This document shows positions 1-64,000 of a stretch of 64,000 nucleotides of DNA, piece by piece. Made by a program: the position numbers and the translations under genes. The first letter of the stretch is position 1, and every line of letters starts with the position of its first letter. The notes beneath the pieces are model-generated. The model had not been told where the DNA came from. It made no database searches and was given only the letters and a program-made list of their open reading frames with translations. The stretch covers positions 9,499-73,498 of the forward strand of contig JAQVLT010000002.1 in the NCBI GenBank assembly GCA_028704015.1, in the 5' to 3' direction. Source of the stretch: Patescibacteria group bacterium (GTDB taxonomy: Bacteria > Patescibacteriota > Patescibacteriia > Patescibacteriales > JAQVLT01).

Positions 1-579
1 ATCACCACGGTAACGCATAAACGTTTTTCGTATTTTTCCGAAGAGATATTTTGTGATTTGTTTATTGATAATTTGCGGATTTGTAAACAATTGAAAGATT
101 TTAAATTATATGGATTTATAATCGTTCCCGATCACGCACATTTGTTAATCAAGTCGGGAGAAAAATTTAATATTTCTGAGAAGATGTTTTCAATCAAAAA
201 GCAATTTTCGCATGATGTTAATCGCGTATTGGGTTTTAATGAGCCATATCCTGAAAATGTAAAAATTGAAGGCGGGCAAACGTTTGCCCGCCTTCAATGG
301 GAGAAAATTATTTTTCCACATCAAAAAAGAGTTAATAAATATCGCGAACAATTTATAAACAAATACGGCCACGATCAATTTCAAATCCCACCATTCAAAT
401 GGCAGGAATCGTTCCGTGACCATGTTATCCGTAACGAGAAAGATTTTTTAAATCATCTCAATTATATTTTTAATAATTGTGTCAAACATAATATTTATAA
501 TAATCCGGAAACATATCATTGGTCGTTTTGCAATGAAGAATTTAAGGATTTGATTGATGATTATTTTGGACAAAAATAA
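1..579 (+). CDS. HUH/Y1 IS200-like (RayT-like) transposase-family protein, 5' end outside window
   Basis: Frame is open from nt 1 (ITTVTHKRFSYF...). HUH motif in PDHAHLLIK; Tyr region LNYIFNNC. Paralogue of the 27186 and 62449 genes. Confidence 0.55.
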   Translation: MTTVTHKRFSYFSEEIFCDLFIDNLRICKQLKDFKLYGFIIVPDHAHLLIKSGEKFNISEKMFSIKKQFSHDVNRVLGFNEPYPENVKIEGGQTFARLQWEKIIFPHQKRVNKYREQFINKYGHDQFQIPPFKWQESFRDHVIRNEKDFLNHLNYIFNNCVKHNIYNNPETYHWSFCNEEFKDLIDDYFGQK

Positions 580-759
580 AAATTTAAAATTAAGCAAAAA
601 GCCGATTATATCGCCTTTTTAATGTTGATATTAAAAAAATTGGGAAGTAATCTCTCCTCTACCGGAATTATTCCATTTGTTTTTTTATAAGTAATTAGAT
701 AAACTATACCCAGAAACAGAACTTTGGCAAAAACAATCAGGGGACAGGAGGGTGCGGCC

Positions 760-1029
760 ATGGCGAAAGAAACAGAGGCCAAAGATAATGGGAAAAAAGT
801 CAGAGTCAGAACAGATATTTCACCCGGGGAAGTCAGTTTTACTTTTATTTTCAGGCCGAAGGTCGTGGTGAACGAGCAGGCGTTCAGGGATCTCTACCAG
901 ATGGTCGTTGATGGCTTACTCAAGGTGACCGGTGTTTCGGACACCGCAAAGCTGGCGACCTGGGCCAAGAAACATTTTGGACTCTCTTTTCGCAGGAAGA
1001 AAGAGGGACCGAAAAATATTCCGAGCTGA
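760..1029 (+). CDS. hypothetical small protein (GC-rich island)
   Basis: ATG at 760 preceded by SD ggacaggaggg. The ORF-track start at 724 has no SD. No recognisable motif. Confidence 0.45.
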   Translation: MAKETEAKDNGKKVRVRTDISPGEVSFTFIFRPKVVVNEQAFRDLYQMVVDGLLKVTGVSDTAKLATWAKKHFGLSFRRKKEGPKNIPS

Positions 1030-1154
1030 TTCCGGAAGGAGGGAAAATATAAACAAGTGGTAGGTCGAAGAAGACACTACCTCTTTTTTTATTCAGCACC
1101 ATAAAAATACTGGATGAATTTTGAAAAATATTTTATAATAAAGATATCACAAAT

Positions 1155-1220
1155 CACATAACACACAACACATATCACATAGCAGGCAATTATAGGTTGT
1201 TACATGATATGTGTTATGTG
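1155..1220. repeat. CACATAACACAT-family inverted repeat (family D), gene-less hairpin
   Basis: Left arm cacataacacacaacacatatcacat; right arm acatgatatgtgttatgtg; ~21-nt loop. Lies directly upstream of smc. Confidence 0.6.
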
Positions 1221-1231
1221 TTTATTGAAAA

Positions 1232-3880
1232 ATGTTTTTAGAAAAATTAGAAGTACAAGGGTTTAAATCTTTTGCCAATAAAAATACATTGGTGTTTCCG
1301 GGCATGGTGGACAAAAGCAGGCGCGGCCTTACCGCCGTGGTCGGGCCGAACGGTTCGGGCAAATCCAACGTGGCTGATTCCATCCGCTGGGCGCTCGGAG
1401 AGCAGTCTATGAAAACTCTCAGGGGAAAAAAAGGCGAAGACGTAATTTTTTCCGGATCGGACAAGAAAGGCAAACTCGGCATGGCGGAGGTTTCTTTGTT
1501 TTTGAATAACGCGGATCGCAAGGCGGCGATTGATTATTCGGAAGTAGTTCTGACTCGCCGTCTTTTTCGGAGCGGCGAAAGCGAATACTTAATTAATAAT
1601 TCACGCGCCCGGCTCTATGACGTGCAAATGCTTCTCGCCAAAGCGAATTTTGGCCAGCGAACGTATAGCGTCATCGGACAGGGAATGGTGGAGGGATTTT
1701 TAAACACTTCGCTTGCAGAACGCAAGGAATTTTTTGACGAAGCTACGGGTGTCAAGCAATTTCAAATCAAGCGCGATGAAGCACTCAATAAGTTAAAAAA
1801 CAGTTACGAAAATTTGAGCCAGGCGGAAATGCTTATTTCGGAAATTGAGCCGCGCGTTCAGAGTTTGACGCGCCAAGTGAATAAGCTGAAAAGGCGCGGC
1901 GAGATTGAAACCGAACTCAAAGAATTGCAGATTCAATATTACAGTAAAATTTGGCATGAGATTTTTACCAAATTTTCCGAGCATAATAATCAATATTTGG
2001 AATTGGAAAAAAATAAAATAGAAAAAGCGAAAAAATTGGAACAACTGCAACGCGAACTGGAAAAAATGGAAGCACAAAAAGGCGCGGGCGAGGAATTTGT
2101 TAATTATCAAAAAGAATTAAATAATCTGCAAATCTCCAAAGATTCTTTGGTAAAGCAGATTGCCAAGATTGATGCGCAAATTGAAATGAATCTGGAATCG
2201 CAAGGCAAGTTTGATGTTTCGTGGCTCCTCGCAAAAAAGAACGAACTGGAAGCAGCTATCAAGCGCGCCCAAGAAGAATTGTCTCTGATTTCCGGAAATG
2301 AAAAAGAAGAGAACGAATTAAAAAATCTGGAAAGCGAACGAAAAAATATTGTTGAAAAAATAAAAAATTTAAATGAAAAAGTTTTAAAATTATCGAGCGC
2401 GAAAAGCGGCACAGGCGAACAGCAAACTTTGAACACACGGCTGGAAGATTTGGCGGAACGTTTAAAAAATTTGGAAGGCGAAGAAGATGCGGCGGTAGTT
2501 AGAAAAATAGTTCGGGAAATCAGAGAAGAAATCGTAAAATTGGTTAAGCTGGTTAAAAAAGAAGACGAAAAATTGGAACTGGAAAAAGCGCATCGCGAGT
2601 TAATGAATTTAGGCGAAGAGCGCGAAAAAATATCTTTTAAAATTAATGAATTAAGTTTGAAAATAAATTCCGCGAAAGAAAAAGAGCGGCTATTTTCGGG
2701 CGAATTGGCGAAATTAAAAGTAGAACTGACCGGCATTGAGCAGAAATTAAAAGAGCAAAAGACCGAAGTAAAGACAGGCGATCTGGACGCGGAGAAAAAT
2801 AAGTTAAAAAAAGACTTAGAAAAGATAGAGGCGGAAATGGCGCGCGTCAAGGGTGATGCCGGAGAGATTTCACGGCTGGAAGAAGAGAAGCGAAACAAAC
2901 TATTTGGTTTACAGAAAAATTTGCAGACTCTGCAAAATGAAGTAAATGAATTGTCCAATCGTCTAAATGAAATAAAAATAAATTCTACGCGGTTTGAAAC
3001 TCGTCTGGAAGATTTGGAAACGGAAATCCGGCAGAATCTCGGCGGACTCAAAGAAGTTAAAGAGCGCAAAGTTGAAGGCGAGATTGATATTGAGGCGGCG
3101 TTAGCTAAAATTAATCAGCTCAAGCATCAGCTTGAACAGATCGGTGGTATTGATCCGGAAATTGAAAAAGAATATATTGAGACAAAAGAGCGCTATGATT
3201 TTCTCTCCGGGCAAGTTAATGATTTGAACGGCGCAATCGGTTCTTTGGAAGAAATTATTAAAGAATTGGACGCGGTAATCAAAGAAAGATTTGATAAAGA
3301 GTTTAAAATAATTTCCGAGAAGTTTGAGGAATATTTTAAAATTTTGTTTAATGGCGGAAACGCGAAGATTGTGAAAGTAATGGACGAGCCGACAGTTGAC
3401 AAGGGACAATTGACAGTTGACCTTGAAAATTCAGAAGAGGGCGAATCCTCTTCCGCTAAGGCTACGGAGGACAAGAGCGCGGTTGATTTGAAGCGGATAA
3501 AATATTTGCAGAAGTATAATGCAACCGGTTTGGCGGGTATTGAGATTCAGGCGACGCCTCCGGGAAAAAAGATTAAGTCAATTTCCATGCTTTCGGGCGG
3601 CGAACGCGCTCTCACCGCGATCGGTTTGATCTGCGCGATTATCAGCGCCAATCCTTCGCCATTTGTGGTGTTGGATGAAGTTGATGCCGCGCTGGACGAA
3701 GCGAATTCGGAACGGCTCGCGAAAATTCTTGACGACCTTTCTAATAAAACACAGTTTATCGTCATTACTCACAACCGCGCCGCCATGCGCCGCGCCAATG
3801 TTCTCTACGGTGTGACTATGGGAGACGATGGGGTGTCAAAGTTGCTTAGCGTAAAGTTGGATGATGCCATGGTAAAATAA
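1232..3880 (+). CDS. smc: SMC-family chromosome segregation ATPase, short, no recognisable hinge
   Basis: Walker A GPNGSGKSN; signature LSGGE; Walker B VLDEVDAALD. About 440 aa of K/E-rich coiled coil lies between the head halves. Confidence 0.85.
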   Translation: MFLEKLEVQGFKSFANKNTLVFPGMVDKSRRGLTAVVGPNGSGKSNVADSIRWALGEQSMKTLRGKKGEDVIFSGSDKKGKLGMAEVSLFLNNADRKAAIDYSEVVLTRRLFRSGESEYLINNSRARLYDVQMLLAKANFGQRTYSVIGQGMVEGFLNTSLAERKEFFDEATGVKQFQIKRDEALNKLKNSYENLSQAEMLISEIEPRVQSLTRQVNKLKRRGEIETELKELQIQYYSKIWHEIFTKFSEHNNQYLELEKNKIEKAKKLEQLQRELEKMEAQKGAGEEFVNYQKELNNLQISKDSLVKQIAKIDAQIEMNLESQGKFDVSWLLAKKNELEAAIKRAQEELSLISGNEKEENELKNLESERKNIVEKIKNLNEKVLKLSSAKSGTGEQQTLNTRLEDLAERLKNLEGEEDAAVVRKIVREIREEIVKLVKLVKKEDEKLELEKAHRELMNLGEEREKISFKINELSLKINSAKEKERLFSGELAKLKVELTGIEQKLKEQKTEVKTGDLDAEKNKLKKDLEKIEAEMARVKGDAGEISRLEEEKRNKLFGLQKNLQTLQNEVNELSNRLNEIKINSTRFETRLEDLETEIRQNLGGLKEVKERKVEGEIDIEAALAKINQLKHQLEQIGGIDPEIEKEYIETKERYDFLSGQVNDLNGAIGSLEEIIKELDAVIKERFDKEFKIISEKFEEYFKILFNGGNAKIVKVMDEPTVDKGQLTVDLENSEEGESSSAKATEDKSAVDLKRIKYLQKYNATGLAGIEIQATPPGKKIKSISMLSGGERALTAIGLICAIISANPSPFVVLDEVDAALDEANSERLAKILDDLSNKTQFIVITHNRAAMRRANVLYGVTMGDDGVSKLLSVKLDDAMVK

Positions 3881-3915
3881 AAATTTAAAAAAATAAAAAT
3901 CAAGGCAAGATATTT

Positions 3916-3947
3916 ATGAAGGCGACATTTACAAATGTCGCCTTCAT
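3916..3947. terminator. bidirectional hairpin between convergent smc and the 673-aa gene
   Basis: Perfect 15-bp arms atgaaggcgacattt / aaatgtcgccttcat, followed by tttta. Confidence 0.55.
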
Positions 3948-3961
3948 TTTATTAATAATGT

Positions 3962-5983
3962 TTATTGAGTTTTTTCCAAAACTAAATATCTAATATCCCC
4001 TTTTTCTTTTACATCCTGAAAATATCGAGTGAGGACATATTTTTTTTCGCCTAATAATTTTTGCATGGCTTCGTGATATTCTTGAAATTCTTCTGGATTT
4101 TTAAAATTGTATTTTAAAATAATAGTTTCTTGGCCTGTTTGATAATCATTATTTTGCCACTGGCTGATTATATCTTTTGGAGAATTTAACATTTTGCCTT
4201 CTTCGTTTGCTCGGCGATATTCAAAACGAGAATTTTTTTCTTCATCAATTTCAATTTCTATGAGTGGTTCGCCGGTTTGGTGGTAGTTTGGGATATAACC
4301 GGTGCCGACAAAGCCGGTTTTTTCAATGTAGCAGGTTCCTATCCGGATGCGCGGTGAAACAGTCGCGCGAATATTTTTTTCTTTGACTTTTTCTTTGACA
4401 ATTTCCAAAAGCGTTTGTTCGGCGATTTTTAAACCGTGCAAGTCTTTAAAAATATTAAATGAGCCGAAAATAACATTATTATCGTCAATTTTCTCAAATC
4501 GTAAAAAGCCGATGATTTCATCTTTGTATTTTAAAATGACAAATTCCTGTTCTTTTTCTTTGCTTTTTAGGTCTTTTTCCAATCCTTCAACTACGGTTGA
4601 TTGCATGGCGGGAATTTGGCGCCAGTTAGTTTGCGCCATTATTAAAATATTTTTAATTTCGGCGTCTGCTAAATTATTTTTTATTTCCAAATTAAAATCT
4701 TCCAGTTTTTTTAAATTAATTTGTTGTTTCTCTGTTTTCGCGGCTTTAAGAACGGAAGCCAGAAGAGTTATTTTAATTTTACTGTTTTCCAAATCTTCAA
4801 GCAGTTGGTTTATTTTTTCTTCTTTTTCTTCTTCTCCTCCAAGTTCGTCGGCAAATTTAATTATAATTTCTCGGGCTTTTTTTAGCATTTCCGTTCTAAT
4901 TGAAAATATATTTATTTTTTGTTCTTCGGCAATATCGCTCAGCTCATCGGTTTGCCCGTCGGCATAATTAATAATTTCAGCGATTTTGGAAAAACATTTC
5001 ATCGCGTCATCCGGTTCAAGGTTCCGGTTGATTGCCAAGATTTTTTCACCGGCGTTTTTGTCAATTTCTAGAGAGAGAAAAGATAATATTCTATTTCTTG
5101 CGTCTTCCGGATTAGCGGCGTTTTGGAAAAATTTTTCTATTTCAGCAAAATCTTTATTTTTTCTAGTGCGTAAAAATTGCAATAATTGAAATTGCACGGC
5201 CGGCGAATAATCGCCAAGTTCAATATTAAAAAATTTATTCAAAACAGCGCGAAAGGGCAAAGAGAAAAGCTTTTTTAAAACCGCTTGCTCTTCCTTGCTC
5301 TCAAAAGGATGCTTTAAGATTGCCTCCAAATCATTAACTTCATCTCTATACTCATCCAAAGCTCCCAAAGATTCCCCGTCCTCCGCAGAATAAATTCCTA
5401 GAATTTTTGGGGCAATCTTGGCGTGGAGATCTTCATCTTCCGGCTCATAGTAGTCTTTGGTTATTGATTCAATGTATGAATCCTCTTCTTCCGGACTAAT
5501 GTAGTATTGAAGCGGCACTGGCATGGATTCGCGAAAAAAGTAATTGCGGCCGGCGCGAGATATGGATTCACAAATCAAAGTTCTCAGAAAAATGGTTGTT
5601 TCCGGATCTTCTCCGATATTTTCCAATTTTTTTAACAGCTCGTATGATTCTTCTTCTCGCGATTCTTCAAAAAGATCAGTGGAAATTTCCACCAGAAGAT
5701 TCAAAGCCGCTATTTTTTTAGCTTCATTAATATGGTTATCGGCTATGTCGGAAAATAGATTTTGCATCAGTTCTTTATTTTGAAACATTTCATAATATTC
5801 CGTTTCGCCGCCAAAAAATTCTCTCAGAACTTCATGCGCTTCTTCAGCTTCTCGCATGTTAATAATTTTCCCTTCTTCGGCAATTAATTTTTTATATAGC
5901 AAATCAAGCATCTGTCTGGCGTTTAATGCTTGCTCTCTTTTATTTTGATTTATCCCTTGGTTTAGATTTAGCGGTTTTTCCAT
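3962..5983 (-). CDS. hypothetical acidic protein, possible C-terminal GNAT-like fold
   Basis: Long ORF of 673 aa. The C-terminal segment FVILKYKDEIIGFLRFEK...GLKIAEQTLLEIV resembles an acetyltransferase core; the similarity is weak. Confidence 0.55.
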   Translation of the reverse strand: MEKPLNLNQGINQNKREQALNARQMLDLLYKKLIAEEGKIINMREAEEAHEVLREFFGGETEYYEMFQNKELMQNLFSDIADNHINEAKKIAALNLLVEISTDLFEESREEESYELLKKLENIGEDPETTIFLRTLICESISRAGRNYFFRESMPVPLQYYISPEEEDSYIESITKDYYEPEDEDLHAKIAPKILGIYSAEDGESLGALDEYRDEVNDLEAILKHPFESKEEQAVLKKLFSLPFRAVLNKFFNIELGDYSPAVQFQLLQFLRTRKNKDFAEIEKFFQNAANPEDARNRILSFLSLEIDKNAGEKILAINRNLEPDDAMKCFSKIAEIINYADGQTDELSDIAEEQKINIFSIRTEMLKKAREIIIKFADELGGEEEKEEKINQLLEDLENSKIKITLLASVLKAAKTEKQQINLKKLEDFNLEIKNNLADAEIKNILIMAQTNWRQIPAMQSTVVEGLEKDLKSKEKEQEFVILKYKDEIIGFLRFEKIDDNNVIFGSFNIFKDLHGLKIAEQTLLEIVKEKVKEKNIRATVSPRIRIGTCYIEKTGFVGTGYIPNYHQTGEPLIEIEIDEEKNSRFEYRRANEEGKMLNSPKDIISQWQNNDYQTGQETIILKYNFKNPEEFQEYHEAMQKLLGEKKYVLTRYFQDVKEKGDIRYLVLEKTQ

Positions 5984-6036
5984 GTTTTTATTTTAGCATT
6001 AAGTAAAAAGTAAATAAATATCGGCAAAATAAAAAG

Positions 6037-6069
6037 GGGCGCCAGCTCCGTAGTTTGGAACTGGCGCCC
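6037..6069 (-). terminator. rho-independent terminator of the 406-aa gene
   Basis: gggcgccag / ctggcgccc stem, with a T-run on the minus strand (aaaaa at 6031-6035 on plus). Confidence 0.6.
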
Positions 6070-6078
6070 AGTGGTTTT

Positions 6079-7299
6079 TCATTTGGACAAGAGACACATG
6101 GACGCAAAGTTTGCGTCCTGAAACGCTTTTTCATCCCTACCAACTTCCCCTGAAAGTTGGTAGTCAAGAGCATCTTCCAGATATCGTCTATTTTCTGGAG
6201 AAACGCTCTTCCTCAAAGTCGCCAACCGCTGAAGCGGCTGGCGCACCAAACTCACGAACTCATCGCGTGCCAAAAGCGGCGCCGCGATGAACTCCAGAAA
6301 CATCCGCTCCAACTCAAGAAGGCTGGAGGGCTGAAATTCCCAACACCCCCCGCCCTCTTGACGGATTTTTGCTAAATCCGCCTTCTCGCAGGCCTGAGTC
6401 ACTTCTTCTCTTGCCTGTGACAAGAGAAGTTTGTTTTCCTTGGCCAGTTTCATAATCCTACTGGCCACATAGACTGAAGTGGCTCTGAAAATATCCACTT
6501 CATCCCAATCCTGGGATGTTTCGTATTCCTCCTCCCAGGATTCTTTATCATCCTGGTTAGCAGCAAACTCCTTGGCCGCTTCCAGAAAAATTTCCGCTGC
6601 GATTAAAGCAGCGTCTATATTTTCCACTGCCTCAGCCACAAACATCTCGTGGCTGGTTTCTTTGCGAGGATAAACTTTAACCTCGCTAACATTCAGTGCC
6701 CACCATCCCGCCGAATGGTAGGCTAATTGTGAGCCGTTCACCTGACGAAAGTCCGCCAGGTGAGAGCAAATTGCCCGATATGTGATGCAAGCCTTGCGCC
6801 ACGTATCAAAAATTTCCTCAAAATCCTTTTGGTGGCAAACATGTGCCACCCTTTCCGCCCTTTCCAGCTCGCGGCAAAAAGCACTCACCGCGTCTTTCAA
6901 GGGCTCCCCGGATTTTTGAGGAGGGATTTCCCCCTCCAAATTAAAATATTCGGGATTCTCCCTCATTTTTTTTATTGCCCTGATCAACCAAATTGACAGG
7001 GCAAAAGAAGGGGTTCCGATGTGATATCCATCGGTACCAACTGAAATTCCGATATATCCCCCGAAGGATTTACCCTCAAGAGGAATAACCTCGCCCGACT
7101 CCCTCTGTCGAAAAATCGGCTTATTGAGAGTGGCAGGGGTCGGGAAATGGTTCCAGTAAACATAGAAAGTTCCCATTTCTGGGAAATTCCATACCTCGAA
7201 ATCCCTATCGCCATTATGAAGCCGATCGTCATGATAAAGCTCGGCCTCTTTAAAAGATAAAAAAATTTTTATCCCGTTTCCATCTTCTTTTATTCTCAT
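6079..7299 (-). CDS. hypothetical protein (GC-rich island), 406 aa
   Basis: Long ORF with SD ggagaggag 7 nt before the ATG. No motif recognised. Confidence 0.6.
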   Translation of the reverse strand: MRIKEDGNGIKIFLSFKEAELYHDDRLHNGDRDFEVWNFPEMGTFYVYWNHFPTPATLNKPIFRQRESGEVIPLEGKSFGGYIGISVGTDGYHIGTPSFALSIWLIRAIKKMRENPEYFNLEGEIPPQKSGEPLKDAVSAFCRELERAERVAHVCHQKDFEEIFDTWRKACITYRAICSHLADFRQVNGSQLAYHSAGWWALNVSEVKVYPRKETSHEMFVAEAVENIDAALIAAEIFLEAAKEFAANQDDKESWEEEYETSQDWDEVDIFRATSVYVASRIMKLAKENKLLLSQAREEVTQACEKADLAKIRQEGGGCWEFQPSSLLELERMFLEFIAAPLLARDEFVSLVRQPLQRLATLRKSVSPENRRYLEDALDYQLSGEVGRDEKAFQDANFASMCLLSK

Positions 7300-7356
7300 T
7301 TTTTTCTCCTCTCCCCGCCTTCGCCCGCGGGGTGGGCCATGAAATTTTAAAAGTTC
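7300..7356 (-). promoter_or_regulatory. conserved 5' leader, copy 1 (hairpin next to the SD)
   Basis: Sense strand reads ttttaaaatttcatGGCCCACCCCGCGGGCGAAGGCGGGGAGAGGAGaaaaaaATG. Near-identical to the leader at 7959-8015. Confidence 0.5.
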
Positions 7357-7406
7357 TCAACTCTTTGAGCCGGCCAACCGAAATGGTTGATAAGCTCGAA
7401 AAGTTG

Positions 7407-7449
7407 GGGGGACGAATTGGAAGTTGGTATCTTCTCAAATTCGTCCCCC
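7407..7449 (-). terminator. possible terminator hairpin after the 162-aa gene
   Basis: 12-bp arms gggggacgaatt / aattcgtccccc. Only a weak T tract follows on the minus strand. Confidence 0.35.
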
Positions 7450-7472
7450 TGTTTATGGTTCCTGGAGAGAGT

Positions 7473-7958
7473 TCACTCCTCCAGGAGGGGCAAGTCGCCC
7501 CTTGAGCTTTCAACCTCGAACTGGTTGAAAGCTCCGTAATGAAGTTTCAGCCCCAAAGGACCAATCGGGGCAAAAACTTCGATGTCAATCCGGGACAGGT
7601 CAGAAATCAGCTTGTCCTCTCCCTGGAAAATCGGGGTGAACCTGCAAAGCAGGCACCCCTTCTGGAAACTTCCCCGGTAGCCCTTGAAGGTCACCGAGCC
7701 GGGTGTGAATTCATACACCCCCTTTTTGGAGGCCGTGGTATAGCGCACCAGGGCCTCTCCGATTTCAATCTCGGCGTTGCCTTCCCATGATGGAAGGTCG
7801 CCGATGGAGCAACCTTTATAAGGCCACCCCTCAAGGCCAGTCACGCTACGCTGACCGGTCCAGAGTTCGGCGGCAAACTTCGCCGCCGCAAACAGCTTTT
7901 CCGTTTTTTGGAAATCCAGAGCCAAACGCTCCGGAGAAGAAAGAAGGGTCACTTTCAT
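7473..7958 (-). CDS. hypothetical protein (GC-rich island), 161 aa
   Basis: Start moved to the ATG at 7958 (MKVTLLSS...), which follows SD ggaaggag. No motif recognised. Confidence 0.55.
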   Translation of the reverse strand: MKVTLLSSPERLALDFQKTEKLFAAAKFAAELWTGQRSVTGLEGWPYKGCSIGDLPSWEGNAEIEIGEALVRYTTASKKGVYEFTPGSVTFKGYRGSFQKGCLLCRFTPIFQGEDKLISDLSRIDIEVFAPIGPLGLKLHYGAFNQFEVESSRGDLPLLEE

Positions 7959-8015
7959 ATTTTCTCCTTCCCCGCCTTCGCCCGCAGGGTGGGCCAAATA
8001 TTTTTAAAAAGAACT
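7959..8015 (-). promoter_or_regulatory. conserved 5' leader, copy 2
   Basis: Sense strand reads ttttaaaaatatttGGCCCACCCTGCGGGCGAAGGCGGGGAAGGAGaaaatATG. The 29-nt core differs from copy 1 at one position, C to T, which keeps a G-U pair. Confidence 0.5.
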
Positions 8016-8161
8016 TTTTTGACAGTTAAACTTTTTTATTGTTTAACAAAATAGTATAACATAGAATAATAATATTGTCAATTATAATATAACAAAAATA
8101 GGCATTATATTTAAATAAGCTTGATAAAATTATAAATTATTCAATATATTATTATAAATAA

Positions 8162-8203
8162 TTGTCAAAAATAATTTGACAAAATATGGAGATGTGATAT
8201 AAT
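8162..8203 (+). promoter_or_regulatory. sigma70-type promoter with an overlapping inverted repeat (candidate operator)
   Basis: TTGACA 8176-8181, 16-nt spacer, TATAAT 8198-8203. The inverted repeat ttgtcaaa (8162-8169) / tttgacaa (8175-8182) overlaps the -35 box. Confidence 0.5.
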
Positions 8204-8249
8204 CAATAATAGCTTAAAGCTTTTAGCTGTTAGCTTTTAGAAATAATAA

Positions 8250-8284
8250 CCTCACCCTATCCCTCTCCTTTGCAAGGAGAGGGG
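8250..8284. repeat. CCCTCTCC/GGAGAGGG hairpin (family C)
   Basis: cctcaccc tat ccctctcc tttgcaa ggagagggg. The 3' arm sits 9 nt before the ATG at 8293 and looks like an SD. Confidence 0.6.
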
Positions 8285-8292
8285 ACGAAAAT

Positions 8293-9075
8293 ATGTATCA
8301 ACAATTACTCACAAATTCAGGTTTGGATAATAACCAGGCGGAGGTGCTGGAGTTTTTACTTATAAATGGTGAGCAGAAAGCCGGTGATATTTCAAAAAAT
8401 ACCAAGCTGGGGCGCGGCTTGGTTTATAAGGCCTTAGTTGAGCTAGAAAACATGAAGTTAATTGTTAAGAAAGAAAAAGATGGCGCTGTCGCCGTGTTTC
8501 TCGCCGAGCACCCGATTAATATTAAGAAAGTTTTAGAAAGTAAAGAAAAGCAAGCCGAGGAAAAGAAAAACGAAATAGTTAAACAACGCGAACTTCTGGA
8601 ACGCAGTCTACCGGATTTGGTCTCGGTTTATAATCTGAGCCATCATAAGCCGGGTGTCAGGTATTATGAAGGCGATGAAGGAATTCGCGAGGTGCTATAT
8701 GATACTTTGAATTCCAAAACAGAAATTTATACTTTTATTGATGTGGAGGCGGTGGAGAAAAATTTAAAAGAAATAAATTCCGAATACGCCAAGAAACGCG
8801 AGAAGCTTGGCGTTAAGAAAAAAATTATTGTAGCCGACACTGATGAAAATCGTAAGTTTTTTATGAATTATAACAAAACCATTACCGAGATTAGATATCT
8901 GAAAAAAGAGTTTTATCCTTTTGCGTCCGGCCTCCAAATTTATAATGGAAAAATTTCTTATCAGACTTTAAGTCAAAATCACAAAATCGCCGTATTAATT
9001 GAAGATCGGAATATTTACGAGATGCAGAAATTGTTTTTTGAATATATTTGGGAGAGTCTGGAAAAGTATTATTAG
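8293..9075 (+). CDS. TrmB-family transcriptional regulator
   Basis: N-terminal winged HTH (LDNNQAEVLEFLLINGEQKAGDISKNTKLGRGLVYKALVELENMKLI) plus a C-terminal TrmB-like domain. Confidence 0.65.
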   Translation: MYQQLLTNSGLDNNQAEVLEFLLINGEQKAGDISKNTKLGRGLVYKALVELENMKLIVKKEKDGAVAVFLAEHPINIKKVLESKEKQAEEKKNEIVKQRELLERSLPDLVSVYNLSHHKPGVRYYEGDEGIREVLYDTLNSKTEIYTFIDVEAVEKNLKEINSEYAKKREKLGVKKKIIVADTDENRKFFMNYNKTITEIRYLKKEFYPFASGLQIYNGKISYQTLSQNHKIAVLIEDRNIYEMQKLFFEYIWESLEKYY

Positions 9076-9172
9076 AAATTTATCCTGTCTCGTTTCTTCA
9101 CGAGGAGCGAGACGCTACGCAAAATTTCCCTATCTCCCACCAAGGGTGGGTAGGCAAGAGAGGATTTGTTTG

Positions 9173-9201
9173 TTGACAACTTTCTAAAATTGGTATATAA
9201 T
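9173..9201 (+). promoter_or_regulatory. consensus sigma70-type promoter
   Basis: TTGACA 9173-9178, 17-nt spacer, TATAAT 9196-9201, 27 nt before the ATG at 9229. Confidence 0.6.
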
Positions 9202-9228
9202 AAAGCTGTAAACTATTATTTAGATTTT

Positions 9229-10260
9229 ATGAAAGATATAAAAGAGTTAATTTTAGCTAAAATTGAAAAATATGGGAGAGTGAATGCTTCGGTGATAGTT
9301 AAAGAAACCGGCTTTTCCCGCGCTTATGTTAACCGTTTTTTTCAAGAGTTAAGAAATGAGGGAAAAATAGTCTTAATTGGCAAAGCCAACCAAGCCAGTT
9401 ATATTAAGGCCGGCAAAAATGAGCTGGCTAAGGCAAAAAAATTATTTACCAAAGCTAAGAAGAAATATAATAATATTGGTTTATCAGAAGATGCAATTTT
9501 AGACCAAATCAAAAGAGAAACGGGAATTTTTTTAGATTTGCCTGTCGGCACCGCGAACATTGTGAGTTATGCTTTCACCGAAATACTTAATAATGCGATT
9601 GAACATTCCCGGTCAAAAGAAATAGAAATTTCCTTGAAGCGCGATTCGGCCGGCATACTATTTGAAGTGGTTGACCGTGGAGTTGGAATTTTTAAGAATA
9701 TTATGGCTATAAAAAGATTGCCTAGCGAGCTGGAGGCTATTCAAGATTTGCTTAAAGGCAAGCAGACAACTGCGCCGGCCGCGCATTCCGGCGAAGGTAT
9801 TTTCTTCACTTCCAAAGCGGCTGACATGCTGATAATTTCCAGCTTTACCAAAAAATTGATTTTCAATAATAAATTGGAGGATATTTTTATCCAAGACATT
9901 AAAAATTTTAAGGGTACAAAGGTAATTTTTTCGCTGGCGCTTAATACTAATAAAAATCTCGCTGCCATTTTTTCTGAATATTCTTCCGGTTCTTATGAAT
10001 TTTCCAAAACCAGAGTCAATATAAAATTATTCAAAATGGGAAATGAATATCTTTCTCGTTCGCAAGCCAGGAGGGTAATGAACGGCCTGGAAAAATTTAA
10101 AGAAATCATCTTGGATTTTAAAAATATTACTACTATCGGGCAGGGATTTGCCGATGAAATTTTTAGGATCTGGCAGAATCATTTTCCGCGAATCAAAATA
10201 ACAACAAAAAATTCCAATGAGAATATTGACTTTATGATTAATCGAGCCAGGGAAAGATAA
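9229..10260 (+). CDS. HTH + GHKL (HATPase_c) kinase-like + STAS-like DUF4325 fusion protein
   Basis: Start moved to 9229, downstream of the consensus promoter. N-box NNAIEHS and G1 box DRGVGIF. C-terminal SRSQARRVMNGLEKFKEIILDFKNITTIGQGFADEIF matches the DUF4325 pattern. Confidence 0.6.
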   Translation: MKDIKELILAKIEKYGRVNASVIVKETGFSRAYVNRFFQELRNEGKIVLIGKANQASYIKAGKNELAKAKKLFTKAKKKYNNIGLSEDAILDQIKRETGIFLDLPVGTANIVSYAFTEILNNAIEHSRSKEIEISLKRDSAGILFEVVDRGVGIFKNIMAIKRLPSELEAIQDLLKGKQTTAPAAHSGEGIFFTSKAADMLIISSFTKKLIFNNKLEDIFIQDIKNFKGTKVIFSLALNTNKNLAAIFSEYSSGSYEFSKTRVNIKLFKMGNEYLSRSQARRVMNGLEKFKEIILDFKNITTIGQGFADEIFRIWQNHFPRIKITTKNSNENIDFMINRARER

Positions 10261-10328
10261 AATATTCGGCAATAGAAATCGCCTATCGGGCGGTTTTTTG
10301 ATTTTAATAATTTTTTAAAATAAAAAAG

Positions 10329-10370
10329 CCCGACCGTTTACGTTCAGAACTTTGAACGTAAGCGATCGGG
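10329..10370 (-). terminator. rho-independent terminator of the lipoprotein gene
   Basis: Long hairpin cccgaccgtttacgttca ... tgaacgtaagcgatcggg, with a T-run on the minus strand. Confidence 0.65.
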
Positions 10371-10380
10371 TGAAGTTGGT

Positions 10381-11481
10381 CTACCGGAGAAAGACCGTTG
10401 TTGACATTTGAGGCGTGTCCGAGAGTTCGTGCTCACCGAGTTCGTCGGTCCACGCCCAACCCGAGATTTTTGACGCGATGACATCTCCGCTCGTCGCGCC
10501 GACGGTGTCAAGGAAGACGACAAACCTCCGCATGCAGTTAGCGGAGATATTGTTTTTGTCAAAGAAGAGAAGGCGGAATATGTTTTTGCCTTCCGTCCAC
10601 TCAACATTTTGGCGGTATATTACCTCTGCGGTTCCGGCATCAACAACCCAGAACACGCCGGAGCCAGTCCAGGTCAGCCAGGTTTCCAGATCCAGCCAAT
10701 TCAAGGTCACGTCTTGGCCGATCTGGCTGGAATTGGATGCCTGGAAATCTGTGGCTTTGGCTCTGGGCAGCCATTGTTCGCTCGGCACTTGTTGTGCCGC
10801 AATCACAACCTGAGCCCCGACCAGCACCAGCTCGTTGCTAATCGGCTTAGTCGCGGGTTGGTCCGTGTGGCAAGTCAGAAATTTGCCATCCGTGACGGTC
10901 CAGCCTTCAAGACTCTGGCCGTCTGCAGAATCGAAGAAGAGCTTGAAACTCTTCGGGCCGCCGAAGTATTCAGATGGTGGAGTATAAAAAATTTCCGCGT
11001 AGACAGTGCGATGCGCGAGAACGGCGACCTCGAAGTTGTCGAAAATCACCATCCCACCTGCTGCCGATATCTGGTGAGCAATTTCCTCGCCCGAGGATCG
11101 GAGGGAGAATTCTCCGGGCGGATCCTCACCGGTCTCCGACACGACCTTCACCCCGAACCTGCTGATAACCGCATTCTCGGCAACGTAGAAGTGAGGATTG
11201 CACGCCGCCACTTTCTGTCCGCTGAGAAGAACGTGCTGTTGATTGCCACCCATGTTGTCGGGCGGGTCAAAAGAAACTTGAGCCACGACCGACTCCTCAG
11301 GTATTGGAATAGTGGTTGTAGTAGACGTGGTGGGCGCGGTGGTTGTTGTGGTGGATGCGGTCGAAGTCGTCGTAATTGTAGGGAAAAATGCCGAAAAGTT
11401 TCCAGTTTTTTCGGGCCGGGTGTTGTTGCATCCGGTTACGATTGCCAGCAATACCGCGAATACCGCCAACGCTTTATTCAA
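10381..11481 (-). CDS. secreted lipoprotein of unknown function (GC-rich island)
   Basis: A TTG start at 11481 preceded by SD gaaggag gives (M)NKALAVFAVLLAIVTGC, a signal peptide with a lipobox. A Thr/Ser-rich linker (TTTSTASTTTTTAPTTSTTTT) follows. Confidence 0.6.
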   Translation of the reverse strand: MNKALAVFAVLLAIVTGCNNTRPEKTGNFSAFFPTITTTSTASTTTTTAPTTSTTTTIPIPEESVVAQVSFDPPDNMGGNQQHVLLSGQKVAACNPHFYVAENAVISRFGVKVVSETGEDPPGEFSLRSSGEEIAHQISAAGGMVIFDNFEVAVLAHRTVYAEIFYTPPSEYFGGPKSFKLFFDSADGQSLEGWTVTDGKFLTCHTDQPATKPISNELVLVGAQVVIAAQQVPSEQWLPRAKATDFQASNSSQIGQDVTLNWLDLETWLTWTGSGVFWVVDAGTAEVIYRQNVEWTEGKNIFRLLFFDKNNISANCMRRFVVFLDTVGATSGDVIASKISGWAWTDELGEHELSDTPQMSTTVFLR

Positions 11482-11707
11482 TTTGTTGCTCCTTCTGCCG
11501 TGAAATGAACGTGAAAACACAAGAAATAGCCAAAGGCAACCGACCTGCTAATTTATAACATTTTTATAGTTTTGTCAAGTATTTAATATTTTGTGCTATA
11601 ATGTAAATGAAATTTTAAATTTTAAGTTTTAAATTATTAGTTAATTTATAATTTAGTCATTTAAAATTGATTTAAAATTTAGAATTTAGAATTTATAATT
11701 TTACTTT

Positions 11708-13228
11708 ATGTCTTCAAAAATATTATCAGGCGCCGTCGTAGGTTTGGACGCAGAAATCGTGGAAGTGGAAGCGGACACTGGCGGCGGCGAACTGGGAAAA
11801 TTTGCGATTGTCGGCCTGCCGGATTTAGCAGTGTCAGAATCAAAAGAGAGAGTGCGCAGCGCAATCAAAAATTCCGGACTTAATTACCCGAAGGTAAAAG
11901 TGACCGTAAATTTGGCGCCGGCGGATCTCAAAAAACACGGCCCGAGTTATGATTTCCCAATTGCGGTGAGCATTTTGTCAATGACGCATACTTTTCCAGT
12001 TGGTTTTGATTTTTCTAAAATGCTTTTTGTCGGCGAGTTGGCTTTGAGCGGCGATTTGCGGCCGGTGAATGGAATTTTACCGATTGCCATCAAGGCCGGA
12101 AAAGTAGGAATAAAAACAATCTTTGTGCCGCGCGATAATGCGAGTGAAGCCAAATTGGTAAAAGAACTGGAAGTGATTCCGGTGAGTAATTTGCGAGAAT
12201 TAGTCTCGCACTTGCTTGAAGAAGATCGTCTTACGCCGCTTGCAGAAAGCGATTTTGATTTTGCGAACGCGTCTACACTTTCTGACATGGCGCATATTCG
12301 CGGCCAGGAGCATGTGAAGCGCGCGATGGAAATTTCCGCAGCCGGCGCGCACAATATGCTCATGTCCGGTCCCCCCGGATCGGGAAAAACTTTGATTGCC
12401 CGCACCATGCCGTCAATTTTACCAAATTTAACTTTGGAAGAAGCGTTGGAAATCACCAAAATTTATAGTGTGTCCGGAGAATTGCCGAATGACACCGCGC
12501 TCATTACCGCGCGGCCATTTCGCGCGCCGCACCATACCGCTTCGGGAGTAGCCTTGGTGGGCGGAGGCGCCTGGCCGAGGCCGGGAGAAATTTCCATGGC
12601 ACATCGCGGTGTTTTGTTTCTAGATGAATTTGGTGAATTCCCGCGGCAAGTCTTGGAAAATTTGCGCCAGCCGTTGGAAGACGGGATTATCAATGTCAGT
12701 CGCGCGGCCGGCAATCTCACATTTCCGGCAAAATTTATTTTAATTGCGGCCATGAATCCGTGTCCTTGCGGTTTTAGTGGCGATCAAGAACGCAATTGCG
12801 TCTGCTCGCCGATTCAGATTATTAATTACAAAAAAAGAATTTCCGGCCCGATTCTTGACCGCATTGATCTTCATATTGAAGTGCCGCGCCTCAAGTTTGA
12901 AAAATTGTCCGGCGAAAGTCTGGGCGAAAGCTCCTGTGATATTAAAGTGCGCATTGAGAAAGCGCGTGCAATACAACATGAAAGATTTAAGAACACGCCT
13001 TTTATTACCAATTCGGAAATGAATTCCGAGGCGGTGAAGAAGTATTGCGAAGTTGATGAGCCGTCCAAACAGCTTTTGCGTACGGCGGTTGACCAGTTGC
13101 ATCTGTCGGCGCGCGCGTATTTTCGTATTTTAAAATTGGCGCGAACCATCGCAGATTTGGTGGGCGAGACAAAAATTTTAACGCCGCATATTGCCGAAGC
13201 CCTGCAGTACCGGCCAAAGGTGGAATAG
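11708..13228 (+). CDS. comM: YifB/ComM-family Mg-chelatase-like ATPase
   Basis: The N-terminal Lon-protease-like domain, Walker A GPPGSGKT and the C-terminal region are typical of ComM. Confidence 0.85.
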   Translation: MSSKILSGAVVGLDAEIVEVEADTGGGELGKFAIVGLPDLAVSESKERVRSAIKNSGLNYPKVKVTVNLAPADLKKHGPSYDFPIAVSILSMTHTFPVGFDFSKMLFVGELALSGDLRPVNGILPIAIKAGKVGIKTIFVPRDNASEAKLVKELEVIPVSNLRELVSHLLEEDRLTPLAESDFDFANASTLSDMAHIRGQEHVKRAMEISAAGAHNMLMSGPPGSGKTLIARTMPSILPNLTLEEALEITKIYSVSGELPNDTALITARPFRAPHHTASGVALVGGGAWPRPGEISMAHRGVLFLDEFGEFPRQVLENLRQPLEDGIINVSRAAGNLTFPAKFILIAAMNPCPCGFSGDQERNCVCSPIQIINYKKRISGPILDRIDLHIEVPRLKFEKLSGESLGESSCDIKVRIEKARAIQHERFKNTPFITNSEMNSEAVKKYCEVDEPSKQLLRTAVDQLHLSARAYFRILKLARTIADLVGETKILTPHIAEALQYRPKVE

Positions 13229-13311
13229 CTTTTAGGTTTTAGCCATGCCTCGCCGGCAGGTAAACTTTTAGGTTTTTATTTTTTAGATGGTTTGTGGTAT
13301 AATAAAGGTAG

Positions 13312-13415
13312 AATTTTTAATTTCCAATTTTTAATTTTTTAAATAATTTTTAATATCAAATTTTAAAAATTAAAATATTAAGTTATTATTTAAAAATTAC
13401 AAAATTAAAAATTTT
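13312..13415. repeat. ~105-nt AT-rich palindromic element (family E)
   Basis: Arms aatttttaatttccaatttttaattttttaaataat / attatttaaaaattacaaaattaaaaatt. Related to the copies at 42421 and 47532. Confidence 0.5.
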
Positions 13416-13430
13416 TAAATTTATATTTTT

Positions 13431-14834
13431 ATGAAAAATAAACTTATAATTATATCATTATTATTTGTCTTCCTCATGACCACCGGCCTGGGTTGCAGCG
13501 CGCCGAGCGCTGAAGTGCAAAAAGCAATTGAGCCGATAAAACTTACGTATTGGCGGGTTTGGGATGATTCCGATGCCTTTGACGAAATTATTGCCAATTA
13601 TAAATTGCTTCATCCTTTTGTAACCATTGAATATAAAAAATTTCGCTACGGAGAGTATGAACAAGCTCTCTTGGAGGCTATGGCCGAGGATCGCGGGCCG
13701 GATATTTTTTCTATTCATAATACTTGGACGGAAAAATATCAAAATAAAATTGCTCCTTTGCCGATAGAAACAACCATGGCTTATCCAGTAACGCAAGGAA
13801 CTATTAAAAAAGAAGTGGTAAATGAATTAAGAACAACAAAAAGCTTGACTATTAATGATATAAAAAATAATTTTATTGATACTGTCTATAATGATGTGGT
13901 TTTAAAAGATGTTGATGTTGCCACCAAGCAAGAAACGGAAAAAGTTTACGCTTTGCCTTTGGCGATGGATACTTTGGCGTTGTATTATAATAAGGATTTG
14001 TTTAATAACGCCGGCATTGCCACTCCGCCGAATTATTGGAACCCAGAATTTCAACAAATAGTAAAAAAATTAACCAAACAAGACTCCAAGGGTGGGATAA
14101 TACAATCAGGTGTAGCTATGGGAGGAGGTAAAAATATTGAGCGTTATAGTGATATTTTATCAATTTTAATGATGCAAAATGGCGCCGAAATGATGAGCGA
14201 AAATGGCGCGGTGTCTTTTAGCGAAACTCCGGTTGCTTTGCGCAGCCAAGGGTACAATCCGGCGTTGGAAGCGCTGCGTTTTTATACTGATTTTGCCAAC
14301 CCTGCCAAGGAAGTATATTCATGGAATGCTAACTTAGAAAATTCTTTGCAAATGTTTATGTATGGTAAATTGGCCATGATGTTTGGTTATGCATATCACC
14401 TGCCCACTATTCGCGCGCAAGCGCCAAAACTTAATTTTGGCATTGCTAAATTGCCGCAAATTGAAGGCAGTCAGTCACAGATTAACTTTGCTAATTATTG
14501 GGTGGAAACAGTTTCCAAAAAAAGTAAAAATATTGACACGGCTTGGGATTTTGTTCAGTTTGCCACCAGAGCGGAACAGGCAAAAACTTATATAGCGAAA
14601 ACCGGGAAACCAACCGCTCTAAGGTCATTGGTTAATGAAGAATTAGAAAGTCCGGATCTTGGAATATTTGCGAGCCAAGTTTTGACAGCGAAGAGCTGGT
14701 ATAAAGGGGCTGATTCTAACGCTGCCGAATTAATATTTGCCGACATGATTAATGAAGCAAACCAGAGCGCTCCTGATAAATTAATGAGCGTATTAAACAC
14801 GGCGGCGGCGAGAGTGCAGCAGACGGTTGAGTAG
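13431..14834 (+). CDS. ABC-transporter extracellular solute-binding lipoprotein (family 1)
   Basis: Signal peptide plus lipobox TTGLGCS. Length and motifs are typical of sugar-type SBPs. No permease or ATPase gene is adjacent. Confidence 0.7.
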   Translation: MKNKLIIISLLFVFLMTTGLGCSAPSAEVQKAIEPIKLTYWRVWDDSDAFDEIIANYKLLHPFVTIEYKKFRYGEYEQALLEAMAEDRGPDIFSIHNTWTEKYQNKIAPLPIETTMAYPVTQGTIKKEVVNELRTTKSLTINDIKNNFIDTVYNDVVLKDVDVATKQETEKVYALPLAMDTLALYYNKDLFNNAGIATPPNYWNPEFQQIVKKLTKQDSKGGIIQSGVAMGGGKNIERYSDILSILMMQNGAEMMSENGAVSFSETPVALRSQGYNPALEALRFYTDFANPAKEVYSWNANLENSLQMFMYGKLAMMFGYAYHLPTIRAQAPKLNFGIAKLPQIEGSQSQINFANYWVETVSKKSKNIDTAWDFVQFATRAEQAKTYIAKTGKPTALRSLVNEELESPDLGIFASQVLTAKSWYKGADSNAAELIFADMINEANQSAPDKLMSVLNTAAARVQQTVE

Positions 14835-14847
14835 CTTTAAGCTTGAA

Positions 14848-14870
14848 GCCTTGCCTATCGGCAGACAGGC
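14848..14870. repeat. degenerate family B palindrome
   Basis: gccttgcctatcggcagacaggc, directly after the SBP stop codon. Confidence 0.4.
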
Positions 14871-14958
14871 TTTTAGGTTTTAGGTTGTGGGTTTTTGGTT
14901 GAAATATTTGGTTTATCCCTGATTACTTATTACTATTTACTAATTACTATATTATTTT

Positions 14959-15672
14959 ATGAAAAAAAGTTTGCATTGTTTTATTTTTATACTTTTATTT
15001 TTTGTTGCGATTTTATATACAAATAAAATGGTATTAGCAGATTGTGATGACGATTTAGTGGATTGTCTTGCAAATTGTAACAGCGCCAACAATCCGACTT
15101 GCCAGAATAATTGCAATACCGTGTATGATGATTGTAATTGCAGCGATGATTTGTCCGCGTGTATTACGGCATGCAAACCGCAAAATCTTGCGAGTTGCGT
15201 AAATCCTTGCGATACCTCTTTTGATAATTGCGAAAATAAAATATCAGCCGCAGTTTCTACGGTTAATACAGAAACTACAAACTCCGCCAGCACTTGCGAT
15301 ACACCAGCGGCCGGAGGATCGCTTTGGGTAGGTTTAGAGAGATGCCAAGCTTGCGGCAATTGTACTTTAAATGATTTTGTTCAGCTGGCAGTTAATGTGG
15401 CTAATTATATTTTAGGGATTGTTGGCTCGTTGGCCTTGCTAATGTTTATTTATGGCGGAGTAACGTGGTTGACTTCTTCTGGTAATAAAGAGAGGGTAGA
15501 AACAGGAAAAAAGATTATTATCGGCGCGGTGGTTGGCATTGTGATTGTATTTGCCAGTTATTTGATAATTCAGTTTGTCATGGAATCGCTAAATGTTGTT
15601 AGCAGCAAGGGAACATTTACCAATAGCGAATTTGGCTCGCAGCAATGGAACACAACTCCGACTACCAAATAA
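14959..15672 (+). CDS. VirB2/TrbC-like (T4SS-pilin family) protein with a Cys-rich N-terminal extension
   Basis: Signal peptide, 16 Cys in CX3C-type spacing, then a two-TM pilin core: ILGIVGSLALLMFIYGGVTWLTSSGNKERVETGKKIIIGAVVGIVIVFASYLI. Confidence 0.6.
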   Translation: MKKSLHCFIFILLFFVAILYTNKMVLADCDDDLVDCLANCNSANNPTCQNNCNTVYDDCNCSDDLSACITACKPQNLASCVNPCDTSFDNCENKISAAVSTVNTETTNSASTCDTPAAGGSLWVGLERCQACGNCTLNDFVQLAVNVANYILGIVGSLALLMFIYGGVTWLTSSGNKERVETGKKIIIGAVVGIVIVFASYLIIQFVMESLNVVSSKGTFTNSEFGSQQWNTTPTTK

Positions 15673-15678
15673 TTTATT

Positions 15679-16368
15679 ATGAATATTTTTACAACCAATA
15701 AGATTTTTACCGAGAACGAAGCGATTGCTGAAGGATTAAGAAATGCCAGGACGGAAAAAAAATTGTCCCTTAAAAATGTTTCCAAAAAATTAAATATTAA
15801 TTATAAATATTTAAAAGCCCTGGAAGATGGAGATTTCAATAAATTGCCCTCAGGAGTATACGGAAGAAATTTTTTGCGAGAATACGCGATTTTTCTCGGG
15901 CTGGATGTAAAAAAATTTTTGGCAGATTTTGATCAAGGGTATAAAAATATTAAATTTAAAGACAAAAAAGAATATTTTTCCCAGCAAGTAGTCAATAGAG
16001 AAGATTTGATTATTTGGCCGAAAATTTTTCGTAATATTTTTATTGTTTTGGCCGTGGTCGTTTGCTTTCTTTATTTGGGTCTGTCCTTGCAGAGAATTTT
16101 TTCCGCGCCGAGTCTGGTAATTTTATCACCCGAGGATAAGCAAACGATTAATGAATATTTTATTGGCGTTGAGGGGAAAACCGAGCCGGAAGCGGATATC
16201 ACCATTAATAGCGAGCCGATATTTGCCGATAGCAATGGATATTTTTCCAAGCAGGTTGGATTAAAAGAAGGAATTAACACCTTGGTTATATCAGCAAAGA
16301 AAAAACATAGCAAAGAGATAATTTTAACCAGACAAGTTTTAGTTAGAGGTGAAAATAAAGAAAATTAA
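15679..16368 (+). CDS. RodZ-like HTH membrane protein
   Basis: HTH (LRNARTEKKLSLKNVSKKLNINYKYLKALEDGDF), a single TM helix, and a C-terminal beta-rich domain. Confidence 0.6.
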   Translation: MNIFTTNKIFTENEAIAEGLRNARTEKKLSLKNVSKKLNINYKYLKALEDGDFNKLPSGVYGRNFLREYAIFLGLDVKKFLADFDQGYKNIKFKDKKEYFSQQVVNREDLIIWPKIFRNIFIVLAVVVCFLYLGLSLQRIFSAPSLVILSPEDKQTINEYFIGVEGKTEPEADITINSEPIFADSNGYFSKQVGLKEGINTLVISAKKKHSKEIILTRQVLVRGENKEN

Positions 16369-16382
16369 TTTTAAATAAAAAT

Positions 16383-16937
16383 ATGGCTACTATCACAGGA
16401 GGAAATGCGTTGCTTGATCCTAATTATATTTTGGAAAAAGCCAAACTGGGCGAGGGCATGCGCGTGGCTGATTTGGGCTGTGGAACTTCCGGCCATTTTG
16501 TTTTTCCAGCCGCTCGGATTGTCGGTAAAAAAGGAAAAGTATTCGCCGTAGATATTCTTAAAACCGCCTTGGAAAATATCAATCGGCGGGTTAAAGTAGA
16601 TAATTTTGAAAATATTGAGACAATATGGAGCAATTTGGAAATTTTTGGCGCAGCCAAGATTGAATCAAGCAGTTTGGATGTGGCGATGCTTATTAATACA
16701 TTATATCAATCAAACAAAAGAGGAGATATTCTGCGGGAAGCCGTGCGATTGCTTAAAAAAGGCGGGAATTTGTTGGTGGTGGAATGGCGAAATATTTCTC
16801 TGCCTTTTGGTCCGCCAGCCAGCGAGCGAGTAGACCAAGAGTTAATAAAAACTATGGCGAGGAAATTAGGCACGGAGATTAAAGAAGAGTTTAACGCTGG
16901 ACAATACCATTATGGTATGCTATTTGTTAAAATGTAA
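16383..16937 (+). CDS. class I SAM-dependent methyltransferase
   Basis: Motif I VADLGCGTSG. Confidence 0.7.
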   Translation: MATITGGNALLDPNYILEKAKLGEGMRVADLGCGTSGHFVFPAARIVGKKGKVFAVDILKTALENINRRVKVDNFENIETIWSNLEIFGAAKIESSSLDVAMLINTLYQSNKRGDILREAVRLLKKGGNLLVVEWRNISLPFGPPASERVDQELIKTMARKLGTEIKEEFNAGQYHYGMLFVKM

Positions 16938-16945
16938 TTTGTTAA

Positions 16946-17045
16946 AGATTTTTAGGAGCTTTAAGATTTTTAGGATTGTTAGGATATTATATCTTAAAGA
17001 TCCCAAAGATCCTCATAATCCTAATAATCCTAATAATCCTATTTA
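16946..17045. repeat. ~100-nt AGGATT/AATCCT palindromic element
   Basis: ttaagatttttaggattgttaggatatt ... cataatcctaataatcctaataatcct. A second copy lies at 35578-35680. Confidence 0.5.
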
Positions 17046-17051
17046 TTAAGT

Positions 17052-17438
17052 ATGCGCAATTTACTTACTCTAAAATATTGGTTCACTTTGAGGCCGGAAG
17101 CTTTTCTCCCGGTTTATTTGAAAGCTTTTATAGCTTTGATAATTTTATTTGCAGTTTTGTTTGTGGTTTTTTGGCTTTTAGGCAAAAAAAAGAAAGCGCT
17201 TTATGCTAATATTTTTCGACGTTTGTCATCTTTTTTCGCCAGTAATTTTTTTATTGGCTTGGTAATATTATTTTTTAGCTATGAAATGGTTGTTTTTTTG
17301 TCGGCCAGATTTTGGATTATGTTTTGGGGCATTGAAATGTTGGTTTGGCTTATTGCCATTATTAGAAAACTAAAGGAAATACCGGAGAGAAAAAAACAGC
17401 TGGAAAAAGATAAGGAATTTAAGAAGTATATTCCGTAA
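17052..17438 (+). CDS. small membrane protein, unknown function
   Basis: Three or four hydrophobic helices and a basic C-terminus. Confidence 0.5.
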   Translation: MRNLLTLKYWFTLRPEAFLPVYLKAFIALIILFAVLFVVFWLLGKKKKALYANIFRRLSSFFASNFFIGLVILFFSYEMVVFLSARFWIMFWGIEMLVWLIAIIRKLKEIPERKKQLEKDKEFKKYIP

Positions 17439-17493
17439 GAATTAAAAATAAAATAAATTAAAAATACAAGAATATAAAAATATAAAAAGAGCA

Positions 17494-17526
17494 GAAGGCG
17501 GCTCGCCAAATCGGCGAGCCGCCTTC
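17494..17526. repeat. GC-rich perfect hairpin (GCCGCCTTCG type)
   Basis: gaaggcggctcgcc aaatc ggcgagccgccttc. No T-run follows. Confidence 0.5.
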
Positions 17527-17538
17527 GTTAATTAGATA

Positions 17539-19236
17539 ATGGACAAAAATATTTATAAAAAAGAGATTGATGAATTGCTAAAAGTGAAGATTGGTTCGCG
17601 CCAAGATTTAATGGTAGCAAAAAGGAAAATTGCCAAGAAATATGGAATGGGAATTTTAACCAATTCTCAGATTTTGAGTTTTATTAAAAAACAAAATATC
17701 AAGAAAGAAACACCGGCATCTCGCCTTCTGGAAAATATTTTGCGTAAACGCGCGGTGCGAACGCTCTCCGGGATTGCTCCGGTCGCAGTATTAGTTAAAC
17801 CTTATAAATGTCCGGGAAAATGCGCTTATTGTCCAACAGAAAAAGACGTGCCGCAGAGTTATTTGTCAAACGAGCCGGCAGTGATGCGCGCGATTCGTTG
17901 TGATTATGATCCTTACACGCAAGTGCAAATGCGGCTTCGCGCTCTGGAAGCGAATGGACATCGGCCGGAAAAAATTGAATTGATTGTCATCGGCGGTACG
18001 TGGTCCTATTTGCCGGAAGAATATAAATTTTGGTACATCAAGGAATGTTTTCGAGCGGCGAACGAGTTTGTAAAAAATCAAAATGCAAAAATCAAAAGTC
18101 AAAATTACAATTCAAAATTAAAAACCTGCCTGCCGGTAGGCAAGGTTGAAAATTTAAAATTGAAACTTAAAAAAGAGCAGGAGAGAAATGAAAGTGCAAA
18201 ATACAGGATTATTGGAATTACGTTAGAGACCCGCCCCGATTATATTAATGAAAAAGAATTATTAGAGATGCGGGAGTTGGGTTGTACGCGCGTGGAATTG
18301 GGTGTGCAAGCGATTGATGATAAAATTTTAAATAAAAATAAACGCGGGCATGGTGTCAAAGAAATCGCGGCCGCGACAAAACTGCTGAAAGATTTCGGGT
18401 TTAAAGTAACTTATCATTTTATGCCCGGGCTTCCAGGATCAACGCCGGCCAAGGATTTAAAAATGTTTAAGCAATTATTTACTGATGAGCGCTTCCAGCC
18501 GGACCAAATAAAATTTTATCCAACCGTGGTGACGCGCGGCAGTTTGCTTTATCGTTGGTGGAAGGCAGGTAAATATAAACCATACTCAAATAAAATTTTA
18601 GAAAATTTAATTATTGCCTGCAAAAAAATCGTGCCGTCATATGTGCGAATAATTCGGTTGATTCGAGATATTCCGGGCGAGTCAATTATAGCCGGAAATC
18701 GCGTGACAAATCTGCGGCAGGTTCTAGAACAACGAGGCGTAAAGTGTAATTGTATTAGATGTAGAGAAGCACGTGGACAACAATTTACAATTAACAATTT
18801 ACAATTAACAATTCTAAAATATAAATCATCAGACGGAGAAGATTATTTTATTAGCGCGGACAGTAAAGATGGAAAAATTTTGTATGGATTTTGCCGATTG
18901 CGCCTTAAATCATCAAAACATGAAAACATTAAATCATTAAAACAAGATCGAGAAAATATGAAACTTGGTTTCGGGTACCCGAAACCAAGTTTCTTGGATG
19001 ACGCCGCGTTGATTCGGGAGTTGCATGTTTATGGAGAATTGGTGCCGGTGGGCGGTGGGAAAAAAGTTCAGCATGTTGGATTGGGAAAAAAATTAATGGC
19101 CGAAGCAGAGAGAATCGCGTATAAAAATGGTTTTAAGAAAATCGCAGTGATTGCCGGCATAGGCGTGCGTGGGTATTATCGGAAGTTAGGGTATCGACTG
19201 GAAAATAGTTATATGGTTAAGCAGTTACCTGGTTAA
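17539..19236 (+). CDS. elp3: Elp3-type radical-SAM/GNAT tRNA-modification enzyme
   Basis: Radical-SAM cluster motif CPGKCAYCP. C-terminal GNAT (HVGLGKKLMAEAERIA). Several repeat-derived in-frame inserts. Confidence 0.8.
   Translation: MDKNIYKKEIDELLKVKIGSRQDLMVAKRKIAKKYGMGILTNSQILSFIKKQNIKKETPASRLLENILRKRAVRTLSGIAPVAVLVKPYKCPGKCAYCPTEKDVPQSYLSNEPAVMRAIRCDYDPYTQVQMRLRALEANGHRPEKIELIVIGGTWSYLPEEYKFWYIKECFRAANEFVKNQNAKIKSQNYNSKLKTCLPVGKVENLKLKLKKEQERNESAKYRIIGITLETRPDYINEKELLEMRELGCTRVELGVQAIDDKILNKNKRGHGVKEIAAATKLLKDFGFKVTYHFMPGLPGSTPAKDLKMFKQLFTDERFQPDQIKFYPTVVTRGSLLYRWWKAGKYKPYSNKILENLIIACKKIVPSYVRIIRLIRDIPGESIIAGNRVTNLRQVLEQRGVKCNCIRCREARGQQFTINNLQLTILKYKSSDGEDYFISADSKDGKILYGFCRLRLKSSKHENIKSLKQDRENMKLGFGYPKPSFLDDAALIRELHVYGELVPVGGGKKVQHVGLGKKLMAEAERIAYKNGFKKIAVIAGIGVRGYYRKLGYRLENSYMVKQLPG
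18123..18147. repeat. family B palindrome inside the elp3 reading frame
   Basis: aacctgcctgccggtaggcaaggtt encodes TCLPVGKV. It sits in a ~100-nt AT-rich-armed insert (about 18076-18175). Confidence 0.65.
18960..18993. repeat. family A (GGGTACCC-core) perfect palindrome inside the elp3 reading frame
   Basis: gaaacttggtttcgggtacccgaaaccaagtttc encodes KLGFGYPKPSF. Confidence 0.7.
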
Positions 19237-19331
19237 ATTGTTAAATGGTTATATTGTCAAATTGTTTTATTATTTTATTATTTTTTATCAAAAAGAGCTC
19301 GCATCAAGAATTGAATTCAGGTGCGATTTTT

Positions 19332-19360
19332 TTGACAAAAATATTTGTTAGGAATATTTT
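19332..19360 (+). promoter_or_regulatory. sigma70-type promoter upstream of the prs-like gene
   Basis: TTGACA 19332-19337, 17-nt spacer, TATTTT. Confidence 0.4.
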
Positions 19361-19407
19361 ATAAGCAAGGAAGTTTTTACGAACCTTTTTCAGGATAAGG
19401 AGGAATT

Positions 19408-20442
19408 ATGTTTGTGCCAGCGAATGTCATGGTTTTTAGCGGAACGGGGAATCATGACTTGGCTCGTGATATTCTCGCAAAATTTGGCGAGCTGGGGTCA
19501 TGCAGGTTGCAGTTTTCGCATCTTAACATGGATACATTCCCGGATGGCGAGTCTGACCTCCGGATCCCTGACTGGAAAGATATTCGGGGCAAAACCGTCA
19601 TTCTTTTTCAGTCTATGCCGACCAGCGAGCTCGCGGACCAGTTTCTCGCACTTGCCTGGGTCATCAAACACCAGTATGGCGCCAGTGAGATCGTTGCGGT
19701 GGTGCCGTTCATGCTCTACCGCCGGCAGGACCACCCGGAAAACATGGATGAGATTCACCGCAACCTTTGGCTCATCCAGAATATGAAGGCCAACGGGGTG
19801 GACAAGTTGATTCTCTGTGACATCCATTCCGGAGTGACGCTCGCCAACTGCGAGAAAGTTGGCATTCAGGCATGGAACGTTGATCCCACACCGGCTTATC
19901 GCCAACATTTGCAGATGCGCCAGGACGTTGCCATGCGTGGCGGGCGAAAACTTTTTGTCTATTCACCGGACCGAGGTAGTGTTGGCCGTGCAGTGACCCT
20001 GGCCAAGGAGCTCGGAGTCGGAGTTGCCGTGACTCTGAAGAAACGGCTCCATAGCGGCGAGGTGATGATTGACGACGAAGCTAAAAAGATCATCGAGGAA
20101 TTGCGAGCCACTCACAATGTCGAGATCATCTTGGCCGACCAGACGCTTGCGGGCCAGAGCGTGGTCATGCGCGAAGACGAGCTTTCCACCGGTGGTACGG
20201 CGCATAAGACTGGAAGGATGCTCATGAACGATCTTAGGGTTCATGAGGTATTTTTTTGTGCTACGCACGCCGTCTGCGCACCGGGCTGGAAAAGAAAGCT
20301 TATTGATCGAAGCCCGTTCGCGCACATCTATCTCGGGGACACGATTGAACGGCCATATGCCAAAGCCACAGGCGGCATGGTGACGCCGGTGAGCATGGCT
20401 GGAGTGATCGCGGTTACGCTTTTCGAGGTATTAAGCCGCTAA
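19408..20442 (+). CDS. divergent ribose-phosphate pyrophosphokinase-like protein (GC-rich island)
   Basis: Prs-like layout: FPDGE...I, YRRQD, CDIHS, and a C-terminal PRPP-loop-like REDELSTGGTA. SD aaggagg. Confidence 0.6.
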   Translation: MFVPANVMVFSGTGNHDLARDILAKFGELGSCRLQFSHLNMDTFPDGESDLRIPDWKDIRGKTVILFQSMPTSELADQFLALAWVIKHQYGASEIVAVVPFMLYRRQDHPENMDEIHRNLWLIQNMKANGVDKLILCDIHSGVTLANCEKVGIQAWNVDPTPAYRQHLQMRQDVAMRGGRKLFVYSPDRGSVGRAVTLAKELGVGVAVTLKKRLHSGEVMIDDEAKKIIEELRATHNVEIILADQTLAGQSVVMREDELSTGGTAHKTGRMLMNDLRVHEVFFCATHAVCAPGWKRKLIDRSPFAHIYLGDTIERPYAKATGGMVTPVSMAGVIAVTLFEVLSR

Positions 20443-20468
20443 CCTCGGAATACAGCGATTTCTTCATA

Positions 20469-20501
20469 GGTATCCGACGAACATCGGGTACCTCTTTTTT
20501 T
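20469..20501 (+). terminator. rho-independent terminator
   Basis: ggtatccga / tcgggtacc stem, followed by tcttttttt. Confidence 0.6.
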
Positions 20502-20570
20502 GACAAAAAATGTGTATTTGATAAGGTTAAAGTAAATAGTAAAAGTTTAAAGATTAAGTAATTTAGAAAT

Positions 20571-20960
20571 ATGACTAAGATTATAATTGTTTCCGGGCCG
20601 GTGATTGTGGAAAATAACAAAGTACTTTTAGATATTTCTAGCGGCGATAATTTTTGGAAATTTTGTGGTGGTAAAATTAAAGATGAGGAAGATTTAGTTA
20701 TGGCGGCTAAAAGGCGAGTAAAAGAAGAATTAAATATTGAAATTAATATAATAAATAAAGAACCTTTTTTATTATGTGTTAAAAAACCAGGAGATGAGAA
20801 TGTTGATGTTATTTTAGTTCATTTTTTAGCTGAGCGTATCGGAGAAATTAAGCCCGGCGAAGATATTCGCGAGTGGGGCTGGATAGATATGAATAGTTTA
20901 CCTGAAAATTTGGGGCCGAATATTTTGCCGGCATTGAAGCATTTTGGATTTATAAAATAA
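20571..20960 (+). CDS. NUDIX hydrolase
   Basis: Nudix box GGKIKDEEDLVMAAKRRVKEELNI. Confidence 0.75.
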   Translation: MTKIIIVSGPVIVENNKVLLDISSGDNFWKFCGGKIKDEEDLVMAAKRRVKEELNIEINIINKEPFLLCVKKPGDENVDVILVHFLAERIGEIKPGEDIREWGWIDMNSLPENLGPNILPALKHFGFIK

Positions 20961-21106
20961 TTTGAATTTATTAAAAATAAATGGGGCAAAAATCAGCCCT
21001 TTTTTGTTTTGACTAAAAGGGTTTTTTTTATTAAGATATTAATATATTAAGTTTTTTTGGCTAGTACTTTCAATCCTGGCGATTTGAGCCGGGGAAGGAG
21101 GGAACA

Positions 21107-21403
21107 ATGATAGGCCAGATATTGCGGCAGATTTTTTCACCTCGCAGGTTGCCGGACGTAAAGGTTACCTATTACGTGAGGCCGGTAAAATATGAATTTC
21201 CCGAAGAACCTCAGGACGTTCATGAGGCGGTGATGACTTTTCCTTGTGGCGCTTTCAGCATAGTCGCCACCGGGAAAAAGGAAGATTTGGTGTCGGCAAA
21301 ATGTCCGACTAAGTTCGGCTGGGTCAGGGCGGCCATGGAAGAGATTGGATGCTCGACCTGTAAGAGAGAAACTTGTCGGGTTCGCCGCGAAGTTCAAGGC
21401 TAG
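21107..21403 (+). CDS. hypothetical small Cys-containing protein (GC-rich island)
   Basis: SD gaaggaggg. C-terminal CSTCKRETC. An AT-rich hairpin terminator lies at 21412-21435. Confidence 0.45.
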   Translation: MIGQILRQIFSPRRLPDVKVTYYVRPVKYEFPEEPQDVHEAVMTFPCGAFSIVATGKKEDLVSAKCPTKFGWVRAAMEEIGCSTCKRETCRVRREVQG

Positions 21404-21526
21404 CAGAAATAACTATTCATTTCCATATGAATAGTATTTTATCTTTAATAAATTTAAAATAGATATGATATAATTTATCGCTAATTTTAAGTCGTTTGAT
21501 TTTTAAATTTTTAATATTTTAAAACT

Positions 21527-22774
21527 ATGTTAAATTATAAATTTTTAGCCGAGCACGATCCAGAAGTAATGGCAGTTGTCAAAAAAGAAATGAAGCGGCA
21601 GATCGAAGAAATGGAAATGATTGCTTCGGAAAATTATGTTTCCAAGGCAGTACTTGAAGCTATGGGTACGGTGCTTACTAATAAATATAGCGAAGGTTAT
21701 CCGGGGCATCGTTATTATGGCGGCAATCAAGTGATTGACGAAGTGGAAAATATCGCGATTGAACGCGCCAAAAAATTATTTAGCGCCGAACACGTAAATG
21801 TACAACCGCTTTCCGGTTCGCCTGCTAATGCTGCGGTATATTTTGCATTTTTAAAACCGGGCGAAAAAGTAATGGGTCTGCGGCTTGATCATGGCGGGCA
21901 TTTGTCGCATGGCCATCCGGTAAATTTTTCCGGCATGCTTTATAATTTTGTTCAATATGAAGTTGATTCGGAAACCGGGAAGATTGATATGGAAAAAGTT
22001 AGAGAAATAGCACTCCGTGAAAAGCCGAAAATGATTGTCGCTGGTTATAGCGCCTATTCGCGCGAGATTGAATGGCAAAAGTTTAAAGATATCGCCGATG
22101 AAGTGGGGGCATTCACTTTTGCCGATATTGCTCATACGGCCGGTTTGATTGCGGCGGGCGAAATGAATAACCCAGTGCCTTTTTTTGACGTGGTTACAAC
22201 CACTACGCATAAAACTTTGCGTGGCCCACGCGGCGCTATGATAATGTGCAAAGAGCGGTTTGCTAAGCAAGTCAACCGCGCAGTTTTCCCGGGAATGCAA
22301 GGCGGACCGCATGATCATATTAATGCGGCTAAAGCTGTAGCATTTGGTGAGGCGTTAAAACCGGAATTCAAAATTTACGCCAAGCAAGTGGTTGCTAACT
22401 GCAAAGTTTTATCCGAAGAATTTATTAAGCGCGGCTACCGTGTGATTTCCGGCGGCACAGATAATCATTTGATCGTGGTTGATATGACGAGCAAAGGACT
22501 TTTGGGCAAGGAAGCGGAAGTAATTTTGGATCGCATTGGCATTTCGGTTTCACGCTCCACTATTCCAAATGATCCAAATCCGCCGATGAATCCATCGGGT
22601 GTTCGTTTTGGCACCCCGGCGATTACCACTCGCGGCATGAAAGAAAACGAAATCAGGAAAATTGCCGAATGGATAAATGACGCAATAGAACAAAAAGAAG
22701 AAATCGAGCTCTTAGATAAAATCAGAATTGAAGTTAAAGAAATGTGTGAAAGATTTCCGGTGCCTAGTATATAA
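21527..22774 (+). CDS. glyA: serine hydroxymethyltransferase
   Basis: Full-length SHMT with the PLP-Lys region TTTTHKTLRGPRG. Confidence 0.95.
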   Translation: MLNYKFLAEHDPEVMAVVKKEMKRQIEEMEMIASENYVSKAVLEAMGTVLTNKYSEGYPGHRYYGGNQVIDEVENIAIERAKKLFSAEHVNVQPLSGSPANAAVYFAFLKPGEKVMGLRLDHGGHLSHGHPVNFSGMLYNFVQYEVDSETGKIDMEKVREIALREKPKMIVAGYSAYSREIEWQKFKDIADEVGAFTFADIAHTAGLIAAGEMNNPVPFFDVVTTTTHKTLRGPRGAMIMCKERFAKQVNRAVFPGMQGGPHDHINAAKAVAFGEALKPEFKIYAKQVVANCKVLSEEFIKRGYRVISGGTDNHLIVVDMTSKGLLGKEAEVILDRIGISVSRSTIPNDPNPPMNPSGVRFGTPAITTRGMKENEIRKIAEWINDAIEQKEEIELLDKIRIEVKEMCERFPVPSI

Positions 22775-22778
22775 ATAA

Positions 22779-22815
22779 ACCTCTCCCCCAGCCCCTCTCC
22801 TAGTCAGGAGAGGGG
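22779..22815. repeat. family C hairpin, left flank of the DUF559 gene
   Basis: acctctccccca g cccctctcc tagtca ggagagggg. Confidence 0.6.
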
Positions 22816-22832
22816 AGATAAATTTTTAGTTT

Positions 22833-23183
22833 ATGAAAAATAGCCGAGTTTTGATGATGGCGAAAATTTTAAGAAAACAAATGACGCCAGCAGAGAAAAT
22901 TTTGTGGGAAAAATTAAGGAGGGGCGTGCTAGGTAAAAAATTTAGAAGACAAATGCCATTTGTTTTTGGCGCCTATTATTATGTTGCTGATTTTTATTGC
23001 GCAGAATGTAAATTAATTATAGAAATTGACGGCGATATTCATAATTTGGGAGAAATAAAAGAGCACGACGATTTTCGCGAGGATGTTTTTAAAGAAATGG
23101 GTTATGAAATATTAAGATTTAAAAACGAAGAAGTGTTAAATAATATCAGAAGTGTTGTTGAAAAAATAAAAAAATTAATTTAG
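22833..23183 (+). CDS. DUF559 endonuclease-domain protein
   Basis: Pattern typical of DUF559 (Vsr-like fold): MTPAEKILWEKLR...FRRQ...YVADFYC...IIEIDGDIH. Confidence 0.7.
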   Translation: MKNSRVLMMAKILRKQMTPAEKILWEKLRRGVLGKKFRRQMPFVFGAYYYVADFYCAECKLIIEIDGDIHNLGEIKEHDDFREDVFKEMGYEILRFKNEEVLNNIRSVVEKIKKLI

Positions 23184-23185
23184 TT

Positions 23186-23219
23186 CCCTCTCCTGGCTAG
23201 GAGAGGGACAGAGAGAGGT
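23186..23219. repeat. family C hairpin, right flank of the DUF559 gene
   Basis: ccctctcc tggcta ggagaggg aca gagagaggt, ending at the folD ATG. Confidence 0.6.
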
Positions 23220-24065
23220 ATGCAAATTATTGATGGAAAAAAAATAGCGGAAAAAATAAAAGATCAAGTGACGAAAAAAATTTTTGCGCTCAAGGAGGCA
23301 CGGCCGAACTTGGCGATTATTTTAGTTGGCGAACGCGAGGATTCTAAGCTTTATGTCAATATGAAAGAGCGGGAGGCGAAGAAAGTCGGCATTGATACAC
23401 ATATTTATCGCTGCGAAGCGGACATAAGCGAAGTGGAAATTATTAAAACAATTGAATTTTTAAATAATGATAATTTGATTGACGCGATTTTGGTTCAGCT
23501 TCCCCTGCCATCCGGTTTTGATACTGATAAGATTATTGCCAAGATCGATCCGAAAAAAGATGTTGATTGTTTTCATCCGGAAAATGTAAAAATATTATTA
23601 AGCACTTGCAATCACGAGGAAGTGATTCCGCCACTCATTAAGGTGGTATTGGAAATTTTAGGAAGTATTAAGTGTAATTTAGTTAAGAAAAAAGTCTGCG
23701 TAATTGCCAATTCTGATATTTTTGGCAAAAGCATGGCGAAGGTTTTGGAATGTCGCGGCGCAGAAGTAGAAATTACCGCGAGTGATCAAGAAGATTTAAA
23801 AAATAAAACTTGCAAGGCTGATATTTTAATCACCGCCATAGGCAAACCAAAATTTATTAAGAAAGATTTTATAAAAAAGGACGCGGTGGTAATTGATATT
23901 GGTATAACCAAGGAAGGTGAAAAGGTTTTTGGCGATGTGGACTTTGAAGATGTAAAAGATACAGTTGGATTTATTACGCCGGTGCCGGGCGGAGTCGGGC
24001 CGATGACAATTGCGATGCTGTTTAAGAATACGCTTGAGTTATATAAACGGAGACATGAATTATAG
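23220..24065 (+). CDS. folD: bifunctional methylenetetrahydrofolate dehydrogenase/cyclohydrolase
   Basis: Full-length FolD (YVNMKEREAKKVGI...; TPVPGGVGPMTIAML). Confidence 0.9.
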   Translation: MQIIDGKKIAEKIKDQVTKKIFALKEARPNLAIILVGEREDSKLYVNMKEREAKKVGIDTHIYRCEADISEVEIIKTIEFLNNDNLIDAILVQLPLPSGFDTDKIIAKIDPKKDVDCFHPENVKILLSTCNHEEVIPPLIKVVLEILGSIKCNLVKKKVCVIANSDIFGKSMAKVLECRGAEVEITASDQEDLKNKTCKADILITAIGKPKFIKKDFIKKDAVVIDIGITKEGEKVFGDVDFEDVKDTVGFITPVPGGVGPMTIAMLFKNTLELYKRRHEL

Positions 24066-24094
24066 CTTTTAGATTTTAGGATTTGAAGAAAAAG

Positions 24095-24120
24095 ACCTGC
24101 TTATAAGAAGCGGGTTTTTT
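24095..24120 (+). terminator. rho-independent terminator of folD
   Basis: acctgctt / aagcgggt stem plus tttttt. Confidence 0.6.
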
Positions 24121-24122
24121 GT

Positions 24123-24151
24123 TTGACAAGTTTGACTAGTTAGCATAATTT
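24123..24151 (+). promoter_or_regulatory. sigma70-type promoter upstream of pyrK-pyrD
   Basis: TTGACA 24123-24128, then CATAAT (15-nt spacer) or TAATTT (17-nt spacer). The string gttagcataattt recurs upstream of tRNA-Arg at about 33131. Confidence 0.45.
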
Positions 24152-24216
24152 TAAATTAACACAAGAACTGAACGAACCTTCACATTTATGAACTCTAAAG
24201 GCAAGGAGAAGGTGCC

Positions 24217-25950
24217 ATGTTTCATCAATTTTTGACCCGTGAGTTGTACAGTTGCGAAGAGGTAAGACCCGGGATTATCCGTCTGGCATTTTTTTGCAGC
24301 CAGGATTCAATGCCGGCACCAGGTCAATTTTTTGTTATAAAACCTTTTTCCGGGGTTATGCGCCGGCCGTTTTCCGTCGCCGAGCTTGGCGAGGGAATAG
24401 TGTCTTTGTATATACGGGTGGTGGGTAAAAATACCTTGGCATATTCCCGTCTGAAAAAAGGTGACAAAATTGAAATGGCGGGGCCGAAAGGGCGGCCGAT
24501 TGTTTTGGCGCCGGAATTGGAAAATTTGATTTTGGTCGCCGGCGGCATTGGCTTTGCGCCGTTCCTGTTTTTGCTTAAAGAAGCGGTGCGGCAAGGCAAG
24601 AAGGTCACAATTTTGCTCGGCGCGAAAAACAAAAGCCAGCTTTTCTCGGCTCCTTTCAAGGGATGGGGCGCGGCCGTGGAAACAATCACTGATGCAGACG
24701 GCTTCGTTACCGATTTGCTGGCCGGTTATCTCAAGAGCGATGCCGGCAAATCGGCGGTAATCGCCTGCGGACCGGTGGCGATGTTGGCGAAGACTGCTGA
24801 GATGTGTGCGGCCAGAAGCAATCCTTGCCAGGTCATCATGGAGGAAATGATGGCCTGCGGCGGCACGGGAGCCTGTAAAAGCTGTGCGGTTTTTGGCAAG
24901 GACGGTAGCGTCAAATACGTCTGCCAGGATGGCCCAGCTTTCCCGGCAAAATGGGTGGACTGGCCAAGACTTGAACAGCGTTTCAAGGTTATTTCACTAC
25001 CAGAGTCCTCGCCACATAGAGCCAATCCGTTGGCAATAGTCCTTCGCGGGCAACATGGTAGACAGCTTGTGCTTCGTTCGCCTCTTTTGCCTGCATCGGG
25101 TTGTTTTGACATCGGCCATGAAGGACCTACGGCTGAAATCGCAAGCGCCGGTGCTTTGATTTCCAAGGGTATAAAACCCCAGGTGACCAGCGGCAACCAG
25201 ACGCCTCGAGTTTGTGAGGTAAACGGCGGGATGCTCAATTCCATCGGTCTTGCCGGCCCAGGGATTGATGCGTTCATCGCCGAGCACCTGCCTTTTTGGC
25301 TGGCGACTGGATTGCCGGTGTTTGTGAACATCGCCGGTGCAACGATTGAGGACTATGAGGTAAACGCGGACAAGCTGGCGGGCACGGGAATCGCAGGCGT
25401 GGAAGTCAATGTCTCTTGTCCAAACCTCAAAAAAGGCGGAATGGCGTTTGGTACGTTGCCTATTGCCATCTACGAAATCACCAGCCGAGTGCGCCAGAAA
25501 TTACCCCATGCTTTTATCATCGTCAAGCATACGCCGCGCGCCATGGGCAACATCGTGATGGCAGCGCGGGCAGCGCGGGATGGCGGAGCAGATGCCAACT
25601 CCCTGATCAATACCATTCCGGCCCGGGCGATTGATATTCGTACCAGGAAGCCAAAGCTTGGCGCTGGTAGCGGCGGATTTTCTGGGCCAGCGATTCTGCC
25701 GATCGCCGTTCAACTCGTGTACGAGTTGGCCAAAGCCAATCTCGGCATCCCGATTATTGGCTGCGGTGGCGTTAATGACCCGGATGGCGCGACCCAGTTG
25801 ATTCTCGCTGGTGCGAGCGCGGTTGCGATCGGTGCAGGGCTTTTTGCCCAGCCCGATCTTTTGACTAAGATCGCCAGGTTTTGGAAAGAGGAATATCTTC
25901 CGTCGCAAGGAGTATATTCCATCCAGGATTTGGTCGGGAAAGGAGAATAA
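24217..25950 (+). CDS. pyrD: fused dihydroorotate dehydrogenase: PyrK electron-transfer domain + class 1B PyrD catalytic domain
   Basis: N-terminal half: RPFS FAD site, GGIGFAP, and the 2Fe-2S Cys cluster CGGTGACKSC...C. C-terminal half: LNSIGLAGPG, NVSCPN active-site Cys, GCGGV. One uninterrupted 577-aa ORF. Confidence 0.8.
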   Translation: MFHQFLTRELYSCEEVRPGIIRLAFFCSQDSMPAPGQFFVIKPFSGVMRRPFSVAELGEGIVSLYIRVVGKNTLAYSRLKKGDKIEMAGPKGRPIVLAPELENLILVAGGIGFAPFLFLLKEAVRQGKKVTILLGAKNKSQLFSAPFKGWGAAVETITDADGFVTDLLAGYLKSDAGKSAVIACGPVAMLAKTAEMCAARSNPCQVIMEEMMACGGTGACKSCAVFGKDGSVKYVCQDGPAFPAKWVDWPRLEQRFKVISLPESSPHRANPLAIVLRGQHGRQLVLRSPLLPASGCFDIGHEGPTAEIASAGALISKGIKPQVTSGNQTPRVCEVNGGMLNSIGLAGPGIDAFIAEHLPFWLATGLPVFVNIAGATIEDYEVNADKLAGTGIAGVEVNVSCPNLKKGGMAFGTLPIAIYEITSRVRQKLPHAFIIVKHTPRAMGNIVMAARAARDGGADANSLINTIPARAIDIRTRKPKLGAGSGGFSGPAILPIAVQLVYELAKANLGIPIIGCGGVNDPDGATQLILAGASAVAIGAGLFAQPDLLTKIARFWKEEYLPSQGVYSIQDLVGKGE

Positions 25951-25957
25951 AAAAAAC

Positions 25958-25990
25958 AAGGTCGGTTTGCATGAACGCAAATCCGACCTT
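25958..25990. terminator. bidirectional terminator between convergent pyrK-pyrD and pyrC
   Basis: aaggtcggtttgc atgaac gcaaatccgacctt, flanked by an A-run and a T-run. Confidence 0.7.
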
Positions 25991-26001
25991 TTTTATTTCC
26001 G

Positions 26002-27090
26002 TCACGAGAGCGGAACTGGGAAAAGCAACCGTGAACCGTTCCACGGATTCACGACTTTCCCGTTGTTGTATTGGAGGTCATCGATTTTTTCGATGAGTTG
26101 GTATGGCCGCAGTTTTCGTGGCGCTTTGATGCCAAGGAAATCAGCGGCGTTCCAGGAAAGGAGTTCGGCAACCCGTTCTTTGGGAATACCGAACATCGTC
26201 GCCAGAGTTACCACCACTGGGACCATTTCCTGATTAGATGGTATGCCTGAGGCGCCGGCGAGTTTTTCCGCATCAAGGTGGCAGGCACTGTCTGATGCTA
26301 CCCACAGAAGCTGGTTTTTTGTCCAGAGCTGTCTGACGAGAAATTCGCGGTGCGGGGCTGGCCGCAAGCGATTAAGACAGTCGTAGAATTTTGGATCCAG
26401 CGCCGGATTCCAATTGGTGCCGTCACTGTCAAACCACAGATATTGCGGCATGAGTTCCATGGCAATCAGCATGCCTTGCGCCTGCGCCTCGAGAATCAGC
26501 TCGGCGCTTTCACGGCAGGAGACATGGCAGATCAACACTTTGACTCCAGGCATCATTTTGGCGAGGCGGATTATCTTGCGGACGTACTCAACTTCTGCCC
26601 GGATAGTGTACCCTTCGCTGACAATGATCTTGGGATCGTCGCAGTGGACGGCCACTACTTTGCCAGCGGCGCGTGCGAGTTTGAGGATAGAGGTAATAGT
26701 TTTGTCGCGCGCCACGCCGATTTGGGAGCCAGTAGTTACCGACTTGCCGGCTTCGTCACGGGGATAAATTTTTGCCCCGATGACAAAGTCGTTTTGGAGC
26801 GCCAGCTGGCACTCGCGCAAATTGTCATCCGTTGCCCCGAACCAAACATACTGCTTGGGCCAGATGCTCAGTTTGTTTTTGGCTCTGATGATCAGGCCCA
26901 AATACTCAGTGAGCCTTACTAGGCTGGTTAAAGGCAAGTCGGTGTTGGGCTGGAAGCAGGTGATAGAAATGTGGGCCAAAAGAGCTTCGTGCAAGACTTG
27001 TTCAAGGGTGGTTTTGCGCGCCTGTTTTAAGTCGCGGCCATGGCAGTGACTGTCAACGATTACCCAAGGAAGCCAAAATATTTGGAACAT
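26002..27090 (-). CDS. pyrC: dihydroorotase-like amidohydrolase
   Basis: Metal ligands DSHCH, AKIY (candidate carboxylated Lys), HCDD, CHVS, ASDSACH. SD gaggaggg. Confidence 0.65.
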   Translation of the reverse strand: MFQIFWLPWVIVDSHCHGRDLKQARKTTLEQVLHEALLAHISITCFQPNTDLPLTSLVRLTEYLGLIIRAKNKLSIWPKQYVWFGATDDNLRECQLALQNDFVIGAKIYPRDEAGKSVTTGSQIGVARDKTITSILKLARAAGKVVAVHCDDPKIIVSEGYTIRAEVEYVRKIIRLAKMMPGVKVLICHVSCRESAELILEAQAQGMLIAMELMPQYLWFDSDGTNWNPALDPKFYDCLNRLRPAPHREFLVRQLWTKNQLLWVASDSACHLDAEKLAGASGIPSNQEMVPVVVTLATMFGIPKERVAELLSWNAADFLGIKAPRKLRPYQLIEKIDDLQYNNGKVVNPWNGSRLLFPVPLS

Positions 27091-27185
27091 GCGTCCCTCC
27101 TCATGTGTGAAAGGTACGAAGTTAGAAAAATGTCTGTTATAATTAAATTAGTTTAAGTTTAGTTTCCTGTCAAACGCGAGTTTTT

Positions 27186-27917
27186 ATGCGAAAAATGAGT
27201 TTCCAAAATGAAAATTATTATCATATTTATAATAGAGGTGTTGATCACCGGGATATTTTTGGCGATGCCAATGATTTTGGCAGGTTTATCAGAAGTATGA
27301 GAATAATGAATAATAACTCAAATGAAGGACAACGTGATTATGTTTTGAGAAAAATGTTTAAAAGTGGTAAATATCCGGAGCTTAGCTCTGGGTACCCAGA
27401 GCTAAGCTCCTTAACGTCTGGTCTTTTTAATATTTTTAACCAGGAATTAAGATTAGTTGTAAGGAACTATTATAATTTTGTCGAAATAATTTCTTATTGT
27501 TTAAATAAAAATCACTATCATTTATTATTAAAACAATTAATTGATAAAGGCGTTGAAAAATTTCTCCACAAGATTGGCACTAGTTATACAAATTATTTCA
27601 ATTTGAGAAGTAAGCGTTCCGGCTCTCTTTTTGAAACCACTTATAAATCTGCTTATCTCGATACCGAAGGAAAAATTATTCGCGCGTCCACCTATATCAA
27701 CGGCAACCCGGAAATTCATAAAATTTGCCGGGCGGAAAATTGGCCGTGGTCCAGTTATTTAGATTATCTGGGGTTGAGAAGCGGCACGATGTGTAATAAA
27801 GAAATAATTTTAAGTCAATTTAGGTCTATTGAAGAATATCGGAAGTTTGTTAAGATGATTATAAGGGATGAAAAGGCGATTAAAGATGAATTGGAGAAAA
27901 TTGATGATAAATATTAG
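27186..27917 (+). CDS. HUH/Y1 IS200-like (RayT-like) transposase-family protein
   Basis: YHIYNRG strand, HUH motif NHYHLLL, Tyr region STYINGNP, NWPWSSYLDY tail. Carries an internal palindrome. Confidence 0.65.
   Translation: MRKMSFQNENYYHIYNRGVDHRDIFGDANDFGRFIRSMRIMNNNSNEGQRDYVLRKMFKSGKYPELSSGYPELSSLTSGLFNIFNQELRLVVRNYYNFVEIISYCLNKNHYHLLLKQLIDKGVEKFLHKIGTSYTNYFNLRSKRSGSLFETTYKSAYLDTEGKIIRASTYINGNPEIHKICRAENWPWSSYLDYLGLRSGTMCNKEIILSQFRSIEEYRKFVKMIIRDEKAIKDELEKIDDKY
27377..27410. repeat. family A palindrome inside the RayT-like ORF
   Basis: ggagcttagctctgggtacccagagctaagctcc is a perfect 34-nt palindrome. It encodes PELSSGYPELSS. Confidence 0.7.
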
Positions 27918-27950
27918 AAACTTAGTTTCGGGTACCCGAAACTAAGTTTC
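27917..27950. repeat. family A palindrome abutting the stop codon of the RayT-like gene
   Basis: gaaacttagtttcgggtacccgaaactaagtttc is a perfect 34-nt palindrome. Confidence 0.7.
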
Positions 27951-27961
27951 GTTAATTAAAA

Positions 27962-30097
27962 ATGTCCGACAAAAAACAACAACTCAAAGATCTTCTGAAA
28001 ATTCATTACGGCTATGATTCTTTTCGTCCTGGGCAGGAAAAAGCGCTGGATAATATTTTGGCCGGTAAAAGTTCAATTATTATTATGCCAACTGGCGGCG
28101 GCAAGTCTTTAATTTACCAATTACCTTCTTTAATCTTGGAAGGTGTCACTATTGTCATTTCTCCTTTGATTGCCTTGATGAAAGATCAGGTTGATTCGCT
28201 TACTCGCATCGGCATTCCGGCAACTTTTATTAATTCTTCCATTGGCATGGCAGAAGCTTTGGAACGTTTGGAAGCGGTAAAGAGCGGACATTATAAAATT
28301 CTCTACATCGCGCCAGAAAGATTTTATAATGAAGATTTTATTAAAGCGCTTAAAGAAATCGAAGTTAGTTTATTTGCAATTGATGAAGCGCATTGTATCA
28401 GCCAGTGGGGACATGATTTTCGCCCCAGTTATTTGAAATTAAAATATGCGGTTGAGCAGGCGGGAAATCCTACGGTAGTGGCTTTGACAGCCACGGCCAC
28501 TCCTGAGGTAAAAGAAGACATCGCGAAACAAATAGGATTGGTTGATCCCGAATTTATAGTCACCGGTTTTGGCCGGCCGAATTTACAGTTTGGCGTGATT
28601 CAAGCGAAAGACGCGGAGAAGTTCAGGCTGGTGGTTGATGCTGTTAACAGCGCGCCTGATGGAGCGGGAATAATTTACACGGGCACGAGAAACAAGGCGG
28701 AAGAAATCGCCCAAATACTTCTGGATCAGGGAATTGACGCGGTGGTATATCACGGCGGTATGGATGCGGAAGATAGAAAATGGGTGCAGGAAAATTTTAT
28801 GGCGAACAAAGCCAAAGTAATTGTCGCCACTAACGCTTTTGGGCTTGGCATCGACAAGCGCGACATCCGTTTCGTGATTCATTTTGAAATGCCCGGAACG
28901 ATTGAGGCTTATTATCAGGAGGCAGGACGAGCCGGGCGTGATGGCAAGCCGAGTTTTTGCCTATTATTTTATCACCCGCGCGATCGCTATCTTCAAGAAT
29001 TTTTTATCAAAGGCGACAATCCGCCGCCAAACATAGTTTTAGAAATTTATGAACTGCTTTTGAATTACGAAACCGACAATATTTTAATTACTTATGCTGA
29101 ATTGGCGGAAGGTTTGTCGGAAAAATTGCCGGAGATGGCGATTGGCACAAGTTTAAAAATTTTGGAACGTGAGGGATACATAACTCGTCCGAACGAGAAA
29201 GTCGGGAGCGCGTACTTGGAGTTAATTTCACGGCCCGAAGCAATTTTAGAAACGCTCGGGAAGCGCGCGAAAAATAGTATAGAAATTTTTAATAAATTAG
29301 TCGTTCGCTATCACGATGATATGACTAATGGTTGGCGTTTTAATCCCGATGAAGTGGCCGGCATTTTGGAAATTAACAAAGAACCGCTCATGCGTTTGGT
29401 GCGAAAAATTGCTGATGCCGGTTTGGTAAAATATGAACCGCCTTTTCGCGGCACAGAAATTAATATTCTTAAACGAGTAGATTCAAGCGAAATTAAAATT
29501 GATTTTTCCGCCATGAAAGCGAAACTAAGAAACGCCTACGATAAGTTAGATAGGATTGAAGACTATATTTACCATTTTGACTGCCGGCAGAAATATATTT
29601 TGGATTATTTTGGTGACGCGAACGCGCATGTCTGCGGCAAATGTGATAATTGTTTGACCGGTTCGGGCTATAAAAGAAAAAATCAGGCGCCGGAAAGAAA
29701 AAAAGAGGAAGAAAAATTTGATTATAAAAAATTTAGAAAGAAAAAAATAGCGGATGAGAGTGAGTTTGAAATTGAACCGCCAAAGAAGGGTGGGCTAAAT
29801 ACAAAATTAACCCAGCTGGAAACTTTGGACTTGTTTGTTAAAGGATCAAGTATTGATGAAATTGCCGAAGAGCGTGAACTTAAGCGTGATACGGTTATAA
29901 ATCACCTGTGTTTTTTAATTGAGAAAAAATTAATCAAAGATATTGATAAATTAGTAACACCGGGAATACAGAAAAAGATTTTGAAAGCGGTTGAGAAAGT
30001 TGGTGTTGAAAAATTAACACCGATCAAAGAAGAACTCGGAGACGAAGTTGGCTGGGATGAGATAAAGTTGGTGGTGGCGAAAGAACGAACGAAATAG
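27962..30097 (+). CDS. recQ: ATP-dependent DNA helicase RecQ
   Basis: [23 protein letters not shown], Zn-binding C...CGKCDNC, and a C-terminal HTH extension. Confidence 0.9.
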
Positions 30098-30121
30098 CAC
30101 CGTCCAGCCATGATCTTCCAA

Positions 30122-30227
30122 AGGCGGACAAGATGGCCGGGCTATTTTATCAAAAAGCCCCATTAATGGGGCTTAATTTTTAGCCCAATCCATTTATGAT
30201 TGGGCTTGCCGGCAGGCAGGTTGGGCG
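30122..30227. repeat. two-hairpin intergenic element (family G), copy carrying a family B insertion
   Basis: Aligns by eye with 52214-52291 (gggctatttt..aaaagccc..gggctt..ttagcccaa.ccatttat..ttgggc). Has 21 extra nt at 30206-30226. Confidence 0.55.
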
Positions 30228-30323
30228 ACTTAATCAGCTTGAAATTATTGGTTAAAAATGATAAGTTTACTATATAAATAAGTCATCTTTTTAAGCTTCG
30301 CGAGAGTCTCTTAAATAAGACTT

Positions 30324-30719
30324 ATGCAAAACACAAATAATATGGGTAGTTTTATTGAAATTAATGACACTTTGCAACTGACAAAAGAACAGGGGTTTCC
30401 CAAGGTTTTGGATTATAAAAAACATCAAATAAAACCGTTTACCGCCGCTGATTTTAAAAATAAAATTTTTGAATTCAAAAACAAACCGCAAATTCGTTTA
30501 TACAAAGTGCCTCCGGTTCGTAATTTTTTGGTGCAGAACATCAACGGCCAATGGCTTTATTGGGGGCTAGTTCATATTATTGAAGTCCATCATGACAATA
30601 TCAAGCAGACCACTTCCGGGAAATTCAAAATAATTTATATTTACACCTCGGAAGAAATGAAATGCGCGCATAGAATAATAGATAGAAATAAAAAAACCGA
30701 TTTTTTGAAAGTAATGTAA
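30324..30719 (+). CDS. hypothetical protein
   Basis: ORF of 131 aa with no recognised motif. Confidence 0.45.
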   Translation: MQNTNNMGSFIEINDTLQLTKEQGFPKVLDYKKHQIKPFTAADFKNKIFEFKNKPQIRLYKVPPVRNFLVQNINGQWLYWGLVHIIEVHHDNIKQTTSGKFKIIYIYTSEEMKCAHRIIDRNKKTDFLKVM

Positions 30720-30727
30720 TTTGATTT

Positions 30728-31051
30728 ATGTATATTGATGGCGAGCAAACAAACAAAAAAATAGTCGGGCCGATGAATATCGCGGAATATAAAATTACAC
30801 CGCAATTCAGCGGAGCGCTCATTGAGATCGATGGCGATCACGGCAAAATTAAATGTTTAAATGAAGACAGAATTTATTATATTGTCGAAGGTGCGGGAGA
30901 TTTTTTTATTGAAGAAGAAAAATTTTCAGTAAAAAAAGACGATGTTATTTTCGTGCCGATGAATACCGTCTATAATTTCATCGGACGAATGAAAATATTT
31001 TTAGTTTGTTCGCCGGAATTTAAAAAGGGCGATGATGTCCATTTGGAGTAA
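30728..31051 (+). CDS. cupin-domain protein
   Basis: Cupin-like strands YYIVEGAGDFFIEEEKFSVKKDDVIFVP. Confidence 0.55.
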   Translation: MYIDGEQTNKKIVGPMNIAEYKITPQFSGALIEIDGDHGKIKCLNEDRIYYIVEGAGDFFIEEEKFSVKKDDVIFVPMNTVYNFIGRMKIFLVCSPEFKKGDDVHLE

Positions 31052-31182
31052 GTATTTTAACCAATTCTTGATTTTTTATATTTTTTAAATTATTGTTTAG
31101 ATAGGCAGGTTAACAGGAGGGACCAGTTCGGTCGCTCTTTTCATTTTTAATAACTCTTAGGCGAGAAAGGACGAGTTGTGCC

Positions 31183-32232
31183 ATGAAAAGAAGAATGACA
31201 TACGCGGACGCGGGCGTGGACGTTGAAAAGGCCGAAGGAACCATTTCGGAAGTAAGAGGGTTGGCGGCGAGCACTCTTATCCCGGGAGCAGGCGCAATCG
31301 GAGGTTTTGGCGCCGCTTTCGATTTGTTAGCCGGGGGCATGGAAGGAATGAGGAGGCCAATACTTCTGACTTCAACCGACGGCGTCGGGACCAAGTTGAA
31401 AATCGCCTTCGCGATGAACAAACACGATACGGTCGGCATCGATCTGGTCGCCATGGCCGCGGATGATGTGGCTGTCCAGGGAGCTCAGCTTCTTCTTTTC
31501 TTGGACTACTTTGCCACTGGCAAACTGGAGACGGGTGTCATGCTCGAGGTGATCAAGGGAATTGCGGAAGGGTGTCGTCAGGCCGGTTGTGCTTTGATCG
31601 GCGGAGAAACTGCCGAGATGCCTGATGCTTATCCGGCGGGAGAGTATGACTTGGCCGGTTTTGCCGTCGGCATCGTTGACAAGGATAAAATGATTGATGG
31701 CTCGCGGATCATTGCCGGCCACCAACTCATCGGTATCGCCTCCAGCGGACTGCACAGCAACGGTTACTCATTGGTGCGCAAGGTGGCGGCGAAAAAGAAG
31801 ATAGGCATCGACGGATATATCTCGGAGTTAGATAAAACCTGGGGAGAGGAGCTGCTGATTCCGACCAAGATCTACGCCAGAACCATCTTGAATTTGATTG
31901 GAGTGGTCAAGGTTTTTGGTATCGCCCATGTTACAGGGGGAGGGCCGATAAGAAATATTCCTCGGATTCTCCCCGATGGTTTACGAGCCGTGATCAAGCG
32001 CAAGAGCTGGGTGATACCTCCTGTTTTTTCGCTCATCCAGAAACTGGGTCAGATTTCCGAGCACGAGATGATGTGCACTTTCAACAACGGCATCGGTCTC
32101 GTGGTCGCCGTCCGAGAAGAAGATGTGGACTGCGCCTTGGCTTTTCTTAAGGGTCACGGCGAGCAGGCTTTCCATATAGGCGAGGTGAAAAAGCTCGGCA
32201 GGTTGAAGAACAGAGCGTGCCTCATTAATTAG
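31183..32232 (+). CDS. purM: phosphoribosylformylglycinamidine cyclo-ligase (AIR synthetase), GC-rich island
   Basis: YADAGVDV start, DGVGTK, GGETAEMP, HSNGYSL motifs. Confidence 0.85.
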   Translation: MKRRMTYADAGVDVEKAEGTISEVRGLAASTLIPGAGAIGGFGAAFDLLAGGMEGMRRPILLTSTDGVGTKLKIAFAMNKHDTVGIDLVAMAADDVAVQGAQLLLFLDYFATGKLETGVMLEVIKGIAEGCRQAGCALIGGETAEMPDAYPAGEYDLAGFAVGIVDKDKMIDGSRIIAGHQLIGIASSGLHSNGYSLVRKVAAKKKIGIDGYISELDKTWGEELLIPTKIYARTILNLIGVVKVFGIAHVTGGGPIRNIPRILPDGLRAVIKRKSWVIPPVFSLIQKLGQISEHEMMCTFNNGIGLVVAVREEDVDCALAFLKGHGEQAFHIGEVKKLGRLKNRACLIN

Positions 32233-32396
32233 GCGGAATAACCGCATACTCTCGTTCTTTGAATGGGGGCAGACCGCAAATCCGCCCTCTTTTATTTTTT
32301 TGAATAACGAGTAAAATGGAATTAGTAAATAGTAAACAGTAAATTGTTAAAATTATTCCCTGTTTGCTGATTGCTATTTACCATTTACTAAATTTT

Positions 32397-33101
32397 ATGG
32401 ATAAACAAACACAAAAACAACTTTTGAATATTATAAAAAAAGGATACGAAAAAGAAGCGGAAAAATTCAGCGAAACCAGAAAAAGACATCTTTCTCCTCT
32501 CTGGAATGGATTGGTTGAGATTGCCAAGGACATTAAAGAAGGGGATAAAATTTTTGACGCCGGTTGCGGTAACGGAAGATTATTGCAGATTATTGGCGAA
32601 AAGAAAATTGAATATCTGGGAGTGGATGCGAGCGAAAGATTAATTAATTTGGCTAAAGAGTTATACCCGGATTATAGATTTACTGTCAGTGATATTTTTG
32701 AACTTAGCAAATTGTCGGAAATTAATTTTGACTATGTTTTTTCCGTGGCAGTGCTTCACCACATTCCCGGAGAAGATTTGCGCGTGGCGGCTTTAAAACA
32801 ATTAAAAAATAAAATTGCCGACAATGGAAAAATTGTTATTGTTGTTTGGAATTTGTGGAGCCAAAAAAAATATCGAAAATTGATTTGGAAGTTTGCGCTT
32901 TTAAAATTATTCAAAAAAAATAATTTTGATTTTGGCGATATTATCTTTATGGGATGGATAGGCGATAAAAACGGCGGCAGTGAACGCTACTATCACGCCT
33001 TTACCCGGCGCGAGCTAAAAAGAATTTCTAAAAAAGCCGGCCTTAATATTGAAAAAATTTATAAAGATTCCCACAACTATTATCTTATTTTAAGAAAATA
33101 A
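32397..33101 (+). CDS. class I SAM-dependent methyltransferase
   Basis: Start moved to MDKQTQ. Motif I FDAGCGNG. Confidence 0.65.
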   Translation: MDKQTQKQLLNIIKKGYEKEAEKFSETRKRHLSPLWNGLVEIAKDIKEGDKIFDAGCGNGRLLQIIGEKKIEYLGVDASERLINLAKELYPDYRFTVSDIFELSKLSEINFDYVFSVAVLHHIPGEDLRVAALKQLKNKIADNGKIVIVVWNLWSQKKYRKLIWKFALLKLFKKNNFDFGDIIFMGWIGDKNGGSERYYHAFTRRELKRISKKAGLNIEKIYKDSHNYYLILRK

Positions 33102-33186
33102 GCGATAATACTCTTGATTTTAATAAAAAGTCGTGTTAGCATAATTTCAAACTCCCCCGAGGAGTTTTTATAGTAAAAGATAGTTC

Positions 33187-33261
33187 GCTTCCGTGGTGAA
33201 ATGGATATCACGCTTGGCTTCGGACCAAGAATTTCGGGTTCGAATCCTGACGGGAGCACCA
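33187..33261 (+). tRNA. tRNA-Arg (anticodon TCG), CCA encoded
   Basis: Hand-folded cloverleaf: acceptor gcttccg/cgggagc, D stem gtga/tcac, anticodon stem cttgg/ccaag with loop cttcgga, T arm tcggg ttcgaat cctga. Confidence 0.75.
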
Positions 33262-33341
33262 AGAGATTTAAGATTTTTGATTTGCGATTGTTGATTTTTG
33301 TTTAGATTTTAAATCGTAAATCATAAATTGTAAATTAGCGA

Positions 33342-33415
33342 GGCTGGGTAGCTCAGTTGGTTAGAGCGTAGCACTCATAACGCTAAGGTCGAGAGTTCGA
33401 GCCTCTCCCCAGCTA
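33342..33415 (+). tRNA. tRNA with CAT anticodon (elongator Met or Ile2)
   Basis: Acceptor ggctggg/cccagct, D arm gctcagttggttagagc, anticodon loop ctcataa, T arm gagag ttcgagc ctctc. CCA is not encoded. Confidence 0.75.
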
Positions 33416-33522
33416 CAAAGTCAACTTTTAACAGTTGACAATTGACAGATTGACAATTAGTTGCGAGTATTTTTTGTGTAATTAGTTAATTGTTAAATGT
33501 TAAAAGTCAATAGTTGTTATTT

Positions 33523-33595
33523 GCGCTCATAGCTCAGCTGGTAGAGCAGTTGCCTCTTAAGCAAACGGTCGCAGGTTCGAATCCTGCTGGGCGCA
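33523..33595 (+). tRNA. tRNA-Lys (anticodon CTT)
   Basis: Acceptor gcgctca/tgggcgc, D arm gctcagctggtagagc, anticodon loop ctcttaa, T arm gcagg ttcgaat cctgc. Confidence 0.8.
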
Positions 33596-33654
33596 CAAAA
33601 AATAAATTTCTACTTTACATTTTTTAAAAAACTGAGAATCTGCCGAGCGTGCGA

Positions 33655-33723
33655 GCGCCTGCCCGCCTCTGGAGGGAGGCATCCCGCGATTTGCGAAGCA
33701 AAGTAGCGGGACTGCTGGGCGCA
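33655..33723 (+). pseudogene. degenerate partial copy of tRNA-Lys (3' half remnant)
   Basis: ctgctgggcgcac (33712-33724) exactly repeats 33584-33596. tttgc gaa gcaaa mimics the Lys anticodon stem. No full cloverleaf can be drawn. Confidence 0.5.
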
Positions 33724-33736
33724 CGGAAATAAAAAA

Positions 33737-33771
33737 GCGGACTGATCAATTTTATGACCAGTCCGTTTTTT
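33737..33771. terminator. bidirectional terminator (tRNA cluster / GNAT gene)
   Basis: cggactg..tca / tga..cagtccg stem, flanked by aaaaaa and tttttt. Confidence 0.6.
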
Positions 33772-33780
33772 ATTATTTTT

Positions 33781-34272
33781 TTATTTAACAATCAGTAGCA
33801 TCGGCGTTTCGTTGCATTTTGGATGACCGGGGTAGCCGGCGTTTTTGGCGCACTTCACGCAATCGGTCCAAACTTTTGCCGGAAAATATGAAAAATTAAC
33901 GCAGGAAAAACCTATTTTTTCAAAAAATTTCGGGCTGGTAGACAGAGCGAAAAATTCTTTAATACCATGTTCCTTTCCTTTTTCAATACATTTTTTAATC
34001 AACTCTCTGCCCCAACCATTTTTACGATAATTTTTGTTAACCCAAAGAGAAATTATTTCCGCTTGTCGACTGGGCCAGATTTTTAGGCCGCAAATTCCAA
34101 TAATTTTATTTCTATCTTTGATAGTAAAATAGCCGAAGAGATTAACTAAAATGTCCGTTTCATTTTTAGAAAGTATATCACCGTATTTTTTTGTTTCCCG
34201 AGTAATTATTTTTGCGATTTCAACCGCGTCTTTCATTTTTGCGGGTTGAATGGTAGTTTCATTTTTTTTCAT
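33781..34272 (-). CDS. GNAT-family N-acetyltransferase
   Basis: Acetyl-CoA site WVNKNYRKNGWGRELIKKCIEKGKEHG. Cys-rich C-terminal tail. Confidence 0.75.
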   Translation of the reverse strand: MKKNETTIQPAKMKDAVEIAKIITRETKKYGDILSKNETDILVNLFGYFTIKDRNKIIGICGLKIWPSRQAEIISLWVNKNYRKNGWGRELIKKCIEKGKEHGIKEFFALSTSPKFFEKIGFSCVNFSYFPAKVWTDCVKCAKNAGYPGHPKCNETPMLLIVK

Positions 34273-34408
34273 AAATTATTAAACAAAAAAACAACCCCGG
34301 CGGAGGTTATTTTTTAACTGACTTTTATAATTATAAAATAACAAAACAAAAATTAGATGTCAAACAAAAAAACCGCCTCGGTAGTTATTGGGGCGGTTTT
34401 TTGTAATT

Positions 34409-34693
34409 TTATATTTTTCCTTTCAATGCGTCTTTCAAAGTTTTTCCGGTTTTGAATTTCGCCACTTTGACTTCCGGAATCTGAATGCGCTCGGTCGGTT
34501 TCTGCGGATTCACTCCGCCGCGGGCATGACGCGTGCGGGCAGAGAAAGTGCCAAAGCCGGTGATGGTAACTTCACGGCCTTCTTTCAGCTCAGCAATAAT
34601 AGTGTTGACCAAAAGATCAATCATGTCTTCCGCCTGTTTTTTTGAAACCTTTGTTTCATTAGATATTTTTTCAATTAGAGATGCTTTATTCAT
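34409..34693 (-). CDS. hup: HU-family DNA-binding protein
   Basis: MNKASLIEKIS...ITGFGTFSARTRHARGGVNPQKPTERIQIPEVKVAKFKTGKTLKDAL. Confidence 0.9.
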   Translation of the reverse strand: MNKASLIEKISNETKVSKKQAEDMIDLLVNTIIAELKEGREVTITGFGTFSARTRHARGGVNPQKPTERIQIPEVKVAKFKTGKTLKDALKGKI

Positions 34694-34773
34694 AGAAGAT
34701 ATTAGTTATTTGCGAATTTTCTCCCGTTAAATTCGCCGGTTTGGCGGAAAGCGGGAGTATGGGTCAAATAACT

Positions 34774-35571
34774 TTATTTTATATTAATAAATTTGACAAT
34801 TGATTTAATAGAGTTAGCTTTGCCGGTTTTTTCGTCTATTTTTAAAAGCACCGATCCAAATATTGCTTTGCCGGATTCGGGGATGACGTGCGGATATTTT
34901 ATTTGTGTTAAATAAGTTTTGATAATTCCTTCTTTGCTAACTCCGATGCATTCATCAGCCGCTCCAACCATGCCAACATCGGTGATATAGGCCATTCCTT
35001 TGCCAGTGATTTTTTCGTCAGCCGTCATTATATGAGTGTGAGTTCCCAAGACAGCCGTAGCGCGTCCATCGGCAAAATGTCCAAAAGAGATTTTTTCCGA
35101 AGTAGCTTCCGCGTGTATATCAATAATTATAGCAAATAATTTTTGGTTTTCAAAATTAGCCAAAATTTCTTGGAATTTTCTGAACGGGCAATCCAAATCA
35201 GGCTGCATAAAAACTCGTCCGATTAAATTAATTAATAAAATATCGCCTTGTTTGGTATTGATAAGAGTATAGCCTTGGCCGGGAACATCGGGCGGGAAAT
35301 TTGCCGGACGAATAATCGGAAATTTTTCATAGCAAATTTCCGCTTGTTTAATGCGGTCAAAAGCGTGATCGCCATTAGTAAAATAATCTATGCCGGCGCT
35401 TTGTAATTCTTTAAGACTTTCTTCCGTGACACCTGAGCCATGAGCGGCGTTTTCCGCATTGGCAATCACCAGATCTATTTTTTCTTCACGTTTAAGCTTG
35501 GGTAGAATTTTTTTTACCGCCTCGCGCCCGATTTTACCGTTAATATCGCCGATAAAGAGAATGTTGAGCAT
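34774..35571 (-). CDS. ymdB: YmdB-family metallophosphoesterase (2',3'-cyclic-nucleotide phosphodiesterase-like)
   Basis: LFIGDINGKIGREAV, ANAENAAHGSG, GTHTH motifs. Confidence 0.8.
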   Translation of the reverse strand: MLNILFIGDINGKIGREAVKKILPKLKREEKIDLVIANAENAAHGSGVTEESLKELQSAGIDYFTNGDHAFDRIKQAEICYEKFPIIRPANFPPDVPGQGYTLINTKQGDILLINLIGRVFMQPDLDCPFRKFQEILANFENQKLFAIIIDIHAEATSEKISFGHFADGRATAVLGTHTHIMTADEKITGKGMAYITDVGMVGAADECIGVSKEGIIKTYLTQIKYPHVIPESGKAIFGSVLLKIDEKTGKANSIKSIVKFINIK

Positions 35572-35577
35572 ATATTA

Positions 35578-35680
35578 GTTAGGATCATTAAGATTTTTAA
35601 GATAATTAGGATTATTAGGAGTTTGATATTGTCCTAAAATCATAAAGTTCCTAATAATCTTGATAATCATAATAATCACA
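35578..35680. repeat. ~100-nt AGGATT/AATCCT palindromic element, second copy
   Basis: aggatcattaagatttttaagataattaggattattagga ... cctaataatcttgataatcataataatc. Confidence 0.5.
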
Positions 35681-35848
35681 AATCAATTTAATCTTAGCAC
35701 AGAGGCAGAACGCTATCAAGGTTTTAATTGTAAAGGTAAAATATTTTGAATTTGACATAAGGACGCAGAAAGTTGGTAATATTTAATTAAAAAATTAATA
35801 AATTTAAGCTAAAATTAGAGAAAATTGGGGGAAATAATGTTAAAGTGC

Positions 35849-35877
35849 TTGACATTGTTTTAGTTTTATGTTATTAT
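35849..35877 (+). promoter_or_regulatory. near-consensus sigma70-type promoter with no downstream ORF
   Basis: TTGACA 35849-35854, 17-nt spacer, TATTAT 35872-35877. It points into a GC-rich hairpin region. Confidence 0.45.
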
Positions 35878-36118
35878 ATAAGGTCTTGTATGATGCCCCT
35901 CCTTCGCCCTTTTGGGCTTTGGAGGGCAACCATCCTTCGCTAAAGCTTCGGATGGCAAGGCCTTTCTAAGTTTAACTTGGAATGTGCTAAACCATGCAAG
36001 ATAAACATAAAAAATGCGGGGGCGTCGCCTTGATTATTCGGGGAGGCGCCCCATAAGCACTGTTCGTTAATCGCGTATCACATATCACACATCACGTAAC
36101 GCTAACGAAAATAAAAAA

Positions 36119-36145
36119 TCCGAAAATTTAACCAAAATTTTCGGA
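36119..36145 (-). terminator. rho-independent terminator of the 84-aa gene
   Basis: tccgaaaattt / aaattttcgga stem, with a T-run on the minus strand. Confidence 0.65.
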
Positions 36146-36170
36146 CAAACAAAATCAATACTCTTTACAA

Positions 36171-36425
36171 TTAGTTTTTTACAGCAGAAAAGTTATAAGG
36201 GTTAATACCTAAATGTTGTTCAATATTAGAAATGCGCTGTTCAAAGCGATCATGCGCGGCTTGGTTAGAAACAAAGGCATGCTCAATAATACCAAGTTTA
36301 TGCATCACCGCGTCCACGGCAGTTAGCACTTGATCAAATTTTTCGTTCGTTTCGTCTCTGGTGGCATAATTTTTCAGATCTTCTTTGGTTGCCAATTTAT
36401 TGAATTGTTCAGGCGTTAAAGTCAT
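36171..36425 (-). CDS. hypothetical small helical protein
   Basis: 84-aa ORF bracketed by a strong promoter and a strong terminator. No motif recognised. Confidence 0.55.
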   Translation of the reverse strand: MTLTPEQFNKLATKEDLKNYATRDETNEKFDQVLTAVDAVMHKLGIIEHAFVSNQAAHDRFEQRISNIEQHLGINPYNFSAVKN

Positions 36426-36446
36426 ATAAATTTATTTAATAATAAT

Positions 36447-36474
36447 ATTATAACACAACAGAAAAACAGGTCAA
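36447..36474 (-). promoter_or_regulatory. sigma70-type promoter of the 84-aa gene
   Basis: Minus strand: TTGACC, 16-nt spacer, TATAAT, about 20 nt before the ATG. Confidence 0.55.
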
Positions 36475-36806
36475 TATAGTGAAACGTGAAACGTGGAACA
36501 TGGAATACATAACATATAATTTGAAACAAATTAGTAAAACAATTTGATAATTTAAAAATTCCGCACTTTTCTTTCAATAAAACTTACTGATGAAGGCGAA
36601 ATGGTTGGAGAAATGCAATATGTTCTGCCATTTAATTTCGTTTTAATCGGTTTGTTTTATTGGGAGAAAATAGAGCGTTCGGGTGGTCCGGACTGCTCTT
36701 TGACAATTAAATTTTTTAAGAATTTTGGGCTCGTTATAGTATCGCTAAACACTGGAGCCCCGGCCCATTCATGGCGGCCGTAATCTTCACGAGAAAGGAG
36801 AAAGCC

Positions 36807-38279
36807 ATGGCAAAGCAGCAGAAGAAAAAGCCGGGTGGCGGTGGAGTAAAAACCGAGAAAATTCGGTTACTGAACGCCGCGCCCGTGCGAAACGGCGACA
36901 ATTTTGACATCGCCATCGAGGCGATGGTTACGGGCATGGACGGCAAAGTGAAACCTAATTGCCCGTTGACGCTGTACGAGGCTTTGGCCGCTATCGGAGC
37001 TGGGCAAACGGGTGGGGATGGGAAAGTGGTTTTCAACATCACCGTCCCCATTTCGAGGAACGGAAAGGAAATCGAGGTTCGGGCCCAAATCGACGGGTCA
37101 TCGGCCGAGGTTTTTTTGAAGATCGCCTTGCCGGAAATTGAGGAGAAGAAGTTAACGGCGACCCTGGTCGAAGTGAGGGAAGAGGAAGACGGTTTTATCG
37201 TCGAGCTCGCCCTCAAGGCTACGGACGCCGGCCAGCCGACGGCCATGACGGCCATCCTCTCGGCCGATAGCAAGGAACTTGCGCGCGTGGATATTGGCCC
37301 GACTGGTCAGGAAACCACGACCGTGAAGTTCCCGCAGTCGGAAGGCGGGAAGGAAAAGACTGTCAGCGTGCAGTGGCACCGCGCCGACGAGAAAGCCGAT
37401 GTCAAGGTGCAGCTGCCCGTCCCGGTCAAGGGCACCTATTCCAAGAGCATCCAGGAGTTGGCCAAGGCCAACCTCCGCCTCTGGAAGAAGGAGCCTCGGC
37501 GGATCTGGCAGCACTTCGGTGCGGCCACAGTCATGTTTTGCTTGGCGGCCTGGATCTTTTCGGCTGCCGGCGCTGGCAACCTCGGCCTGATTTTTGCGAT
37601 CGTTTGCGCGATCATGGCCGGCAAGGGTGCTAAGCGCATGGGGGTTTCGTTGGGGCTCATTCCACTCGTCATCGTGGGTGGCATCGGACTCCTCGCGCCC
37701 CAACTGATTGCGGAGCCGATGTTCTATGCGCTTTTGACGGCGTATACCATTGGCGGGGTCTGCTATTTTGTGGAGGCCCTGACAACCCGGCCGGATGGTA
37801 CCCCGGTGTTAAATTGGTACCCCAAACTGGCCACCATCGTTTTTGTGGGTTTGATCGTCTTCGCCCTGATGGGAGGATTCGTGTCCAGCTTTGGCGAAGA
37901 CGAATTCGCCAGTTACTGGGCAAGCGGCGATTTCCAGGAAACCGGTCTTTTTTCGTTGGTCGGCGACGCTACCAGGGTTTTATATAAAATTCCTTTGGTG
38001 GGTGGATTATTTGAAAAGGTCGCCGAACTCCTGGAAAGGGCGAAGTACGCTATCGTTTTTCTCTTGGGCCTCATGATTATGCTGGCTTACGCTGGCGCAA
38101 GTGAGGGTTTTCAGAAGCTTTTCGGCGGGGCGAAGAAACCCGCGGAAGCTGGGAAAAAGGATGGCGCGCCTTCGATGGGGAAACTCATACAGAGCGACAT
38201 CATCGGCGAGGGCGTTTGGGCCGCGATTTCCAAGGGCCTCGCTGGAATTTTTATGAGGAGAGGAGACAAGAAAAAATGA
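36807..38279 (+). CDS. unknown polytopic membrane protein with an N-terminal beta-rich soluble region (GC-rich operon, gene 1)
   Basis: Start at MAKQQKKKPGGGG after SD aaaggag. About 225 soluble residues, then 6 or more hydrophobic helices and a basic tail. Confidence 0.6.
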   Translation: MAKQQKKKPGGGGVKTEKIRLLNAAPVRNGDNFDIAIEAMVTGMDGKVKPNCPLTLYEALAAIGAGQTGGDGKVVFNITVPISRNGKEIEVRAQIDGSSAEVFLKIALPEIEEKKLTATLVEVREEEDGFIVELALKATDAGQPTAMTAILSADSKELARVDIGPTGQETTTVKFPQSEGGKEKTVSVQWHRADEKADVKVQLPVPVKGTYSKSIQELAKANLRLWKKEPRRIWQHFGAATVMFCLAAWIFSAAGAGNLGLIFAIVCAIMAGKGAKRMGVSLGLIPLVIVGGIGLLAPQLIAEPMFYALLTAYTIGGVCYFVEALTTRPDGTPVLNWYPKLATIVFVGLIVFALMGGFVSSFGEDEFASYWASGDFQETGLFSLVGDATRVLYKIPLVGGLFEKVAELLERAKYAIVFLLGLMIMLAYAGASEGFQKLFGGAKKPAEAGKKDGAPSMGKLIQSDIIGEGVWAAISKGLAGIFMRRGDKKK

Positions 38280-39148
38280 AAAAGCTCGTCATTGCGGCTT
38301 TGGTCTTAGCGGCCATCGCCGCTGGACTATGGCTAAGGAAAGAGGATGGTAAGAGTGGCCACGTCGGAAGTTCATGGTTCTCTTCTACCACTCTCAAAAT
38401 CAGGGCTACTCAGACAATCGAGTCGGCCTCGGTTTCGCCCGGAAGTTTTTCCGCTGGTCCGGGGATGGTCGTCAAGATCACTCCCTTGAATGCCAGAGGC
38501 GCTGTTGCAGTCGGTCACGCCAAGCTGGGGAAGCACGTGAAATATGCGTCCCCCAAGTGGTTCGTGGCCGGCGCTGTTGGTGTCAAGAAATTTCGCTTCG
38601 GCGACGCCGAGATTGTGGAATTCAAGATGCCCAAGGGCGCCACGTCGGTAGCGTTCAGTTTTCAGAACGCGGTCATTACCCGGCTCGGTGCAGTAATCAA
38701 GACGGGCGAGGAAACGCCGACCGGCGGGTTTGAACCCGGGCCGCTCAAGTACAAGCTTGAGATCCTTCCGGCCTTTGACGGTCAAGGGCGGGTCATCGAC
38801 TTGGAAAAGGTCGGCCCGCTGGAAAATGGGGTCTTCCCATGGCTGGCTAGTCTGGACCCGAAGCAGTTGTTGGAAACGGTGCGTTCGTACGCGCCTGATT
38901 ACGCCAAGACGGTCCAGGACGCAAATGCGGCGCGGAAGAAGTCCAAGGAAAAACTGGACGAGATGCTCGTGCCGTCGGAACCGGCGCCAGTCACCAAAAC
39001 GGCTTCACCACCTCCGCCGCCGAAGAACAAGGTGGAGGAGGTGCAGAGGGGACTGGAGGAAAGGAAAAACGCGGCCATTGACAAGACGGCCGACTGGGTA
39101 AAACGGAATGCTTTCGGGGAGCCGGAGGACATCCTCCCGCCCAAGTGA
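38276..39148 (+). CDS. unknown N-terminally anchored/secreted protein with a Pro-rich tail (GC-rich operon, gene 2)
   Basis: ATGA start/stop overlap with gene 1. MKKLVIAALVLAAIAAGLWL anchor. C-terminal PSEPAPVTKTASPPPPPKNK. Confidence 0.55.
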   Translation: MKKLVIAALVLAAIAAGLWLRKEDGKSGHVGSSWFSSTTLKIRATQTIESASVSPGSFSAGPGMVVKITPLNARGAVAVGHAKLGKHVKYASPKWFVAGAVGVKKFRFGDAEIVEFKMPKGATSVAFSFQNAVITRLGAVIKTGEETPTGGFEPGPLKYKLEILPAFDGQGRVIDLEKVGPLENGVFPWLASLDPKQLLETVRSYAPDYAKTVQDANAARKKSKEKLDEMLVPSEPAPVTKTASPPPPPKNKVEEVQRGLEERKNAAIDKTADWVKRNAFGEPEDILPPK

Positions 39149-39164
39149 TAGAAAGGACACGGAC

Positions 39165-40475
39165 ATGATCGGAACATGTTTCTTCGTTTTTTCGCTTCTT
39201 CTTTCCATCGTCGTGGGGCGCATGCTCTACGGCGTGTGGAAGAAAGAAATTACCGAGACTGGCAGCATCAGGGCCGCCATCTTCAACGCTGGCGGGCTGA
39301 TTCTTGCCGTTATCGTCGTGGTGGGGATATGGAGCGTGCTTCATAACCATATCATGGGATTACTGGCAAGCACCGCCGGAACTTCGCCCCTTTGGGCGGG
39401 CGTGCTGATGGGCTTCGTGCTCATCGCTATCGCGTTGTTCGCGGAGTGGTATTTCTTGCTTCGGCAAGGAGCTGCTCTCTGCGGGCAGCCACCGCTTGTC
39501 AGAGGTGCGGTTACCGTGGCATTGGGGTTTGCGGCCATTACTGGCGCGCTTTATGCTATGGGCTTGGACATGGATCAGGCCATGTGGGTTGCGGCCCATG
39601 CGATTCTGGCTGGGCTTATCGGGCTCGGCACCTGGAAAGTCGTCTCGCAGTGGACGGCTTACCGGGACAACCTGGGCGTGGTCGCCACCTACATCGTCGA
39701 CGTGCTCGCTACGAGCGTGCTCGTTGGCATGTGGGGATGGAGTTCGTTTTCGGAGATGAGGGGAAGCTTGCTCTTTCTCACCCCGCTCCTTGGCTTCCAT
39801 GCCATGGCCTTCTGGTTCGGCTATGGACTTGGAAAGGGAGTCCGTGTCGCAAAAGCTGTCTTTTGGTTATGGACACTCTGCCTCGTGGCCGCATACGGCT
39901 GGATCTTCTTCGGGCAAGCGTCTCATATGCTTAACCGCTATGAGATGTTGAGCGCACGGACCCAGACCCGCCTGGAGATCGAGATCAATGATCTCGAGAG
40001 TTATCAGGCGATGGAGGGTTACCGTACTCTCCTGAAGGAGGTCAACCGCGCGGTTAAGGCGAAGGACCTTCCGGCGCTTCAGAAAGCCCGTGAGCAGGCC
40101 AAGCAGTATGAGGTCAAGCTCCGGGCGGTCAAGAGGCCGAAGATGGCCATGCCGGAATGGGTGGAAACGCCTTTCCGGTTTGCCAAAAACGGAGTTGTCT
40201 GGGTGGGGAAAAAGGTGCACGCCATCAGCGCTCCCCAGACGTTCAATACCTTAACCTTAACCCGTCTCGATGAGAGGCAGACCACCGAAATTCTTCGGAA
40301 AGGAGGGAAGTACAAGATTTCGGTGGCGCAGGGGGACGTCCTCCTGGAAGTCCCCCACGGGCTTACCCGCCTGGAGGTTGGGGACCATGTCCTCACCTAC
40401 AAGGCGGACGACGTTATCGCCTTCATGGGCGCCGGCAACTGGCGCTCTGAGGTGACCGTCATCAGGGCGGAGTAG
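39165..40475 (+). CDS. unknown polytopic membrane protein with coiled-coil and C-terminal beta domain (GC-rich operon, gene 3)
   Basis: Start at MIGTCFFVF, 16 nt after the gene 2 stop. About 8 hydrophobic helices, then a charged helical region. Confidence 0.55.
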   Translation: MIGTCFFVFSLLLSIVVGRMLYGVWKKEITETGSIRAAIFNAGGLILAVIVVVGIWSVLHNHIMGLLASTAGTSPLWAGVLMGFVLIAIALFAEWYFLLRQGAALCGQPPLVRGAVTVALGFAAITGALYAMGLDMDQAMWVAAHAILAGLIGLGTWKVVSQWTAYRDNLGVVATYIVDVLATSVLVGMWGWSSFSEMRGSLLFLTPLLGFHAMAFWFGYGLGKGVRVAKAVFWLWTLCLVAAYGWIFFGQASHMLNRYEMLSARTQTRLEIEINDLESYQAMEGYRTLLKEVNRAVKAKDLPALQKAREQAKQYEVKLRAVKRPKMAMPEWVETPFRFAKNGVVWVGKKVHAISAPQTFNTLTLTRLDERQTTEILRKGGKYKISVAQGDVLLEVPHGLTRLEVGDHVLTYKADDVIAFMGAGNWRSEVTVIRAE

Positions 40476-40496
40476 TTCATCCGTCGAGTTCATACA

Positions 40497-40546
40497 GCGG
40501 CAGGGACCTTAAGCGCAAGCTTTCGGGACCTGCCGCTTTTCTTTTT
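40497..40546 (+). terminator. rho-independent terminator of the GC-rich operon
   Basis: gcggcagg ... cctgccgc stem, followed by ttttcttttt. Confidence 0.65.
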
Positions 40547-40591
40547 GGTTTATTTATAATATAATATATATATAAGAAATAATTTAAAAAT

Positions 40592-41044
40592 ATGTTTAAA
40601 AAAATAATAGTGTTTTTATTCTTTTTATTAATTTGTAATACTGGTTTTGTTTTAGCGGATTATGATTGTCAATGCGTAAGTGGATCTGGCGGAACAGTTT
40701 CTAAATGTAGTCCCGATTGTCAAAACGCTTGTGCATCAAAAGGGACAATGAAAGACTGTAAAGAGAAAGTCGATTCCGGCGCTTCCGCTAAACTAGAAAA
40801 TCCTCTCAAAGGCGTTACTTCTGTTCAGCAGTTTATTGGTTTAATTATCCGAGCCGCTCTTGGGATTGTCGGGTCACTCGCTTTGCTCATGGTGATCTAC
40901 GGCGGTTTTCTATTGATGACCGCACATGGCAACGAACAGCAGGTGACAAAAGGAAAGGACGTGCTCATCTGGGCGGTGCTTGGGCTTATCATAATATTTA
41001 CTTCGTATGCGGTGGTCAAGAATATATTGGATATTTTAAAATAG
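40592..41044 (+). CDS. VirB2/TrbC-like (T4SS-pilin family) protein
   Basis: Signal peptide, 6 Cys, then the core ALGIVGSLALLMVIYGGFLLMTAHGNEQQVTKGKDVLIWAVLGLIIIFTSYAV. Confidence 0.6.
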   Translation: MFKKIIVFLFFLLICNTGFVLADYDCQCVSGSGGTVSKCSPDCQNACASKGTMKDCKEKVDSGASAKLENPLKGVTSVQQFIGLIIRAALGIVGSLALLMVIYGGFLLMTAHGNEQQVTKGKDVLIWAVLGLIIIFTSYAVVKNILDILK

Positions 41045-41147
41045 GTAACATAAAAAATAATTAAATTAACAAAAAAAGACGAAAAATCGTCTTTTTTTAA
41101 AGATACAAATACCAAGAAACAAGATACAAAAATTTCAAATTTAAAAA

Positions 41148-41513
41148 TTATTTTTTATTTTTGCTATTAACTTTATTTATCATCGCAGATAGAATATTTT
41201 TTAATTCCAAAGATTCTTTTTTTATTTCATTCATCAGAGGCTTTAAATTAGGATTTGCTTCTTCAATAAGTTCAAGCCAATGTGATGTTTCTTTAGCTTC
41301 TTTTCTAGATATTTTTAGTCTATGCACAAAATCTTTGTCGCCCAAAGCATCATTGGCTTCCCGATAGTTAGCGCCAATAGAGCCAGCCGAGCCGACAACT
41401 TGGCTTATTAGACGGATATTAATAGCATTTTGTGGTGTGGCTTTACAAAGTCGTATTACTCTTTTAGCAAATTCAGTAGTTCTGACTTCAAAATCAAATA
41501 TTTTTTCCTCCAT
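41148..41513 (-). CDS. four-helix-bundle protein (23S rRNA intervening-sequence protein family)
   Basis: Start moved to MEEKIFDFEV. Family pattern SAGSIGANYREANDA...F..RLKISRKEAKETSHWLELI. Confidence 0.75.
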   Translation of the reverse strand: MEEKIFDFEVRTTEFAKRVIRLCKATPQNAINIRLISQVVGSAGSIGANYREANDALGDKDFVHRLKISRKEAKETSHWLELIEEANPNLKPLMNEIKKESLELKNILSAMINKVNSKNKK

Positions 41514-41523
41514 AAAAATTTGG

Positions 41524-42414
41524 TTATTGTATCTTGGAATTTGTTTCTTGCTTGCCAACAAGCAAGCTCGCTCCAATAACCCCCGCCATATTCCCTAGTT
41601 TTCCCACAAGCACCTTCACTTCTTTTCGGGCGCGGGAATTCATAATATATTTTTCCATTTCTTTTTTCGCTGCGGGCAGGAATAATTCTGCTGAACCGGT
41701 TACGCCGCCACCAATAATAATCGCTTCGGGATTCAAAATATTTATAATATTGGCAAACGCCAAGCCAAGATTCCGGCCAATTTCTTGGTAAGTTTTCTCC
41801 GCCAAAGGATCGGCGTGAAAAGCCCGTTCCGCCAATTCTATGGGATTTTTTCCGTTTAATTGATGGTACACTTCTTCCAGCTCTATTGGTTTTTCAAAAT
41901 TTGTAATCATGCGGCCAATTTCTCCGGCATTGCCAAAAACGCCCTGATAAATCTCGCCGTTTACCCACCAGGAGCCGCCAATGCCGGTGCCAATAATCAC
42001 GCCAAAAGCATTATTGAATTTTTTTCCTGCGCCCATTTTCATTTCGCCGCGCAAAAAACAAGCAGTGTCATTATCCATAGTTACCGGAAGATTATATTTC
42101 TCTTCGATCTTCTCGGCGATTTTTACGCCGTTAATCAAGGGGATGTTCGGGGATTTGAGCATTCGTTTTTCCGCCAAATCAATCACGCCGGCAATGCCAA
42201 CACCAATGCCAGATATTTTTATCTTGTCTTTCTTTGCTTGTTCCACGAGCGGTTCCACTAGGGCGTTAAGCATGACAAAAAAATGGTCCAAAGTGTCTTT
42301 GGGGGTAGCCAAGAGATAGTCGGCGATAATTTTTTCGCCATCAAATAATCCGGCGCGCATGTTCGTGCCGCCGATGTCGAGGCCGATGGTGTAGGTTTTT
42401 GTTTGTTTGGACAT
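41524..42414 (-). CDS. ROK-family sugar kinase (glucokinase-like)
   Basis: IGLDIGGTNMRAGL ATP motif, ROK signature region, GGGV. Confidence 0.8.
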   Translation of the reverse strand: MSKQTKTYTIGLDIGGTNMRAGLFDGEKIIADYLLATPKDTLDHFFVMLNALVEPLVEQAKKDKIKISGIGVGIAGVIDLAEKRMLKSPNIPLINGVKIAEKIEEKYNLPVTMDNDTACFLRGEMKMGAGKKFNNAFGVIIGTGIGGSWWVNGEIYQGVFGNAGEIGRMITNFEKPIELEEVYHQLNGKNPIELAERAFHADPLAEKTYQEIGRNLGLAFANIINILNPEAIIIGGGVTGSAELFLPAAKKEMEKYIMNSRARKEVKVLVGKLGNMAGVIGASLLVGKQETNSKIQ

Positions 42415-42420
42415 AGGGTA

Positions 42421-42527
42421 AAATTTTTAATTTTGTAATTTTTGAATTTTTAAATAATATTTTAATTTTTAATGTTTAAAAATTTGTTATTAAAAAATTA
42501 TTTATAAAATTAAAAATTCAAAAATTA
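42421..42527. repeat. ~105-nt AT-rich palindromic element (family E)
   Basis: Shares a 37-nt identical block, aatttttaattttgtaatttttgaatttttaaataat, with 47532-47636. Confidence 0.6.
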
Positions 42528-43526
42528 TTCAAATAGCTTCCTTGCTTCTTCCCACATTACCGGATTATTTTTTACCGTCTTCTCCCAGTACCACCATTCT
42601 GCTCCCCAAAGATAGAATTCTTTAAATCCGGTTTGTGAAGAGAATTTAATTATATCACGGAATTTGGTTAAGTCCATGGTGCGCGATTTTTCCGCATCAG
42701 TCATGCTTTGATAAGGAATCGGACCCCAGGGTTCAGCTTCCAACTCTATAACTATCCAATCTTTTGGATGAGCGAAAATGCGCGCCAGATTTTTCTTGAA
42801 TCGGAAAAATCCCGGTGTAATCGGATAGTGAACGTATGTTTTTAAAAAGCGGGAATAAGTATCACGGTACATGGTAGTGCCAAAAATATCCGCTCGCTTG
42901 GCGGCCGGAATCCAAAATGACAATTCACCTGAATCGGTGATTATTATTGGTCGAGAATCTAAAGATTTTACCAAAGAAATTTCTCTATCCAAAAAATTTT
43001 TATCCAGTTTTGGGCATTCGCCGAAGTGAGTTAAAAAAGGTTCATTCTCAATCTGCCAGGCAGTAATTTGCGGTTTGTCGCGATAATGTTCTACGGTTTT
43101 GGCGATGTATGATAATATTTTTGTCTCTCGTTCGGTTTGACCTAGACCTTGCGCCCACTCGGGGAAATGGCATTCAGGCCAGCGCGGCAGACGGCCGCCG
43201 ACTGCTAAAATAATATTGGCATCATAACGCCCGGCTTCATTGATCTGCCAATCCAGGTCTTTGAAACTATATTGTCCGCTATTGCTTTCTATTTCATCCC
43301 AATAAGCCGGCAGGCGGATTTTTTTTGCTCCTAGATTTTCCAAAATCTCCAAATAGGTTTTTTTCCAATCCAGTCCCAGATTTTGCGCTTGTTTTTTGGA
43401 AAAAGTCAGGCCGTAAGACAATTCGCTTTTTTTGTAAATATGGCCACGGCTCAAAATAAATATGACAAAAATTAAAATAATTAAGACGAATATTAGTTTT
43501 TTAAAAAATTTTAGAGAGTGGAACAT
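42525..43526 (-). CDS. membrane-anchored TIM-barrel glycoside-hydrolase-like protein
   Basis: N-terminal TM helix. GH5/GH42-like segments (IRLPAYWDEIE, WQIENEPF). Confidence 0.5.
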   Translation of the reverse strand: MFHSLKFFKKLIFVLIILIFVIFILSRGHIYKKSELSYGLTFSKKQAQNLGLDWKKTYLEILENLGAKKIRLPAYWDEIESNSGQYSFKDLDWQINEAGRYDANIILAVGGRLPRWPECHFPEWAQGLGQTERETKILSYIAKTVEHYRDKPQITAWQIENEPFLTHFGECPKLDKNFLDREISLVKSLDSRPIIITDSGELSFWIPAAKRADIFGTTMYRDTYSRFLKTYVHYPITPGFFRFKKNLARIFAHPKDWIVIELEAEPWGPIPYQSMTDAEKSRTMDLTKFRDIIKFSSQTGFKEFYLWGAEWWYWEKTVKNNPVMWEEARKLFE

Positions 43527-43534
43527 AGTTTAAA

Positions 43535-43629
43535 CCTCTCCCCGACTCTCCGCCAGCTGGCGGATCGTCATCCCTCTCCTAATTAGCCTGCCTGTCCGGT
43601 AGGCAGGGAGAGGGGTTGGGGGTGAGGGA
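43535..43629. repeat. composite repeat: family C hairpin with family B palindrome nested in its loop
   Basis: ccctctcc taattag [cctgcctgtccggtaggcagg] gagagggg, plus outer arms cctctcccc / ggggtgaggg and an extra gccagctggc palindrome. Confidence 0.65.
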
Positions 43630-43635
43630 TGAAAT

Positions 43636-44061
43636 TTATTTGCACATCCAAACAGTATAGCCGCTGGTGATATCAAGCAAGCAGTCAGTAACAAATTGGG
43701 TAATAGAATAAGCGGCTAAAATAATTATGAGTCCGATAACCGCGCGTTTAATCGTGTTTACGGATTCTTTAACCTGCTCTTCGTTCCCTTGGGAAGTCAT
43801 ATATTTAAAACCCGAGTAGATAATGAGAACAATAAAAATAATTCCCAAAAGGCCCAGCATTATTTTTATCAATTTTGCGATAATGACGCGAATGTCTTGA
43901 GGCGCGCCAAAAGTATTTTGCAATTCAGTTTTGCCTACTTGCTGGCTCCAAAGAGATTGTTCGGCAGAGGCAACGGGCGCACTTGCCAAAAATAAAAATT
44001 GCCCTAAGATAAGAGTGCCAAAGATTAAACTGACGATAAAAATTTTTTTGGAAATTTGCAT
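43636..44061 (-). CDS. VirB2/TrbC-like (T4SS-pilin family) protein
   Basis: Signal peptide, then the core MLGLLGIIFIVLIIYSGFKYMTSQGNEEQVKESVNTIKRAVIGLIIILAAYSI. Confidence 0.6.
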   Translation of the reverse strand: MQISKKIFIVSLIFGTLILGQFLFLASAPVASAEQSLWSQQVGKTELQNTFGAPQDIRVIIAKLIKIMLGLLGIIFIVLIIYSGFKYMTSQGNEEQVKESVNTIKRAVIGLIIILAAYSITQFVTDCLLDITSGYTVWMCK

Positions 44062-44318
44062 AGTATTTATGTTATAATGTAAATAGTTGCTTAGTCGCTT
44101 GGTTAATTAGTTTATCTTATTTAAAAACATATATTCGTTCAACTACGTAACTAATATTAATTATAACTAATATTGGGAAATAAGTAAAAACCACTTTTAA
44201 TAATTTTAAATTTTAAGTTTTAAATTTTAAGTCAATTTTAAATAATAAAATGACAAATTGCGGTTATAATTTATAAAAAAGATTAACAGAAAAAGCTCTA
44301 AATCCCAATATCTAAATC

Positions 44319-44931
44319 CCTGTCTGCCGGCAGGCAGGCTAAATAAATTCAAAATACTAAATCTAAATGATCAAAACAGCGACTAATTATTACGATTTGG
44401 AAGAAAGAACGTTAAAATTCGCTAAAATGGTAAGAGAATTTATTAAGAAATTGCCGAAAACAATTTCTAATATAGAAGATAGTAAACAATTAGCTCGTTC
44501 ATCCGGATCGGTTGGCGCTAACTACATTGAAGCTAACGAAGCATTAAGCAAGAAAGACTTTGTCATGAGAATAAAAATTTGCCGCAAAGAAGCGAAAGAA
44601 TCAAAATATTGGCTGTTACTAATTGATTGCCAAAAAGAATTAATACTAGAACGTGACACCTTAATTAAAGAAGCAACCGAACTAACTAAAATATTTGGAG
44701 CAATTTTAGAGAAATGCAAATAAAATAGTTGTATAATAGTGTTTTGAGTTTAAATAATTAGAATTTTGAATTTGTTTAGGATTTAGAGTTTAGTGCTTAG
44801 GGTTTCAGGAATGTTATAGCAGGAAGCGCAGGAATTAACTCTAATTTTTTCACGAATCACGCTCACCTTAGAAAAGAAAATTTAAAATTTAGTAATTTAT
44901 CATTCAATTAACCTGCCTGCCGGCAGACAGG
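44319..44931. mobile_element. 613-bp cassette: four-helix-bundle gene between inverted family B palindromes and AT-rich subterminal inverted repeats
   Basis: 44319-44338 (cctgtctgccggcaggcagg) is the exact reverse complement of 44912-44931. Inner arms (ctaaat.../aaattcaaaat versus attttgaattt/...atttag) match the gene-less element at 58564-58695. Confidence 0.5.
44367..44723 (+). CDS. four-helix-bundle protein (23S rRNA intervening-sequence protein family)
   Basis: SSGSVGANYIEANEALSKKDFVMRIKICRKEAKESKYWLLLI. Confidence 0.75.
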   Translation: MIKTATNYYDLEERTLKFAKMVREFIKKLPKTISNIEDSKQLARSSGSVGANYIEANEALSKKDFVMRIKICRKEAKESKYWLLLIDCQKELILERDTLIKEATELTKIFGAILEKCK

Positions 44932-44962
44932 AATTTATAATTTAGAATTTAAAATTTTTGTT

Positions 44963-46396
44963 ATGCGTTTATCTACCAAAGTCGCTTACAATACAATTAT
45001 TCAGGTCGCGGGAAAAATTATTTCCACAATTTTGGCCTTGATAGCTGTTGCGGTTATTACACGTTATTTAGGGCAGACGGGATTCGGACAGTTTACCATC
45101 GCGACAACTTTTGTGTCTTTTTTTGCCATTATTGCTGATTTTGGTCTCACTCTCGTAACCGTGCAGATGATTAGCCGGCCGGGAATTAATAAAAATAAAA
45201 TATTAAACAACCTTTTTTCTTTGCGTTTAGTTTCCGCTTTGTTTTTGCTATGCCTTGCTCCGCTCGCAGTAATGTTTTTTCCCTACGAGCCGATAGTCAA
45301 GTTAGCCGTTCTCTTAACTATAATTTCTTTTCTTTTTGTCGCCTTGAATCAGATTTTGGTAGGATTATTTCAACGGGAATTGAGAATGGATAAGATCTCA
45401 ATCGCGGAAATTGTGAGCCGCGTTTTTTTGTTAGTCGGCGTTATTGTGGTCGCCAAGGAAGATTATGGCTTGATAGGCGTGATTGGCGCCAACGTGCTGG
45501 CGGCCATGATAAATTTTGTTTTGCATTTTGTTTTTTCCCGTCCTTATGCTCGCATACGTTTGGAATTTGATTTTACATTATGGCGGGAAATTTTTAGAAA
45601 ATCTTGGCCGCTTGCCATTACCATTGCGCTAAATTTAATCTATCTTCGGGCCGACACCCTGATTCTTTCAATATTCAAAAGCGAAGCTGAGGTTGGTCTT
45701 TATGGAGCGGCTTACAAAGTGATTGATGTGCTTACCGCTATTCCTTTTATGTTCGCCGGTTTAGTACTGCCGATTCTAACAATCAGTTGGACGGAAAAAA
45801 ATAAGGAATATTTTAAAAAAGTTTTATTAAAGTCTTTTGACTTGATGGCGATTTTGGCGATCCCAATGGCTGTGGGCGCGCAATTCACTTCGCGTGAAAT
45901 TATGTCAGTTGTGGCCGGCGCCGATTTTGCCGCTTCCGGGACGATTTTACAGATTTTAATCGCGGCAGTGGTTTTTATTTTTTTGGCCTGTATGTTTTCC
46001 CATGCGATTATCGCCATAGACAAACAGAAAAAATTAATTGGCGCTTATCTTTTTGTGAGTTTAACGTCGCTCGCTTTATACTTTATTCTTATTCCGCGCT
46101 ATTCATATTATGGCGCGGCCGCGGTGACGATCTACAGCGAATTAACTATCGCGGTTTTTGTGGTTTATTACGTCTGGAAATATGCCGGTATTTTACCAAA
46201 TTGGTTGGTCGCAATAAAATCGTTAGCCGCCTCCATGGTGATGGGCGCCGTGCTTTATGTTTTGCCGCCTTCGTTTTATGAAATCCGCGGCGGAATCTTT
46301 TTGGTTTTAGGGGTTGGAGCGATTGTATATTTCCTTTTTTTGTATTTACTCCGCGGACTTACCAAGGAAGACTTGCGGATATTGTCAAAAAAATAA
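44963..46396 (+). CDS. Wzx-like polysaccharide/oligosaccharide flippase
   Basis: About 12-14 TM helices with MOP-superfamily layout. Confidence 0.65.
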   Translation: MRLSTKVAYNTIIQVAGKIISTILALIAVAVITRYLGQTGFGQFTIATTFVSFFAIIADFGLTLVTVQMISRPGINKNKILNNLFSLRLVSALFLLCLAPLAVMFFPYEPIVKLAVLLTIISFLFVALNQILVGLFQRELRMDKISIAEIVSRVFLLVGVIVVAKEDYGLIGVIGANVLAAMINFVLHFVFSRPYARIRLEFDFTLWREIFRKSWPLAITIALNLIYLRADTLILSIFKSEAEVGLYGAAYKVIDVLTAIPFMFAGLVLPILTISWTEKNKEYFKKVLLKSFDLMAILAIPMAVGAQFTSREIMSVVAGADFAASGTILQILIAAVVFIFLACMFSHAIIAIDKQKKLIGAYLFVSLTSLALYFILIPRYSYYGAAAVTIYSELTIAVFVVYYVWKYAGILPNWLVAIKSLAASMVMGAVLYVLPPSFYEIRGGIFLVLGVGAIVYFLFLYLLRGLTKEDLRILSKK

Positions 46397-46403
46397 AACA
46401 ACT

Positions 46404-47549
46404 ATGAAAAAGAATATTTTAATAGTAAATTCAGCTTCGGATAAAAATAGTTTTTTGGAAGATTTTTTGGTGGAGCTGGAGAAAAGAGATTTTTGTTTTT
46501 ATCTTCTTTCGTCGCGTTCCGAACTTTTGGAACAATTTAGAAATAGGCATTGGAGCGCGCGCCGCATTTATTTCGGGCCGGATATATCTAATAATTTTAA
46601 ATTTATTTTTTGGCTCACGCTTTTTCCGTTTTTATTTATTTATTTCATTTTTAAAATTTTATTTTTAAAATATAAATTACGCATTAGGACGGTGGTTTGT
46701 CTTAATTTCAATGAAAAAATAATTTTATCCGCCGTTGGCGCAGTTTTAAAATTAAAAATTGTTTGGCTGGAAAATACAGAAATTAATTATCGCAAACTGC
46801 CTAGTTTGGTTCTAAGATTTTATAAATTTTTTTCCGGGCGTGTTGTTATTATCGTTCCGACCAACCGCGTCAAAGAGCAATTGCTCAGTCTGCATTTTTC
46901 TGAAGAAAGGATTGCTGTAATTTTTCCCGGCATTCGGTTTGGAGAGGCCAGACATCAGGAAAATATTTTTTATAATTTGGCGAAGAGCGAGCAATCCAAC
47001 CATAGGCGCCGCTATTTTACCGTCGGAGTGGTAACAAGATTTAACCAGCCAAATCAGATAGAGAGTTTGCTTAGGGCGGCAAAAGTGATTTTGGCGGTTA
47101 TTCCAAATTTGCAAATAATAATTGTCGGCGAGGGATCAAATGACGAGAAAAAACAAGTTAGCTGGGCGGCCAAAAAAATCGGGATAGAAAACGTAATTTG
47201 GCTGGTTGGTCGACAAGAGAATTTGAAAAAATGGCTGGAAAGCTTCGCGGTTTATTTTATCGCCAGCGAAATTCCGACGAGCCTGGATTTGAAACTGGCG
47301 CTCAAGGCCATGGCCGCGGGATTGCCGGTTATAAGTGTAAGTGGGCGCGGTTTTGAAGATTTGATCTTGGAAAACACGGGATTATTTTTTGAAGCCGGCG
47401 ACAGTGAAATGCTTGCTGGCCAGATTATTAGGCTATACAAAAATAAACTTTGGCTGTATAAATTAGGTCAGGCCGGTAAGGCTCTGGCAGAAGAAAGATT
47501 TAATATAGAAAAGCAGGCGAGAGAGCTAGAAAAATTTTTAATTTTGTAA
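46404..47549 (+). CDS. glycosyltransferase family 4 (GT-B)
   Basis: Start moved to MKKNILIVNS. C-terminal GLPVISVSGRGFEDLILENTGLFFEAGD. The last 5 codons lie in a family E repeat. Confidence 0.65.
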   Translation: MKKNILIVNSASDKNSFLEDFLVELEKRDFCFYLLSSRSELLEQFRNRHWSARRIYFGPDISNNFKFIFWLTLFPFLFIYFIFKILFLKYKLRIRTVVCLNFNEKIILSAVGAVLKLKIVWLENTEINYRKLPSLVLRFYKFFSGRVVIIVPTNRVKEQLLSLHFSEERIAVIFPGIRFGEARHQENIFYNLAKSEQSNHRRRYFTVGVVTRFNQPNQIESLLRAAKVILAVIPNLQIIIVGEGSNDEKKQVSWAAKKIGIENVIWLVGRQENLKKWLESFAVYFIASEIPTSLDLKLALKAMAAGLPVISVSGRGFEDLILENTGLFFEAGDSEMLAGQIIRLYKNKLWLYKLGQAGKALAEERFNIEKQARELEKFLIL

Positions 47550-47636
47550 TTTTTGAATTTTTAAATAATTTCAAATTTATAATTTTAAAATATTAAAAAT
47601 TAATTTATTAAAAATTATTTATAAAATTAAAAATTT
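47532..47636. repeat. ~105-nt AT-rich palindromic element (family E)
   Basis: See 42421-42527. It overlaps the glycosyltransferase stop codon and ends 5 nt before the next ATG. Confidence 0.6.
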
Positions 47637-47640
47637 TAAC

Positions 47641-48642
47641 ATGAAATACACAATAGCAAATGAAAATTCGGGAGAACGTTTAGATAAATTTTTAACTGTC
47701 AAGCTAACTGATATCACCCGCAGCCAAGTACAGAAATTAATCAAAGCGGGTGGAATCACGGTCAATAAAAAAATTGTTACGCCGCATAATTTTTTGAAAC
47801 AGGATGATGTGGTGGAGATTCGGGAAATTTCCAATAAATCGTCGGAAACTAAAAAGAACGAAGAAGATTTTTTTGGCGACAAAAATATATTTTCTCGGAT
47901 TGAAATTATTGAAGATGCTCCGGAATATTTAGTTATTAATAAGCCGGCGGGTTTAACCGTGCATGGCGGCGAAGGGGTGAAAACAATCACCTTGGTTGAC
48001 TGGCTCGTGGAAAAATATCCCGAAACAAAAAAAGTCGGTGAGGATCCATTGCGTCCGGGCATTGTTCATCGGCTTGACCGCGAGGTGAGCGGTCTTATGG
48101 TGGTTGCTAAGACGCAGGACTCTTTTGAAAATCTGAAAAAACAATTTCAAAAAAGAACCGCGAGAAAAGATTATTTGGCCTTGGTTTATGGAGCGGTAAA
48201 AAAAGAAGCCGGCGAGATTGATTTTCCGATCAAGCGTTCAACGCTTGGCTACAAAATGGCCGCCATGCCAACAACGGACAAAAAGGCGGAAGATATTTTT
48301 AATTATAATATCAAAGGCGCGCGACGCGCGACCACTGAATTTAAAGTCGCCAAAAGATTTATAAATTATACTTTGTTAAAATTAAAAATCAAAACCGGCC
48401 GCACGCACCAGATACGCGTTCATCTCTTCGCCTATGGCGCGCCGATTGTCGGCGATGATTTGTATAGCACCAAAAAAACTCGTGAGAAAAATGCGCGTCT
48501 GCGCAAAGAGCAAAAATTGAATTCAGAAAGAATTTTCTTGGTGGCGGAAAAATTGTCATTCAATGATTTGGCTGGAGAAAAAAAATCTTTTCAAATAGAC
48601 TTGCCTGAGGAGCTAAAAACATTTTTAGAAACCGTGAAGTAA
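47641..48642 (+). CDS. RluA-family (RluD-like) pseudouridine synthase
   Basis: S4 domain, HRLDREVSG catalytic Asp motif, GRTHQIRVHL. Confidence 0.85.
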   Translation: MKYTIANENSGERLDKFLTVKLTDITRSQVQKLIKAGGITVNKKIVTPHNFLKQDDVVEIREISNKSSETKKNEEDFFGDKNIFSRIEIIEDAPEYLVINKPAGLTVHGGEGVKTITLVDWLVEKYPETKKVGEDPLRPGIVHRLDREVSGLMVVAKTQDSFENLKKQFQKRTARKDYLALVYGAVKKEAGEIDFPIKRSTLGYKMAAMPTTDKKAEDIFNYNIKGARRATTEFKVAKRFINYTLLKLKIKTGRTHQIRVHLFAYGAPIVGDDLYSTKKTREKNARLRKEQKLNSERIFLVAEKLSFNDLAGEKKSFQIDLPEELKTFLETVK

Positions 48643-48728
48643 TTTCAAACGGATTGACTTTTCTCCAAAAAACTTGTAAACTAAAGTCATTAAAAATAAT
48701 CCAAAATTTTTACATTTTACATTTAGCT

Positions 48729-50702
48729 ATGAATATAACAGAACTGGCTAGAATTTTAAGAGTCACTCCGCAAGAGTTAAAAGATAAGTTGCCGCTTATT
48801 GGTTTTGATATTGGCCAAAAAGCTATTAAAATCGACAACGCCACCGCCCAAAGAATTATCCGCGAGTGGCCTTTTTTGATTAGAAGATTGGAACAGCAAA
48901 AGATAGGTGAAACAAAAAACAGCCAGACGCTTAGCCAGGAACATGCGGTAGAAAAGAAAATAGTTATTGTACCTAATTTTATTATTGTTAAAGATTTCGC
49001 CGTATTAGCGCAACTGCCAATTAGCAAAGTGTTGGCGCAATTAATGAAAAATGGCATTTTTACTTCCATGAACGAACGTATTGATGCCGACACAGCGATG
49101 ATTATCGGCGCTGACTTGGGGCTGGATGTAAAATTAAAAGAAGGCGAAGACGAAACAGAAGCTAAGGAAGACGAAAAATTAAAGAAAATATTAAGTTTGG
49201 AAAAAGAAGAGGATTTAATCAAACGTCCGCCGGTGATTGTTGTGATGGGACACGTTGACCATGGCAAGACTAAACTTTTAGATGCGATTAGAAAAACCAA
49301 TGTCGTGGCGGGTGAAGCCGGCGGTATAACTCAGCATATTGGCGCATATCAAGTAGAACGCAAGGGTAAATTGATTACTTTTATTGATACTCCCGGTCAT
49401 GAAGCTTTCACGGCGATGCGTAGCCGCGGCGCCAAAGTAGCGGATATTGCTATCTTGGTCGTAGCCGCTGACGATGGCGTAAAGCCGCAAACCGTGGAAG
49501 CGTTCAGAATTATTGAAGCGGCCAAGATTCCTTATGTTGTTGCGATTAATAAAATTGATAAACCCGGCGCGGATATTAACAAAACCAAGCAAGAATTATC
49601 CACGCAATTGAATATCACTCCTGAAGACTGGGGCGGCAAAGTTACCTGCGTTCCGGTTTCCGCCAAGGACGGAACGGGCATAGAAGAACTTTTAGACATG
49701 ATTCTTCTAACCGCTGACATGGAAGCTGGCAATATGAAAGCGAATCCGAATGCTCCGGCAGTCGGGACGGTAGTGGAATCAAACGTAAACAAAGGCGCCG
49801 GTCCGGTAGCAACAATTTTAATCCAAAATGGGACTTTGCATTTGGGCGATCAGCTCTGTTTTGAAGGAAAGATTTATGGCAAAGTGCGTGCTTTCAAAAA
49901 TTACAAAGGAGAAATAATTACTGCCGCCAGTCCTTCAACTCCTATTATGGTAATCGGTCTCAAGGTTGCGCCGCGCGTTGGCGATATTCTGGAAGTTGGC
50001 GAGGGCGAAAAAGTTAAATTTAATAAAACTAAAATGGGCGGCAAAGATATGCCGACAAAACAGGAAACAGAACAAGAAAAAGCTAAAATTAAAAAATTAA
50101 AATTAATTATCAAGAGCGACGTTTTCGGTTCGGCCGAAGCGATTGAAGAGTCGCTGGAAAAAATTTCTACGGAATTAGTAGGTATTGATATAATTCACAA
50201 GGGATTGGGTAATATTACCGAGGGTGATGTTATCAAGGCCGAGGCATCGGGAGCGGTAGTTATCGGTTTCAATGTAAAGACACCGGTGCAGATTGAGAAT
50301 TTGATCCGCGAAAAAAATGTTAAGGCCAAAACTTTTAATATTATTTATGACTTGATTGAATATGCAAGAAAAGAGATGGAGGCCTTGATTGAAATTGAAA
50401 TAAAAAGAATTGATATGGGAAGATTAAAAGTTCTGGCTATTTTTCGTACGGAAAAAAACGCGCAGATTGTCGGCGGCAAAGTGTTGGATGGCAAGATTGA
50501 AAAAAACGGCTTGATTGAAGTGACGCGCGATAAAAATATTATTGCTATGGGAAAAATGACCATGCTTCAATATAACAAGCAGGAAGTGAGTTCCGTGGAA
50601 GAAAATCAAGAATGTGGTATCCGCTACGAAGGCAAACCGCTTATTCAAGTCGGCGACATTTTACAAATTTATAAAGAAGAAAGAATAATAAAAAAATTAT
50701 AA
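48729..50702 (+). CDS. infB: translation initiation factor IF-2
   Basis: Start moved to [11 protein letters not shown] domain [17 protein letters not shown]. Confidence 0.9.
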
Positions 50703-50792
50703 GGGCATAGTAAAATAGTAATTAGTAAATAGCACTTAATTAAAACGGCTTTGCCCTATTTACTGTTTACTATTTACTGTTTACTAAATACC

Positions 50793-51119
50793 ATGCGCAT
50801 TGAACAAGTAAATTCTTTACTACAAACTGAACTGGGAAATTTAATAATCCGTGAAATTCCCACGGATAATTTTTTGATTACCATAACTTATGTTGATACG
50901 GCTCCCAATTTGGCCAGTGTCAAAATCGGTGTTTCAATTCTACCGGATAGATATTCAGGCACGGCCTTAAAATTTTTAAAAGCGCACTCATCGATATTTT
51001 CAAGAAGTATACTAAAAAATACGCGCCTGCGGAAAGTTCCTCATTTTATCTGGGAGATAGATGCCACGGAAAAAAAGGCCAGCGAAATTGAAGAGATTTT
51101 AAGCATCATTAGAGAATAA
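50793..51119 (+). CDS. rbfA: ribosome-binding factor A
   Basis: Start moved to MRIEQVNSLLQTELGNLI. Sits in the conserved infB-rbfA position. Confidence 0.8.
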   Translation: MRIEQVNSLLQTELGNLIIREIPTDNFLITITYVDTAPNLASVKIGVSILPDRYSGTALKFLKAHSSIFSRSILKNTRLRKVPHFIWEIDATEKKASEIEEILSIIRE

Positions 51120-51215
51120 ATAAATTTCTTAAAAGCCTCTAAGAGCCTCCGAAGGTTTTTAGAGGCTTTTAATATCTCTTGCCTTTTTTCACGTTCTATT
51201 ATATATTAAAAAACT

Positions 51216-52184
51216 ATGAATTTTGAGATTAAATTCCAAAAAGCCTGGGCGAAAATCAAAGAGGCGAAAAATATTTTGGTAGTTACTCATGTGCGGCCGG
51301 ATGGCGATGCGCTTGCTTCACTATGCGTGATGGTTGAATTATTAATTTCCCAGAATAAAAATTATACAGCCTTTTGCGCCTGGGAAGTAGATAAAATTTT
51401 TTCTTACTTGCCGCATTTTGAAAAAGTTATTAATAAAAAAGAATTAATTAATTTTAATGATTACGACCTTATCATTTCTCTTGATTGCGGAAGTATTGAC
51501 CGTACCGGTTTGGCAGAAGAAATAAAAAATAGAGACAAAAAACAATTTTTTTTGGAAATTGACCACCATCAAAAGATTGAAAATATATCCGATCTGGAAA
51601 TAAGAGATTCGGCTATGTCAGCCACGGCGGAAGCGCTTTATAATTTCTTTAAAAATAATAAAATCAGAATCAATAAAAATATTGCCACCTGCATTTTGAC
51701 GGGGATCCTCACTGATACTGCCAATTTTCTCTATCCCTCTACTTCCGATCAGACAATCAATATCGCTTCGGAAATGCTGGTGCGCGGCGCTCGTTTCCCG
51801 GAAATAGTTCATAAAACTTGGTACAATAAAAGCCTGCCCTCTATGAAATTATGGGGCCTGGCACTGAGCAATTTAAAAATAAATGAGAAGTATAATTTTG
51901 CTTTTTCAATATTGACTCTGGAAGAAATAAAAAGCATCGGCGGGAATGATGACATCTACGATTCAATTGTTGGCTTCCTGAGTAATCTTAATAATGTTCA
52001 GGGCGTACTGCTGCTTCGCGAGGAAGAGGGAGGAAAGCTTAAAGGCAGTTTGCGTTCCAGCCATCCGACTGCCGACATTTCCCGTCTGGCCCGCTTCTTT
52101 GGCGGCGGCGGACACCCGAAATCATCGGGATTTTTGGTTGAAGGAAAGCTGGAAAAAGTCGGAAAAAACTATGTTATTAGTTAA
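51216..52184 (+). CDS. nrnA: DHH/DHHA1 phosphoesterase (NrnA-like)
   Basis: HVRPDGDALAS, DHH motif IDHHQ, GGGGHPKSSG. Confidence 0.8.
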   Translation: MNFEIKFQKAWAKIKEAKNILVVTHVRPDGDALASLCVMVELLISQNKNYTAFCAWEVDKIFSYLPHFEKVINKKELINFNDYDLIISLDCGSIDRTGLAEEIKNRDKKQFFLEIDHHQKIENISDLEIRDSAMSATAEALYNFFKNNKIRINKNIATCILTGILTDTANFLYPSTSDQTINIASEMLVRGARFPEIVHKTWYNKSLPSMKLWGLALSNLKINEKYNFAFSILTLEEIKSIGGNDDIYDSIVGFLSNLNNVQGVLLLREEEGGKLKGSLRSSHPTADISRLARFFGGGGHPKSSGFLVEGKLEKVGKNYVIS

Positions 52185-52213
52185 AATTTAAACCCACGCT
52201 CAGACCGCCGAAT

Positions 52214-52291
52214 AGGCGGACAGGGCTATTTTGAAAAGCCCAATTATTAGGGCTTTTATCTTTTTTAGCCCAAACCATTTATAGTTGGGCG
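52214..52291. repeat. two-hairpin intergenic element (family G), copy without the family B insertion
   Basis: aaagccc aattatt agggcttt and gcccaa accatttatag ttgggc hairpins. Aligns with 30122-30227. Confidence 0.55.
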
Positions 52292-52305
52292 TAATCTGAT
52301 AGAAT

Positions 52306-52333
52306 TTGACATTAAACTACAATAATTTATACT
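52306..52333 (+). promoter_or_regulatory. sigma70-type promoter upstream of a GC-rich orphan gene
   Basis: TTGACA 52306-52311, 16-nt spacer, TATACT. Confidence 0.45.
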
Positions 52334-52423
52334 TTAACCACGCCCTTTAACATCAATCTTTTTAATCTTCTCTTGGAGCTGAGTTCCAAAAAAGGTGATT
52401 TACGATCGCAAAGGAGGAAAAAC

Positions 52424-52954
52424 ATGGAAGATCCCCGTAGCGAATTTCAACGAGCTCAAGGTATTATTGCTATCGAGAGCACAGTTTATAGGGACGGAGA
52501 AAATCTAGAGACGGTTTCCGAGCTTCCTTTCCTGTGGATGACAAACATAGGAAAGTCTATCGTTAAATGTTTTCTTGAGTTGTTGGATTTCCGAGTCAAA
52601 GATTTTTCAGCCAGTTTCACTTTTCTGAAAAGAAACGGGACGGCTGACTTCAGGATCCTTCTAGTGGATCGAAGCAACAAAATACACGAGTTTTTCGGTA
52701 CTTGGAGCTTCGGGGGCTGTAAGTTGTTGAACATTGGCATGGCTTTCTCGGCGCACCCCGATAAAACTCCATGTCTGGCGCCTATAACATACGCGCAAAA
52801 CATCGCGGCTGAGGATGTGGCCCTCGACATCACCCGGCTTCTCATGGAGGAAATGATTAACGAAGAGAAGGCGGAAATAACATCTCGGAAGTTAATCTTG
52901 TCAAGGTTGCAAGCCCAGGTGGAAAAAGCCGGGCTTGTTCCCAACAAAAAGTGA
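52424..52954 (+). CDS. hypothetical protein (GC-rich island)
   Basis: Start moved to MEDPRSEF after SD aaaggagg. No motif recognised. Confidence 0.5.
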   Translation: MEDPRSEFQRAQGIIAIESTVYRDGENLETVSELPFLWMTNIGKSIVKCFLELLDFRVKDFSASFTFLKRNGTADFRILLVDRSNKIHEFFGTWSFGGCKLLNIGMAFSAHPDKTPCLAPITYAQNIAAEDVALDITRLLMEEMINEEKAEITSRKLILSRLQAQVEKAGLVPNKK

Positions 52955-52968
52955 AATAGCAACCTCGT

Positions 52969-52996
52969 GAGCCGCAAAATATCGCGGCTCTTTTTT
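52969..52996 (+). terminator. rho-independent terminator
   Basis: gagccgc / gcggctc stem plus tttttt. Confidence 0.65.
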
Positions 52997-53072
52997 ATTG
53001 CCAAATTTTATAAATAGGTATATTTTTAAAGTAAGTTTTTGGTGTGAATAGAGAAATACAAGGAGGGGGTGA

Positions 53073-53339
53073 ATGTACAAGGCACTTGGTTTTTTAATAA
53101 TATTTGGCTTGCTCTCCGTATTTTTTCAAAGGAGAGCCAAAAAGCGTTTTGAAACGTGGATTTCTTCCGCTGAAAATTTTAAGATAGCAGAAAGGAAAAT
53201 TTCACCTGTCGAAAGGACGAGGCTGTCCTTGATAGTTGGCAAAAACGAGCGGCTCTTTATCATAATTAGGCGGTGGAAGCGCTTATTTGTGTTTGCTACT
53301 GTAATAAGTGCGATCATCTTTTTGCTTTATACCATTTGA
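53073..53339 (+). CDS. hypothetical two-TM small protein
   Basis: SD aaggaggggg. Hydrophobic N- and C-terminal helices. Confidence 0.45.
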   Translation: MYKALGFLIIFGLLSVFFQRRAKKRFETWISSAENFKIAERKISPVERTRLSLIVGKNERLFIIIRRWKRLFVFATVISAIIFLLYTI

Positions 53340-53351
53340 ACGCCAAAAGAA

Positions 53352-53380
53352 AGAGAGGCCATTTAGACCTCTCTATTTTT
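53352..53380. terminator. hairpin terminator shared with the convergent isomerase gene
   Basis: agagagg / cctctct stem plus attttt. Confidence 0.5.
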
Positions 53381-54455
53381 ATTTATCCAATTCTTTTTTA
53401 AACCAATCTACCCAAGGAATTTTTACCGGATCAACTCCGTTAAGCATGCCAAGATAGTAAGTTATCCAAGAGCCAATTTGTAAAAATTCAAATGATTGCA
53501 TTAATTTATTTGTGCCCTTGAGAGTATATTCGGAAGTTTTAACTCCATTCTTTTTTATTACTTGTTTGGTAAGATTGCTTCTTTTCTGAATGCGCGGATG
53601 ACAAAGGTTGGAATTGACGAAGAAAAATATCAGGTTATTTTTATTAGTCTTCGGGTTAGACAGTCCTTCCATGGTGTAATGGTTGAGTTCGGGAAGCGAA
53701 AGATAGCTAGCGAAGTTTTTGCTATTTTCGCAAAATTGGTTGCGCAGGACGTGCGAATTGCCGTCTAAAAATTCCGCCGCGATGATAATTGGTTCACGTC
53801 CGTAGATTTGAGTGGCGATTTTTTTTGCTTGGTTATTGATTTTAGCGGTTGGTCTTAATTCGCGGTCCCAAATTTCCAAATTGGCGATTATTTCTTTTAT
53901 TTCTTTTGGATTAATTTTGAATAATCCGGCTTTAGCAAGGAGAATCATTATGCCGAACATTGAATAGCCAATGCCGAGGCGCGGTTGATTGGAAGGATTA
54001 AATTCTGGTTTTGCAATGTAGCCGGGGATGTTGTCGCGTAACATCAAGTCTTTTAATTTACTTTTTGGATTATCGGTAGTAAAGGCAATAATTTTTGCGC
54101 CGCGTTTTTTTACCTCTTTATAAACGCTTAATGGTTCTTCGGTTGTACCAGAATAAGAGGAGATCAAAAAGAGGGTGTTTTTATCAACAAAATTTGGCAC
54201 TTCATAGCCCGGAGCAATAATAATCGGAGATTTTAATTGCTCATTAAAAACTGCTTTGATTATTCTGGCGCCAAGATTAGAACCACCCATTCCATTGACA
54301 ACAACTTTATTTATTTGGCTGTATTCTCGCGGAATTTTTATTAGATGTTCCTCGTCAAGAACTTGCCGGATTTGATCCGGTAAAAGTTCAATGGATTCCG
54401 ACACTCGTTCAGTGTCCAGTTTTTTAAATTGTTTTAAGTCGTTTAAATTCAGCAT
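53379..54455 (-). CDS. bifunctional phosphoglucose/phosphomannose isomerase (SIS domain, PGI/PMI type)
   Basis: SIS motifs VVNGMGGSNLGARI and LISSYSGTTEE. Length matches the archaeal/bacterial PGI-PMI family. Confidence 0.7.
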   Translation of the reverse strand: MLNLNDLKQFKKLDTERVSESIELLPDQIRQVLDEEHLIKIPREYSQINKVVVNGMGGSNLGARIIKAVFNEQLKSPIIIAPGYEVPNFVDKNTLFLISSYSGTTEEPLSVYKEVKKRGAKIIAFTTDNPKSKLKDLMLRDNIPGYIAKPEFNPSNQPRLGIGYSMFGIMILLAKAGLFKINPKEIKEIIANLEIWDRELRPTAKINNQAKKIATQIYGREPIIIAAEFLDGNSHVLRNQFCENSKNFASYLSLPELNHYTMEGLSNPKTNKNNLIFFFVNSNLCHPRIQKRSNLTKQVIKKNGVKTSEYTLKGTNKLMQSFEFLQIGSWITYYLGMLNGVDPVKIPWVDWFKKELDK

Positions 54456-54515
54456 ATTGTTTATTTCTTAAAATTATTTAATTATTTAGAATTATATCAT
54501 ATTTATAAAAAAAAG

Positions 54516-54545
54516 ACCCGCTCATACCGATTGGTTTGAGCGGGT
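54516..54545 (-). terminator. rho-independent terminator of the HD-GYP gene
   Basis: acccgctca / tgagcgggt stem, with a long T-run on the minus strand. Confidence 0.65.
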
Positions 54546-55174
54546 TAGGACGTGAATGAACTTAAAGCCTGGCGGAGGCATTGCCGGCTCTCAAGAAAAG
54601 CCTCATAGGCCAGGGGATGAAAGTGCGAGGGTTGTGTTCGCGGTCCTTCATCACCGTTAAATATCGCAACAGCTTGTTCGAAAGAGTTTCTTTCGCGATA
54701 GGGGCGATTTGATGTTAATGCATCAAATACATCCACTATCGAAGCTGCGCTTATTTCCACTTCGATAGAATTTCCGCAACAACCGTAGGGATATCCATCG
54801 CCAGAACGCTTCTCGTGGTGAAGCAAGGCTATCCGCGATGCTAATTTTTGAAATTCCGAGAGTTGCGGTCCTTGGAGAAGGAAGTGTAATATATTTGCCC
54901 CAAAGATTGGATGCCTTTTTATAATCTCCCATTCTTTTTGGTCAGGAGGGCCTTTTTTGTAGAGAATTTCATTTGGCACCCACATCTTCCCCAAATCGTG
55001 CAACTTGATCGCCAGTTTGTAGACAGCTATTTCTTCCGTCTTCATACCGAGCGCTTGGGCGATAATTTCAAAATACACGCTCGTTCTGTTTCCATGAGAC
55101 GCTGTCCACTTGCGAGGAATGGATAGCCATGCAAAAATGGCAGCCACTTGTTTTTCAACCATTTCATTATTCAT
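54545..55174 (-). CDS. stand-alone HD-GYP-type HD-domain phosphohydrolase (GC-rich island)
   Basis: Start moved to MNNEMVEKQ after SD aaggagggggg. HDLGK and HHEKRSGDGYPYG motifs. Confidence 0.7.
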   Translation of the reverse strand: MNNEMVEKQVAAIFAWLSIPRKWTASHGNRTSVYFEIIAQALGMKTEEIAVYKLAIKLHDLGKMWVPNEILYKKGPPDQKEWEIIKRHPIFGANILHFLLQGPQLSEFQKLASRIALLHHEKRSGDGYPYGCCGNSIEVEISAASIVDVFDALTSNRPYRERNSFEQAVAIFNGDEGPRTQPSHFHPLAYEAFLESRQCLRQALSSFTS

Positions 55175-55244
55175 AAGTGCCCCCCTCCTTTTGTGGCGAC
55201 AGCGATAGTAAAGGCCAAAGAATATTATTAAATTTTCTGCCATT

Positions 55245-55273
55245 AATATAATACAAAAGTTATATAATTGCAA
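55245..55273 (-). promoter_or_regulatory. sigma70-type promoter of the HD-GYP gene
   Basis: Minus strand: TTGCAA, 17-nt spacer, TATATT. Confidence 0.4.
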
Positions 55274-55422
55274 TCTTGATTTTTTGGTTATTTTATGATA
55301 AATTTTTATTAGAAAATAGATAGCAGAAAGCAGACGGTAAATTAATAATAATTTTACTGTTATTTATTTCCTGCTATTTGGTATCTAATTTTTAATTTTT
55401 TATATTTTTATATTTTTAAACT

Positions 55423-56151
55423 ATGTCCGGACATTCCAAATGGGCAACAACTAAAAGGCATAAAGCGGTTATTGATTCTAAGCGCGCCGCTGTTTTTACT
55501 AAAATCGCCAACATAATTACCATTGCCGCGCGTGAAAAAGGCGGTGATCCAACGACTAATTTTTCTTTGCGCATGGCAATGGACAAAGGACGGGCGGTTA
55601 ATATGCCAAAAGATAACATTGAACGCGCGATCAAGCGCGGTACCGGCGAAGGTGATGGGGCGCAGATTGAGGAAATAATTTATGAAGGCATTGGCCCGGT
55701 GAAATCTCAGTTTATAATTAAATGTTTGACAGATAGTCGTAACCGCACAGCCTCCGAGGTTCGTCATATTTTTTCTGAATATGGCGGAGCGCTTAGTTCT
55801 GTTATGTGGAATTTTTCTAAAAAAGGAGTTTTGCGAATTATGAATGAAGAATTACAAAGCAAGAATTTAATAAATGAGGAATTTGAGTTAGAGCTGATTG
55901 ATGCTGGCGCCCAGGATATTTTGAAAGAAGAAGAAGGCTGGACAATTTATACTAAGATGGAAGATTTGGTAAAAGTTAAGAATTTTTTAGAAAGTAAAAA
56001 TTTAGCAACAGAATCAGCTGATATTGAGTATGTTGCCAAAGATACGGTAAAAGTTGAAAATGCGGAAGATCAAGAAAAAATGGAAAAATTTATTGAAGAA
56101 TTGGAAAATAATGAAGATGTGAGCGATTATTATACGAATGCAATCACATAA
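55423..56151 (+). CDS. yebC: YebC/PmpR-family transcriptional regulator
   Basis: MSGHSKWATTKRHKA start and full-length family pattern. The last codons run into a family D repeat. Confidence 0.9.
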   Translation: MSGHSKWATTKRHKAVIDSKRAAVFTKIANIITIAAREKGGDPTTNFSLRMAMDKGRAVNMPKDNIERAIKRGTGEGDGAQIEEIIYEGIGPVKSQFIIKCLTDSRNRTASEVRHIFSEYGGALSSVMWNFSKKGVLRIMNEELQSKNLINEEFELELIDAGAQDILKEEEGWTIYTKMEDLVKVKNFLESKNLATESADIEYVAKDTVKVENAEDQEKMEKFIEELENNEDVSDYYTNAIT

Positions 56152-56218
56152 CACATATCACATAACACATATCACTTAGCAATAATTGTTTTGTGATATG
56201 TGTTATGTGCTATGTGAT
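56143..56218. repeat. family D (CACATAACACAT) inverted repeat, gene-less hairpin
   Basis: atcacataacacatatcacataacacatatcac / gtgatatgtgttatgtgctatgtgat with a 17-nt loop. Overlaps the yebC stop and the ruvC start. Confidence 0.65.
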
Positions 56219-56687
56219 TTTAGGAATTGATCCCGGAATCGCCGATACCGGCTGGGGAGTTATTGAAAAAAATAAGCAGGGAGGCTTGTCCTGTTTGGCT
56301 TATGGTTCAATTAAAACTAAGGCAAAAACTGAATTGGCCGATAGATTGGAAATCATAAATTTAGAGCTCGCAAAAATTATCAAAGAATATAAACCTCAAC
56401 TAATCGCGGTTGAGGAACTGTTTTTTTGTAACAATGTAAAAACTGCCTTGGTGGTCGGGCAGGCGCGCGGCGTGGTGATTCTAACTGCCAAGCAAAACAA
56501 AGTAAGATCGGTAGAATTTACTCCGCTTCAAGTTAAACAAGCAGTGTCAGCCTATGGCAAAGCGGGAAAATTGCAGGTACAAAAAATGGTGAAGCTTCTG
56601 CTTAATCTGAAAGAAATACCAAAGCCAGATGACGCGGCGGACGCGCTGGCAATCGCGATTTGCGCGAGTAATTCACGCAACATATAG
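56205..56687 (+). CDS. ruvC: crossover junction endodeoxyribonuclease RuvC
   Basis: ILGIDPG, catalytic E in AVEELFF, DAADALAIA. The start is ambiguous (ATG 56205 or GTG 56214). Confidence 0.85.
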   Translation: MCYVILGIDPGIADTGWGVIEKNKQGGLSCLAYGSIKTKAKTELADRLEIINLELAKIIKEYKPQLIAVEELFFCNNVKTALVVGQARGVVILTAKQNKVRSVEFTPLQVKQAVSAYGKAGKLQVQKMVKLLLNLKEIPKPDDAADALAIAICASNSRNI

Positions 56688-57086
56688 CACATAACACATA
56701 GCATATGAATTTTCATGATAGCTTAAAAATAAAAATGCATTTGTATGTTAAACAAGTATATAAAGTGACAAAAAATTTTCCGCGTGATGAGTTGTACGGC
56801 GTTACCTCGCAATTCAGAAGAGCGGCGATGTCTGTTATTTTAAATTATATAGAAGGTTATGCTCGAAGAAAGGGTAATAATTGTAAAGTGTATAAAAATT
56901 TTTTAGAGATATCTTACGGCTCGCTTCGAGAGACAAAATATCTAATTTATTTTTCTTTCTCTGAAAATTATATCAATCAAAAAAATTATAATTTTTTAAT
57001 TAGCCAAGCCGATGAGCTAGGCAAAATGATCTGGACCACAATAAAAAGCAACTAATTTGCTATATGTTATGTGTTCCATGATATGC
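56681..57086. mobile_element. cassette: four-helix-bundle gene between inverted family D motifs
   Basis: Left catatagcacataacacatagcatatg; right gctatatgttatgtgttccatgatatgc. They share cacataaca in opposite orientation. The repeat is imperfect. Confidence 0.4.
56705..57055 (+). CDS. four-helix-bundle protein (23S rRNA intervening-sequence protein family)
   Basis: FPRDELYGVTSQFRRAAMSVILNYIEGYAR...SYGSLRETKYLIYF. Confidence 0.7.
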   Translation: MNFHDSLKIKMHLYVKQVYKVTKNFPRDELYGVTSQFRRAAMSVILNYIEGYARRKGNNCKVYKNFLEISYGSLRETKYLIYFSFSENYINQKNYNFLISQADELGKMIWTTIKSN

Positions 57087-57087
57087 G

Positions 57088-58563
57088 ATGATGAAAAAGT
57101 TAAAGATAGTTTCTATTTCCAGCGAGCTCGCCCCGTTCTCCAAGACCGGCGGCTTGGCTGACGTGGCGCGCAGTTTGCCCAAGGCCTTGAAAAGATTGGG
57201 GCATGAGGTAATTGCGATTACGCCATTTTATGGGCAGATAATCAGTCCGAAAGAATATGATTTGAAATTGATTTACGAAGATATTGAGATTTATTTAAAT
57301 TCCGAAGAGTCGGTAAAGATTAATTTTTGGAAAGGTTATTTAATGAAGGGCCTGCCGATTTATTTTATCGAAAATAAAAAATATTTTTCTTGCCGCAAAA
57401 ACCTTTATGGATCCAGCCATGAGAACGCGCGTTTCTTAATATTTGATGTCGCGGCATTGAAATTAATTTCACTCTTGAAATTTTCGGCTGACATTATCCA
57501 ATGCCATGATTGGCACACGGGCTTGATCCCTTATTATTTAAAAACCGATTTTCGTTATTCAAAAACTTTAAAAAAAGCAAAAACAGTTTTTACTATTCAT
57601 AATTTAGTTTTTCAATTCGGAAAAAATTGGTGGGAGGTGCCATTAGAGAAAAAAGATTATGGCCGCAGTCGTCTTCCGCATTTATCCAATCCAGACATAG
57701 AATATATAAATTTTGCCAAGCGAGCCATTTTAACTGCTGACGCGATTAATACTGTTAGCGAACAATATTGCGAAGAAATAATGACTAAGGGGTTTGGTCA
57801 AGATTTGCACCGCATATTGAAAAATCGCGCCGATCGGCTTTATGGAATTATCAACGGGATAGATTATAAGGCGTTTAATCCGGCGCTTGATTCGGGACTC
57901 GAAAAAAATTATAACCATCGGAAAATTCATCGCAAAAAACTTAACAAAAAGGTTTTGCAAAAAAAGGTTGGTTTACCAGTTGACGATAATACACCCTTGC
58001 TTTGCGCTACATCGCGGGTGACTTTTCAAAAAGGTTTTGAATTGATTACTCAAATTTTGAATGATCTTTTGAAATTAGATTTGCAGATTATTATTTTGGG
58101 CGATGGCGACAAAAAATATATTGACGTCTTGAAAAAGTATAATAAAAATTATCCCAAAAAAATTATTTGGTTGCCGTTTAGTGGCAATAAAGATCTGGAA
58201 ACAATGATCTATGCCGGTTCGGATATTTTTCTCTTGCCTTCGCATCATGAGCCGTGCGGCATAAATCAGCTAATCGCGATGCGTTATGGCTGTATTCCGG
58301 TTGTAAGGCGAGTGGGAGGGCTTCATAATACGGTGGAAAATTTTGATCCCAAGAAAAGCAAAGGAACCGGTTTTTTGTTTGACGAATTCAACGCCGAGTC
58401 TTTCCTCGTGTCAATCACTAAGGCGCTGGAAAGTTTTAAGAATAAAAAAAGTTGGCGTGATTTGGCGGCGCGGGCGATGAAAAAATCTTCCAGCTGGGAA
58501 ATACCCGCGAAGAAGTATGTTGAATTATATAAGAAAGCGATTAAGATGAATAATAATAAATAA
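57088..58563 (+). CDS. glgA: glycogen/starch synthase (GT5)
   Basis: SSELAPFSKTGGLADV N-terminal KXGG motif and full-length GT5 pattern. Confidence 0.85.
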   Translation: MMKKLKIVSISSELAPFSKTGGLADVARSLPKALKRLGHEVIAITPFYGQIISPKEYDLKLIYEDIEIYLNSEESVKINFWKGYLMKGLPIYFIENKKYFSCRKNLYGSSHENARFLIFDVAALKLISLLKFSADIIQCHDWHTGLIPYYLKTDFRYSKTLKKAKTVFTIHNLVFQFGKNWWEVPLEKKDYGRSRLPHLSNPDIEYINFAKRAILTADAINTVSEQYCEEIMTKGFGQDLHRILKNRADRLYGIINGIDYKAFNPALDSGLEKNYNHRKIHRKKLNKKVLQKKVGLPVDDNTPLLCATSRVTFQKGFELITQILNDLLKLDLQIIILGDGDKKYIDVLKKYNKNYPKKIIWLPFSGNKDLETMIYAGSDIFLLPSHHEPCGINQLIAMRYGCIPVVRRVGGLHNTVENFDPKKSKGTGFLFDEFNAESFLVSITKALESFKNKKSWRDLAARAMKKSSSWEIPAKKYVELYKKAIKMNNNK

Positions 58564-58695
58564 ATCCTAAATTCTAAGCACTAAATTCTAAACAAGCATA
58601 AAATTAAAATGTTTTAAATTCAAAACAGTTTTGGATTTTGAAATTTGATATTTGGATTTATTTAGTATTTAGAGTTTAGTATTTAGAATTTTAAA
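58564..58695. repeat. 132-bp MITE-like palindromic element, gene-less relative of the 44319-44931 cassette
   Basis: Left cctaaattctaagcactaaattctaaa...aaattcaaaac; right attttgaaattt...tttagagtttagtatttagaa. Fills the whole glgA-GH57 spacer. Confidence 0.55.
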
Positions 58696-58697
58696 CT

Positions 58698-59879
58698 ATG
58701 ATTTGGTTAAATTTTCTCCATCTCTATCAGCCGGCGAATGCGGATGAAAAAACAATTCGTGAAGCGACGGAAAAAAGTTATTGGCGGCTGGTCAGGGCAT
58801 TGGAAGAACATCCAAAAATAAAATTTACTTTTAATATCGCCGGTTGTTTGGTTGCGCGCTGGTTTGAGCTTGGCTATTTTGATTTAATCAAAAGAATTAA
58901 ATGTTTGGTAAAAAAAGGACAATTAGAAATTACCGGCTCCGCAGCTTATCATCCGATTTTACCATTGATTTCGGAAGAAGAAACAATCAGACAAATCAAA
59001 GAGAACGAAGAAATTTTAAAAAAATATTTTGGTGTCAAACCACGCGGTTTTTTCTTTCCAGAAATGGCAAGCGATGAAAGAACTTTGAAATTGGTAAAAA
59101 AATTGGGTTACGAGTGGGCAGTGCTTGATGAATTAGCAATCAATAACCTTGTTGGGACTCGAAATGACAAAAACAAGGTGTTCATAGATCAAAAAAGCGG
59201 CCTTAAAATAATTTTTCGTTCACGTCAATTTTCCAACGGCTATGTTCCGGATATTATTTTACATAACATAAAGCACATAACACATAACACAATTATTATT
59301 TCCGCAAACGATGGAGAATTGTATGGACTCCGGCACGAGGATCCGACGGGGGAATTTGAAAAATTATTGGATGAAAAAAATTTGGAAACCGAAACAATCT
59401 CGGAATTCATTGCCCTAGCGGAAAAACCAGAAAAAATTAATTTATGCGCTTCCAGCTGGGAATCAACCGAGGCGGAATTAAAACGTGGCGAACCATTTGC
59501 CTTGTGGCATAGCAAAAAAAATAAAATTCAGATGAAATTATGGAATTTTGCCGATTTGGCGTATGAAGCGCTGGAAAAAAATAACAAAGACAAAAATTAT
59601 GATTGGGCGCGCTGGCACTTGGTGCGCGGTTTGGCTAGTTGTACTTTTTGGTGGGCGAGCGGCAAAGATTTTAAAGCGATATTCGGTCCGGTTGCCTGGA
59701 ATCCTGATGAAATTGAACGTTACATGAGCGAACTTTTGCGCGCGATTCGGTCGCTTCAAAATAAAAAAACTCTACCCCTAAAAATCAAAGCGGAAAAACT
59801 GTATGCCGAAATCAGATTTTTGATTTGGCAGAAACATTGGCAAAAGCGTTGGAAAAATACAATCCAAATCTACAAATAA
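58698..59879 (+). CDS. glycoside hydrolase family 57 protein
   Basis: N-terminal FLHLYQP and GSAAYHPILPL are typical of GH57. Contains a family D derived insert. Confidence 0.65.
   Translation: MIWLNFLHLYQPANADEKTIREATEKSYWRLVRALEEHPKIKFTFNIAGCLVARWFELGYFDLIKRIKCLVKKGQLEITGSAAYHPILPLISEEETIRQIKENEEILKKYFGVKPRGFFFPEMASDERTLKLVKKLGYEWAVLDELAINNLVGTRNDKNKVFIDQKSGLKIIFRSRQFSNGYVPDIILHNIKHITHNTIIISANDGELYGLRHEDPTGEFEKLLDEKNLETETISEFIALAEKPEKINLCASSWESTEAELKRGEPFALWHSKKNKIQMKLWNFADLAYEALEKNNKDKNYDWARWHLVRGLASCTFWWASGKDFKAIFGPVAWNPDEIERYMSELLRAIRSLQNKKTLPLKIKAEKLYAEIRFLIWQKHWQKRWKNTIQIYK
59261..59292. repeat. family D motif inside the GH57 reading frame
   Basis: acataacataaagcacataacacataacacaa encodes HNIKHITHNT. 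Confidence 0.55.
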
Positions 59880-59950
59880 TCTGCGAATGCCTCAAATACT
59901 AAGACGGAATTTGCAGTATTTGTATAAATTCTAGTATTTGCATTATTTTT

Positions 59951-60970
59951 ATGAACATAATCAACAACCTTTTTAGTGAACAATTTGTGATAGATTTATT
60001 CCGCAAGAATTTGTTGCCGCATTATTCCGATTTTTCTGATATCAAAAAAGTGAAGGTTGTGCCGCACAAACAATATATCTGGGAAAAAACTTATCATGTA
60101 GTTTTGGAATTCAGCACTGTATTAATAACCAAGGACGGCAAAGAAGAAGAATTGGAAATTTTTTGTACGGCGCATTCCAGTGAACCTCGCCAGAACGCCT
60201 ATGAAGCGCTTCGTTATTTGTGGGACAAAGATTTTTCCCAAGGCGACTTAACTACGCCCCATCCGCTTTTTTTTGACAAAAAATTAAAAGCGTTTTTTTA
60301 TCGCGGTGTCAGCGGTCGCAGTATGTATTATTATATTAAAGAAAAGAAATTCAGCGAAGTAGAGAGAATCATTCCTCTGTCAGCGGCTTGGTTTAGCAAA
60401 TTGCACAGCATTCCCGTCGCCAATGCAAAAAATTTCAACGAAGAAAATAGCCGAATTATGACAGTGGTTCCAGGGAAAGAGAAGGTTTTAGATAATATTA
60501 AGAATAATTACCCCGATCATTACGAAACCTACAAAAAAATTTACGAAATTTTTATAAAAAACGAAGAAGATTTTCTAAAATCAACCAGCCAGCGCTGGCT
60601 GATACATGGAGATGCGCATCCGGAAAATATTATTAAAATGGGCGAAACAAAGATTGCCGGTATTGATTTTACCGATGTTTGTTTAGCTGATTTTGCGCGT
60701 GATTTGGGGTCGTTTTTACAGCAGATTGAATATATGGCCGGTCGTAAAATAGGAGATTTTGTTTTTACGGAAAGAATGAAAGATTTATTTTTGGTTAGCT
60801 ATTTGAAATGTGCTAAAATAGAGTTATCAGACAGTTTAAAATCGCGAATTGATAATTATTATAATTGGACTGCTATTCGTACCGCCACTTTTTTTCTGAT
60901 GAAGCATAATCCTCAGCCGGATAGAGCGGAACCATTGCTGAATACGGTAAGAGAAAGGCTGGGAATATAA
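59951..60970 (+). CDS. aminoglycoside-phosphotransferase-fold kinase (possibly sugar/maltose kinase-like)
   Basis: HGDAHPENI catalytic loop and IDFTD. Confidence 0.6.
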   Translation: MNIINNLFSEQFVIDLFRKNLLPHYSDFSDIKKVKVVPHKQYIWEKTYHVVLEFSTVLITKDGKEEELEIFCTAHSSEPRQNAYEALRYLWDKDFSQGDLTTPHPLFFDKKLKAFFYRGVSGRSMYYYIKEKKFSEVERIIPLSAAWFSKLHSIPVANAKNFNEENSRIMTVVPGKEKVLDNIKNNYPDHYETYKKIYEIFIKNEEDFLKSTSQRWLIHGDAHPENIIKMGETKIAGIDFTDVCLADFARDLGSFLQQIEYMAGRKIGDFVFTERMKDLFLVSYLKCAKIELSDSLKSRIDNYYNWTAIRTATFFLMKHNPQPDRAEPLLNTVRERLGI

Positions 60971-61007
60971 TTTTAGATTTAAGAATTAAGAAGATTAAAT
61001 AATTGTT

Positions 61008-61871
61008 ATGTTAATAGACTTACAAGTTCACTCAACTTATTCCGATGGCTATTTGTCCCCCACAGATGTGGTGCGTTATTTGGCGTCAAAAAAGGTTCGC
61101 GTCGCTTCTTTGACAGACCACAATACTGTCGGCGGCTTGGATGAATTTAAATGGGCTTGCAAACAGCATAAAATCAAACCAATCAACGGGCTTGAACTTT
61201 ATGTAAAATATAAAAACAAAAAGATGAATTTGCTTTGGTATAATTTTAATGAAGATAATACTGAATTACATGGCTTGCTTAGAGATACTCATGTTCGTCG
61301 AAGAGCTAAGGTAAGAAATATTTTGACTAATTTGAAGAAGCGCGGTTTTATTATGGATATTGATAAAATTCTTGATCGTTATAATCGATATATTCCGATT
61401 AATCGCTTGGTTGACGAAATTATTTCTTCGCCGGAAAATTTTAAAAAAGTAAAGAAAGAATTGGACTTAAAATTTCCACGCGAAGAAGATGTTATTCATA
61501 ATTATTTTAGAAATAGAGATTTGGGAGTTCTGGAAGAAAGCTATACTAGTCTTGAAAGAGTTATTAAATTGCGCCATCAGATTGGCGGGCAGCTGATACT
61601 TTGTCATCCGGCTAAATATAATTATATTTACCGTGAGGTGTGGGCCGAATTAAATAAATTAGGCATAGATGGTGTAGAAATATTATCACCGCATCATAAC
61701 TATGGAGCGATTATGTATATTCAATATTTGGCGCGTGAATTTAATTTCATTGAAACAGGCGGATCTGATTTTCATCGCCCCGAAGGAAATAATTTTCCAA
61801 TTCAAAATTCTTGGGATTATTTTGAAATTAAAACAAGATTTTTGCGTGGGGTGAGCAAAATAATTGGATAA
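61008..61871 (+). CDS. PHP-domain metal-dependent phosphoesterase
   Basis: IDLQVHSTYSDG and TDHNT motifs. Confidence 0.7.
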   Translation: MLIDLQVHSTYSDGYLSPTDVVRYLASKKVRVASLTDHNTVGGLDEFKWACKQHKIKPINGLELYVKYKNKKMNLLWYNFNEDNTELHGLLRDTHVRRRAKVRNILTNLKKRGFIMDIDKILDRYNRYIPINRLVDEIISSPENFKKVKKELDLKFPREEDVIHNYFRNRDLGVLEESYTSLERVIKLRHQIGGQLILCHPAKYNYIYREVWAELNKLGIDGVEILSPHHNYGAIMYIQYLAREFNFIETGGSDFHRPEGNNFPIQNSWDYFEIKTRFLRGVSKIIG

Positions 61872-61874
61872 ATT

Positions 61875-62495
61875 ATGTCCGTGGAAACCCATATTTATGA
61901 TAAGCGTTTTTTTAAGAATACCATCAAATTGGAAGATGATTCTGCGGCGGCCGCAGTTTCTATTTTGATAAAATATTTTTTGCCCAGATCAGTTATTGAT
62001 ATTGGTTGCGGTTGTGGAATTTATTTGAAAGAATTTTCAAATCAAGGCGTAGAAATTTTTGGATACGACGGCGCTCCGGCAGCGCTTGAATCTTCACTGG
62101 TTGGCGACAAAATCAAGCTTCATGATTTATGCGTGCCATTGGTAATAAATAAAAAATTTGATCTTTGCCTCTGCGTTGAAGTCGCTGAACATTTACCGCC
62201 CGAATACGCTAATATTTTAGTTGAGACTTTGGCAAATTTATCTGACATTATTATTTTTTCTGCCGCCACTCCGGGCCAAGGTCCGCGTTCCATCGGACAT
62301 ATCAACGAACAGCCGCCGGAATATTGGCTAGAAAAATTTCAATCTAAAAATTTTATTTTTGACCAAAATATATCTTTAAAGATAAAAAAAGAAATGGAAG
62401 AAAAGGGTGTTGTCTGGTGGATTACTAAGAATTTAATGATATTTAAAAATGACCCGTGTCAAACCCGAGCCGGAAAAAATTTACCACATTTATAA
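61875..62495 (+). CDS. class I SAM-dependent methyltransferase
   Basis: Motif I IDIGCGCG. The 3' tail overlaps the 5' fragment of the disrupted RayT-like gene in another frame. Confidence 0.65.
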   Translation: MSVETHIYDKRFFKNTIKLEDDSAAAAVSILIKYFLPRSVIDIGCGCGIYLKEFSNQGVEIFGYDGAPAALESSLVGDKIKLHDLCVPLVINKKFDLCLCVEVAEHLPPEYANILVETLANLSDIIIFSAATPGQGPRSIGHINEQPPEYWLEKFQSKNFIFDQNISLKIKKEMEEKGVVWWITKNLMIFKNDPCQTRAGKNLPHL

Positions 62496-62515
62496 CCTGC
62501 CTACCGGCAGGCAGG
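62496..62515. repeat. family B palindrome interrupting the YHIYN|RG motif
   Basis: cctgcctaccggcaggcagg. Removing these 20 nt restores one continuous ORF. Confidence 0.7.
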
Positions 62516-62660
62516 TCGTGGCGTTGAAAAAAGAAAGATATTTATGGATAAATGGGATTATATTAGATTTTTAGAAAGTACGAGAGAGTTTAATTGTGAT
62601 GAACCGATTGGCAGTCTCTATTTAAAAAAATATCTCGCCCAAAAAAACAAAGTTAGCCAA

Positions 62661-62692
62661 GGTGTCGGACACCCTATAGGGTGTCCGACACC
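62661..62692. repeat. perfect 32-nt palindrome inside the RayT-like reading frame
   Basis: ggtgtcggacaccctatagggtgtccgacacc encodes GVGHPIGCPTP. It occupies the same position as the family A palindrome in the 27186 paralogue. Confidence 0.7.
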
Positions 62693-63155
62693 TAAACAAG
62701 AGATTTTAGTTGAATATTTAGCTTATTGTCTACTGCCTAATCATTTTCATTTTTTAATTATAGAAAAATCAGAGGGAGGTATCCCAAAATTCATGAAAAG
62801 GCTAAGCGGTGGCTATACTAATTATTTTAACAAAAAATATCTTCGCACCGGTTCATTGTTCCAAGGGAAATATAAAATATTTGAAGTAAAGTATAGTCAT
62901 TTTTTAAAATTATCCGTTTATGTTAATTGTAATGCCGAAGTGCATAAAATCAACCGAGCGGAAAATTGGCCATGGTCAAGCTATTTGGATTATATCAATG
63001 AAAGAAACGGAACTTTATGCAATTAAGAATTAATTTTGGAAGAATTTGGCAGCCGAAATAATTTTAAAAAATTTTGCCAAACAATTTTACCTGATATAAT
63101 AAAAAATAAAGAGTTATCGGAAAATTTAACTGAATAATTAAATTGCAAAGGGTTC

Positions 63156-64000
63156 ATGAAAAACAAGGGGGAAAAATTAAAAATTTTAATGCTCGCGGCT
63201 GAAGCCGCTCCGCTGGTTAAAGTTGGAGGGCTTGGTGATGTAGTAGGCAGTTTGCCGCCGGCTTTGGCGCGGCTGGGGTGCGATGTCAGGATTATTATTC
63301 CTAAATACGGGGGAATTGATGAAAAAAAGTATAAACTTAAAAAGTTTTTATCCGATATTGAAATTTCCACAGCGGATAAAATTGAAAAAATAAATTTATG
63401 GCAGGCGAATCTTCCTGGTAGCAAAGTGCCGGTTTATTTTATTGAAAATAATAATTTTTTTAGTAGCCCCGACCCTTACGCCGGAAACAATTCAGAAAAA
63501 TTTCTTTTCTTTTTGCTGGCAGTAATGCGCGTCATGCCGCTTATTAATTTCGTTCCCGACATTCTGCATTGCCACGATTTTCACGTAGCCATGGCTATTG
63601 ATTTAATCAAAGTGGAAAATCAATATAATAATTTTTTTAAAAAGATTAAAACTCTCTATACTATTCATAATTTGAATAACCAAGGGCAAACCGGCATAGA
63701 AACTTTGCGCACAGGAAATCTGAATAAGAATTTGCTTGCTTCGTTGAGCAGAGATTCTGACGATGGCGATATTAATTTTATGGTGCAAGGAATTATTAAT
63801 GCCGATTTGGTGAACACCGTGAGCCCGACATACGCCAAAGAAATCTCCACTTCTATTTACGGCGCTGGGTTGGAAAAGGTTATTAGGCAAAACCAGTATA
63901 AAATTTTCGGAATTTTAAACGGCGTTGATGTAAATTTTTTTAACCCGGAGAAAGATAAATATATTTTTAAGAAATATAGCGCAAAGACTTTAAAAAATAA
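63156..64000 (+). CDS. glgA: second glycogen/starch synthase paralogue, 3' end outside window
   Basis: MKNKGEKLKILMLAAEAAPLVKVGGLGDVVGSLP... stays open to the window end. It is absent from the ORF track because no stop codon is reached. Confidence 0.8.
   Translation, partial: MKNKGEKLKILMLAAEAAPLVKVGGLGDVVGSLPPALARLGCDVRIIIPKYGGIDEKKYKLKKFLSDIEISTADKIEKINLWQANLPGSKVPVYFIENNNFFSSPDPYAGNNSEKFLFFLLAVMRVMPLINFVPDILHCHDFHVAMAIDLIKVENQYNNFFKKIKTLYTIHNLNNQGQTGIETLRTGNLNKNLLASLSRDSDDGDINFMVQGIINADLVNTVSPTYAKEISTSIYGAGLEKVIRQNQYKIFGILNGVDVNFFNPEKDKYIFKKYSAKTLKN

Follow-up and report, generated by a model that had tools for sequence, protein, structure and literature searches.

GC-rich, Shine-Dalgarno-led genes in the A/T-rich DNA of a Falkowbacteria-like Patescibacterium and their possible replacement within conserved slots

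In the model of Lawrence and Ochman, laterally acquired genes are recognised by their atypical composition and its amelioration. The window analysed here, the whole of a 64,000-nucleotide stretch of DNA from a Falkowbacteria-like Patescibacterium, holds gene islands that resemble such transfers in being atypical in composition and codon usage and bounded at gene borders, and in that, for purM, a donor phylum is identifiable, GC1 and GC2 are donor-like and GC3 is lowered. Differently from such transfers, the islands lack mobility genes, tRNA targets and flanking repeats, they are single genes or operons found every ~6 kb and not multi-gene islands, and three of the units have same-slot orthologues with distances that follow the species tree.

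From the work of Omelchenko, Koonin and colleagues it is known that genes can undergo xenologous or orthologous displacement in situ while the operon or neighbourhood around them stays conserved. As in that process, gene order and regulatory context are kept here and one ORF is swapped for a distant homologue, the direct cases being the dihydroorotate dehydrogenase (DHODH) gene of relative L009 compared with that of L121, and purM compared with the relatives' AIRS-family gene. However, here many positions are affected in one genome, the alleles belong to one compositional class, and the affected positions are exactly those with a Shine-Dalgarno (SD) sequence. Integron cassettes are similar in that single, promoter-less ORFs, flanked by a short 5′ leader and a 3′ hairpin, move as units and are driven by resident promoters, but the window has no intI, attI/attC family or tandem array, and every one of its scattered units has a promoter to itself.

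Gene exchange within the Patescibacteria offers a further comparison. In a recent study, 83% of transfer events took place between Patescibacteria (mSystems 2025, Genetic exchange shapes ultra-small Patescibacteria metabolic capacities; PMC12455944). The events it describes likewise concern individually transferred genes and affect metabolic functions; they amount to up to 13% of genome length, compared with 21% of the window here, and the passages covered make no mention of conserved slots, native promoters or a link with the SD. SD-poor initiation is described as Bacteroidetes-type, and the anti-SD is lost or rare in part of the Parcubacteria (Tsurumaki et al., 2022; PMC9297842). Like these systems, most genes of the window have no SD and have A/U-rich, weakly folded leaders; unlike them, the clade retains the canonical anti-SD, CACCUCCUU, in its 16S rRNA (3′ end GGAUCACCUCCUUUCU; L033 and L045), and strong SDs persist throughout the clade in a fixed minority of families. 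No description of such a family-specific split was found in the portion of the literature on SD-poor initiation and Patescibacteria that was covered.

Two gene classes in the window

Gene GC3 is bimodal, a two-component mixture (means 0.61 and 0.365, weights 0.22 and 0.78) being preferred over a single component for the 62 curated genes (BIC -93.0 vs -80.5). An earlier note had proposed ten GC-rich islands, each preceded by an SD, in an AT-rich, SD-less genome; its hand counts of G+C (38/60 at 37381-37440, 16/60 at 46441-46500) are exact, and the islands are real. The ten listed units comprise 13,722 nt, or 21.4% of the window, at 52.8% GC vs 37.2% in the remainder, i.e. about a fifth of the DNA consists of single genes of much higher G+C. 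GC change points fall 30-80 nt beyond the ORF ends on both sides. The units, together with one backbone gene, are the following:

709-1084, plus strand: island 1; ORF 760-1029, 89 aa; SD GGACAGGAGGG (dG -10.8); change points at 709 and 1084
6036-7996, minus strand: island 2; ORFs 6079-7299 (406 aa) and 7473-7958 (161 aa)
10328-11549, minus strand: island 3; ORF 10381-11481, TTG start, 366 aa; SD GAAGGAG (dG -8.0)
19326-20495, plus strand: island 4, PRPP-synthase-like gene; ORF 19408-20442; SD AAGGAGG
21059-21407, plus strand: island 5; ORF 21107-21403, 98 aa, Cys-rich; SD GGGGAAGGAGGG (dG -12.2)
21445-22774, plus strand: glyA, example of the SD-less backbone; ORF 21527-22774; extended -10 promoter TGATATAAT
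24122-25950, plus strand: island 6a, fused pyrK-pyrD DHODH; ORF 24217-25950
26002-27185, minus strand: island 6b, divergent dihydroorotase-like (pyrC-like) amidohydrolase; ORF 26002-27090
31104-32290, plus strand: island 7, canonical purM; ORF 31183-32232; TIGR00878, 401 bits; weak SD AAAGGA
36699-40537, plus strand: island 8, three-gene membrane-protein operon; TTTGACAA box at 36699
36807-38279, plus strand: ORF of island 8, 490 aa, about 5 TM
38276-39148, plus strand: ORF of island 8, 290 aa, N-terminal TM
39165-40475, plus strand: ORF of island 8, 436 aa, about 6 TM
52370-52991, plus strand: island 9 (weak); ORF 52424-52954, 176 aa; SD AAAGGAGG (dG -11.6)
53073-53339, plus strand: small membrane protein, 88 aa; SD-led (AAGGAGGGGG, dG -11.9), not GC-rich
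54515-55217, minus strand: HD-domain protein; ORF 54545-55174; Pfam HD_5, 7e-18; SD AAGGAGGGGGG (dG -12.1)

Most of the proposed units are GC-rich; island 9 is weak (GC 0.46, GC3 0.53; left change point LR 1.9), and the small membrane protein gene (GC 0.38, GC3 0.44) and the HD_5 gene, of intermediate composition (GC 0.45, GC3 0.44), are hardly so. An SD, called when the duplex formed with ACCUCCUUA reaches -7 kcal/mol or below, precedes 11 of the 14 genes with GC3 of at least 0.50 and only 4 of the 48 others (Fisher p=7.8e-7), which agrees, for most genes, with the claims that AT-rich genes have none and that GC-rich ones do (SD-preceded starts were recovered at 760, 7299, 7958, 11481 with its TTG, 36807, 38276, 52424, 53073 and 55174); purM (31183) and the ORF at 39165 have just the weak AAAGGA (-5.3). 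Start regions differ as well, A+U at -25..-1 being 0.79 in SD-less vs 0.49 in SD-led genes and the folding energy at -25..+35 being -4.1 vs -9.9 kcal/mol (p=2e-6). The glyA leader, of ~50 nt, is A/U-rich and has no SD (dG +1.7; upstream GC 0.05). SD-like purine runs before the AT-rich genes at 8293, 22833, 23220 and 42525 are the 3′ arms of hairpins of 8-10 bp (CCCCUCUCC/GGAGAGGGG type). The comM gene (11708-13228) is fairly GC-rich (GC3 0.50), yet has no SD.

Island 1 (GC 0.48, GC3 0.57) has no Pfam or PHROG match, and island 5 (GC 0.51, GC3 0.56), also found in an independent Logan contig, no family match. The island 3 protein (GC 0.54, GC3 0.63), whose N-terminus resembles that of a lipoprotein (LLAIVTGC) and whose linker is Thr-rich, gave no family, PDB or viral match. 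Both ORFs of island 2 (GC3 0.50 and 0.65; SD dG -9.1 and -8.8) stand behind one duplicated ~40-nt leader, TGGCCCACCCYGCGGGCGAAGGCGGGGA(G)AGGAGAAAA, with the SD inside it, and neither matched Pfam, NCBIfam, PHROG, PDB or viral proteins. The island 8 operon (GC 0.57-0.58; GC3 0.69-0.73; GC3>GC1>GC2), which ends in an intrinsic terminator at ~40497-40545 and recurs collinearly in a second MAG, matched nothing in Pfam or PHROG; its 490-aa and 436-aa proteins also matched nothing in NCBIfam, the latter nothing in the PDB and the former nothing among viral proteins, its sole match among 5.8 billion proteins being itself. Island 9 has a promoter-like TTGACA-16-TATACT at 52306 and a terminator at 52969-52990. 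Of four TTGACA-type promoters proposed earlier, those at 19332, 52306 and 55273 appear in the scan; the site at 24123 falls below its -10 threshold, yet it is the TTTGACAA box that is conserved in the DHODH promoter. The scan also recovered the hairpins near 25958-25964 and 53352.

Conserved slots and SD use among relatives

The order radical-SAM gene, PRPP, NUDIX, SHMT, FolD, DHODH, pyrC (minus strand), RecQ and, further downstream, methyltransferase recurs in relatives (L002, L004, L009, L099, L121, L126, L128), in which the three pyrimidine/PRPP genes occupy the same slots down to 46-63% identity and their distances track the RecQ tree. The clade-typical -35 box TTTGACAA is found upstream of the DHODH, PRPP and 36807 units. 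The PRPP-like gene (GC3 0.64; TIGR01251 112 bits, cut-off 113) belongs to a rare CPR family, its top matches being 50% identical and the named ones Nomurabacteria or Patescibacteria. It has an AT-rich promoter (TTGACA-17-TATTTT, 19332-19360) and a terminator (20468-20493), the 15-nt repeat TTTTTTTGACAAAAA brackets the unit, and its L126 orthologue (49-50% identity, GC3 0.34-0.35, strong SD) likewise follows the radical-SAM gene, in the same slot. DHODH (GC3 0.58) matches Pfam DHO_dh, DHODB_Fe-S_bind and NAD_binding_1, as well as NF005574 (285 bits); its closest homologues, at 59-60% identity, are in-clade and in the same slot, and the upstream alignment indicates that its promoter and leader, TTTGACAA-N16-TAATTT-AAATTAACACAA...AAGGAGAAGGTGCC-ATG, are native and conserved in the clade.

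The pyrC-like gene (GC3 0.62) is convergent with DHODH, the hairpin at 25964-25983 being common to both, and its promoter and leader in 27091-27185 (TTGACA...AACTAATTTAATTATAACA; SD GAGGAGGG) can be aligned with the relatives' upstream regions. It scores below threshold with the dihydroorotase models (NF003271, 82 bits, cut-off 405; TIGR00857, 81, cut-off 279) and with Pfam Amidohydro_1 (21 bits, cut-off 25). Its orthologues, at 52-63% identity, adjoin DHODH/RecQ in L128, L099, L121 and L009, and all have an SD, at a GC3 of 0.50 in L128 and 0.32-0.39 in the other three. In the nearest relatives, L002 and L128, DHODH/pyrC GC3 is an ordinary 0.47-0.50.

Whatever the GC, relatives keep the SD before DHODH (7/8), pyrC-like (4/4) and PRPP-like (4/4) genes; it is almost never present in orthologues of FolD, HU, the radical-SAM gene or SHMT, the last lacking it in 53 of 55 relatives. 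SD status is conserved by gene family, as are the slots and promoters, and the SD is a family-specific clade trait and not a foreign hallmark, since SD-led orthologues of ordinary composition exist in relatives. These orthologues stand at the same positions, but neither are they equally GC-rich nor is SD use genome-wide, two features that the note had named, together with the shared positions, as speaking against its proposal if seen in sister genomes. Nor is nucleotide synthesis a symbiont's newly acquired self-supplement: because relatives already hold the three pyrimidine/PRPP genes in the same slots, together with purN and an AIRS-family gene, this capacity is ancestral in the clade.

Exchange within slots is also seen among relatives: L009 and L121 are 87% identical in RecQ, 91% in SHMT and 80% in pyrC, but just 37% in DHODH, though it occupies the same slot. 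For purM, the slot lies upstream of the conserved methyltransferase, where relatives have purN and a different AIRS-family gene instead. Where its best 120 matches (54-59% identity) carry a name, Desulfobacterales/Desulfosarcina and other Proteobacteria account for most of them, and CPR names are absent; purM is a true xenologue of Desulfobacterales type. Its GC1/2/3 of 0.57/0.41/0.63 vs 0.56/0.39/0.75 in a donor-type gene, donor-like at the first two positions and lower at the third, fits a pattern of partial amelioration.

Composition and probable origin of the islands

The PRPP-like, DHODH and pyrC-like genes exceed every relative in GC1, GC2, GC3 and Gly/Ala/Arg/Pro content, and these shifts match the equilibrium ratios between codon positions, GC3 not leading. 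At matched local GC12, GC3 is 0.12-0.23 higher in islands than in the backbone, and the slope of GC3 on GC12 is 0.11 in islands (independent of GC12) vs 0.77 in the backbone. The codon signature of the backbone, a GC3 of 0.53 at 4-fold vs 0.27 at 2-fold sites, is not seen in islands (0.65 vs 0.57); it may reflect gene class, and not residence time, because the relatives' DHODH and PRPP orthologues are likewise without it. A/T-rich composition marks both the spacers and a non-coding stretch of 600 nt (35572-36170). Composition, the aligned DHODH/pyrC promoters, purM, the homologue-less 490-aa protein and the DHODH exchange among relatives favour the proposal of foreign ORFs in native regulatory DNA, the ORFs being compositionally foreign and the surrounding DNA native; the same-slot orthologues of the PRPP-like, DHODH and pyrC-like genes speak against taking these three for novel acquisitions.

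Of the causes considered, the likeliest is that copies from GC-richer donors took the place of these genes one at a time, an unusually orderly case of ordinary lateral transfer. We assign a probability of about 0.5 to in-slot replacement by such alleles, tolerated only where an SD frees initiation from local A/U-richness. The foreign purM, the DHODH exchange in L009/L121 and the existence of a GC-richer clade member (L100, backbone GC3 mostly 0.5-0.7) support it; the exchange study likewise found that most transfers it detected in Patescibacteria stay within that group, Desulfobacterota being among the occasional donors (PMC12455944). Against it, the search gave no donor allele, and for DHODH, PRPP-like, pyrC-like and purM the nearest sequences are just 50-63% identical where a recent transfer would predict >90%; the distances of the window's DHODH and pyrC to all relatives equal the vertical-descent expectation, with no excess branch length; and neither recombination junctions inside the ORFs nor integrase, attachment repeats or mobile-element genes beside the islands were seen. 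Ten clean events are also demanding, because homologous replacement between genomes of ~37% and ~55% GC depends on anchors, for which the conserved promoter/leader motifs, all of them short, are the sole candidates. Several of these points would suit vertically inherited SD-led genes that drifted or were driven to high GC in place, SD-less genes staying A/T-rich, by GC-biased gene conversion, lower C-to-T deamination exposure or relaxed selection for A/U-rich mRNA, which would give gene-scale 'isochores' tied to initiation mode. In favour of this account, orthologues, slots, promoters and SDs are all ancestral, the search gave no donor, in DHODH and pyrC the window is equidistant from outgroups, as is sister L002, and the island/backbone gap lies chiefly at 2-fold, transition-only sites; all three resident SD-led genes are GC-rich and none of about 20 resident SD-less ones, and SD-led genes average +0.026 GC3 in 30 relatives' loci (p=0.003) and +0.06-0.09 in L002, which has an ORF of its own at GC3 0.89. 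We nevertheless consider such divergence rather unlikely: the A/T-rich spacers and 35572-36170 speak against a general GC-ward pressure, GC3 is not ahead of GC1/GC2 as an ongoing shift predicts, the foreign purM has the same island composition, and L002 and L128 have ordinary DHODH/pyrC values. Moreover, the DHODH/pyrC genes of L009 and L121 lie ~0.1 in GC3 below their own backbone, a decoupling in both directions that exchange fits better than a one-way drive, and it would be implausible for selection in a small-genome symbiont to keep 78% of genes well away from mutational equilibrium.

More doubtful still is a literal reading in which all ten units came from outside organisms into native intergenic DNA, donor SD included, and brought a symbiont new nucleotide-synthesis capacity. 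The partially ameliorated, Desulfobacterales-like purM, the homologue-less ORFs that are not traceable within the clade and the A/T-rich spacers and promoters around the islands agree with it, but the PRPP-like, DHODH and pyrC-like genes are CPR families in the same slots, contradicting it for three of the four annotated islands, their SDs are kept in relatives of ordinary GC, and these relatives already hold the genes, plus purN and the AIRS-family gene. The abrupt switches at gene borders could in principle reflect an assembly or binning chimera, with GC-rich pieces of another organism joined into an AT-rich contig; this is highly improbable, as 21,050 nt of a second NCBI MAG (GCA_028707515.1) run collinear with the window and differ from it by 6 mismatches (99.97% identity), Logan contigs (SRR22315502 and SRR22315503) span the borders of islands 4-7 at 99.98-100% identity, and the borders lie in unique sequence with functional promoter/terminator layouts common to relatives. 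Four independent assemblies agree and argue against a chimera. An equally slim chance attaches to a gene-calling artefact, the GC-rich stretches being non-coding (RNA genes or random long ORFs): many overlapping ORFs do occur on both strands of GC-rich DNA, and at least six island ORFs have no homologue or family, but an Rfam search gave three tRNAs only, the GC3>GC1>GC2 pattern holds, four islands have clear enzyme homology, and the unmatched ORFs show TM segments or a lipobox, SDs, terminators and a 490-codon open frame.

In our reading the clade runs two initiation modes, with about three quarters of genes on short, unstructured A/U-rich leaders without SD, and a minority of families always having a strong SD that pairs with the canonical anti-SD. 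Across the clade, the PRPP-synthase-like, pyrK-pyrD fusion and pyrC-like genes belong to this minority; in the window, genes for membrane and secreted proteins join them. Copies with a long history in genomes of about 50-57% GC would have entered the SD-led slots one gene at a time, either displacing the ORF there or as new insertions, and the promoters, leaders and terminators around them would have remained the native ones; the donors of the PRPP-like, DHODH and pyrC-like genes were probably GC-richer members of the same clade, and at least one donor, that of the Desulfobacterales-like purM, belonged to another phylum. We infer that the three resident genes were replaced and not changed in place, and that the SD acted as a selective filter: without an SD, initiation depends on a start region that is A/U-rich and unfolded, and because a GC-rich allele would be unable to provide one, such alleles would survive only at SD slots, which would account for the strict link between SD and high GC.

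GC-rich genes and their ribosome-binding sites

The ten GC-rich units listed in an earlier note have 52.8% GC, against 37.2% elsewhere, and occupy 21.4% of the window; the two 60-nt hand counts of G+C on which that note relied were exact when recounted. Across the 62 genes with curated starts, GC3 is bimodal, with component means of 0.61 and 0.365 (BIC -93.0 for a two-component mixture versus -80.5 for one component), and the window has the largest per-gene GC3 spread among 31 compared loci. Shine-Dalgarno (SD) sites, defined as a duplex with ACCUCCUUA at -7 kcal/mol or stronger, precede 11 of the 14 GC-rich genes and 4 of the 48 others (p=7.8e-7). The note had placed such a site before every GC-rich unit, which holds for those 11 genes; purM and the gene at 39165 have only a weak AAAGGA. 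The last two units do carry SD sites and are barely GC-rich, and comM is moderately GC-rich without an SD.

Annotated islands, the largest island, and genes of the last two units
19408-20442, PRPP-like gene
24217-25950, pyrK-pyrD (DHODH)
26002-27090, minus strand, pyrC-like gene
31183-32232, purM
from 36807, largest island, three membrane-protein genes (490, 290 and 436 aa)
52424-52954, SD-led gene, GC3 0.53
53073-53339, SD-led gene, GC 0.38
54545-55174, SD-led gene, GC 0.45

The remaining AT-rich genes, here called the backbone, are without SD in 44 of 48 cases, the four exceptions being two hairpin arms and the SD-led genes of low GC3 at 53073 and 54545. Purine runs 5' of the AT-rich genes at 8293, 22833, 23220 and 42525 are the 3' arms of CCCCUCUCC/GGAGAGGGG-type hairpins. 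Since the GC change points lie 30-80 nt beyond the ORF ends, the compositional unit comprises the ORF, its SD leader and its terminator hairpin, with the A/T-rich promoters outside. At matched GC12, island GC3 exceeds that of the backbone by 0.12-0.23; backbone GC3 follows local GC12 (slope 0.77, r=0.54), whereas island GC3 is independent of it (slope 0.11). Four-fold and two-fold sites differ in GC in the backbone (0.53 vs 0.27) and are alike in the islands (0.65 vs 0.57). The islands thus deviate in composition and codon usage in the way laterally acquired genes do.

Backbone codon usage is itself odd for a genome of 37% GC, with GCG, GCC, CCG, GGC and CGC favoured at four-fold sites. The gap between four-fold and two-fold sites is +0.21 to +0.26 clade-wide in SD-less families (about 60 loci of relatives) and small in DHODH (+0.09) and PRPP-like (-0.05) orthologues. 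GC3 also varies inside backbone smc (1232-3880), recQ (27962-30097) and comM (11708-13228), where segments of 0.6-0.76, among them both ends of smc, stand against others of 0.24-0.36.

These contrasts do not come from assembly. The second MAG GCA_028707515.1 (JAQWAV010000003.1) is collinear with window positions 21183-42232 with six mismatches, the Logan assemblies of SRR22315502 and SRR22315503 match 19823-24704 and 28165-33220 at 99.98-100% identity, and between them these sequences span the borders of islands 4 to 8; with four independent assemblies concordant, a chimera is ruled out. RNA genes are likewise rejected as the source of the GC-rich stretches, and with them a non-coding explanation, Rfam giving no families in the window beyond three tRNAs (33187-33596), which lie away from island borders. 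Judged by glyA, the nearest species-level genomes (80-87% identity) are labelled Candidatus Falkowbacteria, Parcubacteria group or Patescibacteria group, and the gene content is typical of CPR (T4SS-type pilins, three 23S_rRNA_IVP, DUF559, comM, recQ, smc, infB, glgA, GH57). A metagenome scan with RecQ found no relative closer than the sister locus L002 (78%), and exact-sequence look-up of the PRPP-like and 290-aa proteins gave no record. Note also that one of the 23S_rRNA_IVP genes (41148-41513, 44367-44723 and 56705-57055), the copy at 56705, matches bAvd-like as well; the window holds no reverse transcriptase, and these genes may be orphan accessories of diversity-generating retroelements or members of an unrelated four-helix family.

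The two gene classes also start differently. Upstream A+U is 0.79 in SD-less and 0.49 in SD-led genes, and predicted folding of -25 to +35 is -4.1 versus -9.9 kcal/mol (p=1.7e-6). Operon-internal backbone genes are without SD as well, so that the backbone has the mostly SD-less, A/U-rich and weakly folded starts of an SD-independent regime. In several backbone genes a TTGACA-17-TATAAT or extended -10 promoter lies 20-60 nt 5' of the start and gives way to an A/U-rich leader, which argues for short SD-less leaders and against leaderless mRNAs. Although an anti-SD motif was detected in only 48% of Parcubacteria (Tsurumaki et al., PMC9297842), its loss is not seen in two loci of the clade that include the 16S gene, L033 and L045; in both of these relatives (the window itself has no 16S) the 3' end is GGATCACCTCCTTTCT, and SD pairing is thus available to the clade.

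Throughout the clade, whether a gene carries an SD depends on its family. In relatives, SD sites precede DHODH in 7/8, pyrC-like in 4/4 and PRPP-like in 4/4 cases, against 2/55 for SHMT (glyA), 0/58 for FolD, 0/25 for radical-SAM, 0/15 for HU and 0/9 for Y1_Tnp. In L126, a relative's locus of uniformly 38% GC, the PRPP-like gene and DHODH have strong SD sites and a GC3 of 0.34-0.35, like their neighbours. The SD, by which the note set the islands apart from the SD-less genome, is therefore native to these slots (conserved gene positions), the same families being SD-led in relatives of ordinary GC.

Resident genes, purM and ORFs without homologues

Of the four annotated islands, three have long been resident in the clade. 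The slots of the PRPP-like gene, DHODH and the pyrC-like gene are filled by orthologues across L002, L128, L126, L009, L099 and L121, so that none of the three is absent from its position in sisters, as a lateral acquisition would be. The order is radical-SAM, PRPP-like, ..., SHMT, FolD, DHODH, RecQ, purN in L126; NUDIX, SHMT, FolD, ..., DHODH, RecQ, methyltransferase in L004 and L087; and DHODH, Y1_Tnp, RecQ, ..., purN, AIRS-like, methyltransferase in L002. The pyrC-like gene lies on the opposite strand and adjoins DHODH or RecQ in L128, L099, L121 and L009, as in the window. In identity matrices, window DHODH and pyrC are nearest L002 and L128 (59-63%) and behave as vertical orthologues, the window and L002 being equally far from each outgroup, as is the case for RecQ and SHMT. 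For all three genes the nearest homologues are in-clade at distances matching RecQ (these being distance comparisons, not reconciled trees). The idea that nucleotide synthesis is a newly gained supplement thus falls, since orthologues already occupy the clade's slots.

Upstream of DHODH and pyrC the DNA can be aligned with that of relatives: TTTGACAA, invariant in the aligned regions, a 16-17-nt spacer, TAtTTT, a AGATTAAC-type motif and then the SD. In GC1, GC2 and GC3, as in Gly/Ala/Arg/Pro content, the three resident window genes stand above all relatives, and the flanking recQ, glyA, folD, radical-SAM and methyltransferase genes are of typical composition. The codon-position shifts correspond to equilibrium ratios, reportedly those of the published Muto-Osawa regressions, for a genome about 11-17 GC points richer; GC3 does not lead, unlike in an ongoing shift. 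GC3 is high along the whole of the three ORFs save the usual A/T-richer first 25-50 codons, and since every pair shows its lowest identity to sisters at the N-terminus, no recombination junction is visible within them.

Foreign origin holds for purM. The window gene is a canonical purM (TIGR00878, 401 bits) whose best 120 matches (54-59% identity) are, where named, mostly Desulfobacterales and other Proteobacteria, none being named CPR; relatives have in its slot another AIRS-family gene, with no more than 26-31% identity. GC1/2/3 is 0.56/0.39/0.75 in a donor-type purM (L132) and 0.57/0.41/0.63 in the window, and donor-like GC1 and GC2 with a lower GC3 form the classical pattern of partial amelioration.

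Among 5.8 billion proteins, the 490-aa protein of the largest island has itself as its sole match. The other island ORFs of unknown function gave no match in those of Pfam, NCBIfam, PHROG, PDB and IMG/VR that each was searched against, yet they have the look of genuine membrane or secreted proteins. The PHROG scan of ten such proteins gave nothing significant (sole match phrog_19157, E=0.005, 17.9 bits), three of the ORFs have no IMG/VR relatives, and a PDB sequence search with three ORFs without homologues gave nothing below E=0.1; phage or plasmid origin is therefore rejected, and the contiguous block with phage or plasmid homology that marks a prophage or integrated element is missing. These ORFs were not found in relatives' loci, where sister sequence does not reach the corresponding regions. 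L002 has an Ala/Lys-rich ORF of unknown origin at 20448-21734 (minus strand; JGI 3300037810, Ga0376277_0000713) with GC 0.65 and GC3 0.89 in a contig of 44.7% GC; it is unrelated to the window islands, among whose proteins no paralogy was found either.

No integrase turned up in Pfam scans of all window genes, both Y1_Tnp-like genes count as conserved residents, and the only repeats at island ends, where target-site duplications and inverted repeats were sought, are low-complexity A/T runs and a repeat formed by the PRPP terminator and a -35 box. The islands thus carry none of the usual marks of mobility (integrase or transposase, tRNA target, flanking direct repeats). They also differ from integron cassette arrays, which have intI, attI, attC and a tandem arrangement, in being dispersed and without an integrase domain, and their 3' hairpins differ in sequence and resemble intrinsic terminators, whereas integron cassettes end in attC.

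Repeats and leaders

Several repeat families occur in the window.

Tandem arrays: 1144-1181, 11642-11709, 14922-14954, 17009-17041, 35574-35620, 50759-50785, 56145-56175, 58659-58691 and others
Hairpins CCCCTCTCC-loop-GGAGAGGGG: 8261-8283, 22792-22815, 23185-23208, about 43575-43615 (minus strand)
Perfect 34-nt palindromes, e.g. GAAACTTAGTTTCGGGTACCCGAAACTAAGTTTC: 18960-18993, 27377-27410, 27917-27950, 62660-62693

The tandem arrays are short and fill many spacers directly 5' of SD-less starts, mostly with a period of 7 and some of 8, 9 or 14, and their unit differs from spacer to spacer (ATATCAC, TAATTTA, ATTACTA, ATCCTAATA, TTTACTG, CACATAA, TATTTAG). Island leaders have none of these arrays, which may act as promoter spacers or as leaders of low complexity and free of structure. 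The hairpins are perfect over 8-10 bp, with one arm SD-like and the other anti-SD-like. AT-rich genes follow them at a distance of 8-20 nt, namely those for a TrmB-like regulator, DUF559, FolD and a glycoside hydrolase. Such hairpins might serve as SD-sequestering switches or as terminators lacking a T-run, or might be REP-like elements. Two of the 34-nt palindromes lie within the two Y1_Tnp (IS200-like) ORFs and one between Y1_Tnp and recQ, and a second, CCTGCCTGCCGGCAGGCAGG-type family occurs in spacers near 43590, 44330, 44930 and 62500; together with Y1_Tnp these suggest a REP/RAYT-like system. The Y1_Tnp beside the DHODH/pyrC slot is conserved in L002 (64% identity).

A leader of 40 nt, TGGCCCACCCYGCGGGCGAAGGCGGGGA(G)AGGAGAAAA, recurs in nearly identical form before two neighbouring island genes (7300-7345 and 7959-8004, minus strand); in it a CCCYGC/GCGGGG stem overlaps the SD, with folding z-scores of -1.1 and -1.9 that are not significant. 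The PRPP unit is bracketed by the 15-nt direct repeat TTTTTTTGACAAAAA (19326-19340 and 20494-20508), which consists of terminator T-tail and -35 box. In the window, TTTGACAA occurs at 15 sites versus 4.7 expected, a three-fold excess, and precedes genes of both classes; TTTWARATTAAC, a candidate shared 'pyr-box' operator, is not enriched there (9 matches versus 5.4 expected).

Origin and meaning of the islands

The earlier note saw compositionally foreign ORFs in native regulatory DNA. Composition and promoters bear this out, but as newcomers the PRPP-like, DHODH and pyrC-like genes do not qualify, so that a literal reading of foreign genes from outside organisms fits purM and perhaps the genes without homologues and does not cover the whole island set. 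We favour, with a probability of roughly 0.5, the view that ORFs in SD-led slots were replaced or inserted gene by gene with copies from GC-richer genomes. Donors would be in-clade for the three resident genes and Desulfobacterales-like for purM, native promoters and leaders would be kept, and a selective filter would operate: as SD-independent initiation needs an A/U-rich, unfolded start, GC-rich alleles would be kept only in genes whose SD can recruit the ribosome. Of the genes that have orthologues in the clade, 3/3 SD-led and 0/~20 SD-less ones are GC-rich (exact p about 6e-4, calculated by hand). GC-richer clade members exist (backbone GC3 of L100 is mostly 0.5-0.7), and PMC12455944 reports that the transfers detected in Patescibacteria took place mainly within the group, Desulfobacterota being one occasional source. 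Slots can be refilled within the clade: L009 and L121 share 87% identity in RecQ, 91% in SHMT and 80% in pyrC, yet only 37% in the DHODH of the same slot, an in-slot xenologous replacement (the comparison also involves L016 and L104). In the window, purM as against the relatives' AIRS-family gene is a displacement in situ; for DHODH, pyrC and PRPP it is composition that suggests replacement, with neighbourhood and promoters conserved. The conserved promoter and leader motifs flanking the convergent DHODH-pyrC pair could have been recombination anchors.

The main rival, that the resident genes changed composition in place, without replacement, we regard as unlikely, though several findings favour it: no donor nearer than 50-63% was found for any island, distances are perfectly vertical, no junction is visible, SD-led genes have a slightly higher GC3 (mean +0.026, p=0.003) in 24 of the 30 loci compared from relatives, and relatives' DHODH and PRPP orthologues also lack the backbone's four-fold/two-fold signature. 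Against it stand the A/T-rich spacers, the equilibrium-like shifts at the codon positions, the ordinary composition of the sisters, and purM, which is demonstrably foreign and still of island composition. In L009 and L121, moreover, DHODH and pyrC have a GC3 about 0.1 below the backbone, a polarity opposite to that of the window, so that these genes depart from backbone composition in either direction. Because the non-coding DNA is A/T-rich, a mutational shift towards GC that would show in weakly expressed genes was judged improbable.

More speculative, and to be held with considerable doubt, is the idea that a gene's mode of initiation determines whether it can be swapped or can change its composition. 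SD-led positions would then be composition-insulated 'expression sockets', in which the SD frees initiation from local A/U-richness and alleles of any base composition may be taken up; they would form the exchangeable compartment of an otherwise SD-less CPR genome, with allele swaps between lineages of very different GC anchored on promoter, leader and terminator motifs. Alternatively, such insulation might permit in-place divergence into gene-scale isochores.

Neither lateral transfer into CPR genomes nor SD-poor translation is new. In the portions of the literature consulted we found no description of a family-specific SD-led/SD-less split conserved across a CPR clade, of alien composition confined to SD-led slots, or of native, alignable promoters kept around compositionally alien orthologues. 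For CPR annotation, start-site models need two classes; composition-based island finders would call ancestral syntenic genes foreign, and binning tools based on GC or tetranucleotides may lose such genes. Were in-place change right, the window would offer an example, rare among bacteria, of compositional domains on the scale of genes. If replacement is true, single ORFs are exchanged in fixed, natively regulated slots and the ribosome-binding mode sets which slots accept DNA of foreign composition, which would join the evolution of SD-less translation with barriers to lateral transfer, usually treated apart; a minimal symbiont would thus renew part of its metabolism and cell surface with its architecture undisturbed.

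Follow-up and report, generated by a model that had tools for sequence, protein, structure and literature searches.

Short repeats that insert in frame into protein-coding genes have been described in several groups of bacteria. Rickettsia palindromic elements (RPEs) are about 100 to 150 bp long (PMC10969869) and lie in frame in housekeeping open reading frames (ORFs), where they are kept as extra peptides (Ogata et al. 2000, cited via PMC10969869 and PMC3733652). One reported target of RPE-1 is truB. REPs are hairpins marked at one end by a conserved tetranucleotide, either GTAG or CGTC (Di Nocera et al. 2013; Quentin et al. 2018), and they too occur in frame within genes of Opitutus, Xanthomonas, Thauera, and others, where they encode short loops (Di Nocera et al. 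2013, PMC3733652; Quentin et al. 2018, PMC6006769; PMC8266576). In-frame MITEs include ERIC, BOX, QMITE1 of Coxiella, and the Anabaena MITEs (reviewed in PMC10969869), and PARCELs are described as an intragenic tandem-repeat pattern in Mollicutes repeat proteins (PMC2996958). Repeats of the REP and RPE types have thus already been found within genes in other phyla, and a search for literature linking Patescibacteria, Parcubacteria, or the Candidate Phyla Radiation to REP, RayT, IS200, or palindromes found nothing relevant.

Here we describe repeats of this kind in an elp3 gene of an ultra-small Patescibacteria bacterium. The window is the whole 64-kb stretch of DNA that was analysed, which is part of a metagenome-assembled genome (MAG). 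Its Elp3 ORF (17539 to 19236, forward strand) is intact and encodes a 565-aa radical-SAM and GNAT tRNA U34 modification enzyme. The protein scores 552 bits against TIGR01211 (Elp3), for which the cutoff is 350, and so belongs to that family. Pfam domain matches back the assignment, Elp3 structures in the PDB match at 1e-116, and an AlphaFold2 model of the protein superimposes on solved Elp3 structures with TM scores of 0.82 to 0.91. An alignment of 52 orthologues showed Cys91, Cys95, and Cys98 to be invariant and the QH.G.G pattern to be present in the GNAT domain.

A preliminary description of the window had proposed that four stretches of this ORF (sites a to d) are made of the repeat families that fill the intergenic DNA, and that they were inserted in frame by an RPE-like process. 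Its coordinates, sequences, and translations were correct for all four, and the ORF is open and complete. We compared the gene with about 195 Patescibacteria Elp3 orthologues, 75 loci being used for segment lengths and hairpin density, and with solved structures. Sites c and d and the hairpin part of site a proved to be lineage-specific extra residues relative to both solved Elp3 and more distant Patescibacteria. However, the inserts are not between the radical-SAM and GNAT domains, where they had been tentatively placed. In the AlphaFold2 model, site a is inside the radical-SAM domain and sites c and d are inside the GNAT domain.

Site a is a hairpin between two AT-rich arms. The left arm (18073 to 18124, forward strand) is a period-7 tandem array detected by TRF, with the consensus AAAATTC in 7.6 copies, and encodes NAKIKSQNYNSKLK; related K/N/Q-rich peptides of the heptamer type are found here in most close orthologues. 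The right arm (18146 to 18173, forward strand) is a 14-nt AT-rich repeat in two copies (TRF), encodes ENLKLKLKK, and is common to the closest relatives. The hairpin (18121 to 18145; DNA aacctgcctgccggtaggcaagg) is a CCGG-centred GC palindrome, aacctgcctgccggtaggcaaggtt, of the family that we call B-type, and encodes TCLPVGKV. Its RNA fold has an energy of -16.3 kcal/mol (z, -4.1). An element tipped by this palindrome had been proposed and is indeed present, with related copies elsewhere in the window where none is expected by chance. Among the approximately 195 orthologues, the B-type hairpin was found in the query lineage only, and a different hairpin occupies the position in the closest relative. 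The model places site a between helices 160-175 and 200-217, with about 30 more residues than DmcElp3. Residues 181 to 200 have low confidence (pLDDT 61/51), whereas the flanking helices are confident. We rejected the possibility that site a is a MITE, because both arms are A-rich direct arrays and not inverted repeats. The idea that the 1-nt imperfection of the Elp3 B-type copy is a frame-restoring mutation was also dropped, because the same 21-nt GGCAAGG variant is found in an intergenic position at 14849.

Sites c and d share one loop. Site c (18905 to 18944, forward strand) is a period-8 tandem array of TTAAAACA in five copies (TRF) that encodes SSKHENIKSLKQ and is common to the query and its nearest relative. 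The stretch, with its five copies at 18910 to 18943, is as it had been described, but no further copy of the array was found in the 64-kb window, so it does not belong to an intergenic repeat family. Site d (18960 to 18993) is a perfect 34-nt palindrome, GAAACTTGGTTTCGGGTACCCGAAACCAAGTTTC, that encodes KLGFGYPKPSF and folds at -24 kcal/mol (z, -6.1). We call its family K-type. It had been placed in one family with two copies at a transposase-like gene beginning at 27186, and this relationship holds. However, those siblings are inside and at the end of the gene rather than typically intergenic. The orthologous copy in the nearest relative (L001) is 32/34 identical and has lost perfect symmetry at two positions. 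This is not clearly above conservation across the gene, so there is no sign that the Elp3 copy itself is maintained.

In the model, sites c and d are in a GNAT beta-hairpin loop between strands 448-457 and 489-497, with about 17 to 20 more residues than DmcElp3. As at site a, confidence is low within the insert (residues 461 to 480, pLDDT 45/40) and high in the flanking strands. In 35 of the 75 orthologues this loop is compact, at 12 aa; in the query it has 37 aa. It is distinct from the acetyl-CoA blocking loop of DmcElp3, which, according to the title of PDB 5L7L, covers Dmc residues 390 to 407 (approximately 498 to 512 in the query), whereas the c/d insert corresponds to Dmc residues 365 to 382. 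As modelled, the inserts would be surface loops compatible with the fold, and they match short loops in DmcElp3 and MinElp3. The open frames suggest that the inserted segments are translated, as part of the insert-spanning peptide stretches NMKLGFGYPKPSFLDD and KLKTCLPVGKVENLK, and the peptides are probably neutral passengers.

Site b (18779 to 18813, forward strand) is different. It is a 7/14-nt tandem array of AACAATTTACAATT in 2.5 copies (TRF) that encodes QFTINNLQLTI and holds two exact copies of caatttacaattaa. These tandem copies had been recognised, but the proposal that they are a lineage-specific insertion fails. Residues are present at the homologous positions in orthologues, DmcElp3, and MinElp3, and the segment is 15 to 17 aa long in 69 of the 75 loci. 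Its second half is modelled as a confident beta-strand (421 to 430, pLDDT of about 92). A suggested likeness to the tRNA spacer at 33486 is weak (12/14, with 2 mismatches) and indicates a shared repeat class, AT-rich heptamers, rather than a family. Nevertheless, the two perfect 14-nt DNA copies are translated in different frames, which selection at the protein level cannot produce, although protein-level constraints could in principle shape the segment in part. Lag-7 identity at site b was 0.41, compared with 0.26 in controls, and explicit heptamer arrays occur within the close clade. If this is true, tandem heptamers are able to overwrite a structural beta-strand without changing its length.

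The palindromes at sites a and d belong to dispersed families, so that for these two sites the proposed family membership stood. The B-type family (20 to 21 nt, CCGG-centred) has five copies in the 64-kb window, and a family of perfect 34-nt palindromes centred on GGGTACCC has three; the number expected by chance is zero in both cases. Three of the other B-type copies are intergenic and, like the one in Elp3, are flanked by period-7 arrays. The first (14849 to 14869) is directly past the stop codon of ORF 13431-14834 and is followed by a TTTTAGG heptamer array, the second (44319 to 44338) has AT-rich heptamer-like flanks, and the third (44912 to 44931) is flanked by AAAATTT and AATTTAA heptamer arrays. 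The remaining copy (62497 to 62516, 20 nt) is out of frame in a second RayT-like gene, at the YHIYN / RGVEKRKIF junction. Removing these 20 nt gives back an intact 185-aa ORF. This copy breaks a frame only in a dispensable RayT-like paralogue.

The window contains five perfect 34-nt palindromes, four of them in ORFs. One with a TATA core (62660 to 62693) is in frame in RayT-like gene 62449-63026 and encodes GVGHPIGCPTP, and one with an AACGTT core (265 to 298) is in frame in a third RayT-like ORF (58 to 579) that is truncated by the window. Perfect arms of 15 bp or longer were found at 11 positions, compared with 0 in 20 shuffles. Tandem arrays are strongly concentrated outside genes: only 7 of 33 arrays with a period of 7, 14, or 21 are in coding DNA, which is 86.6% of the window (binomial, 3.5e-17), and 2 of these 7 are in Elp3. 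Intergenic DNA of Patescibacteria is not marked by period 7 in general: averaged over all loci, lag-7 identity was not raised (0.31). It is the arrays that carry the signal, which is strong in this window.

The gene at 27186 to 27917 (forward strand) is a candidate mobiliser. Its product scores 26.4 bits against PF01797 (Y1_Tnp; cutoff, 23), which places it in the Y1 (HUH) transposase family, but 23 bits against REP_Tyr_transpos (NF047646; cutoff, 80), so it is RayT-like and not a RayT equivalog. The protein carries NHYHLLL (H-x-H, an HUH-type motif) and YINGNP, which we take to be the catalytic HUH and Tyr of Y1 transposases. Its neighbours, DHODH upstream and RecQ downstream, are kept in the genome of a relative. 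A perfect 34-nt palindrome with the GGGTACCC core (E-type, 27377 to 27410) is in frame within the ORF, encoding ELSSGYPELSS, and a perfect K-type 34-mer (27917 to 27950) is directly at the 3' end of the gene; no 5' flanking copy was seen. Each is 34/34 identical in the related locus L114. The two palindromes are therefore conserved at 68/68 nt, compared with 73% identity outside them (P of about 5e-10). Such perfect conservation suggests a DNA- or RNA-level function and not mere selfish spread. The K-type copy differs from that in Elp3 by one change per arm, and the two changes are complementary.

The position within the RayT-like gene is fixed. Most of 120 RayT-like homologues have a palindrome-type peptide at the same loop, and the DNA of loci L114 to L118 has perfect or near-perfect palindromes of 34 to 52 nt there, with at most one mismatch. 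In L116, a 50-nt palindrome is directly past the RayT-like stop codon. Of the peptide 7-mers in the Elp3 loops, 29 are also present in the RayT-like loop and none in the rest of the RayT-like proteins, and the conserved parts of the two proteins have none in common. The part of Elp3 outside the three loops shares six, which belong to a fourth site, in the N-terminal region. Six palindrome peptide families are specifically common to the Elp3 and RayT-like loops. The palindrome peptides in Elp3 loops are in the same families as the in-frame RayT-like palindromes, a link that the preliminary description missed.

K-type 34-mers are also found in frame elsewhere in Patescibacteria, in genes for TruB (L009), PrmC (L025, +7 aa compared with T. 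maritima HemK), RayT-like proteins, and other Elp3 proteins. Five of six copies in other Patescibacteria loci are inside ORFs. The TTAG variant of the palindrome is open in one frame only, and all in-ORF copies use that frame. Copies differ by changes that are mirrored in both arms, so each one stays a perfect palindrome. Fold-back copying of neighbouring coding sequence, which would have generated the palindromes on the spot, was rejected for the K-type because identical 34-mers occur in unrelated contexts and genomes. A scan of genome collections with the 18-nt core found 32 loci, 6 of them in Patescibacteria, although a palindrome this short should have some chance matches in so large a collection. 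Occurrence in frame in unrelated housekeeping genes is RPE-like behaviour.

The same loops recur as sites of variation among the approximately 195 orthologues, in which the loops that hold sites a, c, and d vary widely in length. Across the 75 Elp3 genes, the density of GC-containing hairpins in the two loops is 3.6 times that in the remainder. Orthologues P0038, P0058, and P0076 are 82 to 84% identical to each other, yet they have three different palindromes in the loop. Conversely, K-type peptides are at the same loop in P0058 and P0067, each just 70 to 72% identical to the query. Perfect palindromes of 28 to 54 nt occupy the c/d loop of L035, L036, L037, and L049. The family GTAGAGACGC...GCGTCTCTAC, which is not present in the 64-kb window, is in the Elp3 loop of L035, and L049 and L107 have related palindromes with AGAGACGC arms. 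The alignment with the closest relative shows clean GC-rich indels of 24 and 30 nt in Elp3, which keep the frame. Copy numbers were low in the sequence covered: very few extra copies of the loop palindromes were found near orthologous Elp3 genes, in 88 related loci covering about 1.1 Mb (1.09 Mb) that were searched with the central 16-mers and then with the arms.

How does this compare with the known systems? The elements resemble RPEs in being inserted in frame into unrelated housekeeping genes with the ORF left open (Elp3, TruB, and PrmC, and also the RayT-like gene), in having a reduced-genome host, in adding fold-compatible segments, and in sharing truB as a host gene. However, RPEs have conserved peptide families, have no known transposase, and are confined to Rickettsia. 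The elements here fall well short of RPE length at 20 to 34 nt, are perfect and loop-less, come in many families across Patescibacteria, and are linked to RayT-like genes. Part of the Elp3 signal is also tandem micro-repeats and not palindromes. The likeness to REP/RayT systems is in the short (20 to 40 bp), multicopy palindromes (five B-type and three GGGTACCC-core copies in 64 kb) and in the chromosomally stable Y1/HUH transposase-like gene with copies in and beside it, an arrangement that may be comparable with the REPtron, in which cognate REPs flank the RayT gene. In contrast to REPs, the palindromes of the window families lack a GTAG or CGTC tag. The flanks of eight K-type and five B-type copies share no tetranucleotide, and no target-site duplication or transposition event was found for these copies. 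REPs are imperfect, with stems of 5 to 13 bp and loops of 2 to 20 nt, whereas the palindromes here are perfect with no spacer, 17+17 nt and up to 27+27 nt in L036. REPs are also mostly extragenic, whereas most palindromes here are in ORFs (4/5 of the 34-mers in the window and 5/6 of the K-type copies elsewhere). An in-frame palindrome at a fixed loop of the transposase-like gene itself, the product of which is below the RayT equivalog cutoff, is a further difference.

Other systems are less similar. Like MITEs, these are small, nonautonomous repeats that make translational fusions or insertions in host ORFs, but MITEs are 70 to 300 bp long with terminal inverted repeats and target-site duplications, neither of which was seen. 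The tandem 7- and 8-nt units at sites a, b, and c recall simple-sequence contingency repeats, and because these units are not divisible by 3, a change in copy number would shift the frame. However, the length of the site b array is fixed in most orthologues, copy numbers are low (2.5 to 7.6), and the gene encodes a housekeeping enzyme rather than a surface or restriction-modification protein. PARCELs are similarly described as palindromic coding DNA that is translatable as amphipathic peptide repeats in small-genome microbes, but the elements here are single short palindromes in enzyme loops.

This is a real REP/RPE-like intragenic repeat phenomenon, which partly supports the preliminary description. 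The explanation that we favour, with a probability of roughly 0.7, is that a functional Elp3 had its permissive regions colonised by two kinds of DNA-level repeat, both translated as surface loops. The repeat pattern, the open frame, the loop position, and the independent recurrence are all observed. One kind of repeat would be the short perfect palindromes of dispersed, REP-like families. The K-type palindrome at site d would have inserted before the query lineage split from its nearest known relative, and the B-type palindrome at site a would be specific to the query lineage. These families are linked to RayT-like HUH/Y1 genes, which have an in-frame copy in their own ORF and another beside it, and RayT-like enzymes acting on single-stranded DNA hairpins may disperse or maintain them. 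The other kind would be tandem arrays of AT-rich 7- and 8-nt units, the predominant type in the intergenic DNA of this genome, which probably arise and turn over by replication slippage. They would have filled site a, formed site c, and overwritten the length-constrained segment at site b. In essential genes, selection would then act as a filter, and the survivors would be those that keep the frame, add no stop codon, and are in loops between secondary-structure elements.

It is very unlikely that the resemblance is only compositional, arising by coincidence or ordinary linker evolution in the fast-evolving, low-complexity loops of an AT-rich genome. Site c, with no second copy in the window, would fit such an origin, as would site b, which is homologous and length-conserved in orthologues and matches the tRNA spacer at just 12/14. 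Site a is also variable and K/N-rich in all Patescibacteria Elp3 proteins, and some subfamilies have ordinary conserved sequence there. However, exact or near-exact 20- to 34-nt palindromes recur at other loci where none is expected by chance, an identical 34-mer is in unrelated genes of other genomes, and six palindrome peptide families are specific to the Elp3 and RayT-like loops; for sites a and d, coincidence is already refuted. Even at site b, linker evolution does not account for a perfect 14-nt repeat read in two different frames. Adaptive recruitment of the lysine-rich peptides, for example to add tRNA contacts or bind partners where Elp3 functions without its Elongator partners, is quite unlikely. 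Site a is extended and basic in every Patescibacteria Elp3 examined, mostly with at least 18 aa (6 in one locus) compared with about 4 in DmcElp3, and one subfamily has a 39-aa version that is conserved as protein. Within the clade of the query, however, both length and sequence vary very strongly. Palindromic or periodic DNA determines the peptides, the same peptide occurs in unrelated proteins, and model confidence at the inserts is low.

We also consider it unlikely that the palindromes are primarily functional nucleic acid elements that the loops tolerate, such as binding or processing sites for RayT-like proteins, antisense terminators, or structures in the mRNA that stall translation or make the transcript more stable. 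The 68/68 identity of the RayT-associated palindromes against 73% around them, the arm-mirrored changes that keep palindromes perfect, and the constant loop position of the palindrome in nearly all RayT-like genes are consistent with such functions. The Elp3 hairpins fold strongly (-16 and -24 kcal/mol), and both score as terminator-like on the antisense strand. However, the Elp3 copy of the nearest relative is imperfect at two positions, loop contents turn over among orthologues that are 82 to 84% identical, and a B-type copy disrupts a RayT-like gene. Many orthologues have no hairpin at all in the a or c/d loops, which argues against a conserved function tied to Elp3. Finally, loop-less perfect palindromes can come from amplification or assembly, and the window is from a MAG, but chimeric or fold-back assembly errors are a highly improbable source. 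The insertions are internal and in frame with conserved coding sequence on both sides, the Elp3 and RayT-locus palindromes are at orthologous positions in an independent JGI assembly, and the same elements are in many independent NCBI, ENA, JGI, and Logan assemblies.

Colonisation of Elp3 by two kinds of repeat would have wider implications. The same palindromes are in nearby transposase-like genes and in other housekeeping genes of the phylum, so in this case DNA parasites visibly reshape proteins. If this is true, selfish DNA inside protein-coding genes, a phenomenon of Rickettsia and a few proteobacteria, also reaches the Candidate Phyla Radiation. Colonisation of this kind would account for much of the length heterogeneity and many of the odd low-complexity segments of Patescibacteria proteins, warn annotators that such segments are DNA-driven rather than domain-like, and mark specific Elp3 loops as freely engineerable. 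More tentatively, and with the odds somewhat against it, Patescibacteria may host a largely intragenic REP-like system that has not been described before. A divergent RayT-like Y1 family would have a cognate in-frame palindrome at one fixed loop, kept nucleotide-identical while the gene diverges, with copies seeded into Elp3, TruB, and PrmC loops throughout the phylum. Palindromic DNA would then repeatedly generate variation in protein loops across the phylum, in genomes that have next to no intergenic space. The RayT-like gene and its embedded and adjoining palindromes (68/68 nt) would be a candidate enzyme-substrate pair that is biochemically testable.

A GH57 gene had also been said to have an in-frame repeat motif, and this was confirmed. 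ORF 58698-59879 matches PF03065 (GH57) and contains an in-frame ACATAAC heptamer array (59261 to 59291, forward strand) that encodes HNIKHITHN. Related heptamer arrays, with the units CACATAA, TGTTATG, and AACACAT, are at 56145 to 56216 and 56679 to 56700, in and beside ORF spacers.

The Elp3 ORF (17539-19236, plus strand) is complete and encodes 565 amino acids. Its TIGR01211 score is 552 bits (cutoff, 350), it has Pfam matches to Radical_SAM, Radical_SAM_C, and GNAT, and its product matches solved Elp3 structures at an E value of 1e-116. An identical protein is present in an NCBI Patescibacteria MAG. The AlphaFold2 model (pLDDT, 77.8) has TM scores of 0.82 to 0.91 against Elp3 structures. 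Just 5' of the start codon is a 33-nt GC-rich near-perfect palindrome (17494-17526) that resembles a terminator on the minus strand and is probably a bidirectional terminator after the ORF at 17052-17438.

The four stretches of this ORF that the preliminary description had singled out as in-frame repeats (sites a to d) are all present, with the sequences and translations it gave. It had also assigned them to the families that fill the intergenic DNA. This holds for site a, the hairpin of which (CCTGCCTGCCGGTAGGCAAGG, 18125-18145) is a CCGG-centred palindrome (B-type) with relatives at 14849, 44318, and 62495, where none is expected by chance, and a further copy at 44912. Site b belongs with the intergenic DNA only as a class of repeat. 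TRF found 33 arrays of period 7, 14, or 21 in the window, and coding DNA, which makes up 86.6% of it, holds only seven of them (binomial, 3.5e-17). The seven include Elp3 sites a and b and the GH57 array that had also been mentioned. Site c is a period-8 array with no further copies in the window, and the assignment fails there. Site d is a perfect palindrome (17+17 nt), one of five perfect 34-nt palindromes in the window; shuffled sequence had none with arms of at least 15 bp. Its GGGTACCC core is common to two siblings (27377-27410 and 27917-27950), so the family is real, but these copies lie in and beside a gene, not in typical intergenic DNA. Each arm of the 27917 copy differs from site d at a single position, and these differences are complementary to each other.

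We aligned Elp3 with 120 database homologues and with the 75 complete genes with DNA among 80 metagenome loci. Compared with the Dehalococcoides and Methanocaldococcus structures, residues 181-210 (site a) are extra and the c/d region has about 17 to 20 extra residues, whereas site b aligns with existing residues. Among the 75 loci, site a has 6 to 58 amino acids. In 35 loci the c/d loop is compact, with 12 amino acids ('IDKNSPIAPAII'-like), and in the others it has 7 to 64 (37 in the window protein); site b is 15 to 17 amino acids long in 69. In-frame insertion, as originally proposed, is borne out at sites a and d and half borne out at site c. It is the wrong reading of site b, which has homologous residues in orthologues, and the proposed location between the radical-SAM and GNAT domains is also wrong. 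In the AlphaFold2 model, site a is predicted to be a low-confidence loop inside the radical-SAM domain (helices 160-175 and 200-217 on either side) and c/d a low-confidence excursion inside the GNAT domain (strands 448-457 and 489-497 on either side), and the second half of site b is modeled as a confident strand (421-430). The c/d region is not the acetyl-CoA blocking loop, which is Dmc 390-407 and corresponds to residues of about 498-512 here.

In the clade of the window Elp3, site b DNA consists of explicit heptamer arrays, with units that vary by lineage (AATTACA, AATTTTC, GATTTTC, and CAATTTA/CAATTAA). Identity at lags of 7, 14, and 21 is 0.41, 0.44, and 0.40, compared with 0.26 in control segments. 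A 53%-identical orthologue (L113) has the same 30-nt array, and distant orthologues have ordinary sequence of equal length. Because copies of the 14-nt unit fall in two reading frames, the repetition is a property of the DNA. Slippage-prone arrays have probably overwritten site b while its length was strictly constrained. At locus L036, a GTAG-tagged palindrome in site b (GTAGAGACGAGGCACTGCCTCGTCTCTAC, read CRDEALPRLY) overlaps the conserved CIRCRE zinc-motif codons. At the protein level only, CRDEALPRL or CRNEALPRS is found at site b in P0046, P0064, P0066, P0073, P0076, P0079, P0087, and P0114.

We also compared the closest Elp3 relative (locus L001, protein P0002; 75 to 77% protein identity) at the DNA level. 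The octamer run of site c and the palindrome of site d are at orthologous positions in it, and therefore both are older than the split. Two of the 34 positions differ in the L001 palindrome, which has lost its perfection. At site a, a different hairpin (ATCCCGCCGTAGCGGGAT) takes the place of the B-type one. L001 also carries two clean in-frame GC-rich blocks absent from the window gene, one of 24 nt (CCCTTCGACAAGCTCAGGGCGGAG, read PSTSSGRS; alignment columns about 1365-1388) and one of 30 nt (TCCGCCAAAGGCGGATCTGCCTCGGGCGGA; columns about 1450-1479). The peptide PSTSSG of the first was found again in P0026.

Three window genes of the Y1/HUH transposase family (RayT-like; 27186-27917, 62449-63026, and the truncated 58-579) each contain an in-frame perfect 34-nt palindrome. 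Most of 120 RayT-like homologues have a palindrome-type peptide at one loop just before the HUH motif, and in the DNA of five further loci this loop holds 34- to 52-nt palindromes, perfect or near-perfect (at most one mismatch). This loop has the peptide families of the Elp3 loops, with 29 peptide 7-mers in common. None are shared between the Elp3 loops and the rest of the RayT-like proteins or between the conserved parts of both. Elp3 outside its three loops shares six, all from a fourth, N-terminal site. This variable site, near the N-terminal domain, has the RayT-loop-type peptide EPLSGSKSHLEA in P0062 (residues about 51-60 in window Elp3 numbering).

The 27186 gene keeps its neighbors in the relative's genome (locus L114), DHODH upstream and RecQ downstream. 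Its internal and 3' palindromes (27377-27410 and 27917-27950; L114 3255-3339 and 3861-3894) are identical at 68 of 68 positions, compared with 73% for the rest of the region (P about 5e-10). A 51-nt unit made up of the internal palindrome and its spacer is tandemly duplicated in L114. In the second RayT-like gene, a 20-nt CCGG-core B-type palindrome interrupts the frame between YHIYN and RGVEKRKIF. Without 62497-62516, the ORF is intact again (185 amino acids), so these elements are also inserted out of frame at places that can tolerate it. The upstream ORF (61875-62495), which reads as methyltransferase-like, overlaps the N-terminal piece with its 3' end.

Across the 75 Elp3 genes, the density of GC-containing hairpins in the two loops is 3.6 times that elsewhere in the gene. 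The c/d loops of L035, L036, L037, and L049 hold perfect 28- to 54-nt palindromes (the 54-nt one at L036 6285-6338), and in that of L085 a 27-nt unit (VGNKDICGD) occurs five times in tandem. P0058 and P0067, 70 to 72% identical to the window Elp3, have peptides of the site d palindrome family (K-type; KLSFGYPKLSF) in this loop, and three proteins with mutual identities of 82 to 84% (P0038, P0058, and P0076) each have a different palindrome peptide there. When one genome per species was scanned, the K-type 18-nt core was found at six Patescibacteria loci. It is in frame in TruB (L009) and PrmC (L025) genes, both Pfam confirmed, and in three RayT-like genes, and it is intergenic at the sixth locus. 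The L025 PrmC has seven amino acids more than Thermotoga maritima HemK. The TTAG variant of the K-type has one open frame only, and all in-ORF copies use it.

The palindrome families are dispersed and recur in permissive loops, subject to a frame and stop-codon filter. They are associated with RayT-like genes, and the gene-associated copies are strongly conserved. RayT-like enzymes may spread or maintain the hairpins by acting on them in single-stranded form, tandem arrays probably arise through slippage, and the Elp3 loop peptides are probably neutral passengers. Strong folding is predicted for both Elp3 hairpins (-16.3 and -24 kcal/mol), and on the antisense strand (18125-18144 and 18960-18993) they are followed by T-rich tracts and have intrinsic-terminator-like scores. 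Therefore, a DNA- or RNA-level role is a live rival.

In-frame Rickettsia palindromic elements are documented, as are intragenic REPs in Opitutus, Xanthomonas, Thauera, and others, and therefore this kind of phenomenon is known. Unlike classical REP/RayT systems, the window families have no GTAG or CGTC tag, the palindromes are perfect and loop-less, and the copies are mostly intragenic, one inside the transposase-like gene, the protein of which is far below the RayT equivalog cutoff. They are not MITEs, because inverted terminal repeats and target duplications are absent. In the literature searched, we found no paper describing such elements in Patescibacteria or CPR. The preliminary observation was largely correct, and the broader pattern is open to a biochemical test within reach.

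Other repeats were also noted. Heptanucleotide arrays of many different units lie directly 5' of, or span, the start codons of many genes (for example, 1208-1222, 11642-11709, 13363-13413, 14922-14954, 32323-32344, 44932-44957, 50707-50785, 56145-56216, and 58659-58691) and may be promoter elements, parts of 5' UTRs, or debris of slippage. B-type palindromes at 44319-44338 and 44912-44931 bracket the gene for a 118-amino-acid 23S rRNA-intervening-sequence (four-helix-bundle) protein (PF05635), an arrangement that might mark a small mobile or exchangeable cassette. Many GC-rich hairpins cluster in 6037-8000 (minus-strand ORFs 6079-7299 and 7473-7997), unlike in the remainder of the window. In another genome, a diversity-generating-retroelement-like locus (L116 6366-8225; bAvd and RVT_1) adjoins a RayT-like gene, and two 34-nt palindromes of that gene's family (7029-7062 and 7347-7380) lie in and beside the reverse-transcriptase ORF. 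Where copies differ, a change in one arm is mirrored in the other.

Follow-up and report, generated by a model that had tools for sequence, protein, structure and literature searches.

Genes and palindromes of the locus

The stretch of Patescibacteria DNA analysed here (64 kb, referred to below as the window) carries three Y1 genes, each with a different hairpin family. Family A belongs to the focal gene, family B to the second Y1 gene and family C to a pseudogene; coordinates are collected in Table 1. The stop codon of the focal gene occupies 27915–27917 and recQ begins at 27962, 12 nt past the post-stop palindrome. The window contains five perfect palindromes with 17-nt arms. The positions and letters of the three family A members are exactly those given in an earlier note on this DNA, which missed the remaining two, each inside a further Y1 gene.

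Table 1. Y1 genes and hairpins of the window (positions are those of the window)
Feature	Position	Strand	Remarks
Second Y1 gene (P0121), subfamily 2	1–579, 5' end before the window	+	Full length 214 aa
In-ORF perfect 34-nt palindrome, family B, TGAAGGCG...CGCCTTCA	265–298		In second Y1 gene
Dispersed family B hairpin	3916–3947		15-bp stem, 2-nt loop; after smc stop
Dispersed family B hairpin	17494–17526		14-bp stem; 13 nt upstream of elp3 ATG
Dispersed perfect 34-nt palindrome, family A	18960–18993		In frame within elp3 (ORF 17539–19236); peptide KLGFGYPKPSF
Focal gene, RayT-like HUH/Y1 nuclease, subfamily 1	27186–27917, including TAG stop	+	243 aa
In-ORF perfect 34-nt palindrome, family A, ggagcttagctctGGGTACCCagagctaagctcc	27377–27410		Inside focal gene; GGAGCT arms, GGGTACCC core
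Post-stop perfect 34-nt palindrome, family A, gaaacttagtttcGGGTACCCgaaactaagtttc	27917–27950		GAAACT arms; first base is the G of the stop codon TAG
Third Y1 gene, subfamily 1 paralogue, now a pseudogene	62449–63137	+	41% identical to focal gene
In-ORF perfect 34-nt palindrome, family C (AGGTGTCGGACACC CTATAG ...)	62660–62693		Same loop position as 27377–27410

The focal protein bears the motifs YHIYNRG (residues 12–18), NHYHLLL (109–115) and STYINGNP (168–175), and its identification as an HUH/Y1 protein, proposed earlier from these hallmarks, was borne out. It scores 26.4 bits against Pfam Y1_Tnp (cut-off 23), a model matched by 22 of 22 aligned homologues, and His110, His112 and Tyr170 are invariant across 73 homologous genes. 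The Y1_Tnp match is restricted to residues 99–173 because an insert of ∼58 aa splits the domain. Against the NCBIfam model REP_Tyr_transpos (NF047646) the protein reaches 23 bits, below the cut-off of 80. An AlphaFold model (pLDDT 80) has as its top Foldseek match in the PDB entry 4ER8, E. coli RayT with a REP hairpin (E = 4e-6), followed by IS608 TnpA and ISDra2 TnpA. A family profile searched against the PDB by sequence gave no match at E up to 1, and kinship to the solved RayT structures therefore rests on the fold. The in-ORF palindrome starts at the third base of codon 64, extends to codon 75 and codes for Pro64–Ser75 (PELSSGYPELSS) within loop residues 62–80, which are predicted to be disordered (pLDDT < 50). 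Taken together, the focal ORF of this Patescibacteria genome probably encodes a divergent HUH nuclease of the RayT/TnpA(REP) type with a single tyrosine, and the 34-nt palindromes would be its cognate REP-like elements.

Architecture and predicted fold of the palindromes

The GGGTACCC core occurs three times in the window against 0.26 expected, with none of 100 shuffles reaching three, and 20 shuffles never produced a perfect palindrome beyond a 10-nt arm; chance is thereby excluded as the source of the window palindromes. An assembly artefact was rejected, since the same palindromes are found in independent NCBI, JGI and ENA assemblies. As single-stranded DNA, each palindrome is predicted to form a single hairpin with a 15-bp stem and a loop of 4 nt, at a free energy between −14 and −18.5 kcal/mol (z = −6 to −8). 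This single long hairpin takes 68–85% of the ensemble, so that folds with several hairpins, raised as an alternative in the earlier note, are minor. The same note had called the elp3 arm much less palindromic than the others, which is not the case: GAAAC-TTG-GTTTC has the same 5+3+5 self-complementarity as the other copies and lacks only the sixth pair, T–A.

The layout of the palindromes is 13-8-13, self-complementary 13-mers (5-bp stem, 3-nt loop) surrounding an 8-nt core, with the two units 21 bp apart centre to centre in the window copies. A better description is that of a 13-nt mini-hairpin doubled head-to-head, an arrangement that is REPIN-like. In the elements of relatives, which also have palindromic spacers, the unit spacing is 19–23 bp and the total length 28–62 nt, the length of 34 nt being a feature of this lineage only. 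A lox/FRT-type 34-bp 13-8-13 site with an asymmetric spacer was rejected on account of the palindromic spacers and of the lengths in relatives. Distant relatives have single hairpins with the same apex instead of doublets, and singlet units are also present at L017 8805 and 10658; the stem base ACTTRG/CYAAGT is conserved in the single-hairpin relatives. An intrinsic terminator at the post-stop palindrome was considered and rejected, as a terminator-like score was obtained on the minus strand only.

The pattern of the family A core gave six exact matches in a very large metagenome collection, all of them perfect palindromes in differing contexts and all with mirrored loop triplets. Within 64–73 kb of this genome there are three family A copies (two at the focal gene) and about seven of family B, and the family A copy number looks low in the 64-kb window. 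In agreement with the earlier statement that no GTAG-type guide is evident, the flanks of ∼30 palindromes revealed no GTAG-type tag, conserved flank or cleavage motif. The hexamer AAATAT stands to the left of all three family A copies in the window and was not seen in relatives. A few unrelated palindromes in relatives begin with GTAG (L086 6900, L001 1705).

The second and third Y1 genes

The second Y1 gene scores 102.5 bits against REP_Tyr_transpos (cut-off 80) and is thus a RayT by the curated model, which is also passed by 19 of 19 of its homologues. Its 5' end is supplied by L089; with 0 mismatches in 4,599 nt, L089 belongs to the same genome. The in-ORF family B palindrome lies between the HUH motif and the tyrosine and encodes IEGGQTFARLQ, which is kept at the same place in 19 homologues. 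A family B copy 31 nt upstream of the start codon (L089 9373–9402) is identical in 30 of 30 bases, and in the orthologue L087 the in-ORF hairpin differs by a compensated A·T to G·C change. In the third gene the frame is shifted by a 20-nt hairpin insertion after YHIYN, and an in-frame TAA follows at 63024–63026; no further family C copies were found in the window. Hairpin families D and E, also present in the window, lie near no Y1 gene, and some hairpins may therefore spread by other means.

Hairpins across the gene family

The subfamily of the focal gene comprises at least 1,125 clusters at 50% identity (E up to 1e-30). Hairpins, defined by a perfect stem of at least 10 bp, were counted at 88 near-full-length Y1 genes, all but three from other genomes, and in the loci gathered around them (1.19 Mb in total). 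An in-ORF hairpin is present in 67 of the 88 genes, almost always at nt ∼150–230 in a disordered loop; 38 genes have a hairpin ∼45 nt before the start codon, 43 have one 3–92 nt past the stop, and in 16 a single hairpin family is represented upstream, internally and downstream. The hairpin density is 1.36 per kb inside Y1 genes and 3.36 per kb in their ±150-nt flanks, compared with 0.134 per kb elsewhere in the surrounding 10-kb neighbourhoods, an enrichment of 10–25 fold; the shuffled 1.19 Mb contained five hairpins in total. In an unselected scan of folding energy over 84 genes, the mean dips sharply to ∼−20 kcal/mol at nt 145–195, against a background of −7 to −9 kcal/mol. Hairpins of one gene have a 9-mer in common in 69 of 84 pairs (82%) versus 3.5% between loci, and the sharing of hairpins between genes climbs from 2% to 100% with protein identity.

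The earlier note had proposed that a cognate hairpin moved into the coding region of the focal gene as a special event. The in-ORF copies at the same loop position in three quarters of the census (67 of 88) do not support this, nor do the second Y1 subfamily, which has an in-ORF hairpin at another loop, and the other two Y1 genes of the window. The in-ORF hairpin is a near-universal, ancestral trait of this family and not an accident. Comparison shows a gene-specific hairpin that fills up to three fixed places: ∼45 nt upstream, in the in-ORF loop and just past the stop. The wider proposal of a REPtron-like unit was supported: with hairpins that are specific to the gene and concentrated in and next to it, gene and hairpins do behave as such a unit. 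The possibility that the C-terminal part, bounded by the internal and the 3' hairpin, forms a mobile cassette was also considered and was rejected, as the apparent C-terminal-only fragments are explained by L079, a diverged full-length gene, and L044, a gene that has a gapped long palindrome and an N-terminus that is degraded or truncated by the contig end.

Inheritance at the recQ locus and turnover in elp3

In the orthologue L086, the protein of which is 64% identical to the focal protein, the in-ORF palindrome is identical in 34 of 34 bases and present twice through a 51-nt tandem duplication. The post-stop palindrome is likewise identical in 34 of 34 bases, although the intergenic flanks cannot be aligned. 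The rest of the gene has ∼72% nucleotide identity, as estimated from the list of invariant columns. Such strict conservation across an estimated nucleotide divergence of roughly 28% argues that the gene-linked hairpin is functional, not junk. The Y1 gene lies directly upstream of recQ in the window and in L086, L001 and L017, with RecQ proteins that are ∼62% identical (shown for L001 and L017), and a DHODH gene lies upstream of the Y1 gene in the window and in L086. There is no clear 5' hairpin copy at the focal gene, where an amidohydrolase gene has been inserted relative to L086. These four genomes indicate that the Y1 gene is vertically inherited at a stable chromosomal locus, unlike an insertion sequence. 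A functional link between the Y1 gene and recQ was rejected, as the synteny is confined to the closest relatives.

The elp3 palindrome lies within an 11–18 aa lineage-specific insert of a variable Elp3 loop, as judged against Elp3 structures in the PDB, L034 and P0145/L088. It is absent from the orthologue P0145/L088, which is 84% identical over the aligned C-terminal region, and the loop around it cannot be aligned even at this level of identity. The sister genome, with its 64% identical Y1 protein, keeps both gene-linked palindromes in 34 of 34 bases and lacks the elp3 copy. In L017, elp3 carries its own genome's hairpin family at a different loop. By this comparison, gene and hairpins are inherited together at a stable locus, with extra copies scattered, sometimes in frame as in elp3.

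Comparison with known systems

A REPtron consists of a RayT/TnpA(REP) gene flanked by REP/BIME sequences (PMC2817692; PMC3333891; PMC3479197, PDB 4ER8; PMC8266576). The Patescibacteria unit resembles it in having a single-tyrosine HUH nuclease with a RayT-like fold (here in a predicted structure), short palindromes specific to the gene, found beside it and at scattered sites, a locus that is stably and vertically inherited, and perfectly palindromic repeats, as in group 3 REPs. One difference is the additional copy within the ORF, at a loop that is conserved; the REPs of the E. coli K-12 control lie in the flanks of rayT only. Further differences are the lack of a 5' GTAG/CGTC tag at the hairpin foot, the host phylum, the score of the focal gene below the curated RayT cut-off and an apparently low copy number, with several of the copies intragenic, compared with extragenic REPs at roughly 100 or more per genome. 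Classical RAYTs are single copy per genome, whereas several diverged Y1 genes per genome occur here (three in 64 kb).

REPIN–RAYT systems (PMC3116915, Bertels and Rainey 2011; PMC5581495, 2017) are alike in their doublets of two inverted REP-like hairpins that fold as one long hairpin, in the occurrence of singlets (here in L017), in the joint divergence of enzyme and repeat family and in vertical inheritance. The doublets here are only 28–62 nt long and mostly perfect, and one lies within the RAYT reading frame, whereas the known systems are described as a single-copy RAYT with extragenic REPINs. IS200/IS605 elements share the enzyme superfamily, hairpins close to both ends of the gene and the lack of target duplications; unlike them, the present genes give no sign of moving, and their perfect hairpins, which are often doublets, differ in orientation among themselves and include an internal one.

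Short palindromes in frame in coding genes and tolerated in loops, as in elp3 here, are also known from intragenic REPs and Rickettsia palindromic elements (RPEs). The latter, reportedly found by Ogata in 2000 to lie in frame in protein-coding genes, measure about 100–150 bp and are not known to have an enzyme. REP ends that supply a TAG stop codon have already been described (Di Nocera 2013, PMC3733652). None of the reports on intragenic REPs or RPEs describes a REP inside the RAYT gene itself. Rolling-circle Rep proteins have their nick site inside their own gene (phiX174 gene A, pT181 repC); they are alike in being HUH enzymes with a cognate hairpin or nick site in their own coding sequence, an arrangement that favours cis action. 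They are phage and plasmid replication initiators, whereas here a chromosomal gene encodes a Y1 transposase fold and no replicon is involved. In the searchable literature we found no account of RAYT/REP in Patescibacteria and none of a REP within a RAYT ORF, and the arrangement appears to be a variant of the bacterial REP/RayT repeat system that has not yet been described.

Alternative explanations

The locus might be an ordinary IS200/IS605-type insertion sequence, with the flanking hairpins as its ends, the whole gene transposing and the internal hairpin incidental. A Y1 TnpA-like enzyme, IS608 and ISDra2 TnpA as next-best structural matches, hairpins ∼45 nt upstream and 3–92 nt downstream in many members and several Y1 copies per genome would fit. 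We nevertheless consider it unlikely, given a gene that stays at the same locus upstream of recQ in four genomes and paralogues within one locus that are 33–69% identical, with no near-identical copies. The elements are moreover near-perfect palindromes in mixed orientation rather than two like-oriented imperfect ends, and these hairpins are also found singly, at a great distance from Y1 genes and within other ORFs. We attach similarly little probability to the hairpins acting mainly as RNA (in the 5'-UTR, internally and at the 3' end) on translation, mRNA stability or termination, without being enzyme substrates. Their positions are fixed relative to start and stop codons, and IS200 represses its own transposase through RNA hairpins, both of which speak for such a role. 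In other bacteria, REPs stabilize mRNA and frequently lie just downstream of ORFs (PMC3733652). Against it, the same sequences turn up between genes and within unrelated ones, in both orientations with respect to the neighbouring genes; no T-run follows the post-stop palindrome on the plus strand before recQ begins; an Rfam scan of the window returned three tRNAs only and no family matching the hairpins; and most long palindromes are perfect Watson–Crick helices with zero G·T pairs, which is unusual for RNA-selected helices. A role as RNA could coexist with one as DNA.

Slightly less improbable, if still unlikely, is that the palindromes are self-propagating, or are moved by another enzyme or by template-switch or fold-back events, and merely accumulate in tolerant Y1 loops and flanks. 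Fold-back copying would fit the nested symmetry (each palindrome being built of palindromes) and the abundance of perfect copies, and the 51-nt tandem duplication in L086 and the families D and E point the same way. Such a process gives no account of the three fixed positions at which every Y1 gene carries a hairpin family of its own, of the joint divergence of hairpin and protein, or of the contrast between conservation in 34 of 34 bases at the gene and turnover of the elp3 copy; nor were target-site duplications or DDE-type terminal inverted repeats seen around the palindromes. Selection on a peptide motif (ELSS-x3-ELSS) or on a double-stranded operator for a DNA-binding regulator, with palindromy secondary, is very improbable. 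In its favour, the motif is kept in many ∼50%-identical homologues and the 13-bp units of the window copies are spaced 21 bp apart. The peptide as the selected feature was rejected, however, as orthologues and paralogues keep the hairpin while the encoded peptides are unrelated (DTRCP.GHRVS, EGGQTFARLQ, VSQGVGHPIGCPTP); the segment is also predicted to be disordered, unit spacing and length vary among relatives, and some copies lie outside ORFs.

Proposed model and implications

We favour, with moderate confidence, a REPtron/REPIN-like unit of Patescibacteria with a cognate hairpin embedded in the ORF of the nuclease. Each palindrome would be a miniature REPIN, made of two 13-nt mini-hairpin units (5-bp stem, 3-nt loop) placed head-to-head around an 8-nt core. 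By analogy with E. coli RayT and IS608 TnpA, the palindrome would fold as a 15-bp hairpin when the DNA becomes single-stranded and be bound by the enzyme, which would nick nearby through Tyr170 with a metal held by the HUH motif and then rejoin the strands. By the same analogy, nicking and rejoining would place the hairpin, by copying or transfer, at further single-stranded sites and would maintain uniformity among the copies around the enzyme's own gene. The internal copy would be translated as a tolerated loop and may be kept for action in cis, for example to damp or sense the expression of the enzyme or, alternatively, as a master copy of the repeat that stays physically linked to it; both roles are speculative. 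Catalysis on these hairpins and any role of the internal copy are what we infer from the related systems. That the in-ORF hairpin is a functional self-target, a conserved and loop-encoding hairpin at which the nuclease recognizes its own gene or mRNA and may also nick or recombine it, is a tentative suggestion that we regard as rather doubtful. If true, it would mean a built-in feedback on enzyme dose or a permanent linkage of master repeat and enzyme, and no such enzyme–substrate linkage was found in the searchable literature for any transposase-derived gene.

REP/REPIN–RAYT systems have been studied mostly in Proteobacteria, and the present unit would bring a REP/RayT-like system to a new host group, the reduced genomes of Patescibacteria. 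For annotation, gene callers and domain models see a Y1 domain split by a hairpin-encoded insert. As hairpins insert in frame in housekeeping genes such as elp3, they add protein-length variation in these small genomes. Each gene carries its own presumed substrate in and beside its ORF, so that sequence alone would yield dozens to hundreds of matched enzyme–hairpin pairs as a basis for deriving a recognition code.

Y1 nuclease genes and palindromes of the window

The earlier note described the 27186 gene as a RayT-like HUH/Y1 gene with palindromes within its frame, at its stop codon and in elp3; on re-reading this description is exact in coordinates and sequences, and the finding is real but much wider than claimed. 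The remaining two perfect 34-nt palindromes of the window, overlooked there, likewise lie inside Y1 genes. Of the five long palindromes in the 64 kb, four thus lie within a Y1 gene or touch one. All five have 17-nt arms, compared with at most 10-nt arms in shuffled copies, and the family A core GGGTACCC, which pairs with the 27186 gene in this genome, occurs three times in the window against 0.26 expected. In single-stranded DNA, each palindrome forms a single hairpin of 15 bp closed by a 4-nt loop (-14 to -18.5 kcal/mol), a fold that dominates the ensemble, and the one- or three-hairpin alternatives envisaged earlier are therefore only minor.

Coordinates of Y1 genes, palindromes and other repeats in the window
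Feature	Position	Strand	Description
Gene 1	1-579		ORF runs off window start; DHAHLL and NYIFNN motifs; holds palindrome 265-298
27186 gene ORF	27186..27917	+	243 aa; YHIYNRG aa 12-18, NHYHLLL 109-115, STYINGNP 168-175
In-ORF perfect 34-nt palindrome ggagcttagctctGGGTACCCagagctaagctcc	27377-27410		translated as P64-S75, PELSSGYPELSS
Post-stop perfect palindrome gaaacttagtttcGGGTACCCgaaactaagtttc	27917-27950		first base is G of TAG stop; ends 12 nt before recQ (27962)
elp3 palindrome gaaacttggtttcGGGTACCCgaaaccaagtttc	18960-18993		in frame within elp3, ORF 17539..19236
Third Y1 gene	62449-63137		holds palindrome 62660-62693, in slot matching that of 27186 gene, sequence unrelated
Family B, dispersed copies	3916-3947, 17494-17526		
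(A)CCTGCCTRCCGGYAGGCAGG(T) copies	14850-14869, 18125-18144, 44319-44338, 44912-44931, 62496-62515		
CCCCTCTCCT-loop-AGGAGAGGGG copies	8261-8283, 22792-22815, 23185-23208		10-bp stem, 3-4 nt loop
Long imperfect hairpins	1147-1222, 56144-56217		7-nt periodic CACATAA/CACATAT repeat
Scattered CACATAA/CACATAT	36078, 56680, 57061, 59273		
Three clustered tRNA genes	33187-33595		only Rfam matches in window

Gene 1 belongs to a different subfamily from the 27186 gene and passes the curated RayT model (102.5 bits), as do 19/19 of its homologues. Family B (TGAAGGCG...CGCCTTCA) pairs with it: one copy is in the ORF, another lies 31 nt upstream of the start with 30/30 bases identical, and besides the dispersed copies more occur upstream in L089, a locus of the same genome. 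The third Y1 gene, with which family C pairs, is a pseudogene in which a 20-nt hairpin insertion after YHIYN shifts the frame, with an in-frame TAA at 63024-63026; it still retains its perfect palindrome, the family's sole copy in the window.

The frameshifting insertion is itself a member of a separate family of 20-22 nt palindromes (five window copies, 0 expected; also at loci L010, L030, L086 and L087), for which no associated enzyme gene was seen; another copy is in frame within elp3 (TCLPVGKV). The periodic heptamer has 17 matches against 0.15 expected, and one of its hairpins closely precedes the smc start (1232).

The 243-aa protein

The 27186 ORF is a RayT-like Y1 nuclease gene. An identical protein, named 'transposase', is encoded in a Patescibacteria group MAG. 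All 73 intact homologues keep H110, H112 and Y170, which upholds the HUH and Tyr residues first read from the sequence. The match to Pfam Y1_Tnp (26.4 bits, cut-off 23) is limited to aa 99-173 because an insert of ~58 residues separates helix 1 from the HUH strand. The protein falls below the cut-off of the NCBI curated RayT model (23 bits vs 80), and its family profile found no match in the PDB by sequence. The AlphaFold model (pLDDT 80) has its best match in E. coli RayT with a REP hairpin bound (4ER8, E = 4e-6), followed by IS608 TnpA and ISDra2 TnpA, and places the palindrome-encoded peptide within the sole long low-confidence loop (residues 62-80). The subfamily is large, with at least 1,125 clusters at 50% identity (E up to 1e-30).

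A hairpin within the reading frame is a family trait

Members of the gene family commonly have such a hairpin. In the protein alignment, ELSS-x3-ELSS stands at the matching place in ~50%-identical homologues. For comparison, 79 homologue-bearing loci of species-representative genomes (1.08 Mb) were used, all of them neighbourhoods of Y1 genes. Across 84 full-length genes, taken without selection for hairpins, a folding scan gave an even background (-7 to -9 kcal/mol) with one sharp trough at nt 145-195 (mean ~-20) and a smaller one at nt ~430-460, due to distant members. Perfect hairpins (stem >=10 bp, loop <=6 nt, GC >=0.3) were present inside the ORF in 67/88 genes, upstream in 38/88 (mode ~-45 nt) and 3-92 nt past the stop in 43/88; 16/88 had all three and 8/88 none. 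Their density was 1.36 per kb inside Y1 genes and 3.36 per kb in the +-150-nt flanks, compared with 0.134 per kb elsewhere in these neighbourhoods, and shuffled sequence gave five over the whole set. In some members (L032, L046, L048, L058, L072, L079) there are two internal hairpins, which occupy both permissive loops (nt ~150-230 and ~430-480).

The second subfamily, that of gene 1, also has an in-ORF hairpin, at another loop, one that lies between HUH and Tyr. There palindrome B encodes EGGQTFARLQ, a conserved peptide with R and L invariant. The gene 1 orthologue at L087 shows a compensated change (AAACGTTT to AAGCGCTT) and has further copies upstream and downstream. In the control, E. coli K-12 rayT, REPs are confined to the flanks.

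The window palindromes are doublets of a 13-nt self-complementary unit (5-bp stem and 3-nt loop, GGAGC-TTA-GCTCY or GAAAC-TTA-GTTTC), an 8-nt core and the inverted unit. In close relatives the doublets measure 34-52 nt and are built from different units and cores; more distant relatives have single hairpins with a matching apex and a conserved ACTTRG/CYAAGT base, e.g. ACTTGGAAACTTAGTTTCCAAGT. L017 also has single units, at 8805 and 10658. The 34-nt length is particular to this lineage, and the doublet and singlet logic is that of REPs and REPINs on a small scale.

Specificity, constraint and turnover

The hairpins are gene-specific and diverge together with the enzyme. A 9-mer was common to 69/84 hairpin pairs within one gene and to 3.5% of 10,768 pairs between loci; sharing increased with protein identity, being 2% at 30-40%, 26% at 60-70% and 100% at 80-90%, where identity was taken over columns without the hairpin-encoded loop.

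Hairpins are constrained at the Y1 gene and turned over elsewhere. In the window and at L086 (the sister-genome orthologue), L001 and L017, the gene is directly followed by recQ; DHODH lies upstream of the gene in the window and at L086. At L086 (64% protein identity) both gene-linked palindromes are identical in 34/34 bases, against an estimated nucleotide identity of ~72% over the remainder of the gene; the in-ORF palindrome occurs twice there (10255-10339), in a 51-nt tandem duplication (PELSSGYPELSSLNARC x2). The more distant L001 and L017 have wholly different palindromes in matching slots, and L003 has the window's two with positions swapped. The Y1 gene and its hairpins are passed on vertically together.

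In elp3, the family A copy sits in a variable loop, within an insert specific to the lineage; the sister elp3, with 84% identity across the aligned C-terminal part, lacks this copy, and L017 elp3 bears L017's own family at another loop. A metagenome scan for the family A core gave six matches, each a perfect palindrome whose loop triplets are mirrored. One occupies the internal slot of a Y1 gene; the rest are found elsewhere, including one within a 676-codon open frame. Sporadic copies occur elsewhere, some in frame within other genes.

The window elp3 bears three hairpin families, B 13 nt before the ATG and D (18125-18144) and A in frame; other Patescibacteria Elp3 (L017, L043, P0151) have further lineage-specific inserts in matching loops. 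The amidohydrolase gene (26002-27090, minus strand) is not between DHODH and the Y1 gene in L086, and the 5' flank of the 27186 gene has therefore been remodelled in the window genome; the DHODH and amidohydrolase genes have 53-55% GC (GC-rich stretch 24500-27000) vs 33-35% in the adjacent Y1 gene. Palindromes also cluster, BIME-like, in single short intergenic regions (L087 1031-1227; L034 4714-4771 and 5537-5594, one directly after elp3).

Relation to known systems

Intragenic REPs and REP ends providing a TAG stop are already known (PMC3733652), as are perfect palindromic REPs for group 3 RayTs (PMC8266576). RAYTs in the literature are single-copy genes with extragenic REPINs, unlike the present arrangement; our literature search found no RAYT/REP system reported in Patescibacteria and no REP within a RAYT reading frame. 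The 27186 gene lacks the GTAG tag. GTAG...CTAC perfect palindromes (e.g. GTAGAGACGCAAAATTTTGCGTCTCTAC) do occur at L086 6900-6927, L001 1705-1736 and L087 1198-1227, two of them within long ORFs, FTHFS in L086 and one of 397 codons in L001, and may be a GTAG-tagged REP family of these same genomes.

A gene-specific hairpin family occupies up to three fixed positions at its Y1 gene. An ordinary insertion sequence is improbable for a unit inherited vertically, and a structure working purely at the RNA level is equally so beside palindromes dispersed outside the gene. That another mechanism spreads the hairpins, which merely pile up at Y1 genes, is unlikely too, if marginally less so; the divergence of hairpin with enzyme speaks against it. 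A peptide motif or operator, for which the conserved loop peptides might speak, is very improbable for hairpins both inside and outside frames.

The unit is best classed as a variant REPtron/REPIN-RAYT system. If RayT and IS608 are a guide (PMC8266576), the Y1 enzyme would bind the folded single strand, nick it through Tyr170 and rejoin strands, which would spread the hairpin and homogenise its copies. The internal copy might, we would guess, act in cis, for example in dose control or as a master copy linked to its own enzyme.
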